DNA from: Raillietiella orientalis | Lineage: Eukaryota | Assembly (NCBI GenBank): GCA_036172245.1 | Contig: JAYWIR010000001.1 | Coordinates: 10,354,001 to 10,418,000 of the forward strand | DNA: 64,000 nt | Reading direction: 5' to 3' | Shown here: one piece after another, positions 1-64,000 of the stretch | How the letters are laid out: each line of letters starts with the position of its first letter | How positions within the stretch are numbered: position 1 is the first letter of the stretch | The notes under the pieces: model-generated | The model's input: only the letters and a program-made list of their open reading frames with translations | Told to the model about the DNA's origin: nothing | The model's database searches: none | Translations under genes and position numbers: made by a program

Positions 1-1413
1 AAGTTGATTGGAAAGATGACGTGGAAATTTTGAATTTATGAGCACAGACGTTCCTGGGAGATGCAGTGGATTCCTTCACTTCTGCTCAACAGAAAAAGCG
101 ACTTCACTCATTGGAGAATACAAGCAGCAGCATTTATCTTCAGGCAGTTCCAAGAACTGGTAATGAAAACGATACTCCAGGGAAGCGAGTAGGTCTCGAT
201 GTCTTTGATAAAGTCACAATGTTAGATAGTAATTTCCATGAACTGTCTGCGAGTCGAGCCAAGTTCCGGAATACTCTTCAAGTAGAGGAGGAGTCTGAGT
301 TGAAACTCCAAAAGATGTTCGAGATGATCCTGCAACGGCCCTCAACACGCTCACTGCAAGAGCAAGAGTTTTGTTTTCGCGCCTCGATATAATTTCACCT
401 GATGGTGGGATGAGAGAGAATCCAGGGCAATCCATCAGGTGTGAAATTGCGCTTCGCTTCCGATCGAAGAACCAACCGGCGAAGCCATCCTGCCGTTCTG
501 AAAGCAAGGAGAATCCCATCGAGGCTGCGTTGATGATGCGAGTAAAGAGGCAGATGGAGCAGCGATGTGATTGGTAAGGGAATTTCTCAGAGTCCGTCTG
601 GAAGGCGCTGCAGCGCTGTGGCTCACCACGGTGCGTTGCTCACGTGTGGAAACGAACGCTTTCCCGGTATTCACATATGCGATTCCCTTTATCGCTCTTG
701 GAAACCTCGTTAACGATTTTCGCGGTCATGGAGTCACGTGATATCCTATTGGAAAGGGGGATGGGATGGACCCATATTAAGGTAATCTAATCCAAGGATT
801 CCCGATGGAAGCGTTCTTCCATAACTGTGATGCATAACTGTTACAAGCTTCCTTATGGCTTCAAGAGAAGCATCTGCCCCATCTTCGAACCTGGTAAATT
901 TTGGATGCCCTTCTTGCTTCCTGCACCGGGCCTTGTTAATGGTTTTCGGAGATTATGCGGTCCAGAAGCACAACAGGAAAACGCGAAGTTCAGAATGCAG
1001 CCTTCCTCAACGTGACCTGAAGGAGGGGATCGTGGATTCCTCCAAAACATGGAACAGAAGGGCAAATGAATCTCCAAGAGGCGAAATTTCTCAATTCCAA
1101 GAAGTTGCTTCTGCTTCAGATCAGTTCCGTTGACCTCTTGCATATGCTGACCTCTCTGCCTTGCGTTTTCGGGTTTCGTACTTCCATTGGTTTGCTGACG
1201 TGTTGCACGATCACGACACATCCTCGTACGTCGGACGCTTGAAGATGCGACCCTCACCAAGCAGCCGCCGTTCATTTTCGGATCTCTTTCGGTTCTTATT
1301 AATTGATTGTGCTCAGAGAATGAATTAGCGGAGGTTTAATTCACAAGTGGTTACGAACCACTTCTATTAATCGAGTTCGAGGAAATTATTACATCCAAAA
1401 AATTCTGTTTCAG

Positions 1414-1526
1414 TGATCCGAATTTCGAAACCTTAAGTCCACTAAAGCAAGATGGAGGAGGGGCTCCAGCAAAGAGCGTAAGATGGGAACCGTACGAAAA
1501 CGTTCACAAAAAGTACCTCAGCATAG
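1414..1526 (+). CDS. Neuroligin-family gene, penultimate coding exon (end of cholinesterase-like domain)
   Basis: Acceptor tttcag ends at 1413 and donor gtaatt starts at 1527. Reads (G)DPNFETLSPLKQDGGGAPAKSVRWEPYENVHKKYLSI(G), matching the neuroligin GDPN...W..Y....KKYL.I segment. Phase-1 end splices in frame to 4613. Confidence 0.9.
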
Positions 1527-2914
1527 GTAATTTTCCAAATTAATCTTTCAGCATCTCATTTGAGTAACATTTGCCAACTTTTCACGCATCATCTTTGAAA
1601 ATGTCCTCGCAAAAGAGTATTTTCAAGCATGTAGCATATCGATGTATCAGACATTCCGACGAAACCTTGGTAACCAGGAATCGAAATTTTGGTTACAAGG
1701 AAAAGCCAACTGTGGGAGTGCCTTCTGCAGACTGCTTGCAGGGTACCCAAAATTGGAAACTGTAATTTTCTATTTGTGGAAACTCAAATTTCCTGACACT
1801 TGCATCGCAGACACATGAAACACCTAAAGTGCCTCAGGAACTCGTGTTGAAAAATGGTTTCAGATGACCTTGGACAGGCTTTCTTGGTGACTCCTCGGAA
1901 TGTCGCCCTGGCAATTTCTAAAACAATTCTTCGACACTTTTCCTCGAAACACTCTTTTCTTTTTCCTCTTGCAATCACCACTTCCAGCAACAGATTCCCG
2001 CGGAATGCTCCTGAGTGCTTCTAAAAGTGATGAGTTTGCAGAGAAGGACGGTTTCCTTGAAAGATTTAGGAGAGACTGCGGTGGTAGCCATACAAACCGT
2101 ACAAAATGCAAGTCCTTCAAGGAGGTTGCAGGTTGCAGTAGAGGACATTTCTTAGAAATTAGAGAAAATCTACGATCTATTTTAGTGGCCAACAATCCTG
2201 AATGAGAAATTCGGCTCCATACTTTGGGTGATCTTGGAAGAGATTACCCAAAGTATGGAGCCGAATCAAAATGAAACAGCATTCGGGTCATCAGGGGATT
2301 CTACGGGGTGTTGTCATCCTACGCACGTTTGCATGAATGGAAGGCGGTGTTCGTAAAAACAAGTTCAGTCCGAGCATTGTGCAACCGCACGGAAGCGAAC
2401 ATCAGTGTGGACATCGGCCTTGCATCTTCATTTCTTTGTGACGTCACGCGCTTGCAGATTTCCTGGACGGCAGCTCTATTCTCTAATGATCCATCCCAAC
2501 CTATTGCGATGCACGTTGCACAGCAACATGCATGACTGTTTTTTTGACCGCGGCCAGCGAGAAAGAGAGAAAGAAAAAAAAGTAGCAATAGCCTGGAAGC
2601 CAAAGCCTGGAATTCCAAACGATCCTCTGTTACCTGCATGTGTGTGTTGCATGGCTACATGACGAATGAAGTCAAGAGAAAGAAACCATAGCAATCAACA
2701 AATTTTTTCATAGGCTGCTCATCGCTGTTTCGCCTTTCGTGGTCGCATCAGTGCGTTGCTTTAGGATTTCGTAAAACCCTACCAGAGTTCACTGGTCTCT
2801 CGCAAAGAGCCGACTGCTCTCCCACCCTACACAAACAAAATGATCGTGTTTGGCATTTGGGGAAAGCATGGAGGGGGAGAAGGAACGGGCGCTTCTGATG
2901 TGCCCCTAGCATAC

Positions 2915-4110
2915 GGTGGTCCCCTCTACGGTCTTCGCGCGTGGCACCGAACGTCGCAGATTCGAATCCCACCTGGGGAAGGATCGATAGCGAGAAATGG
3001 GTGCGTCCCGAGTTTCGAGTTCCCCTCGAAAGGTAGCGCCGGTTGTCCTGCAGGCTTCGGGTGACACCCGGTCACGCTGAGGAATTTATTCATAAAAAAT
3101 TAACATACACATCTGTGGCAGGGAGTTTGATCCTGCCGCATTATTTATAATTACGAAAAGGAACCTGCCGGGAACTGGCACTCACGCCAACGGGGCTCGC
3201 CATGGCAGCAGAGGAGGAAGGAAGACGAACAAAAGAAAAAAATCAAACAAAAAAAACATGCAGTCAAAAAAATGGGGGGAAGGGAGGTTTCGGGAAGTCG
3301 TCACTGTGTGCCGATGATGTCCTCTGTATCCTTGTAAGGATGCCGGCAAGTTCCTGTTTCAAGACTCCCAGATGGGTCCATCTTGACGCTGTCCCATGAA
3401 AAGGACAGCAGAATAGATGGCGTCCCTGTTGTTTTGAACACCTCTGGAGTTGCTCCATGCAGCAATGATCCCGCATAGGCAGCAAAGTTCTGCTAGGGAT
3501 GCGGCTGGCGTGAGGGATAGCGCAGGAAGAGGCTCTTTAAAACATCTCTGGCGTTGCCACCGGGGGGTTCCAAGGGTCGCGGCAAAGCGTCCCCAAAGGA
3601 GCCGGAGGGCAACACAATCCACTAGTAGGTGCTGGAGGGATTCCCGCTCCCCGCACCTTGCACAATTTGAGTCCACCCTCCCTTCCGTGTTGAATAATGC
3701 TGGCGGGAGTTGCACGGGAGGTCCCAGTGAAGCAGCATCAATGCCGGCTCCTGTCACTTTAAGGGGAGGGTTCGGCAATGGTGGAAGCCGAGACCGAATG
3801 TCACTGCTGACTGGACGGAATCGGAAGCTGCGGATGGAAGGAAGAGGCTGTCTGGGGGTTCCCTTTGGAGACAACTAGAGAGAGCGTTCCTTTCTGGACT
3901 CCATACCAAGCGTAAGGGGAACGGATTCCTCCCTCGTGTGTTTTCCCTGATTCGTGAGGGTAACCCCTATAACTCGAAGGGTTCCACGCACCTTCTTATG
4001 GCGGGGACAGCGTCAGAGAGCTTCGTGGCCCCCCCTCCCCCTCCCAGAAGGCGAACGGTTTCTGGAGTACTCAGTGAACAAAAACAAGGAAAAAGAAAAT
4101 CCGGAAAGAA
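2915..4110 (+). mobile_element. tRNA-derived SINE-like copy S1 (intronic), interrupted by an antisense L1/Tx1 fragment
   Basis: B-box-like GATTCGAATCC at 2959-2969 followed by the family head (gaaggatcga..agaaatgg). Family tail (acgcacc...gagcttcgtg...aggcgaacggtt...gaac + A-rich) at ~3960-4110. Confidence 0.7.
3065..3830 (-). mobile_element. L1/Tx1-type ORF2 3' fragment plus 3' UTR
   Basis: zf-RVT-like NCARCGERESLQHLLVDCVALRLLW. Reverse complement is alignable to ~63060-63810. Confidence 0.8.
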
Positions 4111-4612
4111 GGGAGTGAAGAGAAAACTTCTGTTGAAGCTCATGCAAAATCGCTAATAGGGATGTGTCAAAAGGAGAGCCTCAAAATAAGGAAGGGGGAC
4201 TACGAGTGCTAAACGAAAACGCCCTTAGGGTAATGTGCGATCTTCATGTCATCCAGTTTCCAGTTCTCTCGTTTTGTCTGAAGTGGCTGCACGAAGACAT
4301 GGAAACTCAGTTTCGATGATTGGCGCTGCTGCCTTTGCGCCATAGCTTTGGTCTTCTTGCGACTAAATCTTAGATTCACGCGGCTGTTGGTTTTCCACGC
4401 TTCTTGAACAGTGCAAGGCAACACGTTGCAATCCGTGTTTGAAACGCTCCGTGAAATTCGCCTGCCAAAACTACTGGAAACGCTTCAAAACGGTGTAAAA
4501 TCACCATTCAATTTTATTCATCATTCATAGATTCCCGCGTAGGTTGCCATCATTGATTGCAGTCTGTGTATAATTCCTCCAGGAGCCCGTGGTTTACATC
4601 TCTTCATTTCAG

Positions 4613-5220
4613 GCTCGAAACTGAAGATGAAGACTCATTACAGGGCCCACAAACTATCTTTCTGGCTGAACCTTATCCCTCTTCTGAATAGTCACAAGGA
4701 CGATAGCTCCCTCTCTCATCATATGTTCCGTCAGGAGAATGCCAGTGTCCTGAATTCGAGTACCTCCAAGGACAAAGTTTCCCCGGCTATCGTCACTCCT
4801 TCAACCATCAGTCCGATCACCCTGCTAACACCCATCAAGAAGACTCATTCCCTCTCCCCATCTATAGCTGAAAATCTTCTGCCACTGGGTACGTTCCAGG
4901 TGCTCGAGAACTCACAGGAAAATGACCAATCCTTAACTAACGACCAAGCCTTTGAAACCTACTATGCAGCTTTCAACGTGACGATAATTTTAGGGACTTC
5001 GTTACTAGTGTTGAACATCATTGTTTTCTCCATAGTGTACTGTCATAGAAGGATGCTGAAAAGCAGCGTGAGAGATCGTATTGAAGAGAACAAGACTCTT
5101 TCGTCCTGTGATGGGAACATTCATCTGTGTGAAAGAAGCTGTTCCTCTCACTTTTATTCCAATTATTCACCTAAAGGGGTGCCTACCATGAGGAATGCCA
5201 CACAGACTTCTGATTTCTGA
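4613..5220 (+). CDS. Neuroligin-family gene, terminal coding exon (stalk, transmembrane helix, cytoplasmic tail)
   Basis: Acceptor ttcatttcag ends at 4612. Reads (G)SKLKMKTHYRAHKLSFWLNLIP (neuroligin hallmark), then a Ser/Thr/Pro-rich stalk and TM AFNVTIILGTSLLVLNIIVFSIVY. TGA at 5218-5220. Confidence 0.92.
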
Positions 5221-5815
5221 ATGCCAAAGAATGCATTCCGTGGTTTTCCTCGAAAAGTGTGACTGCCTTCTCTGCATGAGTGCTTGATAGAAGAGCAATT
5301 CCAATGAAGATGAAAAAGGAACATTTTTGTTGAACCATTTGCAAACTGTTCGAAAAATAAAAAATGCAGTTTTTTTCTACAAATAAAGATCTTATCGATG
5401 AACGATTAATCACTCAATTTCTTATTCGAAATAAAGGGTATTTCTTGGTGCTTTATTCGTACGGCGCTGTAGGGGTTCACCGAGCAGCCAGGAAACCCGA
5501 GCGGCTTTCATTCAGACCATTGACCTCTTTATCCAACAAATTCCTCGGAAACCGGCTCTGTCCATGCTCTCAGAATCATCGAACCATCCCTGACCTATCA
5601 GGCTGACTTTATAGTTCCCAAGTGGAACCTGCTAATTGCTGTGTCAATACAGCGGTTTGAAAATACCTCAAAATGCCATTCTTACTTACTTTACATGGAA
5701 ACTGATCTGTTCATAATACATGTGTTAATACGTGTGTGAGTATGGAGTTTATGCCATTTCTGTGCCATTTCTATTAAATGTCTTACTTCTGTTGGTCTTT
5801 TTCTATATTCATTTT
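5221..5815 (+). promoter_or_regulatory. Probable neuroligin 3' UTR with candidate polyadenylation signals
   Basis: AATAAA at 5356, 5382 and 5430; ATTAAA at 5773 followed by a T/GT-rich tract. The site actually used cannot be determined from sequence. Confidence 0.5.
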
Positions 5816-7139
5816 TCTAGATTATTGAAGATGAGCAATCGCTGTTGAGCTGCCAACAAATGGGAAGTTTCAATTGGGTGAGTCCCTTTGCCCATACCAC
5901 GCGTACTCGTGGCAGACTTTCACGCATTTGTGGAGGAATTTGCATCTCTACATGAGTTATAAGGAGCGAAACCCGAAGAAGCAACAACGGGATGCTCCAT
6001 CTGCCGGTGACATTTTCAAACACAGCAGAAACAGTGGATAGAATGCGAATTACTTCTTACTTCCCTTCAGCATATTAGGAGTGTATGATCCCATTGATCT
6101 CACATACAAAAGGAAACACTTCCAGAACAGAGGCTAATTTTTTTTGTGGCGTGCGCTTGCAAAGTCTTCACTCTTCAATAATCTCCCGCTCTAACTTTTC
6201 TGTTAAGGAAGCACGAATCTTTATCTTTCTGATGGCATCTTCATTAGACTCTCCAAACCATCAAACAAACTGGCTTTTTGGAAGGTTGCAGCTGCTATCT
6301 TTTTCAGTTTCTTCCACCAATCATGCCAACTCCTCGCTGCTGCGCTATTGCAAAGGTGTTTCTCATTGAAACTATGGTTTCGGTGTTTATTGCTTGCATA
6401 GAAGTTGCTTACAACGTCAAGACATCATATTAAAACCCAATATCTAGTCGCTCACAATCCATGGTTTCTTAATTTCGAGTGCTTATCATGTAATCGACGC
6501 ACGGTCCCACCACCTAAACAGAAAGAAGCCCGCTGACGTCTCAACACTTGCACGTGTTTCGGATTGGAGGCACGGTGGTCAAGCAGTTTGATTCCTAAGC
6601 TACTTTCACTTTTCCGTTGGACAATCCTTGGTGAGTGTGCTGAGCCGTCACAGCTTGCTGCACTGGTGGAAACGTCGTAGCTTCTGCGAAGAAGTATGCC
6701 CACGTTTAGAGATGCGCCTTCTACCTCAGCTAGAGAGAAAATCCGAGTTGAGGGGTGCACTCCGACATGCTTAAACACGTTCCATTAGCTTGCATAGGGC
6801 ACGCGTTGACCGTTCTGGAATGGAGGGTGACTTGTCTTCAGCTTAAAAGTCCAGGGACTGTTCTCATCCCTCTAGAAACCTCTCTTCGAATGCTTGCAAT
6901 TCTGTGTTAAGTGAACGCTGGTGGCATCAAGCGGATTCCACATAGGACTGTCGAAACCGCGACGGGAAATTGGTGGGCAGTCTGGAAGGGAAGGGAGGAA
7001 AGAGTTGAGTTCGCTCAAGCAATGGGATCAGCCTCATCTTTAAACCTGACGGAACATGGGCAAGAGAAGGCGAAAATTCCAGATCCGAAGGGAAGGCTGA
7101 GAAGCTTTGCATTCGGGGCAGCCGTCCACATGAGGATAG

Positions 7140-9630
7140 TTGCGAGGTGGCCTCACACGGAGGAGGAAGTATCCGCAGAGATCGCCGGCATTCTGTGCCG
7201 GTTCTGAGCCAGAAGAAGAGACTTCTGCCAAAGACCCCTGTCCTCATTCTCTCTTTATTCATTGTTCCCGTCCTTCACTCGTGTTCAATTTATCATTGAA
7301 ATCTAGCCGAGTTCTGGAAGAGCAAAAGTGCAACCGGACAATTTCAATCCCGAAAACCTTTCTACCAGTAATTAGCAGCTGGAGGTCAGTTTCTATTGTT
7401 ATCAGTGTCTACAGGCTTTACACCTGTCGACAAGACGCGAGAATGGATTCTGGAAAACAAAGTGGTCTGATCTCGGCAGAAAGGATTTTTACCCTTCGAT
7501 GGAGTTTTTGAGCAGAACTTTGCCCTACGAACGCGACCAGATGAACTACGTTCACAATCTAGGAATATTGGAATGATGGTTTTCGTTGAATTTACCGATG
7601 GTTTGGACACCATTTCGCATACCACGATGCTAAGATCATGAGAAGAAGCTGGAGTCGGATTACCACGATACTAAGATTCCAAGTATTAGGCATCCGCTCT
7701 CTGACAGCATATTTAACCGAAATCCTCTGTCAAACGATACCTTTTACCTGAGCAGCCGAGTGAAATAGGGGTGTCCCCGTGAGTTCACTTCCATTCATCC
7801 TCAGTTAGAAACGATTTTGAGAGTAATGGGGGAGGCTTATTGCTTGGATATCCTTCTGGAGTGTGCCGACGACTTAGTCATCCTTTCGGATTCCGAAGAG
7901 GATGCAAGAAACAGATTATGCCATCCTGAGGATCAAGTTTGTTGGGCTGGTCTAGAGATGGATCCTTCCGAAGTCTTTTCTGTTGTGTCAAGACCCTTCA
8001 ACCACTGCGCTTGGCAGTGGGCAGTAGTTCTATTAGCAACGCAAATATATCAAAAGCTCACAAGTATCTAGGAAGGCCGTTTGGGATTAAAATATTCAGG
8101 ACTGTTCTGTTTAAGAAGGAAATTCTTTCCAAAGCATTCTTCATAGTGGTCACTCTTTGCCAAGATGATAATACATCTCCAATTGTGGTCCTTCATCTTG
8201 GCAAAGATTGCAGGCGATAAAAATCTTTTCCCTCGGTCTCGTACACTACGAGAGACTGGGGACGCATAGGCGAGAGAACCGGAAATATCTGGATAACGTA
8301 GATAAGACGCATGATGAAGATATTGCTGCACCCCCTGTCCGGGGTAGCCCATACCTCCATGGAAGAGGGAAAAAAGGCTGTATTGGTCTCATGAAGCTGT
8401 CAGATGATGCTGACACCTTCATCATAGGCGGCTATTTCAAGTTAACACCCTCACCGGAAGATGCCTTTCAAAACATGAGCCCATAAAACGCTACGGGACG
8501 TGGTGTTGAAGAAAATTTTCTTTTGATGCTCATGGAGGATCTTGGCAAATTTATATCGGGCGACACGTCTGGGAAGTTTTCCAGAATAGCTGAAGATATA
8601 CGAAGCTTATGGACCATCGGAAGACAGGCTCCGTTTTGATCAGGACGTTTCAAGGAGAAGAACCGGCAATTTAGATTGGTGAAAGGATCTTTGTGTCAGC
8701 ACGAGGGGGAAATTTTCTTCCTTCGTAAGAGCTGCACAACGTGAAAAAGCGTGGTAGAGAAGCATCTGGATCAAAGAAAGCTGCTTTGGACTGCATAGCT
8801 CTTCAAGCTATTTTCTCACACATGGGAACCACCTGATATTTGAGGCCTGCATCTTCATCCACGCGGCAACGTTAAATCTGCTTCCCATATGCAGAGCTTC
8901 CAGTAAGAGGGAAACTGATGTCTCACGTCATCGTTGTGGTCTGTGGGACGAGACGTCATCTCACATACCAAATCACTTCATGAGGCACTCGTCTGCACAC
9001 GGCCCAACCCGATTCCATTGTGGACGAGATTGAAATAGCGGTCTCAGAGAAAGCAAGATGGAAATTGGTGCGTCTTCAGAATTAGCACGTCCCAGATCTT
9101 GGTTCAACTCTGAGGCCAGACTTGGTACTACAAAAAGGCAGGTGGATGTAACTTGCCCCTTTGAGAACGGGGAAGGAGCCCTCAGCACCGTCATAAATGA
9201 GGGAAAAAAAACAAGATGCTCCAGCCGTCAACTCAAGGAAAGAGTCGATGCAAAGGTGCTGACCATCATCATTTGGCCATCAGGAACCTGGATTCCCAGC
9301 AATCAAGCAAGCAGTTCTTCATAAGCTGGATATCCCGCGCATGTGCGCCAGTGAAACGAGGCATTCCAGCGTTGCCTCATCCATTCACTACACCCATCTA
9401 CTGGATACATCGGCTTGCAAGATTACCTGATGATGCTCAAAACCTTATGAAGACGAGCAGCTCGTGGATGGAGAAGATTCTGCCAAAAGGCAGCCTACAG
9501 GACGTACCGATGAAAGAAACCTGCTGTTGCACCCCTCGCAACCTGACTTCAGCGACCAGGAAGGAAGAGTGGAAGGTGACAAAAAATCCTCCTCTCCTCT
9601 CCTCCTTATTTTCCTTTAACTGTAATTCTT
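7140..9630 (+). mobile_element. Degenerate NeSL/Utopia-type (R2 group, RLE) non-LTR retrotransposon
   Basis: Frameshifted motifs in the expected order: WRSVS..VYRLYT, QKGFLPFDGVFEQNF, VK*GCP, CADDLVILSDS, KYLGRPFG, FIHAATLNLLP, VDVTCPFENG, GTWIPSN. Confidence 0.85.
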
Positions 9631-10935
9631 GAGGTACTTTTGGAAGGTCCAGCTGATATGGGTTGCATGATTATTCTGCTACAGATCACCGCGAAGATGA
9701 CTGCACTCCTGGTTTGCACTTTTGATCCCGTTCTTGGGTGGATTTCGAACTCTCAGCCATGATGGCAAGCGGTTTCTTTGGCAAGCCCTTGCGCTCACCT
9801 CCTTCATCCCGAGAGAACGCCTGTTCACGTTATCAAACATATCCTTGAAAGTCCGAGACGCTCAGAAATTCTCCTTCTCCTGGAATGGTATTTGATATCT
9901 TCTTTGAGGTGGATGAAGGAGATGAATTCATGGCTTCACTTGCATGCTATCGATTCCTGTTTTAAGAAATGCAAAACAGGAACGCAATCGTTTTCATGGT
10001 CATCTGTAGCTGGATAAGCATGCAATCCGGATACAGATCGGCCAATGCAGATCTGTGAATGAGACATTTTTGTGCTCCTAGGGATGCTTTCTAGAGGGTA
10101 CGCATGAAACACTTCATAAATGCATCATGTGACGTCGACGAGTTCTGGTATGCCTTCGCAACTGTCTTCTGAGCGTGGATGGCTCTTTGGTTTCACCTCC
10201 ATTTGAGCTTTAGTATTCCGGTTGCTACCGTTTCGTCTTCGAAATGGAGTTTTTCGCTCTCATAACCTTCACGTTGATTTCTCAAAGCACTCATAGAGTT
10301 CTTTCAAACATCGTGAAGATCTAAATAACCTTGGAACGGACGGAGATTTCATCCCGAACTGATGGGAGTTTCACCTTACCAGTTAGGATGCTTCTGGATT
10401 TAGGAGCCACTCGTTTTACAGCTTCCACAATAAATTAGCATAGCAAAGAGGCATAGGGAAAACCATCAATGGGAAAAGGGAAGAAAATAAGAAATCCTCG
10501 AACGAGACTAGACATTCCCACTCGATGACATGAGCAATCAAATTCTGCCTCGAAATGGCACGCATATCTGGAATGTCGGGGCATTACAAGTGGGAACATC
10601 AATCACTTGGTGGTGCTTCGGCAGCGTTGCTGTGGATCCAGGGGTTGAAGCTGCTGCTTGCATTTGGGTGGAAGAGCAGGATGAGAAATGCCGTCGAGGG
10701 ATTCTGACGTTTAGGCGTGATGAATTTGTGGATGTACAAAGCGCAAAATGTAAAGTGGGCCGGTGTCTTATGGGGCTGATAAGTCAGTGAATTAACAGTG
10801 GCGCCATCGGGCCGTGTTAGCTCGTCGCCGTTATGAACCGATGTTTCCATGACCACCGGTATTCATCGAACAGCCAACCCAGCAACGAAATTTGCAGCTT
10901 CCAGTGGTACTCATCGTCTTTAAGAGCCAAAGCGC

Positions 10936-10988
10936 AAGGACAAGATGAGTTCCTCCTGCTATGAAGGACAAGATGAGTTCCTCCTGCT
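10936..10988. repeat. Perfect 25-bp direct repeat with 3-nt spacer
   Basis: aaggacaagatgagttcctcctgct at 10936-10960 and 10964-10988. Confidence 0.95.
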
Positions 10989-13559
10989 TGATCTTCCGTC
11001 ATCCCATTGCCGAATGTGATGTGCCCACTAAAAATGAACCAAGAGATTCTCAACAGCTGAAGCTTGCAATATCGATCACGACAGCTCCTAGCCATTAACA
11101 GGACGAATAACTTTGACAGAGCGTGAAAATTACAAACGATGCCTTGAAATGAATTGGAACCGATAGTGATTCACCATTTGGCCAAATGCTCGCATGAAAT
11201 GCGCCAGGGATGAAGCCGACAGAAAAAGTGCTCAGTTGGGTTGCCATGACTCTCAGAAAATCAGCTCCCGTTCCTGGCATGTCGATTCATCTTCTTAGGT
11301 TTCTTTTATCTAGGAATACTCTGCACATAAAACGAGCGACCCGGATTGATTCACGAGATTCACTTCAGTGACATCGGCATTAGCTAAGGGAGATTTGCAT
11401 TGGAACTGCATCTATCTCTGGATAGCAGTAATGCAGAAATGATTTCTGAATGCCGAACCAGTCGAGTATCGAAAGTCTTGGTAACTGCTGCGGAGGATCG
11501 CAACTGCCGACGTGCCCCGCCTAATCCAACCATAGAACGTTCCTATCCTGATGGAATGCTTTCGAAGCAGCCAGAAAAGAATGGAAACGGCACCAGCATT
11601 ACTACCCTGATGGCAGGAGGACTGAGCTTTGAGGGATCAAAATCTGCTTTCATTGCAATTTTTCTTTTTATCTTTCAGCTCCTTCTGGAAACTTCTTGGA
11701 TTTTCGTGCGCTCACTGAAAGAGCTTCAGGAAATCGTGCATGCTGGACCTTTTCCATGCGAATCTGAGAATCACGCAGCGAAATGAACATTTCTAATCAT
11801 CTCGAGCATCTTCATATGCTAGAGTATTTGCGCGCCGAAAAAAAAAATTTATCATTCGGAATCTGTGATTGCTTTTTGAATGAGGTGCTTTATCCAAGAA
11901 ACACCTCAAGTGTCACCATCGAGAGACTTTCGAAAACTGGATCCATGAAATGCGAAACGCTTTCAATTGAGCACTTACCATCACTTTGTTCCCGGTAATC
12001 CACAGCATGCATGAAACTCCGGTTTTACCTTCGATTGTGAAACAGCATCACCGGGTATTCTGCACTCCTGAGTGCTTGTACATACGCCTTTTCCCTTTTC
12101 ATATGGAAGACATATCGGAGAGTGGAAAAGATGAGCAACGGATTTCGCAAAGTATCAGCGTGCCGCCTGGAACCCTCAACTCTTGATGATTTTCTCCTTG
12201 CTGCTCAGCATGGCCAACCTTACTTCTGGTTACCTCATCCATGAGGCTTCCCACTCCACGAGAAGGGAACGTTCCAAAATTCACCTGCTTGGGAGGGATG
12301 GTCCAGAGAAAAATTCTCTATTAGAAAAGCCTGCTCGCAAACTGGAAGTTTCAATTCCACCTCAACAGCTTCCTTTGGTGAGAAGTTCAAGCTGCCGTCA
12401 GTTGGGTCATCATCATCGAAGCACGCAGACCTTTTCTTAGGCGCAGTTATCCCTGCGAACGACCTTAACGAAGAGTCAGGCCAAGGCAATACGTGTCCAG
12501 CGACCGTTCATTCTCTTTTCCTGATCCGACCTGCTTCATGTCACTGGAAGACATTCTCCATGAAAATGTAACCTCGCGTTCCTCTTGAAATCAAAGCCGG
12601 CATTTTTTTCCCTTTGTCACCAAAGCAAGGTTTCCATTTCCAAAATGATCGAATGCTGGCAATCCAGTGCATCACCATTAGCCTAGGATGATGGAATTTA
12701 GGGTTCTCCTGTTTTTGCTGTTCCTTCCTGAATTTTTTGTTTTTCTGGTTCCCCCTTTTTTTTTTTTTTTTGGTTCTTCAAATACTGTAGAACCATTCTC
12801 CTCCCTAGGATGGCTCACAAAGCTCTTTAACACTATCCACGTCGCATGAGGGTGCGCGTAACCCGTCGAGTTATAAGGAGTACCCACGTAAGGACCGCAT
12901 AATGAACCCAGGAAGACATCGGAGGAAGGAATCCGTTCTTCTGATGTTTAGTACTAGTTGGTACGACGTGGGCAAGGTGGCCGGACTAAATACGCTTAAT
13001 GATCCCCAGGGGCGGATACTTAAAGTAACTTGGCGTTCCGTTGGAGGACATCTACGTTGCAGAATCTTAGGCCGGCAGTCTCCAGAAAGCGGATCAGGCA
13101 CTTGACCCGTTCCATGAAGGCAGGTTTCACCTGCCAGATCGGACCGCGATGTGGAACACTTTCGTGGTCTCCCCCTTCCGCCCTCTGCTTTTTGTTTGTC
13201 TTCCACCTGAGATGATCAGAAAGAGGACGAAGGAGCACCTCAGGATCGCCCTTTTGGGCAAAGGGAGGTCTCGAGTCCGAATGAAGGAGTTGCGTGCGCC
13301 GCGTCGGGACGGCAGTTTTGGACTCATGCTAGAAAAAATGCAGCTCCAGTTCCGGACATCTGTCCTCGTAGCGAAGTTTTGAAGCACCACCTGTTGCGAC
13401 TCCCCTCCTCCACTCCACTCTTTACGTTTGGTAGGGAACCTAGAATCAAACCCTCGCTTTGTTTGTCTCCGAAGAGAACTCCAAGGCAACCTCTTCCTCA
13501 TTCTCGATGGAGGGACCCCAGGCAAAGGGTCCGCTTCTTCTTTACTCCCCTGAAGCGCG

Positions 13560-14110
13560 CTTCCTTGGACTGCAGTGCCCTCCAACAGCTTTGACGGAGG
13601 CTGAGCTCAGCACTCCCGCTTGCCAGGGACACTGCGATGGAATGGCCGCCGCGGTTCCTCGCGAGAGGTGGAGCCACGACGGGCGCCGTGATAGCGACGG
13701 CATGTTGAGTCCGTGCCATCGTTACGGCCCGCCATTTGCTGAAGTCTCGGACGCAGCAAACGGAGGCCTCCAGCATCGCAGTTGTTCGCATGAGGACGGT
13801 TGCCAAGTGGCCTCCTCTGGACGAGGAAGTGAGGAAGGAGATCGGCGATGTTCTGCGTCGCTTCTGAAAGGAAGGAACGGACATTGCTGGTGATCCTTGG
13901 CCCGCCCTCCGTTTTATACAATTGTTTACTGTTCACTCCCTCCCGTTCCGAACTCTTCCCGGTGTTTCATGAACGAAAGAGAAAGGCCAAAGACCCTGCT
14001 TCTGTCCTCCAATTTATTTTTGTTTTTGCCCCTATCCATCCGCTGGACGTTCGGGAAACTGGTCGGTGAACTCTCCCCTCGAACTTCCTTTGGACATTTT
14101 TATGGGAAAA
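13560..14110 (+). mobile_element. L1/Tx1-type 3' fragment plus 3' UTR, inside S2
   Basis: LDCSALQQL*RRL (end of zinc finger). Alignable to 24900-25460; shares the UTR motif gtcggtgaactc..gaac with 25430, 40210 and 46390. Confidence 0.7.
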
Positions 14111-14115
14111 TTTGC

Positions 14116-14235
14116 TACCTGGTCACGCTGGAGCGTTTATTGTTTTTATAGGGAGGTCACCGTATCGACGGTGTATTTTCCAAGTTGTAAGTTTATTTTA
14201 TTATTGTAAAATAAACGCCCCTGCGTCATCGGGTG
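14116..14235. mobile_element. 120-bp MITE-like unit with 26-bp imperfect terminal inverted repeats
   Basis: tacctggtcacgctggagcgtttatt (14116-14141) versus the reverse complement of 14210-14235 (cacccgatgacgcaggggcgtttatt): 20/26 identical. Confidence 0.6.
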
Positions 14236-17200
14236 CAAATCTTAAGGGCACTCCCTGTAGAGAGCAGAGCGCTTCTTACACTCTGGGGAAGCAGCAACCC
14301 TAGAGGGTATCAATCAGCTCCACGGAATGGCTCCATCTTCACAACCGGAAGGAGACTCCGAAAGAAACCGACTCCTTGATTCCTGGATGGACTCCGGAGG
14401 GTCAACTCCCAATTCCGGCCTGTCAATGGAGGACATTCGGTTTCCGCGAGGTCACACAGCCGCCGAGGCGATGCAACGGGACGCATTCGGTCTTGCTACA
14501 TGGAAGAAACGCCGCATATCGTGCAGAAGAATCCTGATCTTCCAACGGGGGTTGACTTTTGGGTTTTCTCGCATCCTACGATGCGTGTTTATGTGGGATG
14601 TTGTCTTTCCCATCAGGCCCGTTGGCAAGCTTAAGCCGTCCCTTCTTCCGCTGAAGAGCAGGAACCAATGACATGCAAAGGAGCAGAAACTCCGATGTAT
14701 TCATTGTGTGCATGAAATACATCTTGAAAGCACGTATCCAGCGCCTGGAGTAAAAGTTTGTACCCACACTTTTTTCAAAAGACTCTGTGCTAAACCTTCC
14801 ATTTTTCTTCCTCCTTTGCACAGCATTTGCAATTCAAATTCCGGAGGCGCTTCTTTCTTTAATATTTCGGTCCTTCTCCTGGATTGACAGCTTGTATTAA
14901 ATTAATGTTTATGGGAAAATCAATCCGAAACTCTTTCCAAGATCGAGTACAGAGGACGTGATCGCTGACTCCCTGCGTCCACGACAGGCGTGCACACGCT
15001 TGCTGCATGAACCCCGGAAAATCGATGGTGATTTTTTGGTTTCTGGCATCTTTCTGGAAACTGCACTCGGAGGCTGGGAGTTTCGAGTCGACACCCATCA
15101 CATCATCGCATGTCGCTGCCGCTGTTCTTGATGCGGAAGAAATGAGAACGCCGCAATGAAAGATGAAGCGTCGAACAAACGGGAAAGAACTGAGGGAGTT
15201 TGGGAAGATTTGCGCGAAAAAGACCTTCGCAGATCGTTCTCAGAAAGGCAGTCGGGATTCTCGAAATTCGCATTTCTGGATATACCTAAAAGCAGTTCGA
15301 AGAAATCCAGGAAGAAGGGTTTCCTAACCAGGTATCCCTAGTTACCTGGAGAAAGTTGCTCGCGCCTGGAAGACGAGCGACCCCATGGAAGAACGGAACG
15401 AAAATAAATCGTCGTGCGTTCTCAACTGGCACGCCTTTTGACACACCATGGAAGCCAAGTCTTGGACTGGAAGAGTCGTTCAGTAAGATCTCAATAGGTC
15501 CTTTATTCATACGGATGTAACACTTAGCCCAAGCACATTTTATTCTCGGTTTTCCACAGTCGTGTGTAGGAACAGCTTACGGCTGTGAGAAATGCAAGAA
15601 CTTCACGAACAAATGCGAGTCCATTTGAGCTTTTAACACCAAGAAACGGAGAAGGGAACTTGAAACCTCAACGAGTCAGAAAAGGGCAAACAAAAGCTAC
15701 ATGTACTCAGATAATTCTTGTAGGTTTCCCTACTTTCAGCACAACGCACCTTTTTCTTCCTTTTTTAGATCTTCGACGAAAATTTTCACATCTTTGCTGG
15801 ATGCACTGGATGCAGTGCACGTCTGCTTTCGAAAACACGCCGTTTGTGGCTGTATGAAGGGTTTTTGAAACACTCAGACAAGCTGTCAGGACATTTCCTG
15901 TTCCTCTTACTTTAAGGTCATCTAACACCGCTAACCGAAAATCAGCTTCCGTGGCTTCCCGCTAGGGTGAAACAGTCTACCATTCCTCACTTCACTTTTC
16001 AGCTTAATTTCTCCCAATTTTTCTTAGGGTTTCTCTAGGACGATGCCTCCAGATCATCTGCCACACAAAGAGAGGTAAGCAACTGCGACCACAGTACGAC
16101 GCCTTCCCAGGTGCACGCCACGAAGAGAGAGATGAAATTCCAAAGTTTGCTTAGGCACTTTCTTGCAGCTTTCGCTTCCCTTTGCAGTGACGGACAGCAA
16201 TGCACCGAGTGTGATACTTCTTTTTTTTTTCCTTTCAGTTTTAAGGCCCTCTAGCGATTCTATGCTACTTACGGAAACACGGGCCACTCTTGAACAAAGT
16301 GATTTTATCACTACCGTCATTCGTCACCCGTATCGTGCTAACACAAGGATTACACGGAGGTTCAAATCCTAGTATCCGAAAGAGTCCACATTAAAATGCA
16401 GGATGATCCCGTCTCATCTATTTTTCCTCTTAAAATAATCGTCGCTTTCTTCGTCCAGGTTTAGGCATGAATGAAAATAGGCTGGGCTTGCCAATTGAAT
16501 GCAAGATTCACATTAGTGCCGTGTAAGGTTTTACTAAGAATGGCCATTCGAGCGCCATGCTTCACATATTTGTCTGTCCGTGAGAAGATATCCTTCTCTG
16601 GAATAAGGGACACTTGCGATTATCGAACCGTTCCATCATGCAAAGAAGCATCGCATGAGGTCATTACGATTCACATTTCTAATGCTGTCACAAGTTCTCA
16701 TCTTGTGATTTTTCACCGGCTCAATGATCTTGGATCACACGCCGACCAGCTGTCCTTCTCACGAGTCCAGCGGTTTTGCTGCTGGGCTAGTAAGAACCTC
16801 ACTGTAGCCTTTCTGATTAGCTTTTAACTTTAGGTAATCGAAAAGTTTAACCATTTGAAATAAAAAGCCCCACTGACTTATGGAGTCTATCTGTTTTAAC
16901 ATCACAAGTTTTCCACTCGTACAATTGGCTGAAACCAACAAACCGTGGCCTCGAAATTCTCGACTTCACTAACCCTTTCGCCAGCGAATCTTTGTGCTCA
17001 GGGGTATCTCAAAATTGGTAGACCAGGAAACACTGAACTCTCAGGACGGTGCCAAATTGCTTTCCACACGCATACTCCTACACTTTTCTGGAGACGCTTC
17101 AGCAATTCATAGATCTTCGCTTTCCAGATTTGCATTTCTTGCCAGCCTCCCGACCTCATTTCTTAGGCTGTTAATCGTATCAAATCCAGAAAACAGGTGA

Positions 17201-17939
17201 GACCTCTTTCCCTTCCCATCAAAGTGCACAGTGCAGTAAATCTCAATTGTGAACGCCAGATTCAAAAAGCCGTTGCTGATGAACATTTTCCCTGCAATAA
17301 TGATTGCTGGAATCATTGCGGCAGCCATCCTCGACCTCATCTGCTAGCAATCGACATTTTTCATTACGTCACAGAGGCACCCATCATGGACATGGAAGTG
17401 TAGGAGGTTAAATGGAGCTATAAATACCAGCAAAGCTAATAAAAGCTAATCGACTGGGGGCATTGGCATGCAGCTTTCCCTGAATTAGGGATAGGCCCAG
17501 CGGAAGACTAAAAACAGAAAGTTCATGTAGGCTCACACAAATAGCAACTCATCATGGAACCCAAGGGGGAACAACGATCCAGAGAGGTATGTTCCACATA
17601 ATCAGTTCATCCTTAGGAGATTCGCAGTATCAGAAGTGAACAAGAAACCATCAAGAAAGTACTGAACACCACACATCAGTCCAAACAGGAACACCGCGTA
17701 TCAGTCAAAGAGTACGAAGCGGCAACTTCCAAAACCTCAAACTGCTTGAGGAATTCCAATAGCAGACTTCACTGCTTGAGAAGAGACATTCATTAACGCC
17801 ATCCACCGCAAATAAAAGCCAGCTGTTGACAAAGATGGCAACTTGAAAAGCAACAAATTGGGGCAACTTCCAGTTTTGAACTTTACATCACGCAGCCTGG
17901 CTCTGACCAAGCCAGCTGCTCCCAAACAGATTTCATATT

Positions 17940-18690
17940 CTCCTTTTTGGTTCGCCAAGTGTTGAAGAACCGTTCGCCTCCTTACAGAGAGACGCTGTCT
18001 GCATTACTCGAGGGTGCGTGTAATCCATCAAATTGTAAGGGGTAATTCCGGAGGGACCACCTTATGAATCCAGGAAGGCTCCGGATGATGGAGTCCTCCA
18101 TCTGCCTACGCTTGGTAGGGGACCCCGAAGAGAACCGTCGCCCTGGTTGCTCCCGGAAAGGAACCTCTTCCTTGTACTTTCCGGAGGGGTCACCTGAAGG
18201 TGCCACTTCTCTTTTCTTTTCCGAAGGGAACTTGGAAAGGATTTGCTGCTGGAGTTTCTTTTCCGCAGGGAATTCTCAAGGGAACCGCTCCTTTTGTTTA
18301 CTTTCCTGAAGAGGAGCCCGAAGGGATGCTCTTCGAAGGGAGCAGAGCTCTTCTTCACACTCTGGAGAGACAACTCCCCCCGAGGGGGATATCAGCCAGC
18401 TCCATGTTACGGTTCGCAACCGTAGGGGAGCCCAAAGGGAACCAACCGGCTCCTTGGTTCTTGCAAGGAGCCCGTAAGTCAACCTCGAATCCCGGCCAGT
18501 CAACGGGGGCATCCAGCTTCCAAAGCCACGACAGCCGACCTGCGTCATCCTGCGGTGGGAGGCTCGAAACCCACAAAGCACCCAAATCTCTAGAGTCGAT
18601 CCTTCTGCGGGAAGGATTCGAACCCGCAACTCTTGATATAGCGCATATAGAGCGCGGAGACCGCAGCAACCGGTCGCCAACGCAGCCAGA
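17940..18690 (-). mobile_element. SINE-like copy S3, apparently full length and uninterrupted
   Basis: On the minus strand: GGCTGCGT-TGGCGACCGG (A-box-like), perfect B-box GGTTCGAATCC (18624-18614), body with degenerate ~40-bp subrepeats, tail ending gaaccaaaaag. Confidence 0.8.
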
Positions 18691-19449
18691 GTTCATGTTT
18701 GCGGTGTGAAAGCGCCAGCTATGAATCTCGCACGGGGAGGAAAGTTTTCAACAAACCACACCTTTCTGGGAACGTTGAGAGACGAGGCATCTTGAGCTTA
18801 CAATGCATTATTAAAATAACACATTAAGAGAGGATTCTGTACTTTCGACATCATAGCATTTGGTGATCGGTCCAAACCTCTTCCAACAGATAAAACTTCC
18901 GATGAGCTAGAAAAGTGTGCTCTGGGCAATGGTAGCGACGTGGCAAATGACGGATGAAAAGAAATCCTGAGATGCAAGAGATATTTCTTCCTTGATGTGA
19001 AAGGAGGTCGACTGACCTTACAGGTGCGACGTCATGTGAGGAGTCGACGTGATGCTTTTTCGTTAGAAAAATTGTTCTTATTGCGTGCGTTTTTTATGCG
19101 TGCAAAGATTCTGGAAGAGGTTGACGCGCATCTGTGGACTGCTTCTCAAGACGAGCGTGCCAAAGCTTCAGAGGTTTGAATCTCCGTCTCGGGACAGCTG
19201 CATTGCTGCAAGGCACATCAAGTGAAAGAGGAAACAAACTGCAGTTTCACGGCACAACCTTTCGGCTGCTTTTTGGAAGAACCCACGCGCCATGAAGTTC
19301 CCCTCATAATCAAGGCTTGCCCCAAGTGGACGGATGGGAATTGTTTACTCATCCCACTGCACTCTTGCAGAGAGACTTCACGCAGCTGTAAAACTAGAAC
19401 TGAGTTTATTCCCCAGCCATCGCTTGTAGCAAGGCAGCGCTTGCCGTCA

Positions 19450-20300
19450 TCGGAACTCTAGGAAGAGCAAGTTGCCGCCCTCGCAGTGACGTCATGAAGC
19501 ACTGCACGAGCTTTACACCCCTTCAGCTCCTCAGCTTATGCTCTGCCGTTTTCGTGAATTCTCTCCCGCTTCCGTCGATTTCATTCAGAACCCTACTTGG
19601 ATAATGCCGAAAGGAACACCCGTTGTTGATCTTCCAATTACTTGCCCATGTTCCATGAACAGAATCCATGAGGATATGCAAAGAACAGATGACGAATTTC
19701 CATCGTGTGCTCACCTCAGCCCAAATTTCGTGGGGCTGCAGAGTCGCAAGCACCGACTCTTGGCAGATGACTCTCGAAAACTGGAAAAGGAAAACTTCAT
19801 TTCCAGCTCGCGCTTTGTTGCATCCACCTTCTCGATACCATTCCTCTTGATACATGCACTTAAGGCACAAAATCCCGAAATGTGTTGAAGAACTTCGCCT
19901 ATCTGGTAAATTGAATGGAAGTGGAGACTTCAGATCCAGAGATCAGACGACTGTGGGTGCTAATTTCCGTGGCTTAAAGCGGATTCAAACCGGACAAGAA
20001 AAAAAAATCGATAAACCAAACACACCTGAAAAATCCAACTCACTAGAAAGCAAGGCGTTTCAGAAGAGAATAATCTCGATGGCAACAACCAACTTCATGA
20101 AGGTGTTCCTCTGGCTACGCCGAACACACTCGATAAGAAGAATGCAAGTTGCAGACGTCACAGCTGGATAGTCAGAAAGAATGAAATCTTGAAATTTTTC
20201 TGAGACCAACCGGCGAAATCCAGTGTACACTTTCAGCGTGAGGTGCATAACACATATACGACCATCGGCTCTTCCCATTTCACATTTACAACATTTGCTC
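19450..20300 (-). pseudogene. Possible MULE/Mutator transposase remnant
   Basis: Broken-frame motifs KCCKC...CVMHL, STHFG, LMDSVHGT and GVPFG in order, resembling the MULE zinc finger and the D(S)THGT...G.P segment. Confidence 0.3.
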
Positions 20301-20899
20301 TCCACTTCGTCCAATAATTCTTTCGCTGATTTCCGTGGTGGTCACGTCGAACTTTCCTTTACCGAATCCTCCTTTTTAGCAGCTCGGAAGAGTGGTGAAG
20401 AAGGGAACGAATACCAAGATCCACCTCATCCTATGGGCTCCGAGGAAAAATATTCTTGCTTGCAGCATTAAAAAAGCCAAGAGCCATTCTGCCCTTCACC
20501 AGCTGCTTCCGGAAATCAAGACCAGCCAAAGAAGATCCACCAATAAAGCACTACAGATGTGGCGATTCCGCATTGGATTTCTTGCCTAGTTTGCGGCATC
20601 ACGCCACTCCTCTTGAAGAGCAGTTCCAGCGCAGTCGCGGAGCCTCGGCTGCCCGGTCCGCCTTCGGAACAAGGAGGAAACGGCACGCCACCAATAGGTT
20701 CTTGTTTCGCCTACCATAACGGTCTACGAATCTTATCCCAGAGTCTACAAATGCAGTTGAGGAACCCTGGCTTTTCCTTTGAAACGAGGATGAGTTGTCA
20801 TCTCGTTCAATCCACAGGTCTTATTCCACCAGGCTCTTCCGGCCTTCCTCCTGACAGCCTGCTAGGGACATCCTGACAGCCTCTCCAGAGACTGCATCC

Positions 20900-21800
20900 T
20901 TTTTCGTTACGATCTCAGGCCGGAAGCGTCGGCGGTGGCTCGTGGAGGTACGAGGTGGGGCGCGCACGACGCCCCACACATGCCAGCGCCAAGCAAAGTG
21001 CCACTTTGGCTGCCTCCGCCCGCCGAACGCACCGGCGCCAAGTTCATCTCTCCCGTGCACTTTCGCTGGCCACCAACCGCAACCTCCATCGCCCGTCAGA
21101 TGAGTGCAATTTGTGGCATCACCTCCGCCAGCCCGCTGGATCGCTCGCGCCACCTTCCTCTCTTCGTGCGCTCGGTATCAGAGAGCTCTTTTCACGTCCG
21201 TGCTACTGCAGCCGTGCACGGTCCTTGTGCCAGGCTCACGCCCTCCTTCCGCACACGGAACACGTGAGCATGGCAACCGGATGGCTGCTCCACTGTCTTC
21301 GACTTGGCTCCTGGCGTCCCGTCCACCCGGTGGAGGGCGAAGTGCTCTTGCTGTCCGACGCTCTTCGCAAAGGTTGCGCGGTCCACGGGAAAATGGGTGA
21401 GGGAAGGTCGACTCGGTTTGGCACGAAGGATGGGAGATGAAGAAGGTTTTTGCAGTTTGCATTCCGACGTGATGGCGGACGACGGGTGGCTTTGCCTCGG
21501 CAAACGGCGCGGCTGCTGAGGGGCGCTTGCGCGATGACTTGAGCACGAAGTGGCGAAAAGCGGTGTGGCCTCCGACCCACGTGCTGCCTGGATGTGGCGA
21601 GCGCTTTCTTCAGTTGGTCGCTTCCGGTAGATGGCTTCCGTTGCCGTTTGCTGAAGGGCAACCTTGCAGAGAAGCCGAACTGCACCCACGGGTTTCCATG
21701 GGTTTGCACTGGTGGCCATTTACTGCCGACGTGAGACAAGGCCGCTGTCAGGGAGAAGACAACCAGTTAGATGAAGATGCGTGGATTTGTGGGTCGGCGT
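20900..21800 (-). mobile_element. L1/Tx1-type ORF2 C-terminal fragment
   Basis: GC-rich. Mixed frames give LQQTATEAIYRK, FALHRV, TCSVCG..S...VHGC and terminal FAWRWHVWGVV. Confidence 0.55.
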
Positions 21801-22289
21801 GAACGCTGCGTCGTGCAAGAATGGGTTTTCTTATGACCATAGGCGCGGGGTGAACATTTTGATGTGAAGTCAAGAGAAACATGTGCTGGTCCATTCGGAG
21901 AGCACAAAGTGGATGAAATTTTGCAGCAGTCCTGTAATTGCGTGCAGTTCCCCTAGCTACCGTGACTTTGGAATCTCAGTAGACTAGAAACCCCTTGGAT
22001 GCGCTACCTTTATTACGTTTTCCTCTCTTTGTCAAATCAGTAGAAAAGACAAAAACGGAAGTGCTCCATCCGCGGAACTTGAGTCTCATCCTCAAGATGG
22101 ATCGATACTAGGAGTGGCAGATGGTGTAGGTGGACGTGTGTGAGTTTGAAGGCTTGAGGAATCTCGGTTTCCACCTTCTCCCGTTTGGTTAGGTTTTCCT
22201 GTATTCGGTGATCCGCACAGCCATCTCGCGTTCGCCTGCAAGACTAAACTTGTGCTGGTTTACCGCGGAAATGTATTTAATGTAATGCC

Positions 22290-22625
22290 TCAGGAGGAAC
22301 TTGCAAATTCTGAAACTCCACAGGCACCGTGAACGGATTTTACTGAAATCCCGATAATGCGTGCTTCCGTATGAACGTTCTTCGGGGAACTTTGGAGGGC
22401 GTCTTCTGCGGTTCCACCACAGTCCTTCTGCGACGCCGAATCCTCTCTTGCAAATTCTCCCGAAAACCGTGCCACGTGGTTATGAAATGCTCGCGAGATT
22501 CTGGCCCAAATCACTTTCGGGAGGTCGCTTCCATGCGGAATTCGATCCTTCACATCTGGAATTCTCTGCCGAGGGAACACCATTACTCGCATGTAAAAAG
22601 GAACGGGATATTCTGAATGATTCAT
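22290..22625 (-). pseudogene. Tc1/mariner-like transposase N-terminal (HTH) remnant
   Basis: EDALQSSPKNVHTEARIIGISVKSVH resembles SP.KS.R..A..LGIS..SVH. Shares ttc.gaaactccaca.gca.c with ~27618. Confidence 0.4.
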
Positions 22626-23039
22626 TTAATCGGATGGTTGATTAACTTCTAATATTGTTTCCCGGAGAAAGGATGCTGAGCGTGGAAAAAAAGGGATGTC
22701 AAATATTGCTTAAATACCTTGTGTAGGGAAAGCGCGAGCTTGCAGCGCAGCATGTTCCTCTTCCAATGGAAAGAGGATATTAGAACCAGTGGAACCTATT
22801 TATTTCTTCCATGCGTTGACGGTGCCAAGTGTACACTTTATTAGAAAGCCCAAACAGGCAGTCCGGTTTTCCTCAACCTCAACAGCAGGATGAGGTGAGC
22901 ACGAAAGAGCACCTCCAGGGGAGTCTGCGAAGAACCGGAAGCGAATGCACGACTTGGTGAAAAGTGAGATTCGATTGAAAGTGCAACTCCTTCGGAGGAG
23001 TGAATTGAGCACATCTCATGATGCAGCGTGCAGGAGCGA

Positions 23040-23292
23040 GCTGGCGGGCATGTGGCTGCGGTCTCCGCTCGTGGCACCGATCCTCGCAGGTTCGCATCCT
23101 GCCCGGGAAAGGACCGACACCTAGAAATGGGGGGCGTCGTGAATGTGTGCGAGTTCTTCCCCAGCAGGGTGACGCTGGTCGGCATGCAGGATTCGGGTGG
23201 GGTGGGGGCAATGGTGGAAGCTGGAAACCCCCCGATATACCCGCCGACTGGCTCCGGGATTGGAAGTTGACCCTCCAAGATCCTTCCAGAAA
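23040..23292 (+). mobile_element. SINE-like copy S4 (5' part only), ending at the 26-nt motif
   Basis: B-box GGTTCGCATCC at 23089-23099; body matches 32130-32295; motif at 23296-23321. Confidence 0.7.
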
Positions 23293-24299
23293 TGTAATAA
23301 ATGCTCCGGTATAGCCAGGTGATGATCATCTTAGGCCAACCTTAGTGATTCCTTCCATTGGCAACTTGCATCTGAAGCGCTCCTACTTTTTAAACCAGAA
23401 GCACTACCAATCCCCAGCTCTGTGGCTCTGACAAGCATTGCAAGCGATCCCTACTTGAAGCAGGAACTGTCGACAAACTGCAGGACACCTTTGCCTGGGA
23501 AGCCTCCTCCAGATGGTTCGTTTGTGGCCACTCGTTTGTTTCCTCACCAGCAACGTCCCAAAGTTCAAATGACTTCTCAAAGGACTTCACCTCCGTAATG
23601 GCACTGATCAAAAGGTCATCTGCGAACTCTTAAATAATAAGGGAAAGAAAGTGAAAATGATTCCATAGCAAAGAGACCAACCACTCTTTCCCCCTCCTCC
23701 CCCTACCCCCGTAATCTTCTAAAGTATTTCCAAAGTTTGGAAAACCCTGCCATTTTTAAAAGCCAGTTTCTTGGACTACTCCGATTTGAACAATTTCATA
23801 AATTCCTTCACCCGAGAGGATAAGAGTGCATAACGACATCCGATAAGAGTGCCATGAAGATTTCTCCATTGCTTCTGAAGAACAGTCGATGGCGAGTAAA
23901 GGTGACCTCGCGCTTTCCAGCTTTGACATGGAACTTCGATGTGAACCCGATTTATCCCGGGCACTCGTTGTAAAGAATAAACAACAGGGACATTAGTAGG
24001 ACCCCGAGTTCCACCAAGTCTCGGACACCAGATGGCTGCGTAGCCGATCTGACGGCCGGCGAGATCTGCTTGAGAATGTGGAAAGGGGAAACGAAAATAA
24101 ATAAATAAGAAAACGGAAACACGGTTACACATACGGTGTCTTTGGGGAGAATTGATGGGAGGGAAATTTGGGGTAAATTCTAGGGAAGGGTTGAGGAAGT
24201 TGAGATGGACAATGAATTTGGTTGTGCTTTTCACATTTGCCACTCGCGTTCGCTTTCGGAATGCACAAGTGCCGCTGATCATCGTTGGGTCTTTGGGGA

Positions 24300-25525
24300 C
24301 CCAGACCTTCGGCAATGATGCAGTCTTCCGAGGACTAGGCGCCCTACGAACGGATGTGGATAAAAAGAGACGGTTTGTGGCTGGCTTACGCGTCCTCTAC
24401 ACTCACTACATCTATTGGTTTGGACGCTTTACTAATAGTGCCCAAATCCTGTGACAACCTCAGGAAAAGTGGTCATTGGAAGTGGTGATGCAGGACTCGG
24501 TAAAGTGATGGACCCTGGCCGCCACACACCTCTCCGCAGTGCTGTCTGCCCTCAGGGCAAGCAAAAACAGTAATCTGCCAGCAGGGTGGGAATTTTCCTG
24601 CACCATCGCGGAAAGGACGAAACTCCTCGGCAGCCGGAAGACGCGCGAGCTTGTGGGTGCTGCCACTTCGCGTGCTGTGGTGACGGGATTCCTCCGGTGT
24701 CGTGAACTCCTGAGGGTAGCTCCCGAGTCCCTTCTTCGTTTCTCAAACACTTCGGTATCCCCCCCTCTCCTGGAAACAGGCCGTGCCACTCTTCCTACAC
24801 TGGGGATTCCAGTGCAATGAACGTCGGTACCGCGTTTCAGCAGGGGTTGCGTCCCTGAACTGTTGTTCCAGTGCGAGTCGTCAGAACCAGCCTCGCCGCA
24901 CCTGGTTTTGGACTGCACTGCCCTCCAGGAGCTATGGTGGAGGCTAGCAACAGCGCTCCCGCACCAGGACGCTGCTTGAGATCTGCTGCGACGGTTCTTC
25001 TCGCCGGGAAGACTCTCGATGGGTGCAGTGGTCGCCATCATGGGTTGCATCCGTGCCATCGTCACTGCGTGCTCGAGAGGACCACACAGCGAAGGTAGGT
25101 CACGGGAATGGCAGCTCCTTACCAAAGGACGGCCGCAAGATGGCCCCGCCTGCAAGAGGAAGACAAGGAGAAGATCGGCGGCATCCAGTGTCGGCTCTAA
25201 AGGGAAGAAACCGCGAACACTGGTGACCCTTCTCCATTACCTCCCTTTGTTTTTTGTCCTTATCCCCTACTCCTTTTCTCTCCGTAACTTTACCGGTTTT
25301 GGGGGGGTTTCGATCCCGATGCATACAAAGAGAACCCAAAGATCGTTGCTCCCATCCCACCGAAATTCTCATTTTTGCTGTTGTCCCGCTTCTCTCCTTT
25401 GTTCTGGACTTTTGGATGTCCTGACCCAGGTGTCGGTGGACTCCCCTTGAACCACTTTTGTCTTCTTTTGGGAACTTCGGCTTCCGACCGGTTTATTTTT
25501 TAATAAATAAACTCCTCCGAGGGTG
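24300..25525 (+). mobile_element. L1/Tx1-type 3' fragment plus 3' UTR
   Basis: PHLVLDCTALQELWWRL; homologous to 13560-14110. The 5' boundary is uncertain. Confidence 0.7.
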
Positions 25526-25740
25526 ACCTGCTGGAAAACCTCATGAAGAGCAACAACACTTCGGCGGAGAGGAAGGCACCGCCAAAGTGCAGCCTCCGGG
25601 CGTCCCGATGTTGGAAACTTGCTGTGACACCCCTCGCAACGCAATTTCAGTGACCAAGGAGGAAGAGCGGAAGATGGAGAAGAGACCTCCCTTTCATTTG
25701 TACCATTATGGCTATGAACATTGAAAATAAAACACGAAAG
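25526..25740 (+). mobile_element. 3'-end fragment of the NeSL-type family
   Basis: Alignable to 9425-9600 (aaaacct.atgaaga...cacccctcgcaac...ttcag.gacca.ga.ggaagag.ggaag.tg). Confidence 0.65.
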
Positions 25741-25754
25741 TGATCCGAGGTAAT

Positions 25755-26440
25755 GCATAGAGCAGGGAAGTGTATATATAGTAATGTGTGCATATATTGA
25801 TGCTCATGTAAAACAGGGAAACAATGTAATGTACAAATATATACATTGATGTATTTTTAAAAAAGGGAAGTAGTGTCAAGCAATGCATCTACATATATAT
25901 ATCAGGGGAGTGTATATTAAGCATAAAGTAATGTGTATAAATGCATTGAGGTATAAGCAAACAGGGACGTAATATAAATTAATGTATACATATATAACAT
26001 GGAATGCTATATATAATAATATATGCATATTAAATATAAAGTCATGTATATATGTATGTATTATTGTATATGTTGAACAGGGAAGCAATTTAAAATAGTA
26101 TGTATATATAAAACAAGAAAGTGTATATATTATAATGTGTATATAAATTAACGAATATATGGAAAAGGGAAGTAATATAAAATAGTGTATATGTATATAT
26201 AACAACGTAGTAATGTGAAGTAATGTATATATACATAAAACTGGGAAGTATACATATAATAATGTGTACATATTTTAAATATATATTAATGCTTATACAA
26301 AACAGGGAAGTAATACGAGGTACTGTATGTGTACGTATATATACGAGCATACATTACTCTGTATTATTGATATATATACATTATTTTATTTCCTTGTTTT
26401 ATTTTCAAAGTAATGTCAACTAATATATGCATACATACAC
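25755..26440. repeat. AT-rich degenerate tandem array with recurring (A)ACAGGGAAGT core
   Basis: Core variants near 25762, 25812, 25862, 25902, 25961, 26076, 26112, 26164, 26239 and 26300, separated by TA/TG-rich filler. Confidence 0.8.
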
Positions 26441-27399
26441 ATCCGTTGTGTCTCCTCTGGTAACACAACTTGAGTATCTAGGAAGGGAGAGCGGAAGATG
26501 GGGAGATCTCCACCTTTTTATTTGTGTTCCTGCATCTGTTAACTTTGAAATGAACAAAATCTGCTCCCATCAGCTTTGAATATCTGCTACGCCATGTGCC
26601 TGGTGGCCAGTGAATGAAACCCGGCATTGCGCTGCCTCCCGGGTTGGTTCACTCCCTCCTCCACGCGAATGCAGAGCAAGATTTACGTGCTGCTGCACCC
26701 CACAGGCGTGCTGGTACTCGAACGTGAAACTACGTTTCTATCCACGTACACGGAAGCCCTTTCTATTCTTTCCATTTCGTAGAGGGTGCAGGGCCATCAG
26801 CAGAGCGAAGGAAAATCGACGCCATGGCGAAGCGCTCGGGCAGAGCCAGGCACGTGCACACACACACCCTTCCGGAACAAAAGGCAAGGGTTACGGCAGC
26901 ACGATGCCCGGGAGAACAAAGGAACATCGATGTTCCTTGCTATGGAAGAAAATGGGGTGGCCCAATCCAGGTCGGTCTGGAAACATCCAAAATGAGCGAT
27001 GCACGCGTTCATCAGCGGAAATTTTCGAAACTTTAGGATGCAGTGGCTCCTGATCGCTTCCGCCTGACGACTCCATCCCCCTCTGCAGAAACGGAAGCAA
27101 AAATTTTGGACGAGGATGCTTTTTATGTTGTTTTCCTTTTTTGGATGCTTTGCCGGGAAACCCAGTTGCGGAAGAAGCAAAAACTCACTTGATGCTAGAG
27201 TCGCATCCTACGAAGATGGGAAGGGATTTCTTTCTGTGCGTTTCCAATTCAGGGATCAGCGAGCAGAACTAAATAGGAGCATAAATCTGGAGAAACGAAA
27301 TCCCAGTTCATCACAGCACACACGGTATTAGGGGTCAACGGGAACGGGCGTTCTCGGAATTATAAGTCCCGTACCGGCGGAAAGTCGATCCACGCTAAT

Positions 27400-27960
27400 G
27401 AGGGGCTCTCGTAGTAACACTTGATTTGAAAGCTGGGATGCGACTGAGTAACCTGCTTGCTGGGGCTTTCGTAAGATGACCGAAACCTGCTCGGCCCTAG
27501 CAAGAAGAGGAATCGACGAAACGATGTCCACGCTCATCTTCAGCTCCAAGATTATTCCTCAACAGCGTGTCTCACCTTGTTTATACACCCAGGTAAGTTC
27601 TCCAAGATATTTCTATGATTCAGAAACTCCACATGCATCAGACGAATGTCCAGGCACGATTGATAAACAAGCGGCCGATCTCTTCGTCGCTGCTGGAAGA
27701 GAAGGCGCCAACTCTTCCCTGAAAGAGCAGTATTCTGTGACGTGAGAGGCGAATGGAGGCGGAGAGGTGCGAGCGCGGGCAATCATCTCGGTAGCCAAAG
27801 GAGACGAGCGTTCAGCAGTTGCCTGAAACGGAGCGAGTAAAACATCTCGTCTTCTCAAAGGTAGAAATGCAACCGGAAGCTGGAATGGTCTGCTCGTTTG
27901 AACGACGTGGTGTGGGTTCGGCTCGTCAGGAACCACACCGTGAATTCTCACGCTCATCCT
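27400..27960 (-). pseudogene. Tc1/mariner-like transposase N-terminal remnant
   Basis: HVVQ..F...P.RR...FQAT...REELAPS...KRSAACLSI pattern; related to the 22290-22625 remnant. Confidence 0.3.
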
Positions 27961-30900
27961 CATTCCCTGCTTGACTGAAAATCAACTCACTGTGAGCTCA
28001 TCGACCGCCATGTGCGCACATGTCCGGCGAAGTCTCAATCGGGTTTAAGTCGAAGAGCGGGAAACTGTAGAAATTAACTGTTGACATGTTCCTCAGAACG
28101 CCTGGCAACTGATTCCCGAGTTGCATCCTCGGAGCCTTGGTCAGAATAAAGTATGCAAACTGGCTCCTGGAAAATGCATTTTTGGTGACTGCGTCTAAGA
28201 AAAGTAGCGGAGGACCGACTGTCCAACTTCTGATTCTTGAAAAATGGCTACGAAAGACAGGGCTAAGTTCCAAAGTCCCATGCGATGACAGGGAATGAAT
28301 CTAAAGTGCTCAAACGCTCACTTTCAACCCCTTTCTTTCGCCATTTCGCTATTCGAGAATTTTCGTCTCCGTGGGATATTCCCCGCATCACGTCCTAGTG
28401 CTGATCTCTTAAGGCTCGAAATCAGCAAACGCTATCCGATTTATTTCTGGGATGAAATTTTTCCCTCCAGGATCCTCTTCGCACATTGCAATCTTGGGAT
28501 ACACTTCCTTCCCCCTCCCCTCCCGTTTCTTGCAGAGATGCTTGCATCTCTTTTGTGGTGCTTTTCTAAAGCGAGGCATTATTCTGCCACCTATGAAAGC
28601 ATTCCCTACTTTCATATCCGTTGAATCCTATTCTGAACACCCCTATCACATCCCTGCCTTCTTCATGAACGGGTCTGCGCTTCGTCGAATTGGACCACCT
28701 GGATTCTAGACGCAGATGAACCGATCTTGCGCTTCTTCCGTGCCTTCCGTTCTCAGAAAGCGCATTGCAGTTCCGCGAGCTTTGGGTCCGAACACCTAAA
28801 AAGAAAAAAAAAATTCCTCTCCAAGGATAGACAGCACCGAGCAGGTTTCCGAAATTCGGACTTCGAGTTTCTTTGACCAGCGCTGAAGTACGGCAAGATA
28901 AATATAGACAGGAATAAATCGTTCTCATGGAATCAACACGAAGGCATCCTAGAATTCCAAGGCTGATGAGTCGGGAGGCAAGGGAGAATGCTTTGGTCCA
29001 GCAAAAGGCTAACGATGGATGAACATGAACGCGCTTTATTTGGAAAGAGGAGATGCGGGAGAACAATCTGTCTCCCACAAGGTTGGGACGCTGGTGAGAT
29101 ACGCAAGTTGAAATTGGGTTTGTGCTTCACCGAAACACTACTTTGGAACTTCTTGTTCCAAGACTCAGATCCAGAATGTTTGCCTAAATCCTCATATATT
29201 TGCATTTGCATGCATGATTCATGCATGCGACCAAGATATTTCGAACGTGGGATGGCTCTTCCGGATTGTCGGTCTTCAGCAAGAAAAATGGTATTTCGTT
29301 ATGTCATTCATTCCTTAATCGCGTGACTATTTCTGGCATTCTTCCCTTCGTTGCATATCCTTCCATTCCGAACTACAGGAGCTTCGCCTACCAGCCAGCC
29401 ACCATCGAGAGCTGCTTATGCAAAATCTCCACTCCAATCCACATTGATTGGTCTGCATGTGAATTCCTCCAGCTAAACTGCGAAGGAACTCTTGGAAAAG
29501 TCCTGCATCACTGAACCCCTGGATTAATTGATCCGCATGAGGTAGCTGCTCTCTTAATTTTGATGACCCCCATATTTTGTAATCTGTTCGAAAATTAGAT
29601 TATAGGTGACGTGCAGATAATAGATTGAGCTCTTAAAGCCTCAAACCTACAGATAAGGCAGCTGAACGCAGTCAGAGATTGCAAGTCAAAGATTGCTGCA
29701 CCCGAATTTTCACACTGATTGGTCACGAGTTCACCAGTTCCATCTTTACGTCATACCAGAACGCAGCCAATGGTAACACGTGTTTGGAAAAGTGGAGGGA
29801 ATACAAAGGACTAGGGCTCTTCCAGACTGAACCCTGTCCAAAAACGACCAGTGTGTTGTACAGTGTGATCAGACTTGGAATGTACGTTTGAGTCATGTTT
29901 GGCAATGAATTCTTAAACTTCATCTGTAACTGATTTTCACAGAACCCTTGTCCCCGACGGAGTCAGAGGATGCCGCACGTACATTTCTCACACGTACCTC
30001 ACCTTTGCGATCTGTTTGATGGCAAAAATTAAATGAAAATCAAGAATCATTCTGGAGCGTAAAGTTTCCTTCTTTTCGGATATATGGAAACCATGGTTTC
30101 GCCGTAGCTTCGTGAATCGTATTTCTCGTGTTTTCAGGAGCTCCAAAGATGCCAAATCTCTAAGTAGCAGGCGATTAGACAATTCCGAGACAGCATTTCT
30201 GAACGGCCATGGGGCTTGAAGAAACCTGCCACCTTCCAAGATTGTGTCCTTGACGTCAGCGATGTTAGCAGCGACTTTCCAAGTCAGACAGATTTAGTTT
30301 CCATCAAAAGTGGTGGCTGGACTTTGTGACAAAACGGCCTCGGGGGAAAAAACACACCTGACACGAATGACATGTGAAAGCTTCTTTCGGAGTGTGAAAA
30401 AGGCACGTGATGTTCGCATTGGGGCTCTCTTGAATTTACACGGAGCATCCCAAACCTACCCAGATGGCGGCATTCCTCTCCAGTGACGCATCGCGCCATG
30501 CAGGGGCGTTCCTCCACAGGAATCCACAAAAGGGAAATCCATTTCAAAGAACGTGGCGCTGATCTCTTGACCGAGTAGCGCACGAGAAATCTATGGAGCT
30601 CTGCAGCCGAAGTTGATTGTACAGATCGGAAAATTGCGCTTACGATGCTCTCTGTAACCACATGAGATCAGAACTCATTTTTCTGCCTTTCGGGAATGAG
30701 ATTGCCCTGAGTTGTGGGAAAGCTTGTTCGCCTCATTGGCATCGGAACTTTTTCTTCCGTCACTTTTCCTGCTGGCCTACTTGATGCAATTCCTTAGCTT
30801 CCATCAATCTCGTATTCGGCTGATAGATAATGTCAACAGAAACAAACTAAGTGGATTGTCTCCATGGAGATTCAGTCGCCGGTCGTTCTGACAGGGATCT

Positions 30901-32064
30901 TAGCATGGTTCGGAGGGAACTGCTCTTTTTGGAGTTCCAGAGCAAGACCCTGTGTGGTTACTGCCTTGGAGTTTCAGACACATCCAATGACCACTTGTAA
31001 ATGCATGCAATCATTGGAAAGCAGAAATGGAAAATTGCTGCGAGGGAATGAATTTGGGAAGATAAATTCATCACGGAACAACGTTCTGGACAATGGTTGC
31101 CCGGATAAATCTACATCTATTGGGAGAAGAAGAAGGAAAAAAAAAAAGTATTTCCTACCACTTAATCAAATTAGCTAATAAACGGGTTGCTGTTTCTCGG
31201 AATGAAATTCGGAAATAGCTCCAGGTTCGTAAATAAAAGGGTAAACTCATCTTCTCAGCTCATTTGATCACACGGCAGCCAAGAAGTCGGTGAAACGAAA
31301 ACGGAGGACCTGGAGTTCAGGGACGCGCGGGCGCGTCTAGTGCTGATTTTATGCCTCACGGATGCTGATTTCATTGCTGAAGAGGAAGTGCAGAAAGCAA
31401 CCCGACCAGCCAAAGAATGGAGCAAAATCCACCAGAGGAAACAAATCTATGCGTCGTTGAGGAAAGGGCTCTTTGGCGCTCCGTAGGCAGGCCGAGAGTC
31501 ATTTGATGTGAGATTGGAAGTCGGTTGACAGTCCGTTTGTTGATACGCTGGATGAAATTTCCATATTCAGGGGTTGATGATGGACCGATCGAAATGTAGT
31601 AATCGGCATGGTTTCCTATTTTTGCTCTCGTGAATTCACGGAACTTCAAGATAACTATGAACCCGGAAGCCCTTTCCAAGAGTGACATTCTTGGTGCTCT
31701 GATTGTAGCCGAAGGACCTCTCACTCGAATGGAAAGTCCTGTACACCTGAAGAAGATGTACACCTGGAGAGGATCGAATTGGGTAGTTGCTCCGCTTTTG
31801 TAGACATTCGCACGGTACGCACGAGGAGAAAAGAGCACTGCGCACACCACACAAAAATGGTGATTTTCCGATCGTAAGCTATGGGAGAGAGAAATTTCCA
31901 TGGAAACGGGAATTAGGTTCCGTTCCACTTCCATCTGATCAGCGTGAGCTCTTAGAAAATGAAGACCGGAAAGTGGAAGAGAAGCATGTCTGACTCTTGA
32001 AGGAAACTTCTTTATCAGTTCTTCAGCACTCCTTCACGAGCTGCTGATTCATTTTCGTATCATT

Positions 32065-32795
32065 TGGGGACGCCTGAGGTCCACCAGTGAGTTACGATGA
32101 GTTGCAGGTTCGAATCCCGCCCGGAGAAGGATCGACTCCAGAGAAATGAGCGCGCCGTGGATTTCGACTTTTTCCCCGCAGGATGGCGCTGGTTGTCCTA
32201 TTCGGGTGTGATGGCACCCGTAGAAGCAGCAGGAAACCGGATGCCCCTCTGGCTGGCCGGGGCCAGAAGCTGACCCTCCGGGGTCCTTCCAGAAACCAAG
32301 GAGCGCTGGTTCCTTTCGGGGTTCCTCCCCTTTCGTTGTAAAAATAGAGCCACCCCATGGTACCATCGCATACAATGGAGCTGGCTGATACCTATCCAGA
32401 ATGTCGAGAAGAACACTGCTCCCTTTGGAGAGCGCCTTCCGAATAAATTGAGGAGCGTTACTTGAGAATTCTCTTCAGAGGAGGAAACAAGGAGTGGGTC
32501 CTTTCCTGGGGGTTCCTCCACAGAACAAATTCCAGGAGCGGATTCCTTCTGGGCTCCCTTGGGAGAAGAAATCATGGATTGACCCCCTTCTGGAGAGTCC
32601 CTCCGAAGAAAATGAGGAAGAGTTTCCCTTCGGAGCTCGCTCCCCGAAGTAAGAGGAACGGACTCTTTCCTCTGGAGCTTTGCTGTTTGCCCAGGGGACT
32701 ACCCCCTAACTTGAACAATCACACGCACCCTCGGGTGGCTTCGTGAGCTCTTAGGCGAACGGTTCTTGAGGACCCAGAGAACCGAAAAAGGGGAA
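32065..32795 (+). mobile_element. SINE-like copy S5, near full length and uninterrupted
   Basis: Perfect B-box GGTTCGAATCC at 32107-32117; colinear with the reverse complement of S3; tail aggcgaacggttc...gaaccgaaaaa. Confidence 0.8.
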
Positions 32796-33249
32796 GTTGG
32801 AGCTGGAGGCGAACCGCTCCCTATAAACGCGGTTGTTTACGTGTGCATCGGGGAACTGGAAGAGAAAAGAGAAATGGCTGCGTGGTGCTGGCTCAAAACG
32901 AACTCATTCCGTGAGTCGCGTTCGGCTGGAGCGGTGCCTTCCGGCAGCCACTTGCACGACACAGCAGGAATCGCAGGATCGCTATCATCGCGTTCAGATC
33001 TGCAGAGAAGTCTCGGAGGCTGCGTCCACTGCAGCCTTCGCGAGGAAAGGTCGCGCTGGTTTGTGAAGGACGTCCCAGATAAAAGGAATTTTTCGTCAGA
33101 AGGGATCGAGAACCGCTCGTCCCGCCCCGTGGGCACCGTTCCATCCAGCCCTGGAACCGGGCGGGAGAAACTGCCTCGGAAGATTCGAGACGGCTGAAGG
33201 AAACCGGCTGCTGGATGCTTCGACTGCTTTTTGCTTTGTTCGAATCCTG

Positions 33250-34310
33250 CCGATCACAATCCCGAAGGATCATCAAAAATAAACGCAGGTGCTTATTGTA
33301 CATACTTCATTATACAAATTTTTTTTATACTCCAAGTTATTCGTATTCATTAACAGCTATATTTATGAAGATTCAGTGGCATATATTTTATTAATAAAAT
33401 TACCGAGTTGGTAGCATTGTTGATATATATATTGAAGATTATAGAAAATAAGTATACATGCTCATTATATATATGAATATTTATAGGAGATATGAATACG
33501 TATAAATACAGACATATATGTGGCGTATATATAAATATGTGCATACGTATAGAGAAATATGTATATATATTTACATACATATATGTATATATGTATTTAT
33601 ATTTATACAGGTACGTTTGGATATATATATATATAAGAAATACATATTTAATGAATACCTGGATGTCGAATTATAATGAATACATGAATAGGAAATTTTC
33701 TTTTTTGTTTACTTGATTTGTTTGCAATTTTATTTTTTTCGGGCATCTTCGTCACAATTATTTTTTATTTTCAAAAATTCGATATCTACCTATTCATTTA
33801 ATATACATAAATACATAAATGAATATATATAATAAGCACTGTATTTATTTTTTATAATCTTCGTGATGTGCATTAATCCATATATTAATCTTTATCTAAA
33901 TATGTATTCTATATAATTTTTAAGATACACATCCACAGTATAATTAACAACTTCTTAATTTAATCAATAAAATCCACATGAATAAATTTTAATAAATACA
34001 ACTGTTTCAATAATGTTGCTGATAATGATGTGTATGTTGATAAATAGGAGCAACTATGCACATTAAAATCAATTTGTATAGTGAAGCGTGTACAATAAGC
34101 ACCCGCGTTTATTTTTTTTTCGGGATTTTGATCGTTTGAATAATTTGATTAATGAAATATATTCCACTGAGTCTTAATAAACATAGCTGTTAACAATATG
34201 TATGTTCATGAATACGGATAACTTTGTATATTAAAATAAATTTGCATGGCCGTCTGTGTAGAATGAGGAAACGTGTTTATTTCTTATGATCCTTCGGGAT
34301 TCTGATGGCC
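33250..34310. repeat. AT-rich foldback-like inverted array of ~175-bp units
   Basis: 33250-33405 is an imperfect inverted repeat of 34140-34310, with further unit copies at ~33432 (+) and ~33820, 33960-34135 (-). Confidence 0.8.
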
Positions 34311-37300
34311 ATCTACTTTTCTTCGGTCGTCTTCCTCACGTAAGATCTTGCCACTAGTCCTCGTTGCGAGCACAAAAGGATTGCGGGATACGCTCCCTGG
34401 CTGTCCCGTTCCGGGAGCACAGATGTGATCCCTATTCTCGCAATTCAGGAACTGTTCCATCCTGTTGTGTGAGGGAATTTTTCTGTTGCTCTGAACGGTC
34501 CCTTTGCAGAAATCAAACGGGAACTCTCGGTCGTTCACGGAGGCTCCCTGCGGCCCTTCCTCCTTCCAATGGAAGAGACATTTCTGGACCCCGCACTGTA
34601 AACCTCGGCCTTTCTTTCTCTTGGCGCGTATACCGCTATCTGCGTTCCGTTTGCTTCAGGAAGAGGAGACGTGTCCTCTATCAGCTTTGAAGAAAAAAGT
34701 AGAAGACCACCGGGAGTAGTCTAAAGCAATGGAGCAACGGAAGCTGAGATCCGTGGCTGGAAATGATACGGCAAGTGTGAAAGAGGTGTAGACGAGGAAG
34801 CTTTTGGGAGCAAAGGATTTCATGCAATCAACTTCAAATGGAAAATAGAAGACATGGAAACGAAGATTGGCGGTGATTTGGATAATCGGCAACCGCGTGG
34901 CGGCAGGGTACATCAGCGCGTCCAGATTCATTCGTGATACTCAGTCGAATCATAAGATGAATTTCCCAATCAAAGAAGAAAGTGAATGTCTTCTCTCCCG
35001 TATTCTAATTAAGGTGCCCATACCTAGCAGGGAAAGGAATTCTCTGTTTGAACCAGGACAGATCCTTGAAATGGCACACTCCCGAACAACTTTGGGTTCT
35101 TCTAATATGCATGCGTTCTGAGCAGCAGGCATCTTTAGGGTCCATTTATGGATGCTGCAATATTCGGGAATCCCTCCAATATAATGATCCATTTTTTAAT
35201 TGCAGGGAGCATTCATATAGCTCAGAACGAAAGGATTACATGAGCTCTGGATTCACATTGCTATAGCAAATGTGGTTAGCGGTAAGAAGGATTTCTTCAA
35301 AATGTGGTGGCCAGTCTTGTTCACCTTCTAGTCTCACGTGCTCCATCATCTTTTGATTCGTGGTTGCTTTAGCCGCATGCTCTTCTTCTGGAAACGGAGT
35401 TTCATTTGGATCCGTCCATCAGAGCGTTTAGGTTGCACACGTCCGTTCCGATGTCTCCTTCGCTGAGAGATGCTCGTAACGATGGCATCCACTAAAATTC
35501 CTTTTTTTTTTTTGCCTGTCGGACAGTACGAAATTTTTTTTGAGCAGAAAATTAGGTGTGTATTCAAGAGGTAGATTCATTATGGAAGTCCGCTTTCGAT
35601 GCACTCTACACGTCAAATTCCATTTCAGATCTCATATTCGAAGAATCTAAATTTCCAGATGCATTGCTTTCAAGGAAGGTGAACAGCTAATGGCAAATGA
35701 CTGCTCCGTAAAATAACTACTGAAACTCTTGATTTTCTTGTCTTCTGAAATTCTTACACCCTTTTATGTGACAGATCAGATGATGAAGTTCATAAAGACC
35801 TCATTTATGAGCATGTGCCTAAGAAATTGACACACGGATGTTGATTGCTCGAAAAAACTGCTCCATGGAAGTAAATCCCAGCTGAGACGAGAACCAACTA
35901 TTTGCATCACAGGCAAAAGAGAGACTGAGATTACGACTCTTGCTGAAACCACCACAGTCCTTCCCCGGGTATCTCAGCACGCAGCTTCGCTATTCAGCAA
36001 TGAATGGGGGTCTACCAACACAGTGCCAGCAGCGCGACACAGCAATACCAATTGTATATGGTATCACGCCCCTGTTGTGTAGCCGTTTAGCTTTGTCTGT
36101 ACAGGAGCTGTTTTTTTATTATGTCAATCACAATAATCTCTGTTTGTTATGAGTGCATTAATGTCTCCTCGCAGAAACTCTGTATCATTCGAGGAAGAGG
36201 TTATTCTCAGCATCGTTCTCAGTGCCTATACTCCGGGAATCTGCTGCATCTGAAGCTCAAAGGAAACTTCAACCTTTCTTGCTCAAATGAGCCTCTACAT
36301 CCTTTCACATTTGGAGCACTTCGCCATGTTGGATGCTAAACTTTCTGGCACTTCACACATGAAGACCCAATGCAAAATGGAAAAACTGAAATCTGTTGTA
36401 AGGAGAACGAGCTGCGCATTGGGCCACTTCAGGAGGATTGCTTCAGATGACATGCCGAGAGAACTGGCCTGGCAACCGAATCATCGGAGATGCTTTCCTT
36501 GACCGCGCAACGACAAAAGGGTTATTTGCGCTATTTTCTATGAGTTCAGTTGAAATTTCCCGCAAATCTGAAGCTCTGGTGTTTGGTAGGCACAGCAAGT
36601 AAGAAGCAAATTCTTCTGTACAGGTAAACATGTCGAAGAAACCAAGTGTGCGGCGAATACCGAATACCAAAGCGGAACTGAATGTCTGAAAAAGAACGAA
36701 ATCCACCTGATCTGAAACTCATAGACTAATTTGGGAGGATTCAAAGAGCCGACCCTCATTGAAGACGGGAGGAAGCAGTTTTGAATCTTTGAGAAGGTTT
36801 CGTGTGACTGATCATGTGCTGATCAAATTGACAAGGCGCTCTTCAGCTGCATAGCTTAACTCTAACGCAGTGATCTTCGTCAGCAGTGATCCATTAGAAC
36901 TCTTTGGCTGGGGACATGGGATGGAAGAATCATTTTCTCAGTTTTCTTTCCGGATGCATTTCGGGGAAGAAATTCCAATTTTTGTATTCATTAAAAGTGA
37001 GAACATCAGTTCTGATGCATTCAGTGTATCGGAATGAGTTCCATGTAATCCATCTGCCGTTTGGCTTTCCTGCTCACTTCTAAAACCCCATAAGAATCGA
37101 AAGCCGACACTGATGAACACTTTGCGCTGGTGGTCAGCTTTGAATCACGTGGGTGTTTGATTCCAAAGCTCCATCTACTAAATGTCTTTACCAAGATCTT
37201 CCTGCCATTTTGCGTTTCGAAACACAACAGCTTTCTTTCCTGAAAACGGTGGTAATCTTTTCCTTGCGAGCCATCCAGAAGCGACATCCTTTTTTCCACT

Positions 37301-39399
37301 CAGGTGATTGGTGATTTCCATGAAACACCCGAACTGCAGGATTTCGTCACACCTTGCTTGAAATGCAAGGCGTGACGTCACTAGGCTGGTCAGAGGTCGC
37401 TTCCGTTCTACAGGAACTGTAATGACCCTCGTTGCTGAATGTGGAGCATCCCCGATGGCATTGTTTCATCAATACGATGACATGATGGCTAACTGACCGA
37501 ACTGTAGCAGCAAGGGCTACATGACGAACTGACTGAGCAGTTATCGTTCGTGGCACATGCAATATGGAAATTTGAGGAAGCATTCGAATACTAACTGCCT
37601 GCAAACAACATGCGTTCTTGTGCTAAGTCACAGCTGCGTTGTCCAGCGGCCATTTTCATCAGGACGTCTTTGTATGTTGTAGTCCTCTTACTCGAGCACC
37701 ATCACATTTCGAAACCAGTACTGAGGATCAAGCAGGAAAGTTGAAACCAAAACTCTATCGCCAGTTCCCGCATGATTTCGCAAATGGAAAGGAGTGATCC
37801 AGTATGACTGCTTTGCGTGATAGTAACGCAACTTCATTGATAGGAAAACAGAAGAATCTTCGGATGTCACTTCTTTCGTTTGCATTCGACAACTTGTTCC
37901 AGGTAACCACTACTTCGTCACAAGTGAAGATTCTCAAATTCGAATTGATCCCTGCGGCGGCAGTCAGCTGTCAACCATGAAGTCTGTGAGCACGAACTTC
38001 CAGAAAGGAGACTGGATCGTTTTCCAATGGTGATTTATCGGAGGTTGGTTATTAAATGCAAGTCCACTTGAGTTTATTCAACTCGTGGCTTCGGTCTGCC
38101 AAAATCTCGAATTCAAAGTACACTCGGCAAGATGAGCTTGTACCATATTTCCCATTGTACGAGATAAAAGAGTGCGATGCAAAGATTCCTAGACAAACAG
38201 TGAATCCCATTCGATTTGTATTCCTCAAATTGTGTAGCAGTCATCGTTCATTGCTTGGAATAATCACCGACTTTAAATCTGCAGTTCTTATGCTTCAAAT
38301 ACTTATATAGAGCTTTCTCCATGCTGGGTTAAGTGGCATGGCTTTAAGCTGGCAAGTTGTTGAAGAAGTTGGTCCTTTGCACGGTCGGAATGCAGCACCT
38401 CCCACAAATAATCAGCTCTTGCCAGAATGTAGTGAAAAACATGATCCGAAACTAGAATAATTTTCAATCATCCAAAGAACCAGTTGCTTCGATCACTAAT
38501 GACATTGCTTACAGTGCTGTGACCTCGACGACTCGAGTGAAGACTCAGTAGCTATCGAAGATGTGCTTGCTGTTCCTTTAATTGGAAGTGTGCTTGAAGA
38601 CGTGCATATCTGGAATCACCCCAAGAGAAAACTGATGCCTGAATCACATAGTAAGAGCGTAGGAATCGGTAAGCGTGTCGTTTCTCAGACGGAAGGAAGC
38701 AGGGAAGATTACCAAATAAAAAGTGGAAGACGTAAGTGACTAGCAAATAAAATGCCAGTCACGTTCTCACTGGAAGTTGCAAATGACAGGAGAGAAATAA
38801 AAAAAATTCAGCGTAGAAAAAAAAAAAAAGAATGCTTTTTCCAGAGGACTTTCTTCAAATTCAGTCCTCTTGCGAATTTTTTTGTTGTTTTTTCGTATCG
38901 TGTGGAACCTGGTTTCACAGCATTAATAGGCAGTTGGTAGTTCTTTTGAATTCTTAACCACTAGTGGTCAGATGATGAGCAACCAACCTGCCAGCAGACA
39001 AGGTCTACTTTGGTAAGGTAAGAGGAAAAGGAAAAAAATTACACAATAACTATTTACATGATGCTTTGGGAAGGGGTGAAGAGGCATCTCTTTAGTATCT
39101 GAGGGCATCACAGTTGATTTCTCTTGCGTCTTCGGCATCTTCTGAAGGTTGGCTATCAATTCCTTTTCTCATCTCACCAGTAGCACCATCTTGTTGGTTT
39201 TCTTAAGAAAAGTCCATAATCTAGGTGGCGTTTCCGATTCTCCCTCGACTTTCAGCTCAGACGTGTCGGGGTCACGACCAGGTCCAAAAACTGGAGTGCA
39301 TATCAGCAGGAGGTGGTTCTAACCAGAGCTTCCACTTTGAAGTTCCTCTAGGTTCACCTAGAGGAGCTCCCTCCCAATGATGACTGCTGTGCCATCCCT

Positions 39400-40297
39400 T
39401 AATAGATGCACTGCAGGACAGGACAAAGTGGCCACCAATCCCTGAGCCGCAGCGCTGTCTATCCAATAGGAGAGCAGCTACAGTCGCCCACCGGTGGGAT
39501 AGCAATTCTTCTGCACCATTGCAGGAGCTGCCAAATTCCCGGACCACTTAAGCATGATCGAGTTGAAGGACGGCTTTACTCCTCGTTTCCAAGTAAAGTG
39601 ACTCCTTCCGTGGAGGGAGTAGATGAGCGTCGTTCCGGAAGAACTCTTTGTTCCTCCTTTCTGCACGAACACTACGGTGTTCCCGTTAAGATGGAAACAG
39701 AATGTTTCGCAGTTTCTGAACAGGGGTTTCCAGCGCAACCGGAGTGGACAACTGGTTTCTGGGGAGTTGCGTCGTTAACTTGTTAAAGCTGCAGGACTAT
39801 TGAATCGCTTCCGCACCTCCTATTGGACTGCGGAACCCTTGAAGAGCTTTGGCTTCAGCATCCTCCACAATGAGGACACTACCAACGACTTGCCGCGGCG
39901 ATTTTTCGCGAAAAGAAGGGTCACGACAGGAACACTCATTGCGACGATGTGCTGCGTCCGTGCCCTCGTCACAAGCCTCCATGTCTTGGAGTCTCGGGCG
40001 CAGCAGAGGGAGCTTCACCTTCGTGGCAGCCACCTACGCGAGGGCGGCACCTGGAAGAAGGAGTTGAGCTGGAGATCGCCGGCATTCCGCACCAGTCCCG
40101 AGAGGAAGGGAGCGGATAGCACCAAGGAACCCTGTCTTCATCCTCCCTCTTATTTATGTGTTTATTGTCCTCTCTCCTCCTACTCCGGACCGTTCGAGTA
40201 ACGGATCCGCGTGCCGGTGAACTATCTCTTTGAACGTCTTTTTGTCTCCAGGTGGGAAACGCGTTCCCAACTTGCCTGTTCTTTGTGGATGTACGCT
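39400..40297 (+). mobile_element. L1/Tx1-type 3' fragment
   Basis: C*SCRTIESLPHLLLDCGTLEELW zinc finger; shared 3' UTR motif at ~40210. Confidence 0.7.
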
Positions 40298-40759
40298 CCG
40301 GCGTATGCTCCTGAAAAACCATCCCACAAAAGCAGCAGAGTGTTGCGTCCCCCTTCGCGGGCGACCCTGCATTAGGCGCACACAAAGGCGCATGCGCAGT
40401 GGTAGTCACGTTTGTCTTGCGTCCTATTTTGAGGAAGGCGAAAATTTCTAAAGGCGAAGACCAGTTTATTCAGATCCCTGAACTCTGCTGTCAGGATTTT
40501 GAGCTACTATTTGTTTGAGGCAACAGAAAGATCCCGACAAATAAGAAACCGCGAAGAGATCGCAAACCTGAAATTCTTTCTCTATTGCCCAGAGAATAGA
40601 GAGGTGCGTATTCAGCATTCCTGAACATCCGATAGAAGGAATTCACTTTCAGGAAAAAAAATGAAAATGAGGTCCATCTTCAGCATTCTCTGCATCAGCT
40701 CATTGCAAAAGATGAAGATTGAAAGCAGAGAAAATAGTGTAAGTGCACTGAATGCCTTT

Positions 40760-41450
40760 TGTGGTTTTTTTAGAAAGTCTTGAAACGTTCCAGATTGATG
40801 GGCAGCAGCTGGAGACACGTGGAAGAAGCGAAAAACCGTATCCAGAAGGGGAAGTATCAGCTTCCCATTAGAAGTGCTGCTTAAACCTCTTCCGCGAATG
40901 GTAGTTGTGTAAGCGATATATAGTATAAATTGCTGTACTTTGATTGTCGTAAAAGAATTTCCCCCTAAATAAACATTTGCTCCTTAGACATAAGAGGTCA
41001 CAAATCTCTGCCAAAGACAGTCCCAGCCATGCAAGCGATTCTCATAGGACAGTTAGAACACCTCAAAAGTCCACTTTGTACAAAACGAGACAAAAGGCAA
41101 GCATGAAAACAAGTGGAGCCATATGAGCTGAAGTTCACTATCAAAAGGTAGAAATCCTCAATCCCTCATTCATAGGGATTCGCCTCAGGACCTGAGAGTA
41201 TGATCCTCGGCTCGTCCGAAGAAGAATTTAATCTTATCTCAGTGCCAGCATTTTGAACTACTGGTACGTGAGTGTACATATGTGTTCGCAGACCACGAAC
41301 TGATGAAAGTCTCCTAAGTGATCTGCGAGTAGACGAGAAGCAGGAGGTCATAACCTAATGAAATGGTGAAGTGTTGGGCCTCCCAAGAAGGCACTGCAGC
41401 CATTTACTTTCAGGAGCAGATACCCTTGAGACGCGGGTCAAATGAAGTGT
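40760..41450 (-). pseudogene. Tc1/mariner-like transposase remnant
   Basis: GRPNTS...CFSSTRRSLRRLSSVRGL and downstream PAAAHQSGTFQDFLKK (DGAPAH-like). Confidence 0.3.
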
Positions 41451-44400
41451 CCTTAAATTCTAGTTCGATCCTTAACTCTTCCTCTCAGTAATTCAATCAT
41501 CATTTCAAGTAATTAGCCATAATGTTACAATTCACAGCCAGTGACCTTGAAATCAACCTTTTATAATGCTCTCATCTTATCAACTCTAATAATAATAAAA
41601 CTCAGCATTCATAGTACATTTTAATATGCAGTATTCTGCCCTACCACTATGTCAGCTCATCATAACTCAGGTTCTGCTATCTCTCATAACACCTGATTAT
41701 CTTTTATTAGGAAAATTATATGCCACTAACCTATCATAACCCTCACGAGGAACATCCAGATAAACGCAGCTGCTGTTCCATGAACACAATAAACACAAAC
41801 GTGACCACTCAATCGTTTAAAGACCCTTTCCTATTTCACTTATCTACAGCGCAAGACAGAGTGCCTGATTTGACCTCACGGCACCAGCTTAGCTTTGTAT
41901 AAAAGAATCATGTATGAAACGGAAATTTCACTTGACGGGATCCAACACGCTCTTGCACGCGCTGCCTTGAGCCTGCCTCACCTGCAACTGTCGACAGGCA
42001 ACCAGAGGAATCATCAACAGCCACAGATTCCGACTTTCGTCGCCCCCAAATGTAAACACGGCGCGAAAGGGAATGCTGGTCAACCCTTACGCGTGCTACA
42101 CCGGGAAACTGCCGCTGGAACCAGATGCGCAAAAGCACGGCTCCAATAAAGTGAAATCCCAAGCTCGATGAATGCACCTCTGGTACAGTGCCCCCATTAA
42201 TATCGATCCCGTTTCTCCCCGAAAATGTCGATCAATCCCTCCTGTTTTCCTTGAAGAAGACGTTCCACCGGAAGCAATCCTGGCTTGTTTCCCTGGCAAT
42301 GAATCTCGCGGAGAGATATCACCCAATAAACGCCTTGAAATACAAGGACTTTGATGAACTCTTCCTTGTTACTGCTCGAGATGAATTCAGCGAAACATTT
42401 TTTTTCCTATCCTTCGTTTCGATCTGTATCGGATTATGAAGTGCTACACATTTGTATCCTACTACATACTTTGTTTGCTCCCATGAATAATACTCTATCT
42501 ATCTTTCATACCAAATTCGGAAGCCTGAATTGAGGACAACGGGTGACCGTATGGTTGCCTGGCGATACTGCCATGCTTTCTCAGTTCGGTCCAAACGAGC
42601 TCCGTTTCTAGCAACAACAGCTGGTAAGTTCAGAGAATTTGGAATCCAAAGAGGTTATGAAAGCGAGGCGGAGATTGGATGAGCAACTGATTAAGGCAGA
42701 ATGAAGGAAACCTTTGGTTTCTTAGAGGAATACGCATGTGTCATCGACTGACTGGCGAAGGCTGGAGACAGTCGAGAGAGGCGTCGGATGGAGTACTGCA
42801 AGGTGCCGAGAGATGAATGGATACCTTGGCAACTCCTGAGACAGCAGGAAGGATTCGTTCCCTAGCTACGACGAAGGTGCTCAAGAGAGGCGATTCTGGA
42901 GTTCGTGGCAGGTAGCCGCTTCAGTGATTCCCTTGAGGCGCTCCTACGGCTGGAGCTACGAGAAGCAATGTTTCTTCCTCGATTGCTTGCAGCATCAGAT
43001 TTGTTGCGAGTTCCTTCAGGATCATTGACCGGTATCGATTCGTTAATGCAGGAGCGCACATCACAGCTGAAACAAAGGCTCCGATCTAAGATTTCTTGCA
43101 CTTACGTAGTGATCAGTGATGTACACTTAGAAAGGAGGCGATTCGATCCTGCAATTTTGGATGTTGCGGTCCATTGCGAATTCTGCGCCAGAAACTCTTC
43201 GTCGTGATCTGCAGCAGCGAAGTTCCTGAGAACTTGTGTTCGTGTGCCACGTGTTTTTCTTGCGTCCAGAGCATGAGCCATCTGCACACTCTCTTAAGGG
43301 AAGTCTTCGAACTTTTCCCAGGGCGCGTCGAAAGTTCCCACGAAATCGGAATTTTTCGTCGTAAAGCTGAAAGATCCGAGCGTATTTGAAAAGGAAGGTA
43401 CGTGTCCTAGCTTTTGCTACGCGAGGCTGCGAAACGAATGATGAAATGAAGCGTGCTGATGCGCAACGTCCATTCAAGTTTTTCTCTTGCACCTTCTCGT
43501 GCGCAAGTACGTCCATCCTGTGCCTGCGCCCTCCGAGCGTACAGTATATCATAAACACTTGGCGGCTGCTGTCTGCAAGAGACTGGGTGCCGGTTCTTAT
43601 TTTCACCGCATCTTTTCATTGCCTTCTTATCGTCGAGAAGGAGGCTGCACGCGTGCTCACCAATGGGTTCCTCCTAGAAACCGAAACGAGCCACGCGCTT
43701 TATAAATTATTTTTACTTGGATTGCGCCCTGCAGATGACTTCAGCAGAAGGGTTTGTCTCGCTCTCTATGGCAGCATCCTAAAGCAAAGGGCTCTCCGTG
43801 CCAGGAAAAACATCAGTTACCAGTGCAGTTTTTTTTTTTTTTTTTCCTCCTTCTTTCCTTCCTGAGGACCGTCAGGATTCATTGGCCTGCCTCCCCCCGA
43901 AAGCACCAGCAAAGTTCTGCGAAACCAAGCGCAGACAGGCTATTACCAGAATGTGGGCGACAAGAAACATCTCAATAGGAAATATAGGGTGTCAAACGAT
44001 GCTTGCAAGTCCAGAAATCTGCTTGGAATTTCCCACCAGATGGCAGCTTTCCTGTAAATTTCAGTTTCTTCTGTGGCAATTGGCACTTCCCCTAGATTTT
44101 CTCGGCTTACCCCAAATCTGCAGAAAGGTTAGAATGTGGTCCTCTGCGAAGATAAAAAAGCGCTTGAAATCCAGAGCTGTGGACAAGGCAGTCGATAAAT
44201 CAGAGACAATCTGCGGAAACGCGAGAAGAGATTTCTGTCGATTCCAGCGACTTCAATGATTATCCTTCCTCGTTCGGAAACGGCAATCATGCTCCTTGAA
44301 CTGCTTTTTCGAGTCTTCTCCTGATACATTTTTGAAGACATGTTTTTTTCCTTCAGGTGAATTTAGCTCGGATGCCGTTGTCATGGATTGTTAGAATATG

Positions 44401-45888
44401 GTTTCTCCAGATGCTCAGGCATCCCGTCTGGTACTTCTGCAAGAGAAAACAATGTCCGGTACTTTTGCAAAACTTTGGAAGTTCCTCGTGAGAGCTTTCC
44501 AGCAAGGAATTGCGTAATTGAAATTTAACCCTTTTGCGTTCTATTGCATCCCTGCATCAATCACTCGTGTCAGTTTGCATCCCCTACGGCATCAAAAGGA
44601 ATGCAGATGTAAGAGTTCGTAGACACCGAAATCAGAACAGTTCCTGATACACTCAGCGCAGAAGATTAGGAATTCTTCCTGCTTTCAGCTCTTGGTGCTC
44701 CGTGATTGAATTCGCGAAGAATTCTAACAGCTCATGATGACCTCGAGTAGCCGATATAGTCTCAATATTCACTGGATCCACCGGATGGAACTCCCTGAAA
44801 GTGTTTTCATCCTTCCACCACATCTTGGCAAAGCAGGCATTGTCTAGTAGCCTGTAAGTCGATGTCGCAGAAAGGTGACGTACCCGAAGAAGAAACTGAA
44901 AGGCGACTTCTCTAAAGGATGATCATCTCCTGATTCTTGGTGAGGAGAATTCTAGAAGCCTTTGCAACCTCAGAATGCTTTGGTTCCATGAAATACTTAC
45001 AAAGTGGCAGAGTGTGGAAGAGAACCATGATAGGGAGACTTGGTTTTCTCTGATGTCATCAAACGTGAGTTGCGTTGCAGAGATTCCTACAGGAAACTTC
45101 ATGACCCAAACCAAGCTAATTGAATTCCGGGATGCCTGAGTAGCCTTGATTGATCTGTCCAGTGCCCACGGCTTCGTTTCTCAAGTGCCATCGGAAGCAG
45201 AATTTGAAAAAAGAAATGAAGGAGTAGAATTCAAGACTCTCATCACCGTCCAACTATGCCTAGATGTTACGATAGCAGTTGTCTCCGAGGTATAGCACGT
45301 ATATATGGGGGTAGAGAGGTAGGTTATTCCTCAGAGAAGCATCGAGCAGTCTCCATTGCTCGAGCGATCGCCAAAGAACCAAAGGGCTCAACACTGGGGA
45401 TTTCCTTGCTTGCTTATGCCTCGACCACATGCTCGCAGTCACCGCAACCGAGACCAAGTCTTCAAAAGAATGAAATGTCTCAGAAGCAGCCGAGCTGAAC
45501 CTTAAATAAATAGCTGTTAAGGTGGTAAAAAAGCAAAAGCTGTTCAAAAATTTCTCCCTTCGAAATCAGACGCTCTTCCTTGACAAGACAGGCGTGTCAT
45601 CAAAGAATGAGGAAACCGTGTTCATTTCGAAAAGAACTGAAAAAGACTAAAAGAATTCGAGAGCGCTTTACCTTGGCCTAGAGCAGATGCTCTTAATGGG
45701 CTTCCTGAAAATCAGCATTCCAATGCAAGGAGTGCAGAAAAGCGGATCGAGAACGCCAGCGTTCACATTTCGCCCACTGTGAGCGTCAATTCCACTTCGT
45801 ACCAAAGTTCCGCTCAATTTCGCGTTTCCTTCCACTGTGCCTGAACACTTTCGCGCTTCGACGAAGCTGGAAACAGGCTGTGCTTCCA

Positions 45889-46474
45889 TTTCTGAACAGG
45901 GGTTTCCAGCGCAACCGGAGTGGACACCTGGTTTCTGGTGAGTTGCGTCGTCAATTTGTTTAAGCTGCAGGACTATTGAATCGCTTCCGCACCTCCTATT
46001 GGACTGCGGAACCCTTGAAGAGCTTTGGCTTCAGCACTCCTCCACAATGAGGACACTACCAACGACTTGCCGCGGCGATTTTTCGCGAAAAGAAGGGTCA
46101 CGACAGGAACACTCATTGCGACGATGTGCTGCGTCCGTGCCCTCGTCACAAGCCTCCATGTCTTGGAGTCTCGGGCGCAGCAGAGGGAGCTTCACCTTCG
46201 TGGCAGCCACCTACGCGAGGGCGGCACCTGGAAGAAGGAGTTGAGCTGGAGATCGCCGGCATTCCGCACCAGTCCCGAGAGGAAGGGAGCGGATAGCACC
46301 AAGGAACCCTGTCTTCATCCTCCCTCTTATTTATGTGTTTATTGTCCTCTCTCCTCCTACTCCGGACCGTTCGAGTAACGGATCCGCGTGCCGGTGAACT
46401 ATCTCTTTGAACGTCTTTTTGTCTCCAGGTGGGAAACGCGTTCCCAACTTGCCTGTTCTTTGTGGATGTACGCT
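45889..46474 (+). repeat. Near-identical direct copy of 39713-40297 (L1/Tx1 fragment)
   Basis: About 585 bp; I see 5 substitutions and 1 indel, all in the first ~150 nt. Confidence 0.95.
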
Positions 46475-46739
46475 TCGGCTTGACCGTTCCCTGTCCCCAG
46501 ATCTTTCAGTTTGGCATCGGAATGGCATGACGCCAGCAGGGATCTCTGACGTTACAAGCATGGTAAGATGTGCTTTCCGTGTTTAACTTGGCTGCAGGAA
46601 ATCGTGCAGGAGGACCCGATCTTCTCTCAGATGTTCTTTGGTCGTGCGGGCGGAGGAGCAGTTTCGTTCTCGAGTTTTCTATTTTTCCGTTCGACAAGTG
46701 CTGAAGAACTGTGCGCATCGTAAGAAGGGAGAGGGCTTG

Positions 46740-46975
46740 ATGCCCCTTAATGCTGTCCAATCCACGTGCAACTCTTCAAGTTGGGAGGAGGGTGCGGGGC
46801 AACCTTGGCAGGGATCACCATATGTATCCAGGAAGGTTTTAGCCCGTTCCTCTTACTCTCGGAAGGGAACCGCGAAAGGAAGCTTTTTCTTATTCTCTCC
46901 GGACACCCAGCTGGAGGAGTCACTCTTCGTTTCTTCTCCGAAGGGAACCCGGGAAAGAATCCGCTCCGATTTCAC
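46740..46975 (-). mobile_element. SINE-like copy S6 (partial)
   Basis: agggatcaccatatgtatccaggaagg and ccgaagggaacc subrepeats match 18050-18300. Confidence 0.55.
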
Positions 46976-48044
46976 TTTCGACATTTCGTCGGTATTGCCT
47001 TGTGCTTTTCTTCGAATTGTTAAAAGGTTCAGCTCGTGATGAAGGCTCATGGTAGGAAAAGACCAAAGACCTGTGTGGGAACCTTGGAGCTCGGTCATCA
47101 GGTACCATTCAGCTGAGGAAATTTTGGCTCACCTTGAAAGATTCCATCCCAAAGATGCTGTCCGGAGTGGAGCATCGCGATTTTGAAGCTTCCCTCCAGT
47201 ATTGTTGGTTTTTGCATCAGGACTTCTGCAATCCGTGTGCCACAAGACCCTTAGAAGCTTTCAGCTACGTTTGTGGATACAAGATCCACTTCACAAGTCT
47301 GTCTCCATGGTTTCGAGATCTTCGTAGTATTTGCGGAGGAGGCCTCTGTGTATTCCGTTTCCGTACCGTACTAAACAAAGCCAAACGATCTGATTAATGG
47401 AATTGCGTGCCAGATAAACGAGCCAGCAACGGAGCTTCTTCATCAGGTGAGAAGAAAATCTTCATCCTGCAGTGCGATGAAGCACGCGTGGAAGAAATGG
47501 AAAGCGTTTGAAGCGCGAAATCGCATATGATCGATTCGAAATGCAAATCAGATCGACAGCACGTTAAATAATTTCAAAGCTCAGGGAACGCGCTTGATCA
47601 ACCATCTTGGTAAACCCGAGACTGCCGCTTCGAAGGCTGGGATGCTGTGAGACTTGGTTTCGATTACCCGCTTGTTTCAGGAACCAATGAGCGCCCTCCA
47701 TGCTCCAGCTGCAGATTAGGCAATTAATATTCCTGGGGCAGCAGAGGAATAACCTCAAAAAGATCGCGTGCCATGCGGATCCGAGGAAGATCTCACGAAG
47801 AACACACAAACTACCCACACATTAGGGGACCTCGAACTTTGAATGTGCACGTATGAGCTACTGCCAAGTGCAACGGACGTGATCTGGCTGTCTTTGCAGG
47901 CAAGAAAAGGATGGTTCGATTATTCCAGACGATTGGTCCACCATCAGCTCCTCCGCGCACCTTCGCGCGGAATTCGTCCAGTCCTCATGTGGCGAAGTAA
48001 ACCCTATGAATTGCTTGAGTGGAATGGAATGTCTATGGATGTAT

Positions 48045-48745
48045 GAATGGAATGTGCGTACGTGTATATATTAATCTGTATATGCGTATATAGTCACATA
48101 TGTAATGTGCATATGTGTTTATATGTTATTAGTATATGTGCATATATGTGATGTGTATATGTGTACTGTTCATAATGTAAACATGTATATAATATGTACT
48201 GCGTGTACGTATATATATGTGATATGTGCATGCATATATATGATGCGCATATGTGCATATATGCATACATGTAATGTGTATATGTGTGATATGTAATGAG
48301 TGCACGTGTGAACATGTGATGCATATATGCGTGTATATGTATGTATTAAATGTGCATATGTATGTATATGTAATGTTCATATGTGCATATATGTAAACTG
48401 TATATATGTGTATGTGTGATGTGCATATTTGTATAAATGCAATATGTATATGTAAAAGTATTTTTTTATGAACATACATATATAAACATTTTGAAATACT
48501 TATGTATGTATATACGTACACACACATATATAAAAATTTATATTTGTGTATGTAAGATTTATATATATATGTGTATATGCACATATATTCATGTGTGTGC
48601 ATGTATGTGTATGTGTATGTATGTATGCATATCCGTATATATGTCTTTATAAATATATGTATGTAAATATATATATTTATATACACATGTATATGTGCAT
48701 GTGTATATGCATATATATGTGTGGATAGATAGATAGACATTTACA
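48045..48745. repeat. Compound (TA/TG/CA) low-complexity tract
   Basis: About 700 bp of mostly alternating purine-pyrimidine sequence with sharp edges. Confidence 0.95.
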
Positions 48746-50339
48746 AGTTCAACTCGAAGTCACTGCCTCTATATTCCTCTCACAGCAACCCCAGAGACGT
48801 TCACATCTTTCAAGGCGAGGTTTCCTGAGTCTCAAGGCTTCCCCGCTTCCTCAGAGAAAAGGTGCCTTCACGTTCGGATGCTGCAGCTGCTGGAGTGCTG
48901 TCGGGAAGTAAGCTACGGCTACCTGCCAGTTTGATCACCTCGTGCATCTTGGCCGGACCCTTTGGTGCACGGTGAGGAACAGGGCAGAGCCACACCCGGG
49001 AAGTCCAGCATCCACGGGAATGAGTCATCGATCGCACAAGCGATGGCGCTGGTCGCAGGGATGCTTGTAAGTTCTGACGATGCCCGTATGGGTCTCAAGC
49101 GAAGATGCGCCATGGTGATAACTAAAAAGTGTTCCCATGGTTCTCTCACTAGAGTGAGCTCATGAAGCCCTCAGAAGTTTTGACATCGATTTAACCTTTC
49201 ACAAATATCCTGTTGAGGGAATGCAAAAGCTCTTATTGGACGGCGCCATTGTCTTTCTGCTTGCCGAGACACGCCGTATCGTTCAAAATTCACTGAGTTG
49301 TCCCACTTTGTTTACCACAGCATCCCACTCATGCATGAACCGATGGATTATCCGTTCGGTACTTGAGCATGGGTCACGATGAAGGATGTTTTGCATGTTT
49401 TCTAAACAAAAGACTTCCAAAATGTTGCAACGGTAAGGGGACGTAGATTTGAGTTGAATAAGAGACGCTGATCTTCCTTTCTCGTACCTTCTGAGGGAAG
49501 CGTCCAATGTGAAAATGCTCGAACACATCTTCCCTGGCATGCAAGGAAGCTTCTTAAATTTAAAACAAATCTTCTGGTATCACTGCGTCACTGGAATGCT
49601 TCCTGAAACCTTTACTGGAACATGGCTTAAGAGTTCCTTTCTTTCATTTCCAAAAATATGTGCCGCTGCGGAGATTTCAAAGATGCTTGCATCGGCTGCG
49701 GTGTTATCCTAATTTTCCTTTCGTGTGCCCATCATTTTCCTGACATCTGGTGGCTCCGTTTCACAACTAATATTCCTTCTGGACCGCAGGTAGCATCCGA
49801 GTTCCGTTCCTCTGGTCTCACTTCTTAGCTATCCTCCCAGCAGATGAATCACTGAATTCTGTGAAAATCCGAAAACAAAGAATTCTGAAAGAATTTTCCC
49901 TTGTTCTTGTTCATGCTATGCTCTTCTACTAAGTTTCCGATCTCCTCAGTGGGGATGGCTTCTTCCTGTGCCAGAAATGAGTAATTTGCGCGCCAGCTGC
50001 CTTCCTTGGACGTGGTAGCCTCTTTCTCAAGCTCCCTCTCTGGAATCGAACTTCGATTCCCCGTTACGCGTGACCACCATGGTAGGCGCATAACCTTTCC
50101 TCTACAGTTGATAAGGCAGACACTTGGAAAATGAGTCGCCGGTACGAGAACGTTGTGATCAGCCGAAAGTTGTTACTCAAAGTCGCGAAGAGTTTTTGGG
50201 CTGCGAAGGAAACCCGCTGGTTCCTTTGCAATAAAAGAATTCCATTCTCAAGGACCAAGTGTTCGAAGCATGTATCAGCTCTAGAATTGCCGCCTCATTC
50301 TTCTCCTTTTGCATCTGGTCTGTAAGCCTTCTAGTTGCT

Positions 50340-50640
50340 GAACCAAAAGAACAGCCCTTTGCTCCGTGTGTGGTGTTGCGGCTACCTGGAGCGCCACCGA
50401 AAGAGGCGACAACGACAGAAACATCATCCACTTCTCAGTCCGTTTCCTTGGCCCCACCTGGAAGATATGCAGCAGTAGCTTGCGCCTACCCTAGAAAGGA
50501 TGCAAAGGACGCCATGCTGGAAAGCAGTGAACCCTTCCCAAATCCTCCAAAAGGTTTCTTTACGTTTATTTTTATTTTGATTCTCCTCCCTCTTCTCTGC
50601 TGACGAGGCGAACCTCGATGGTCCGCCCACCGGCTTCTCT
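50340..50640 (+). mobile_element. Short L1/Tx1-type 3' fragment
   Basis: LCSVCGVAATWSA...NDRNIIHFSV parallels LCCLCGIIAAWSN...NNRDAIYSAV; UTR gctgacgaggcgaacc matches 63651. Confidence 0.65.
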
Positions 50641-51249
50641 GCAAGTTCGTCCATCGTCTACCCGTGAACGTGACAGGACCGACTCTTCTTCCACCACCTT
50701 TGTGGCTTCTGCGTTAGCAAAAACCAGAATGGCTCAGAATTGCTGTAGAAAATCGTCGTCCTTTCTTTGGTTACGAATGAAGTCAAGCATGCAAGAAATG
50801 CAAGCTCTTTCCCTTCGTCACGCTAAAGATAGGACTCTAAGGTGTTCACCATCTTTGGAGTTCGTTATTGAACACCAGGTGAAACGATTTATACGTAGGG
50901 AATCAGTTTTTCGAAGATTTTGAACATGCCGTATGTGAAGTCTCACCTCAGATATTTCTAAAAGTAAGTAAGTCACATGCCTTCCAATAGTCTAGTGGAA
51001 GTTCATTCTCATTTCTTCCATTCCTCCGGAGAAAGATTTTGATGAGCATACGAGCTAGCTCCTAAGAGAAACAGAGAACCAGTTGCGCCGCATACACGGC
51101 CTTCGAAGATTCATTTACTTGTTCGTGCCTTCATTTTCTTTATCCTTATTTTCCTGAAGGATCGCTTGTTGTTGATTAAATTTTGTCTATCCAAAGGATC
51201 TGTTGCAAACACCTCGTTACAAAGGAGGCTCCTAACATTTTTCTGGGAT

Positions 51250-52330
51250 TTCTCATCTATCCATCTGGGCCACTCGTTGCCTCTGAGGCTGTTGCTTTTT
51301 CGGCTTTTTGTCCTCTGTCTCTCGAGGGCTGAGATCCTCCGGTTGTATCTGTTTGTCCGTCCCTCCTGTGACATGGGCTGCATAGATGTCTCTGGAGTAG
51401 CGGATGCACGAAGACACCATCAGGTGCCTCATCTTCTCAGAGTGCTTTTTAGTAATTCCAAGATCCTGCAGCACTTCTTTGTAACCTGGATCCCAGGCTC
51501 CCAGTGAGCCAACGATGAGGGCACGCAATCTGCATTATTTCTCCTCTTTGCCTAGCTGGAAGGCTAATTCCTTGTGCTTTTCCAGTTTGTTTCTCCTGTC
51601 TGTGCTAAATAGCTCCCCTCCACCCCCGAACGTGTTCAGCATATGATCCGATTTCCTTTCTTCATCACTAGGTCCGGTCTTAAGAGGGAATCCGTTCCTG
51701 GAGCCCTCTGGTTAGTGGACACTCACTTCGCCTCATCCACTGCGGCTATACCGATCATTTCTTGAATCCCGTTATGTCACGCAATGGACAGATGAAAGAG
51801 CCTCCTGCATCTGTGTAATATATGAGGCAGCGTTTCGTTCTTCCGTCCGGCAGCGCCTAAATGCGCGTTTGTCTGGTTTCATCCTGGGTCCGGTCTTCAT
51901 TGGTAGAACGTTTAGTCGGGCTGCGTGGATGAATCTGTAGTCCTGGAACCTTTGGTATTCCGCATTGGTAAGGAAGAACCTTGAGGCATGGTGCATGCCC
52001 ACACACTGCTTGGCTTTCCCTTGACTGATGTGCTTTTGAGCGAGGGATTGCCACGCGTGCTCTCTCGGCAGTGCTCTCACGCCGGAGGCAAATTTTTTCC
52101 TCATGCTGCTGCTGAAGACGACGACGACGACGACCGTTGTTGGACATATAAGAATACTCGGAATATGCAAAGAATCTCCTGCAAACATCTCCAATAAGTT
52201 CCTCGTGCCTTCGCAACCTTTCGTGTGCCAATCATTTCAATATAGGAGGGCCTCGCTCCGTGGCTTTTTCAATGCATTGGGCCATTTTTTTTGGCAGATC
52301 TCTAGTAAGTCGGAGGTGCCGCTGTTTCTG
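51250..52330 (-). mobile_element. Degenerate NeSL/Utopia-type element, C-terminal zinc knuckle and RLE
   Basis: QGKAKQC, RFIHAARLNVLP, RRCR, LRPDLVMK, ALIVGSLGAWDP...VSSCIRYSRDIYAAHVTG. Confidence 0.85.
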
Positions 52331-55300
52331 CAGAAGTTGCGGCGTTTAATTCTTCCGTGAAGCCGGAACATGCTGTGACAGATGTATTCTAGTCATAAGC
52401 TCCAAATTAGTGGCATGGCTTACTTATTTTGAGACATGCATTCATGACTTTTCTGCAGGAGACCCACCTCTACACTCCTGTCTCCGCGGCACTGGCTACC
52501 CTTAGCAATTTCGAAGGAAGAAAGCAAAAGCAGAGGTAGAAAGGAAACCCTGATTTCCGTTCTGAAGCCAAGTGCAGATCTCCTATCGCAACAGACTGAC
52601 TGCTTCCTTCTCACCGCAATCCGTTGCTCGAGCGGGGTTTCAGAAACTGACCAATACTACTAGCAGCTGCCTTCTAAGATGGCGACAAGGAAACAGGAAA
52701 CATTCATTTCTATTTAAGGCTGCTCCGAAGAGAGATTTTGCTATTTCTCCAAACAAACTACACTATTCTCGAAGGATGGCTTTATTACGAGATTGAAATT
52801 GAAAATTGTAGCCACGGACCCTGGACGTACACAGCATTACGGGAAACTAACTCTGAAGTCCATAAGCCTTTATCTGAAGCTTTAGATATGTTTCCATTTT
52901 GTAGCCCAATGTGCAAACTTCCCACAAGCATTCCTGCTCCAAAGAAGGAAGGAAAGATTCATTTGCTCCGGTATTTGCTAGCTGTATTTCCAGTAATGGA
53001 AGTTTTTTGCGTCATGGATGCACGAACCTATTCTAACTTCCAAAGAAATGAAGATGAACGGTAGGTCCACAGCTCGATCACAGATTTCAGCTCATCAGCG
53101 AGTATTAAACTCCCACGTCTTCATCCTCTTTGTAAGATTGCTGTCTCATAACTCGCACTTCATCTACCTCCGGAATGAATTCATAATGAGATCGCGTTCC
53201 TTGATACTGGAATTTCGACCCCCCTCTCCTCCTCCCTCCCCCTCTTCTTTCCATATTTGAGTTCCTATGTGCCCTTTTCTCATTCAAAACTTTTTGCTAA
53301 TCTGATCAAGAAACAGCTCACAGCATTCGACCCTGTAAATTAGGCGTCTTCTTTCTCTCTGAAGACCCTGAAAGGCATCTTCAGCAAATGACATTTCATC
53401 TTCAAGACTTTTGTGTCTCGCTTATTAGTGCGCTTCACAGCACCGAGCAGAGCAACGGAAAACTTTTGTTCACTGTTGAAAATGGGAAAGATTTTTTCTG
53501 CCTACACAGGAAACTAGCAATGTGGTCATCTAATTAGATTATAAGAGTCATGGAGACGATATAGATTTCAAACTATAACCGACTTTCGATCAAACTGAAG
53601 AATCCGTTCCCTCCTGTTGGGTCCAGGCAAGACTACGCATAGCACAGTGAAAGCTGCCACGTTACGTTCCGATGACGTCATCGGAACATTTAACCACTCG
53701 TATCTGGATACTGGAATGCGGAAAAGCACTCCCGGAGAGCCTTTTGCCCCATGCATAGCAGCAGGAAGGACAGTGAAGCGTGAATCTGGTTCTCCCGTTC
53801 GTGCTTTCCCACTCAGAATCCCTGGAGCTACTGGTTGACATCAGTCGATAGCTGCGCTGCAGCGAAAAAGATAAGACCGGCTGCTCAGTGAAGTCATGCC
53901 AAACGTATCTCGTGCTCTCTGATGTAGGAAAGTGGAATTTTCCAGATCCGAAACAAATGGGATGCTTCGCAGCTAACATATTGAGGACTCGACTGATTCT
54001 CTGCACATGCGTTTGTTTGCTTGCTTTGGACTGAAGTAATTTGCTGCCAAATGGATGGACCATATCATGGAGAAACGAGGTTTGAATCGTGTGTGTACTC
54101 CCTCTTTGAAAGGGAAAGTATTCAGTGAGCATTTCACGAATCAGCTTTTCCCTTCATGGATGCGTTCTTTCCTGCCTTTCAGAGAATCTTTTTTGATAAC
54201 TATTTGTGCATCCGATCAAGAACAACTGCATGCTGAAGACCATGCATGAGGCCTGACGCAAGACATCGCTTCGAGGATGAGCTCTCTTGGGGAAAGCGCA
54301 GACACTTTTCTGTTCACATCGTCTTCATTTTGGTTTCTTGAGATCTCTGGTAGCTGAAATCTGCACATGGCTGGGCCTCTTCGGGTTTTTGCATTCTCTT
54401 AGACTCAAATCGATACCCATGTCCTAGGAAGAACTTCACAATCGTCTTTCTTTAGGTTTTGCTGGAAAGAATTTCGTAGATGTCCATTTTTCCATTGGAT
54501 TCTGGAAGCTCCGTTGCGGACCAAATTCTGAAATCTCTTTGCTGAAAGCCAAGGGTTTTCCTGAGCTATCAGCTCCGGATGAACAGTTGATAGGGGACGA
54601 TCGCAGCACCTCAGCAACATGCATCGCAGAGCGTGCTCTCCTTTCAAATTTCGAATCTTCAGACTGAGAGCGGCAGACACCAAAATGTCTGTCTGGAGCA
54701 TCGCGCATCTTTGAAAGGGTGTCAGACTCGAATGTGCTTGTCGAAATAAGAAGGTTTCTGGGACGTTCGTAAGGTCACCTGTGTGAAGACAAGAAAGCCT
54801 GATGAGTGCGGGAAGAGACACAAATGGCTCATTTTAGTCCTCTGGGTTTGCTAGTACAGAACAAGCATCGATCCACTGGGCCACAAAATATACTGGGAAG
54901 AACTTCGAAATGAACATTCTTGGATGCTTGAAAATCCCTTTCAATCCCTTCAAACTTCCTGAGACGAGAACGAGGCATCACGAGAAGTCGCTTTCCTTCC
55001 AGGTATAGATCCCGCTTTTGCTTATGGTTACATCTTCGTGAGCATCCAAGCAGCATGCGAGCGCACACCTTTAATGCTGAAGAGACTACATGTGTATTCA
55101 GCAATGATCCTAGAATAGATGAATTCGCTCTAAGATGTAAAGTGCATATGCATCCTTGCATGCTCTATAGGTCTGCCGAATCCAATAGCACACTTTCTTC
55201 GAGTCACATCTGTGATGCAACTGAGTAAAACCAAAAGTCAATCAGCTGCGCTGAAGCCTAAGGATTCTGGGAGCAAAGAGAACCACTCACTGGGTGCAGG

Positions 55301-55339
55301 AATCGGAAGTTTAACCACAGCCCGCGTCTTTGAAAAGAT

Positions 55340-56700
55340 ACCGCTTCGTATTCGCCCGAGAACCGGGATTGGAAGTTGGCCCTCCGGGTTCTTCCAGGAA
55401 TCAAGGAGTCGGTTCCCTTTGGGGTCTCTTTCCTATTGTGAAAATGGAGCCGTATCATCGGGTACCATGGAGCCGGCTGATACTTCTCCAGAGTGTAAGA
55501 AGCGTGCTGCTCTTCGAGGAACGCCCTTTAGGGAAATTTGATAGCGCCCCTTACGGGTTCTCTTCAGAGGAGGAAACAAAACAACTTTCCTGGAGGGGTC
55601 CCTTGTGAGTATCCTCCAAAGGAGAAATTCCGGAGAGCGGATCCCTTTCCGTGTCCCTTTCGTAGAAAAAAAGAGGAATGGCTCCCTTCGGGGAGTTCCT
55701 TCGGAAAGAATACGGAAGGGGTTCCCTTCGGAGGGCTGTTCGGTATGCCATCCGAAGACATGGAGTGGCCCTCAGTGCTGAAGAACAGCAGCGCACTCCC
55801 TCTGGAGTGGCAAGAGTCGGCACTTCTGCTGCTGCACTGGGGTCTTCATAGCAACGTACGCAGAAACCACTGTACGCTGGCGAGGGTGAGCCCAGAATGT
55901 GGCAGGTGGGGGAACTGGAGCCCCTCCCTCACCTGCTTGTGGACTGTGCTGCTCTCCGGCCACTATGGAAACATTTGGGAGCGACCCTCCGGAACCCGGT
56001 TGACAGCCCTCGGTACGTTTTACGGTTCCTCTTCGAGTGAGACTCATTGCAGCCAGCCGCAGCCCTAGCAGTGTTCTGCTGCATCCGCGGGATTGTGGAG
56101 GCCTGGAGCGAAGCCAACGGAGGAAGAAACCAGAGGGACGCCGTCCAGTTGGCAGTTCGCTTTCTGCGGATAGCTGCTCGATGCTCCCACCTAGGACCTA
56201 TTCGAATACGGATTTAGGTGGCGTCCTAGAAAGGATGCAGAGGATTCCCTCCGGCAAACAGTGGTCTCCTCTCGGCCCTCCGAAAGACTTTTGTTTATTT
56301 TTATTTACTCTTTGTTTTTGCTTTTCCTTTTGTTTTTCTAACTCCGCCAGTCTGCACATCGGTGACCCGCCAGGTCCGTGGACAAACGGAGTGTGGTAGG
56401 ACCACGTGTCCAACCACAATTTGTGAGTTTCCTTTAAATTTTAATGAACACTTGAGCGTATCCAGGTGGAAATCGGCGACAACCAGCACGAAGGTTCCCT
56501 TCGGAATCCCCTATTAATCGTAAGAGGAATGGACTCCTACCCCTGGGGCCTCCCTGGATTCACAGGGTGGTCCCTTATAAGGTGAAGGGATCACGCACCC
56601 TCGGGTGTCGTGGACAGTGTGTTAAAGAACTTCGTGAGTCTTCCCTTTAGGAGGCGAACGGTTCTTCAGCACTCCTTGAGAACCAGAAGAAAAAAAAAAG
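55340..56700 (+). mobile_element. SINE-like copy S7 (head missing), interrupted by a sense L1/Tx1 fragment
   Basis: Body 55340-55740 matches 32250-32640; tail 56490-56700 ends in an A-run. Confidence 0.75.
55745..56468 (+). mobile_element. L1/Tx1-type 3' fragment inside S7
   Basis: ECGR.GELEPLPHLLVDCAALRPLW, then a T-rich UTR and the terminal motif at 56443-56468. Confidence 0.75.
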
Positions 56701-58479
56701 CTGAAAGAAAATCAACGAAAACAAAAGAACCCGAAGGCATTTCCAAACTCGAGCGGAAGCTTCGAAGTCGTCGACTGTGAACTCTGGGATTCGCTTCAGA
56801 GTGCACCCGGTGAGCTTCACTGACTTTCCGATCCCTGGAAAGGAACATTTCCGCTTCCGCTGGAATCCCAACAGATGAATTTTTCGCGCCTCCGCTTGTT
56901 TGAGGAAGATGGAGAGATCGGACAGTAATTTTTGCTTCAGTGAAGTTTCGAGATTCACAGCGCGCTTTCGTTTCTCTATCGGATTTTCCTTTCAAGGATC
57001 TCATTACAAGCCGTAAGCGTGGGAAGCGCTGGTATCTGTGATTGTCATGGCAGCCGTGGAGACATGGCAAGAAGTGAAATGTGCTTCCTATGGCTTTCAT
57101 TTGAGACAGCAGTGCCACCGATTCCAGTGCGCTAAAGTAAAAAAACTCATTACAAGGAAAAGATGGAAAGAAATGAGGTATCACGGGGGTACCTGCCCCT
57201 CTACCTAGATATTTGATCGGACGAAGGTTTCTTTCGTAATACAAAAAAAAAATAAGGAAGAATGTTGAGAATCTTTGAACAAAGAGAGTGCAACATCAGG
57301 AGTTGCATGCTTGCTCTCCTCCTGGGACCCTAGAAATGCAGCATCGAGTTGGAAAGCAGCCTTCTAGTTCTCACGACGACGGACTGCAAAGGGGGAGGAA
57401 CGTAGCAAACGCATCCACCACTGCTTACAGCAAAGCAAAGAAAAGCAGAGAGCCAATCCTTTTCGGCTCACTTCCTCGAAGTACGTTGCGCGGTCCAGAG
57501 CTTCCTTGAGGCTGTCATGAGAGCCCCGCGCGCGCGAGCTGACGAACCAAATTCCATCTAGCGCGACGCTCCGTTCGCTCCACCACCTTCTACAATATTG
57601 TATTTTTGCTCTCGATTATTCAATTCGTGCCTTAATGTAATTCACACTCGAGTTCACTTGCACAGGGCTAACAGAATTTGGGGCGTTGGTTTGCGGGACT
57701 CCCCCATCATTTCACGTCTTCATGCAATTCACTTATCCCACTCTCTCCTCTTCCTTTTTTATGGAACCATCTGTCCAATTAGCTAGAAAGCTTGTCGATC
57801 TCCAGGATGTAACGTGCAATTGGATTTTTCAGGAAGTCCTCCGAGATACCTGATTGAATAGCGAATCTGGTTATTAGAGTGTGCCCTTGGGATACTTCTG
57901 GGCGGCAGCCCCTTGTCCGCCTTCCATCGATGACGCTCTCTTCTCACATTTCGTTCTTGCAAGAGCTTGGCCGGGGACAGTGCCGGGAATCGCTCATTCC
58001 CAGAACTCCACCACGGTGCGCCGACCGCTGCATCTCTGACCTCTGTCCAGATCAGTTTGCCTGATTTCCCGCCTTGCCCGGGGACGCCGAAAAGCAACGG
58101 AGGACCTCTTCCTTCCGCTTCGCACTTGCCTCATCGACTCGTGGTTGGGTGGCTGCGCTCGCTTTGCAAATCAGAGACTCCTGTTTATCACATGCACACT
58201 ATTACCCCAGGTCTTCCTCGTCCTGGTCGATTCGAACATCCCTCCTGGTATTTCTCAAGATGCATTCGTTGAGGCCCATCACCTGGGCATGTCGAGGGGC
58301 TTGCTTCAAAGAACAGACAAGTTGGGAACACGGTTACCAGCGTAAAAAGAAAAGAAGCTCAAAGATAAGGTCCAGCGATGCGCAGATCGGTCGCTTTACA
58401 AGCCCCAGAATGAGTGAGAGGGAACGGCAAATCTCATCTTCTCATCCTCTTGTTATTACAAGAGGATGAGAAGAGAATT

Positions 58480-58735
58480 CTTTGATGGTAACCTCTCCTT
58501 TTCTCTCGGGAACCCCCTTTTCTCCTTTCTCCCGAGAACGTGGTGCCCGCCCCGGTTGCACTGGAAATCCCATTGCAAAAGTAGCAGATCTTGTACCCTA
58601 TAACTTGAAGCATTACACTCACCCTCAGGCGGCATGGACAGTTTGTTAAAAGAGCTTCAAGAGCTCTAAGAAATCGAACGGTTCCTGAGTAGTTAGCGAA
58701 CCAAAAAAGCAGGAAAAAAAAAAGCTGGAAGCAGG
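58480..58735 (+). mobile_element. SINE-like copy S8 (tail)
   Basis: caccctcagg..ggacagt..ttaaaagagcttc..gaacggttc..gcgaaccaaaaaa. Confidence 0.65.
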
Positions 58736-58759
58736 GGAATTTGAAGAACCCTTAAAGGA

Positions 58760-60301
58760 TTTCCATCATTCAGGACCTGTTTAGAACGGCAAGTTTTGCT
58801 TGCCGGAACGGCTCGCGGTGTGGAACTCCTTTTCGACTTTTCTGCTCTTCCTTATGCTTTTTGTTTGCGCAGATGCATTCACCATCGAGAGAAGAACCGA
58901 GGACCTCCTGAGGAAAGCCCTGTGGGACACAGGGAGGTCCAGAGTCTGCCTCAAAGACTTGTGGGCTCCGCGTAGGAATAGTGGACTTGCCATCCTTACT
59001 CTGGAGAGCATGGAGCATTAGCACCAGTTTAGAAAACTCACTCTCGCAGCGAGATTATGGACCACGCCTTCGTGCACACCGGCACGGCTTCTCAAGGAGA
59101 GCAACCGTCTGTGAGGGACTCGCGTCCGTCTTCGTCGCTCGCGAGAGATTACTTCGGCGTTGCAAATACCAACTTTGCCGGGTGGTTTCTCTGGTGGAGG
59201 AGAACACCTGAATTCCCTGCCTCTCCGCGAACTCCACTGCCTGGCTCCAGGAGTCAGTTGGCGCGTGAGGGAAGATCCACAGAGCGTGCGAGGCGGGATG
59301 CGCACACCTGCAACGAAGCGCCAACGATCGCAAGCCGCAGGAGGCGATCGTCTGCAACCCACAAAAGATGCGATGGACCTCATCCACCCCACCTGTCCCA
59401 GTGCTGCCCTACCTAAGGGGCGCAGAGGACAGCGTAACCTCGGAAAGGTGGAAAGCGACATGCCGTTCAGCAGCAAAGAAGAAACTCCTTGACGGGTGTC
59501 GAGTGGTGACGAACGCTTCGATCCCGAGTGTCCCACTCCACGGACTTTGACGCAGAGAAGAGCTGCTCGTAATTCCTCCGGAGGAGGGGAAGCGGCCTCT
59601 AGAGTGCTGGGTCAGTGTCGCCCTCCTCCTCAAGTGGCAGGAGGTCGCGTTGCAGCTGGTGCATGGGGAAATCCCGTACCAAGAGCGCCTTCACCTCTGG
59701 ACACGGGAGGGTGGGTGCTAAGTGGGACAGGTACGGGAACAAGGAGACCATCCTGCACCTGCTATTGAACAATGCTGCCCTCCGAATCCTTTGGGATCGT
59801 TTCGCGACGGTAACCCCGGCGGACGGCCCCAGGGACATTTTCAAACTCCACTTCGTGCGCGATGCCGCACTGACGCCAGCCGCGTTCCTCTCAATTCTCT
59901 GCCGTCTTCGCAAGATCGTAAATCTCAGAAGAGGCTGAAATGGCAGGGATGCCATCCACTGGACGCGGACATTCCTGAAGACCGCCTCGAGATGGCCCCA
60001 CCTGCGACAGGCACGGAAGGAACTTGTCAGCCTTCTGAACAGAATGCAGAGGACGCCTGACAGCGTACTGTGATCCCTTTTTCGGTTCCCCCCCTCCTTT
60101 CCCTTGTAAATCCTTTCCTCCCCAGTTTTGTTTATTTATTTTTGTTTGCTGTCTTCTCTTCCCCCAGGCTGCTGATGCGGACTACGCCCATCTGCGTATT
60201 AGTATTCGGCAGGTTCATTGCACGCGGTGGAACCAAGGGCTCCACCCACACCAATGTAATTCTGTTATGTTACATAATAAATGCTCCGGCATAACCGGGT
60301 G
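58760..60301 (+). mobile_element. L1/Tx1-type ORF2 3' half plus UTR
   Basis: ERLAVWNS...RKALW...V..KDLWAPRRNSGLAILTL (L..P...GGL motif), KETILHLLLN..ALRILW; ends in the 26-nt motif. Confidence 0.8.
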
Positions 60302-62314
60302 ATATCGTCCCAGGCATCCGAATGGAATGCTAACAAATACACTCTCATGAAAAAGCATTTTCCGAGAATGTGAAAACTCCTCCATATCACAAACGATTGC
60401 AAGCTCCCTTATGATCACAGGAGCATTAAAGAAAAGCATGTAACAAAAGACATAGGATGCTTTCTGCTAAACTGAAGCATCTTGAGAATTAGAACGAGTA
60501 TGAAATGACAAACACATGCGTCTGTGAGCGTTCTATAAAAGAAAAGCGTTCAACGACTCCACAACCACTGCGAATAGGATCGCTAAAATTGCAGTGGATG
60601 ACATCGGTGGTGGGTGAAAACTTCCAAGCTGTAACAAAGAATTTCTTTTGGAAGATTCTCATTTCCTTTTGTATTTTAGTAGAAGTGATCGAGAAAGACC
60701 TTGAGAAGAAAAAGTGAACCTTGAAAGGGAAACGTCTTGGTTAGCACGCTTTCTCCCAAGAGGTGTGATTCTCATTTTCGAAAAGAAGCCAAAGAAGTGC
60801 TTCTTCTTCCCCCTCTATCACAATTAGCATCCAAGAATCTAAGTTCAGGGATCATACGCTTTTTGCAGCTGGAAACTCAAGGCACCCCTAAATTGTAGCA
60901 TCGGATTCTGAAGTAAAAGTCGTGAGGCATGCTGTCCGGAAGCATGCTGACTGGTGGGCATTGGTGTTCTTGAAATCGTAGAGCCATGAGACCGCTTTTG
61001 AACTCTGATTAATCAAAGTCGAATTGATCCCCAAAGCCTCTGTAGTGGACCTGTCGGTAGATTCACGCCGCCCTGCAAGAACCCCATTACCGTATGCATT
61101 TTAATTAAGCATGGCATTGAGGAAGAAACTCTTTGGGTTTTACGGAGACCAATAGATGAAACAGCACATGGGAAATGGGGTTACTGCGAGAACGGCTCTG
61201 AAAGGTGATCTTCCACCATCTAGCATCAGTGGCGTAAGTTTCGCTCCAGCTTTAATCGCTCCCTGTGAATACTTGCAGTGCTCCACATCGTTGAGAAATC
61301 CTTCTCAGAGAAAGATCGCATGGATTAAGATGAGAAAGGATCACAAAGATGAATGAGTGATGGAACATTGATCAAAGGATTTCAAGAGGAAAAACACTTG
61401 CAAATGGAGTCCAGTCTTGCATTCTTCGGAAGATGTCTAGATACTTCTCATTAAAAACCTATTCCCATCATACCTACCCCAACATCACGCAGGAGAAGAA
61501 AATGAGTTGTTCCCAATGAAATCCTTCTGAATCCTCAGCTCTCCTCCGCATGCTCACACTGATGTAATCTGAAAATTCTTAGTGCAAAGTCATCATTCTG
61601 CATGCCTAATGATGATGCGTTCCTAGAAAAGACCAAAAAGTTTTGCGGATTCTTATTAGAGAGAGAAACTGTTGGATGAGTTCACAGAACAAGTTCCATT
61701 TTCAGGTCTACGCGCTACTTTCGAACTCCTGAGGAGATGGTTGCCGATGGAGGCTGAGTTCATGAATTCTCGAGACCAAAATTCAAGGGATCTTTTTCGA
61801 AAACTTTCGAAGGAAATCAATCAGCTAACTACCTCCAACTAGTAAAAACAAACGACTAAGGTCCTCAAAGGGCAAATGGATGCCCTCTCCCGAAGTTGCT
61901 TCCATTCTGCAGTTGTTGCACATGCCCGAAACCTCTTCAAACCTTTACATTAACATTTAATTGCAGGATGTGTTGAGAACTTCCATAGACAAGAATTCCA
62001 CACAGAGCTTTCGGAGTTGTGTTGCTGCATCTGCCATCCGGGCACAAGAACTCGATGAAGCCTTCTCTATTGGTGGAGGCAATGTTGTTCCGTGACTCTG
62101 CCAGCTTGTTCCAACGTCAGAGACTCGAGCTGATAGCAGAAAGAGCTCAGAAAATGATGCTTAACCAATGCCGTTTTGTCTTCAGATGTGACGTGACATC
62201 CCTTCATCCAATGTGCTAATTAACACACTCGTTCGCATACGTGGTGCTTTCTGCAGATAAAGCGTTGCTATCGTCTTTTCTGCAACGTCGTCAGTGCGCT
62301 TCTGACACTGGAGA

Positions 62315-63905
62315 GGCGACCCTTCGGCGGAGTATCAACCAGCTCCATGGTACGGTTCCTTTTTTACACCCGGAGGAGAACCTTGTAAAGAACCATCTTA
62401 TCCATTTCTGAAAGGACCACGAGGGGGCAACTTTCAACCCCGCCACTCAACGGGGGCATCCAGATCCCGGTTTCCACCACCACCGCAAGCGAATAGAGCT
62501 GTAGCTACAGTTTCGAACACTGGCCCTCATGGAAAAATTATGGAGCACCACCTGGTACCAACCTGCACGTCTTCTTGTCCAGCAAGGCACCGCCAGCGTG
62601 TGATGCGTTCTTGCTTGCACGCCGTACACGCAGCCTCACGGCGGACTGCACCTGCGGCAGGTGGCCGCCTTGGCGAGGAACAACTCATGGATCTCGTGCC
62701 GCACCGCGAATGGCAGTGCCTGGTTACGGGAAACCGTGCGCACGTGGGCGAGGATCCGGGAGCCGAGTGTGGAACAGGGACGACGTTTCCTGTACGTGCT
62801 TAACAGCAACTACACGCTCCAGGAGATCCTGGACGATCCCGCGAAGAGTGCGTGGGCAAGGAGAACCTCCCTCGCCGCCATGCTGCCCTCCCTGAGAGAT
62901 CCCATGGGCAGAAACCTCGAGGTTAGATGGGAGGTTACTGTGGAAATCTCCAGAAGGAGGAAAGGACTGGGCGAGTGGACGATGGGCCAGGTCACTGACG
63001 CTGAGACCCTGAGTGCTCGACCTCTTGGACTTTTGTGCTGGGGCGTGCTACTGGGTATTTCAGAGGAAGACTTCCAGTGGTTCCCGGTGCTCATGAACAC
63101 CCTCACCCACCCCTTAAAGTGGCAGAAGAGTGATGCTGCTGCACTGGGGCTTCCTGTGCAATGCCGTCCAGCATTAGTAGATATGGAAGGGAGGGATGAA
63201 TCCAAACTGTGCAATGTAAGGGGAGCAGGAATCCCTCCTGCACCTCCTAGTGGACTGCATTGCCCTTCGGCCCCTTTGGGGACGCTTTGTTACGACCCTT
63301 GAAACCCCCACAAGCAACTCCAGAGACGTTCTTAAGCGTCGCTTCCAGCGCGACACCCTCACGCCAGCCCCATCCCTAGCAACGCTGCGCTACCCACACG
63401 GTGGGATCGTGGCTGCATGGAGCAATGCCATAGGAGTCCAGAACGACAGGGACGTCATCTATTTTGCTGTCCTCTTCCTGAGGACAGCATCGAGATGGTC
63501 CCATCTGGGAGTTTTGAAACGGGAACTTGTCGGCATCCTTACAAGGATGCAGAGGATGCCCTCTTGCACGCGTTAACCCCTTCCCGAACCTCTCCATTTT
63601 ATTGACTGCATTTTTCGTTTTGTTTTTTTCTTTTTGTTTGTCTCCCCTGTGCTGCCGAGGCGAACCCTGCTGACCTGAATGCTAGATCCCGGCAGGTTCC
63701 TTTCCGTATTCATAAGTAACGTGGCAGGATCAAACTGTCCTGTCCTCCAGACATGTAGGTTTATAAATAAATAGATGTTTCATAAATAAACGCCTCGGCA
63801 TGACCGGGTGTCAACCACTGCCGCACCCGTATAGGTCAACCAGCGTCATCTTGCATGGAGAACTCGAAATGTACGACGCACCTCCCATTTCTCGGCGCCA
63901 ATCCT
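62315..63905 (-). mobile_element. SINE-like copy S9 split by an antisense L1/Tx1 insertion
   Basis: Body 62315-62490 matches 18385-18530; head-proximal part 63814-63905 matches the reverse complement of 32130-32215. Confidence 0.7.
62492..63813 (+). mobile_element. L1/Tx1-type 3' fragment inside S9
   Basis: KLC..CKEQESLLHLLVDCIALRPLWGRF (frameshifted); UTR homologous to 3090-3260; candidate degenerate TSD at 62476-62491 / 63814-63829. Confidence 0.8.
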
Positions 63906-64000
63906 TTATTTTCACCTGGTCACACCGGGGCGTTTACTGTAAAAAAGATATTTACAAAAGAGCATTCATACAAAATGTGAAAAGATCTCTTTCTTCACAT

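What the first reader, a model, noticed from the sequence alone, without database searches (positions are those of the whole stretch)
3065..63938. A conserved 26-nt AATAAA+hairpin motif caps divergent L1/Tx1 3' ends in place of a poly(A) tail
Seen: consensus ~AATAAACGCYCCGGCRTGACCGGGTG ends L1/Tx1 fragments at 3065-3090 (-), 14210-14235, 25506-25525 (shortened), 56443-56468 (17/26), 60276-60301 and 63785-63810. It also occurs at 23296-23321, 14116-14141 (-) and 63913-63938 (-). The core CCGG-N5-CCGG can fold as a stem-loop, and no A-tail follows. The upstream UTRs belong to visibly different subfamilies. Known: L1-clade insertions usually end in poly(A), and some Tx1-clade elements are target-specific (Xenopus Tx1L inserts in the DNA element Tx1D). 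Inference: the motif is either a conserved 3' recognition/priming hairpin, a fixed insertion target, or the TIR of a DNA element that hosts or carries LINE pieces.
Basis: partly seen in the sequence, partly recalled or inferred. Interest (0 to 1): 0.72.

Follow-up and report, generated by a model that had tools for sequence, protein, structure and literature searches.

The report
Tail-less LINEs ending in fixed hairpin
The short hairpin motif is the true, poly(A)-less end of a group of L1-type jumping genes whose families mostly insert at their own exact spot inside other jumping genes, so they offer a natural set of site-specific gene-insertion machines that share one RNA end signal.

Summary
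The motif is the real 3' end of many divergent L1-group (Tx1-like) LINE families: AATAAA-N2-3-CCCGG-loop-CCGGG-TG-NN-AA, followed directly by the target-site duplication (TSD). The genome G000 has 2,586 exact hairpin+NNAA copies (control 1); only 4 carry six or more A's. In five families sampled by ORF2 or UTR, 145 of 150 copies end this way. The motif is neither a DNA-transposon TIR nor the insertion target. Instead, four of the five families have a fixed 9-15-nt target right after it: the RT 'KAFD', RT 'DAKL' or endonuclease 'QEI' codons of other LINEs (antisense), or one site in a SINE-like repeat. In full-length copies the 5' 'TSD' often differs from the host and looks donor-derived (7 of 11 F2 pairs, 3 of 3 F1 pairs). 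Most likely the RT binds the RNA hairpin and starts at a fixed register; this step is inferred. The terminal stem shows no covariation and no RNA data were available. Precedents exist for each part. This scan has already noted both the hairpin end and the LINE-in-LINE targeting on other DNA of this genome; two word searches found no note on the donor-derived 5' block.

The parts
3065..3090 (-). Terminal motif of a family-F3 LINE; the NNAA/TSD junction has lost about 10 nt (reads TCAC-CCGAAG)
3091..3767 (-). 5'-truncated F3 LINE: ORF2 C-terminus (zf-RVT region) and 3' UTR
   Evidence: tblastn to P0001 q1063-1186; Pfam zf-RVT weak, E 0.0046; about 80% to F3 copies
3768..3781 (-). TSD-like 5' copy (CCATTGCCGAACCC) of the F3 target in repeat X
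2926..3060 (+). Host repeat X, head part, split by the antisense F3 insertion; X resumes at about 3782-4050
   Evidence: (D12, D16)
12957..14209 (+). Decayed 5'-truncated LINE (ORF2 q727-882, C-terminus, UTR) between two antisense pieces of repeat X (about 12807-12953 and 14240-14445)
14116..14141 (-). Motif-only remnant (then GCAA) lying antisense inside the UTR of the 14210 LINE, with a possible short TSD (CCC-ATAAAAA)
   Evidence: the TSD is uncertain
14210..14235 (+). Terminal motif of that LINE, then CAAA and repeat X antisense
23296..23321 (+). F5-type motif plus ATGA and the TCATC target word, fused to a piece of repeat X (23056-23292); LINE body absent
24473..25505 (+). Decayed LINE ORF2 C-terminus and UTR, related to L025
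25506..25533 (+). Decayed 28-nt terminal motif (not a shortened 20-mer), then GAAA
32080..32750 (+). Uninterrupted copy of repeat X (about 670 nt, B-box-like word GGTTCGAATCC near its 5' end; SINE identity unproven). Its empty F3 site has no motif
   Evidence: no tRNA hit
55734..56442 (+). 5'-truncated LINE inside repeat X in sense orientation (X at 55372-55733 and about 56490-56618)
56443..56468 (+). Decayed terminal motif, then GAAA
58773..60275 (+). 5'-truncated family-F5 LINE (ORF2 q776-1212 and UTR)
60276..60301 (+). F5 terminal motif (CATAA loop), then a decayed ATAA/TCATC junction
62477..62487 (+). 5' TSD copy (CCACCACCGCA; 9 of 11 identical to the 3' copy)
62488..63784 (+). 5'-truncated F3 LINE (ORF2 q853-1212 and UTR), antisense in repeat X
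63785..63814 (+). F3 terminal motif plus TCAA (true element end)
63815..63825 (+). 3' TSD copy (CCACTGCCGCA); repeat X continues to about 63908
63913..63938 (-). Terminal motif (then AAAA) of a LINE whose UTR and ORF2 C-terminus continue beyond the window
   Evidence: L221

Best explanation
The motif is the RNA 3' terminus shared by a radiation of L1-group (Tx1-like, APE+RT+zf-RVT) LINE families. SHOWN: each copy ends AATAAA-N2-3-CCCGG-(5-6 nt)-CCGGG-TG-NN-AA with no tail; NN and the loop are family-specific; the TSD starts at the next base; four of five sampled families have a fixed target in other repeats and the fifth a short target word; a new copy can land in front of an older full-length copy and form a tandem pair. 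INFERRED: each family's endonuclease nicks its own target, and ORF2p binds the terminal hairpin and starts reverse transcription at a fixed distance from it, 4 nt after GGGTG. The two A's are then either the last templated bases or the first two residues of a poly(A) tail added at the AAUAAA signal, the rest of which is skipped. At the 5' end, full-length transcripts appear to carry at least 7 nt of the donor's own target site, which anneals at the new site and overwrites part of the TSD.
For: 2,586 hairpin+NNAA hits vs control 1; 4 with six or more A's. Forward test: 22 of 30 motif loci have an ORF2 C-terminus upstream on the same strand. Reverse test: 145 of 150 copies chosen by ORF2/UTR end in the motif. 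The A run from +3 is at most 3 in 143 of 143 scored copies. TSDs begin right after NN-AA in L081, L085, L096, L098, L164, L189, L043 and 9 of 30 F3 loci, and the host bases before the TSD differ from NNAA. Targets: F1 16 of 30 at RT KAFD antisense plus 9 tandem, 103 such junctions genome-wide; F2 24 of 30 at EN QEI plus 4 tandem; F4 24 of 30 at RT DAKL plus 2 tandem; F3 17 of 30 at one site of repeat X by BLASTN. Hosts are more diverse than elements (median identity 0.79 vs 0.97 in F2, 0.77 vs 0.96 in F4; 6-14 host clusters). A second hairpin of different sequence is predicted upstream in F1, F2, F3 and F5. The 5' block differs from the 3' block in 7 of 11 F2 pairs and 3 of 3 F1 pairs.
Against: The terminal stem shows no covariation: of 715 stem cells 626 are unchanged, 37 G-U, 50 broken and 2 changed on both sides, those 2 probably one duplicated locus. 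Folding z-scores are weak except in F1 (-3.95; consensus form -0.93). The upstream hairpin is not significant in F1, F4 or F5 (median z -1.1, -0.1, -1.1). F5 has only a 5-nt target word, with 7 of 30 sharing one repeat. Most 5' ends were out of reach or disrupted, so TSDs rest on about 16 resolved truncated or full-length copies. The middles of the F2 pairs were not fetched, and 4 of the 11 are about 11.5 kb apart. No RNA or biochemical data.
Confidence: 0.65

Rival explanations
1. Same element end, different priming: transcripts read through the motif into the donor's TSD, and the first 4-5 nt of that read-through pair with the nicked target strand (R1Bm-like, recalled). The hairpin then serves packaging or binding, and no poly(A) is involved.
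For: The first 4-5 target bases are nearly invariant even at off-target sites (ATCTC in 30 of 30 F2; T100 C100 G96 A96 in F1). There is no element-encoded downstream poly(A) element. The 5' blocks suggest that flank sequence is co-transcribed.
Against: AATAAA is kept 22-23 nt before the AA in all five families, which suits cleavage and polyadenylation. No 3' transduction was seen in the resolved TSDs. Endonuclease specificity alone can explain the invariant core.
Confidence: 0.2
2. The motif is a 3'-processing or termination signal (poly(A) signal plus hairpin, or a histone-like stem-loop end); the RT is not sequence-specific and simply starts at the processed RNA end.
For: AATAAA, a T-rich stretch and TGTA in three families precede it (30 of 30, 21 of 29, 21 of 27). 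The stem is invariant in sequence, as expected of a host-factor site.
Against: A relaxed RT would copy variable A tails; none is seen. TGTA is absent in F1 (1 of 28) and F4 (0 of 29). No Rfam family matches the motif.
Confidence: 0.1
3. The motif is the insertion target, or the TIR of a DNA element that carries LINE pieces.
For: Inverted pairs exist (14116/14210, 63785/63913; L039, L049, L050).
Against: Those pairs resolve into separate LINE insertions. Empty targets lack the motif. Resolved 5' ends are variable truncations or a different conserved word. The divergent-pair pattern has 0 genome hits.
Confidence: 0.03
4. For the 5' block only: mismatched TSD pairs come from gene conversion or recombination between full-length copies, not from an RNA leader.
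For: Copies are numerous and nested; F2 pairs were matched by position only.
Against: Both flanks match one intact host family at 91% or more in the 11 F2 pairs, and the mismatches fall at positions 6-9 and match other hosts' versions. The host-A version makes up 3 of 62 5' blocks (my count) but 9 of 30 3' blocks. Truncated copies have near-perfect TSDs.
Confidence: 0.25

Closest known systems
Target-specific Tx1-clade LINEs that insert into other transposons: Tx1L in Tx1D; crocodilian Tx1-Mar in Mariner-N4_AMi, Tx1-9_AMi in Harbinger, Tx1-8_Crp and Tx1-4_AMi in LTR elements (PMC4494074, passages and section 15; PMC1950540, passages)
   Same: APE-type L1-group LINE with a fixed target inside another repeat; tandem copies around a TSD (stated there for SINEU-3).
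   Different: Here the targets are conserved coding motifs of sister LINEs and a SINE-like repeat, with several specificities in one genome and one shared tail-less end. SINEU, the passenger of Tx1-Mar, has a poly(A) tail (PMC4494074). Placement in the Tx1 clade was not tested by a tree.
Stringent-type L1-clade LINEs: monocot 1a / LINE1-1_ZM and Chlamydomonas L1-1_CR (Ohshima 2013, PMC3747384, passages)
   Same: Conserved 3' end with a hairpin in an L1-clade lineage, read as an RT recognition signal.
   Different: There the stem varies with compensatory changes and the loop is conserved, and L1-1_CR and almost all plant L1s end in poly(A). Here the stem is invariant, the loop varies, the hairpin sits downstream of AATAAA and no tail is copied.
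Zepp and ZeppL L1-clade elements (PMC3446292, PMC8226300, passages; the original Zepp paper was not held)
   Same: Nested insertion into existing LINE copies, building clusters of 3' ends.
   Different: Zepp targets its own copies and forms one cluster per chromosome. Here families hit other families at set codons, mostly antisense, and the motif occurs along whole contigs.
Melanogaster-type R1 and R2 5' junctions (Stage and Eickbush 2009, PMC2718515, passages)
   Same: Site-specific insertion, a 14-bp TSD in ancestral R1, and full-length transcripts that carry upstream target sequence which anneals at the 5' junction.
   Different: R1 and R2 are other clades and target 28S rDNA. In R1A the annealing gives a 9-bp deletion; here it appears to overwrite part of a 12-14-nt TSD.

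Membership tests
L1 group of non-LTR retrotransposons | ORF1, then ORF2 with APE endonuclease, RT and C-terminal zinc-binding region | tested here: met
   Pfam Exo_endo_phos, RVT_1, zf-RVT and ORF1 zf-CCHC on genome copies
L1 group of non-LTR retrotransposons | RT closer to L1 than to R2 | tested here: met
   P0001 vs PDB: human L1 ORF2p E 3e-45, R2 about 1e-13; other clades are not represented in that search
L1 group of non-LTR retrotransposons | 5' truncation and 9-15-nt TSDs | tested here: met
Relaxed (mammalian-type) L1 | Poly(A) tail at the 3' end of insertions | tested here: not met
   4 of 2,586 with six or more A's; A run at most 3 in 143 of 143
Tx1 clade | RT phylogeny with Tx1L, Keno, Kibi, Koshi | not testable with these tools
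   No named Tx1 reference was returned; nearest database proteins are 22-37% identical and mostly unnamed
Tx1 clade | Target specificity (over 20% of flanks in one sequence type, the criterion of PMC4494074) | tested here: met
   F1 16 of 30, F2 24 of 30, F3 17 of 30, F4 24 of 30; F5 borderline at 7 of 30
Stringent-type LINE | Conserved 3'-terminal sequence across divergent families | tested here: met
   Same motif in families whose ORF2 pieces are about 44-63% identical to P0001
Stringent-type LINE | Stem-loop supported by compensatory changes | tested here: inconclusive
   Terminal stem invariant; weak folding z except F1; one upstream pairing shows GTGG/CCAC 17 vs GCGG/CCGC 4 among 25 hits, which may be one event
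Stringent-type LINE | 3' UTR required for retrotransposition | not testable with these tools
   needs an assay
Stringent-type LINE | Partner SINE sharing the tail | not tested
   The motif-only copy at 23296 looks like a remnant; no SINE family with this tail was searched for
Zepp/ZeppL | Nested insertion into existing LINE copies | tested here: met
Zepp/ZeppL | One cluster per chromosome, self-targeting only | tested here: not met
   Hits spread along contig C1; hosts belong to several families
DNA transposon / MITE | Motif as TIR at both ends with outer TSD | tested here: not met

The most novel reading that the evidence does not exclude
An L1-group LINE guild that integrates with R1/R2-like precision at both ends: one invariant RNA hairpin sets the start of reverse transcription without a poly(A) tail, a donor-derived 5' leader anneals to finish the insertion, and a diversified set of endonucleases aims each family at a different conserved coding motif of competing LINEs. 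That would be a natural panel of site-specific integrases with a common RNA handle, and a mechanism by which LINEs knock each other out.
Probability: 0.35. Interest if true: 0.82.

Novelty: new variant of a known kind. Interest (0 to 1): 0.62.

Why it matters
L1-group elements are the textbook case of poly(A)-dependent, relaxed priming. A large lineage that ends at a fixed base after an invariant hairpin makes it testable whether stringent recognition is an old state of the group, as proposed in PMC3747384. Several sister families with different 9-15-nt targets but one RNA end allow a direct comparison of how APE endonucleases change specificity, and are candidates for site-specific gene insertion tools. 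Targeting conserved RT and EN codons of other LINEs would also explain LINE-only nests, and implies that families inactivate one another.

Tried and rejected
TIR/MITE reading: the divergent-pair pattern has 0 genome hits, and inverted pairs resolve into separate insertions. Motif as target: empty sites lack it. One composite copied many times: hosts fall into 6-14 clusters and are less alike than the elements; some near-duplicate rows remain (L051/L057, L121/L122). Rfam: no match at the motif. ARAGORN: no tRNA in the window, so repeat X is not confirmed as a tRNA SINE. No RNA holder was listed, so no reads were laid. JGI metagenome contigs gave 0 exact matches. Protein searches gave no named Tx1 or L1 reference for a tree. 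The original Zepp paper was not held. Ten literature searches listed no paper on a tail-less L1-group end of this form or on LINEs aimed at coding motifs of other LINE families. The library lacks most subscription papers and Repbase reports, and I opened no supplements; those of PMC4494074 list Tx1 junctions and may bear on whether Tx1 families carry tails. The organism was not identified.
Full report
OBSERVATION. All nine copies are present. Three corrections apply. The 25506 copy is a decayed 28-mer ending at 25533 and followed by GAAA, like its relative L025. The 63913(-) copy caps a LINE whose ORF2 C-terminus lies just outside the window. The copies at 14116 and 23296 are motif-only remnants. 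The genome G000 (210 Mb) holds 428 exact hits of the degenerate 26-mer, control 0, and 2,586 exact hits of CCCGG-N5/6-CCGGGTG-NN-AA, control 1. Only 4 of these continue into six or more A's.

WHAT CARRIES IT. Upstream lie LINEs with a CCHC ORF1 and an APE-RT-zf-RVT ORF2. An open 1,217-aa frame (P0001) is closest to human L1 ORF2p among solved structures (E 3e-45; R2 about 1e-13). Database relatives are distant and mostly unnamed, so I could not place it in the Tx1 or L1 clade by a tree. Forward test: 22 of the first 30 motif loci have an ORF2 C-terminus upstream on the same strand; at least 5 of the other 8 share UTR DNA with such copies. Reverse test: I sampled 30 copies each of five families by ORF2 or UTR, not by the motif. 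The motif ends 29, 30, 29, 30 and 27 of them, 145 of 150. Each set includes its query; five F1 and one F4 copy were read by eye because point changes or a register shift escaped the script; the misses are one interrupted and four decayed copies. ORF2 pieces of the other families are about 44-63% identical to P0001.

WHERE THE ELEMENT ENDS. After GGGTG come two family-specific bases and AA (F1 AAAA, F2 AGAA, F3 TCAA, F4 GCAA, F5 ATAA). The A run is at most 3 in 143 of 143 scored copies. I took the 'TG-NN-AA' parsing from an earlier scan note (e1-7511055) and tested it. Where both ends could be read, the TSD starts at the next base: L081 9 nt, L085 10, L096 9 of 10, L098 13; L164 15, L189 14, L043 13 of 14; 9 of 30 F3 loci; and the window copy at 63785, 9 of 11. 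The host bases before the TSD differ from NNAA, so the AA is not target DNA. Most 5' ends were outside the loci or broken by further insertions (27 of 30 F2 loci ran off).

TARGETS. F1: 16 of 30 land antisense at the same base of the RT 'KAFD' codons of other LINEs, 9 sit in front of an older full-length copy, 2 are sense at a similar word, 2 are elsewhere and 1 is interrupted (my reading of the rows). The genome holds 103 such 3' junctions with many host codon variants. F2: 24 of 30 at endonuclease 'QEI' antisense, 4 tandem, 2 elsewhere. F4: 24 of 30 at RT 'DAKL' antisense, 2 tandem, 2 elsewhere, 2 at contig ends. F3, the family of window copies 3065 and 63785: 17 of 30 match one site of a 670-nt repeat X by BLASTN, and most others begin with the same word. 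X has a B-box-like word but no tRNA or Rfam hit. F5 (60276, 23296) shows only TCATC, with 7 of 30 in one short repeat. Hosts fall into 14, 6 and 7 clusters for F1, F2 and F4, and are less alike than the elements, which argues for repeated independent insertion; a few rows are near-duplicates. Six of the nine window copies touch repeat X.

Empty target sites carry no motif, so it is not the target. Resolved 5' ends are variable truncations or a different conserved word, GC(G/A)GACGTGTTT. The 14116/14210 geometry has no exact counterpart in the genome. So it is not a TIR.

STRUCTURE. The 5-bp stem folds in most copies, but the z-score is strong only in F1 (-3.95, a 7-bp stem with a GAAA loop); the commonest form scores -0.93. 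The loop varies in length and sequence across families, which suits a hairpin. An upstream hairpin of unrelated sequence is predicted in F1, F2, F3 and F5, but only F2 and F3 reach median z below -2.

A 5' CLUE. In full-length copies the two 'TSD' copies often disagree. In F1, 3 of 3 pairs read end to end differ at 3-4 of 14 bases. For L090 both flanks join in one intact host (L100), whose site resembles the 3' copy. In F2 I paired 16 5' and 3' junctions by position. I dropped 3 with tandem neighbours and 2 without a close intact host. In the 11 left, both flanks match one host family at 91% or more; 7 differ at positions 6-9, the 3' block following the host and the 5' block carrying another host's version, and 4 agree. 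Four of the 11 are about 11.5 kb apart and no F2 middle was fetched. The host-A version makes up 3 of 62 5' blocks (my count) but 9 of 30 3' blocks. The simplest reading is an RNA leader copied from the donor's flank, as proposed for melanogaster-type R1 (PMC2718515, passages). Gene conversion remains possible.

MECHANISM. Shown: element end, no tail, TSD position, family-specific targets, tandem pairs. Inferred: target choice by the endonuclease (known for Tx1L and R1Bm; PMC1950540, passages); hairpin-guided start of reverse transcription at a fixed register (0.65). Rivals: priming by read-through pairing (0.2); a pure processing signal (0.1); target or TIR (0.03). No RNA run was listed.

COMPARISON AND NOVELTY. 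Stringent L1 ends (PMC3747384, passages), transposon-targeting Tx1 families (PMC4494074, passages and section 15) and nested Zepp clusters (PMC3446292 and PMC8226300, passages) are known. It works like a stringent, target-specific Tx1-type LINE; membership of the Tx1 clade is untested, and the poly(A) feature of relaxed L1 is not met. The combination was not found in ten searches of a library that lacks most subscription papers and Repbase. Earlier notes of this scan report the hairpin end and the LINE-in-LINE targeting (I found it before reading them) on other DNA of this genome. Two word searches found no note on the donor-derived 5' block. Verdict: real; a new variant of a known kind; interest 0.62.

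Noticed in passing
L043, L089, L090, L091, L095, L097, L099, L222, L223 and others: Full-length copies of several families share the 5' word GC(G/A)GACGTGTTT about 0-10 nt inside the element, a candidate internal promoter or initiator.
   Followed up: partly
G000 F1 and F2 full-length copies (L090, L222-L243): The 5' TSD copy often follows the element or another host family rather than the local host, suggesting a donor-derived RNA leader.
   Followed up: yes
window 32080-32750, with pieces at 2926-4050, 12807-12953, 14240-14445, 18050-18632, 23056-23292, 46841-46967, 55372-56618, 58596-58641, 63815-63908: Repeat X, about 670 nt, with a B-box-like word near its 5' end and a CACCC-TC-GGGTG hairpin near its 3' end; a frequent landing site for several LINE families. 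Class not established.
   Followed up: partly
window 49998-50363 (-): Degenerate fragment of eukaryotic 18S rRNA (Rfam RF01960, 83 bits).
   Followed up: no
window 39655-40285 and 45831-46462: Recent duplication 6.18 kb apart (300 nt 100% identical) that includes a LINE ORF2 C-terminal piece.
   Followed up: no
window 33248-34311: Nested inverted repeats (53-55 nt arms, 78-89%) around an AT-rich core; the arm contains AATAAACGCAGGTG, loosely like the motif with the hairpin removed.
   Followed up: no
window 25757-26440 and 48050-48740: AT-rich minisatellite arrays (units of about 38-50 nt and 23 nt); the first is flanked by two copies of a 79-nt repeat at 25623 and 26447.
   Followed up: no
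L031:239-3740 and L032:5740-9500: A much more divergent LINE (ORF2 about 28% to P0001) lies antisense in the 5' part of F2 copies; many F2 5'-3' distances of about 11.5 kb suggest this is common.
   Followed up: no
L195, L197, L212, L213, L217, L218, L220: A short unnamed repeat beginning TCATCCT..GGCC.GTAGTAACGATC and ending in T or A runs is a shared F5 target.
   Followed up: no
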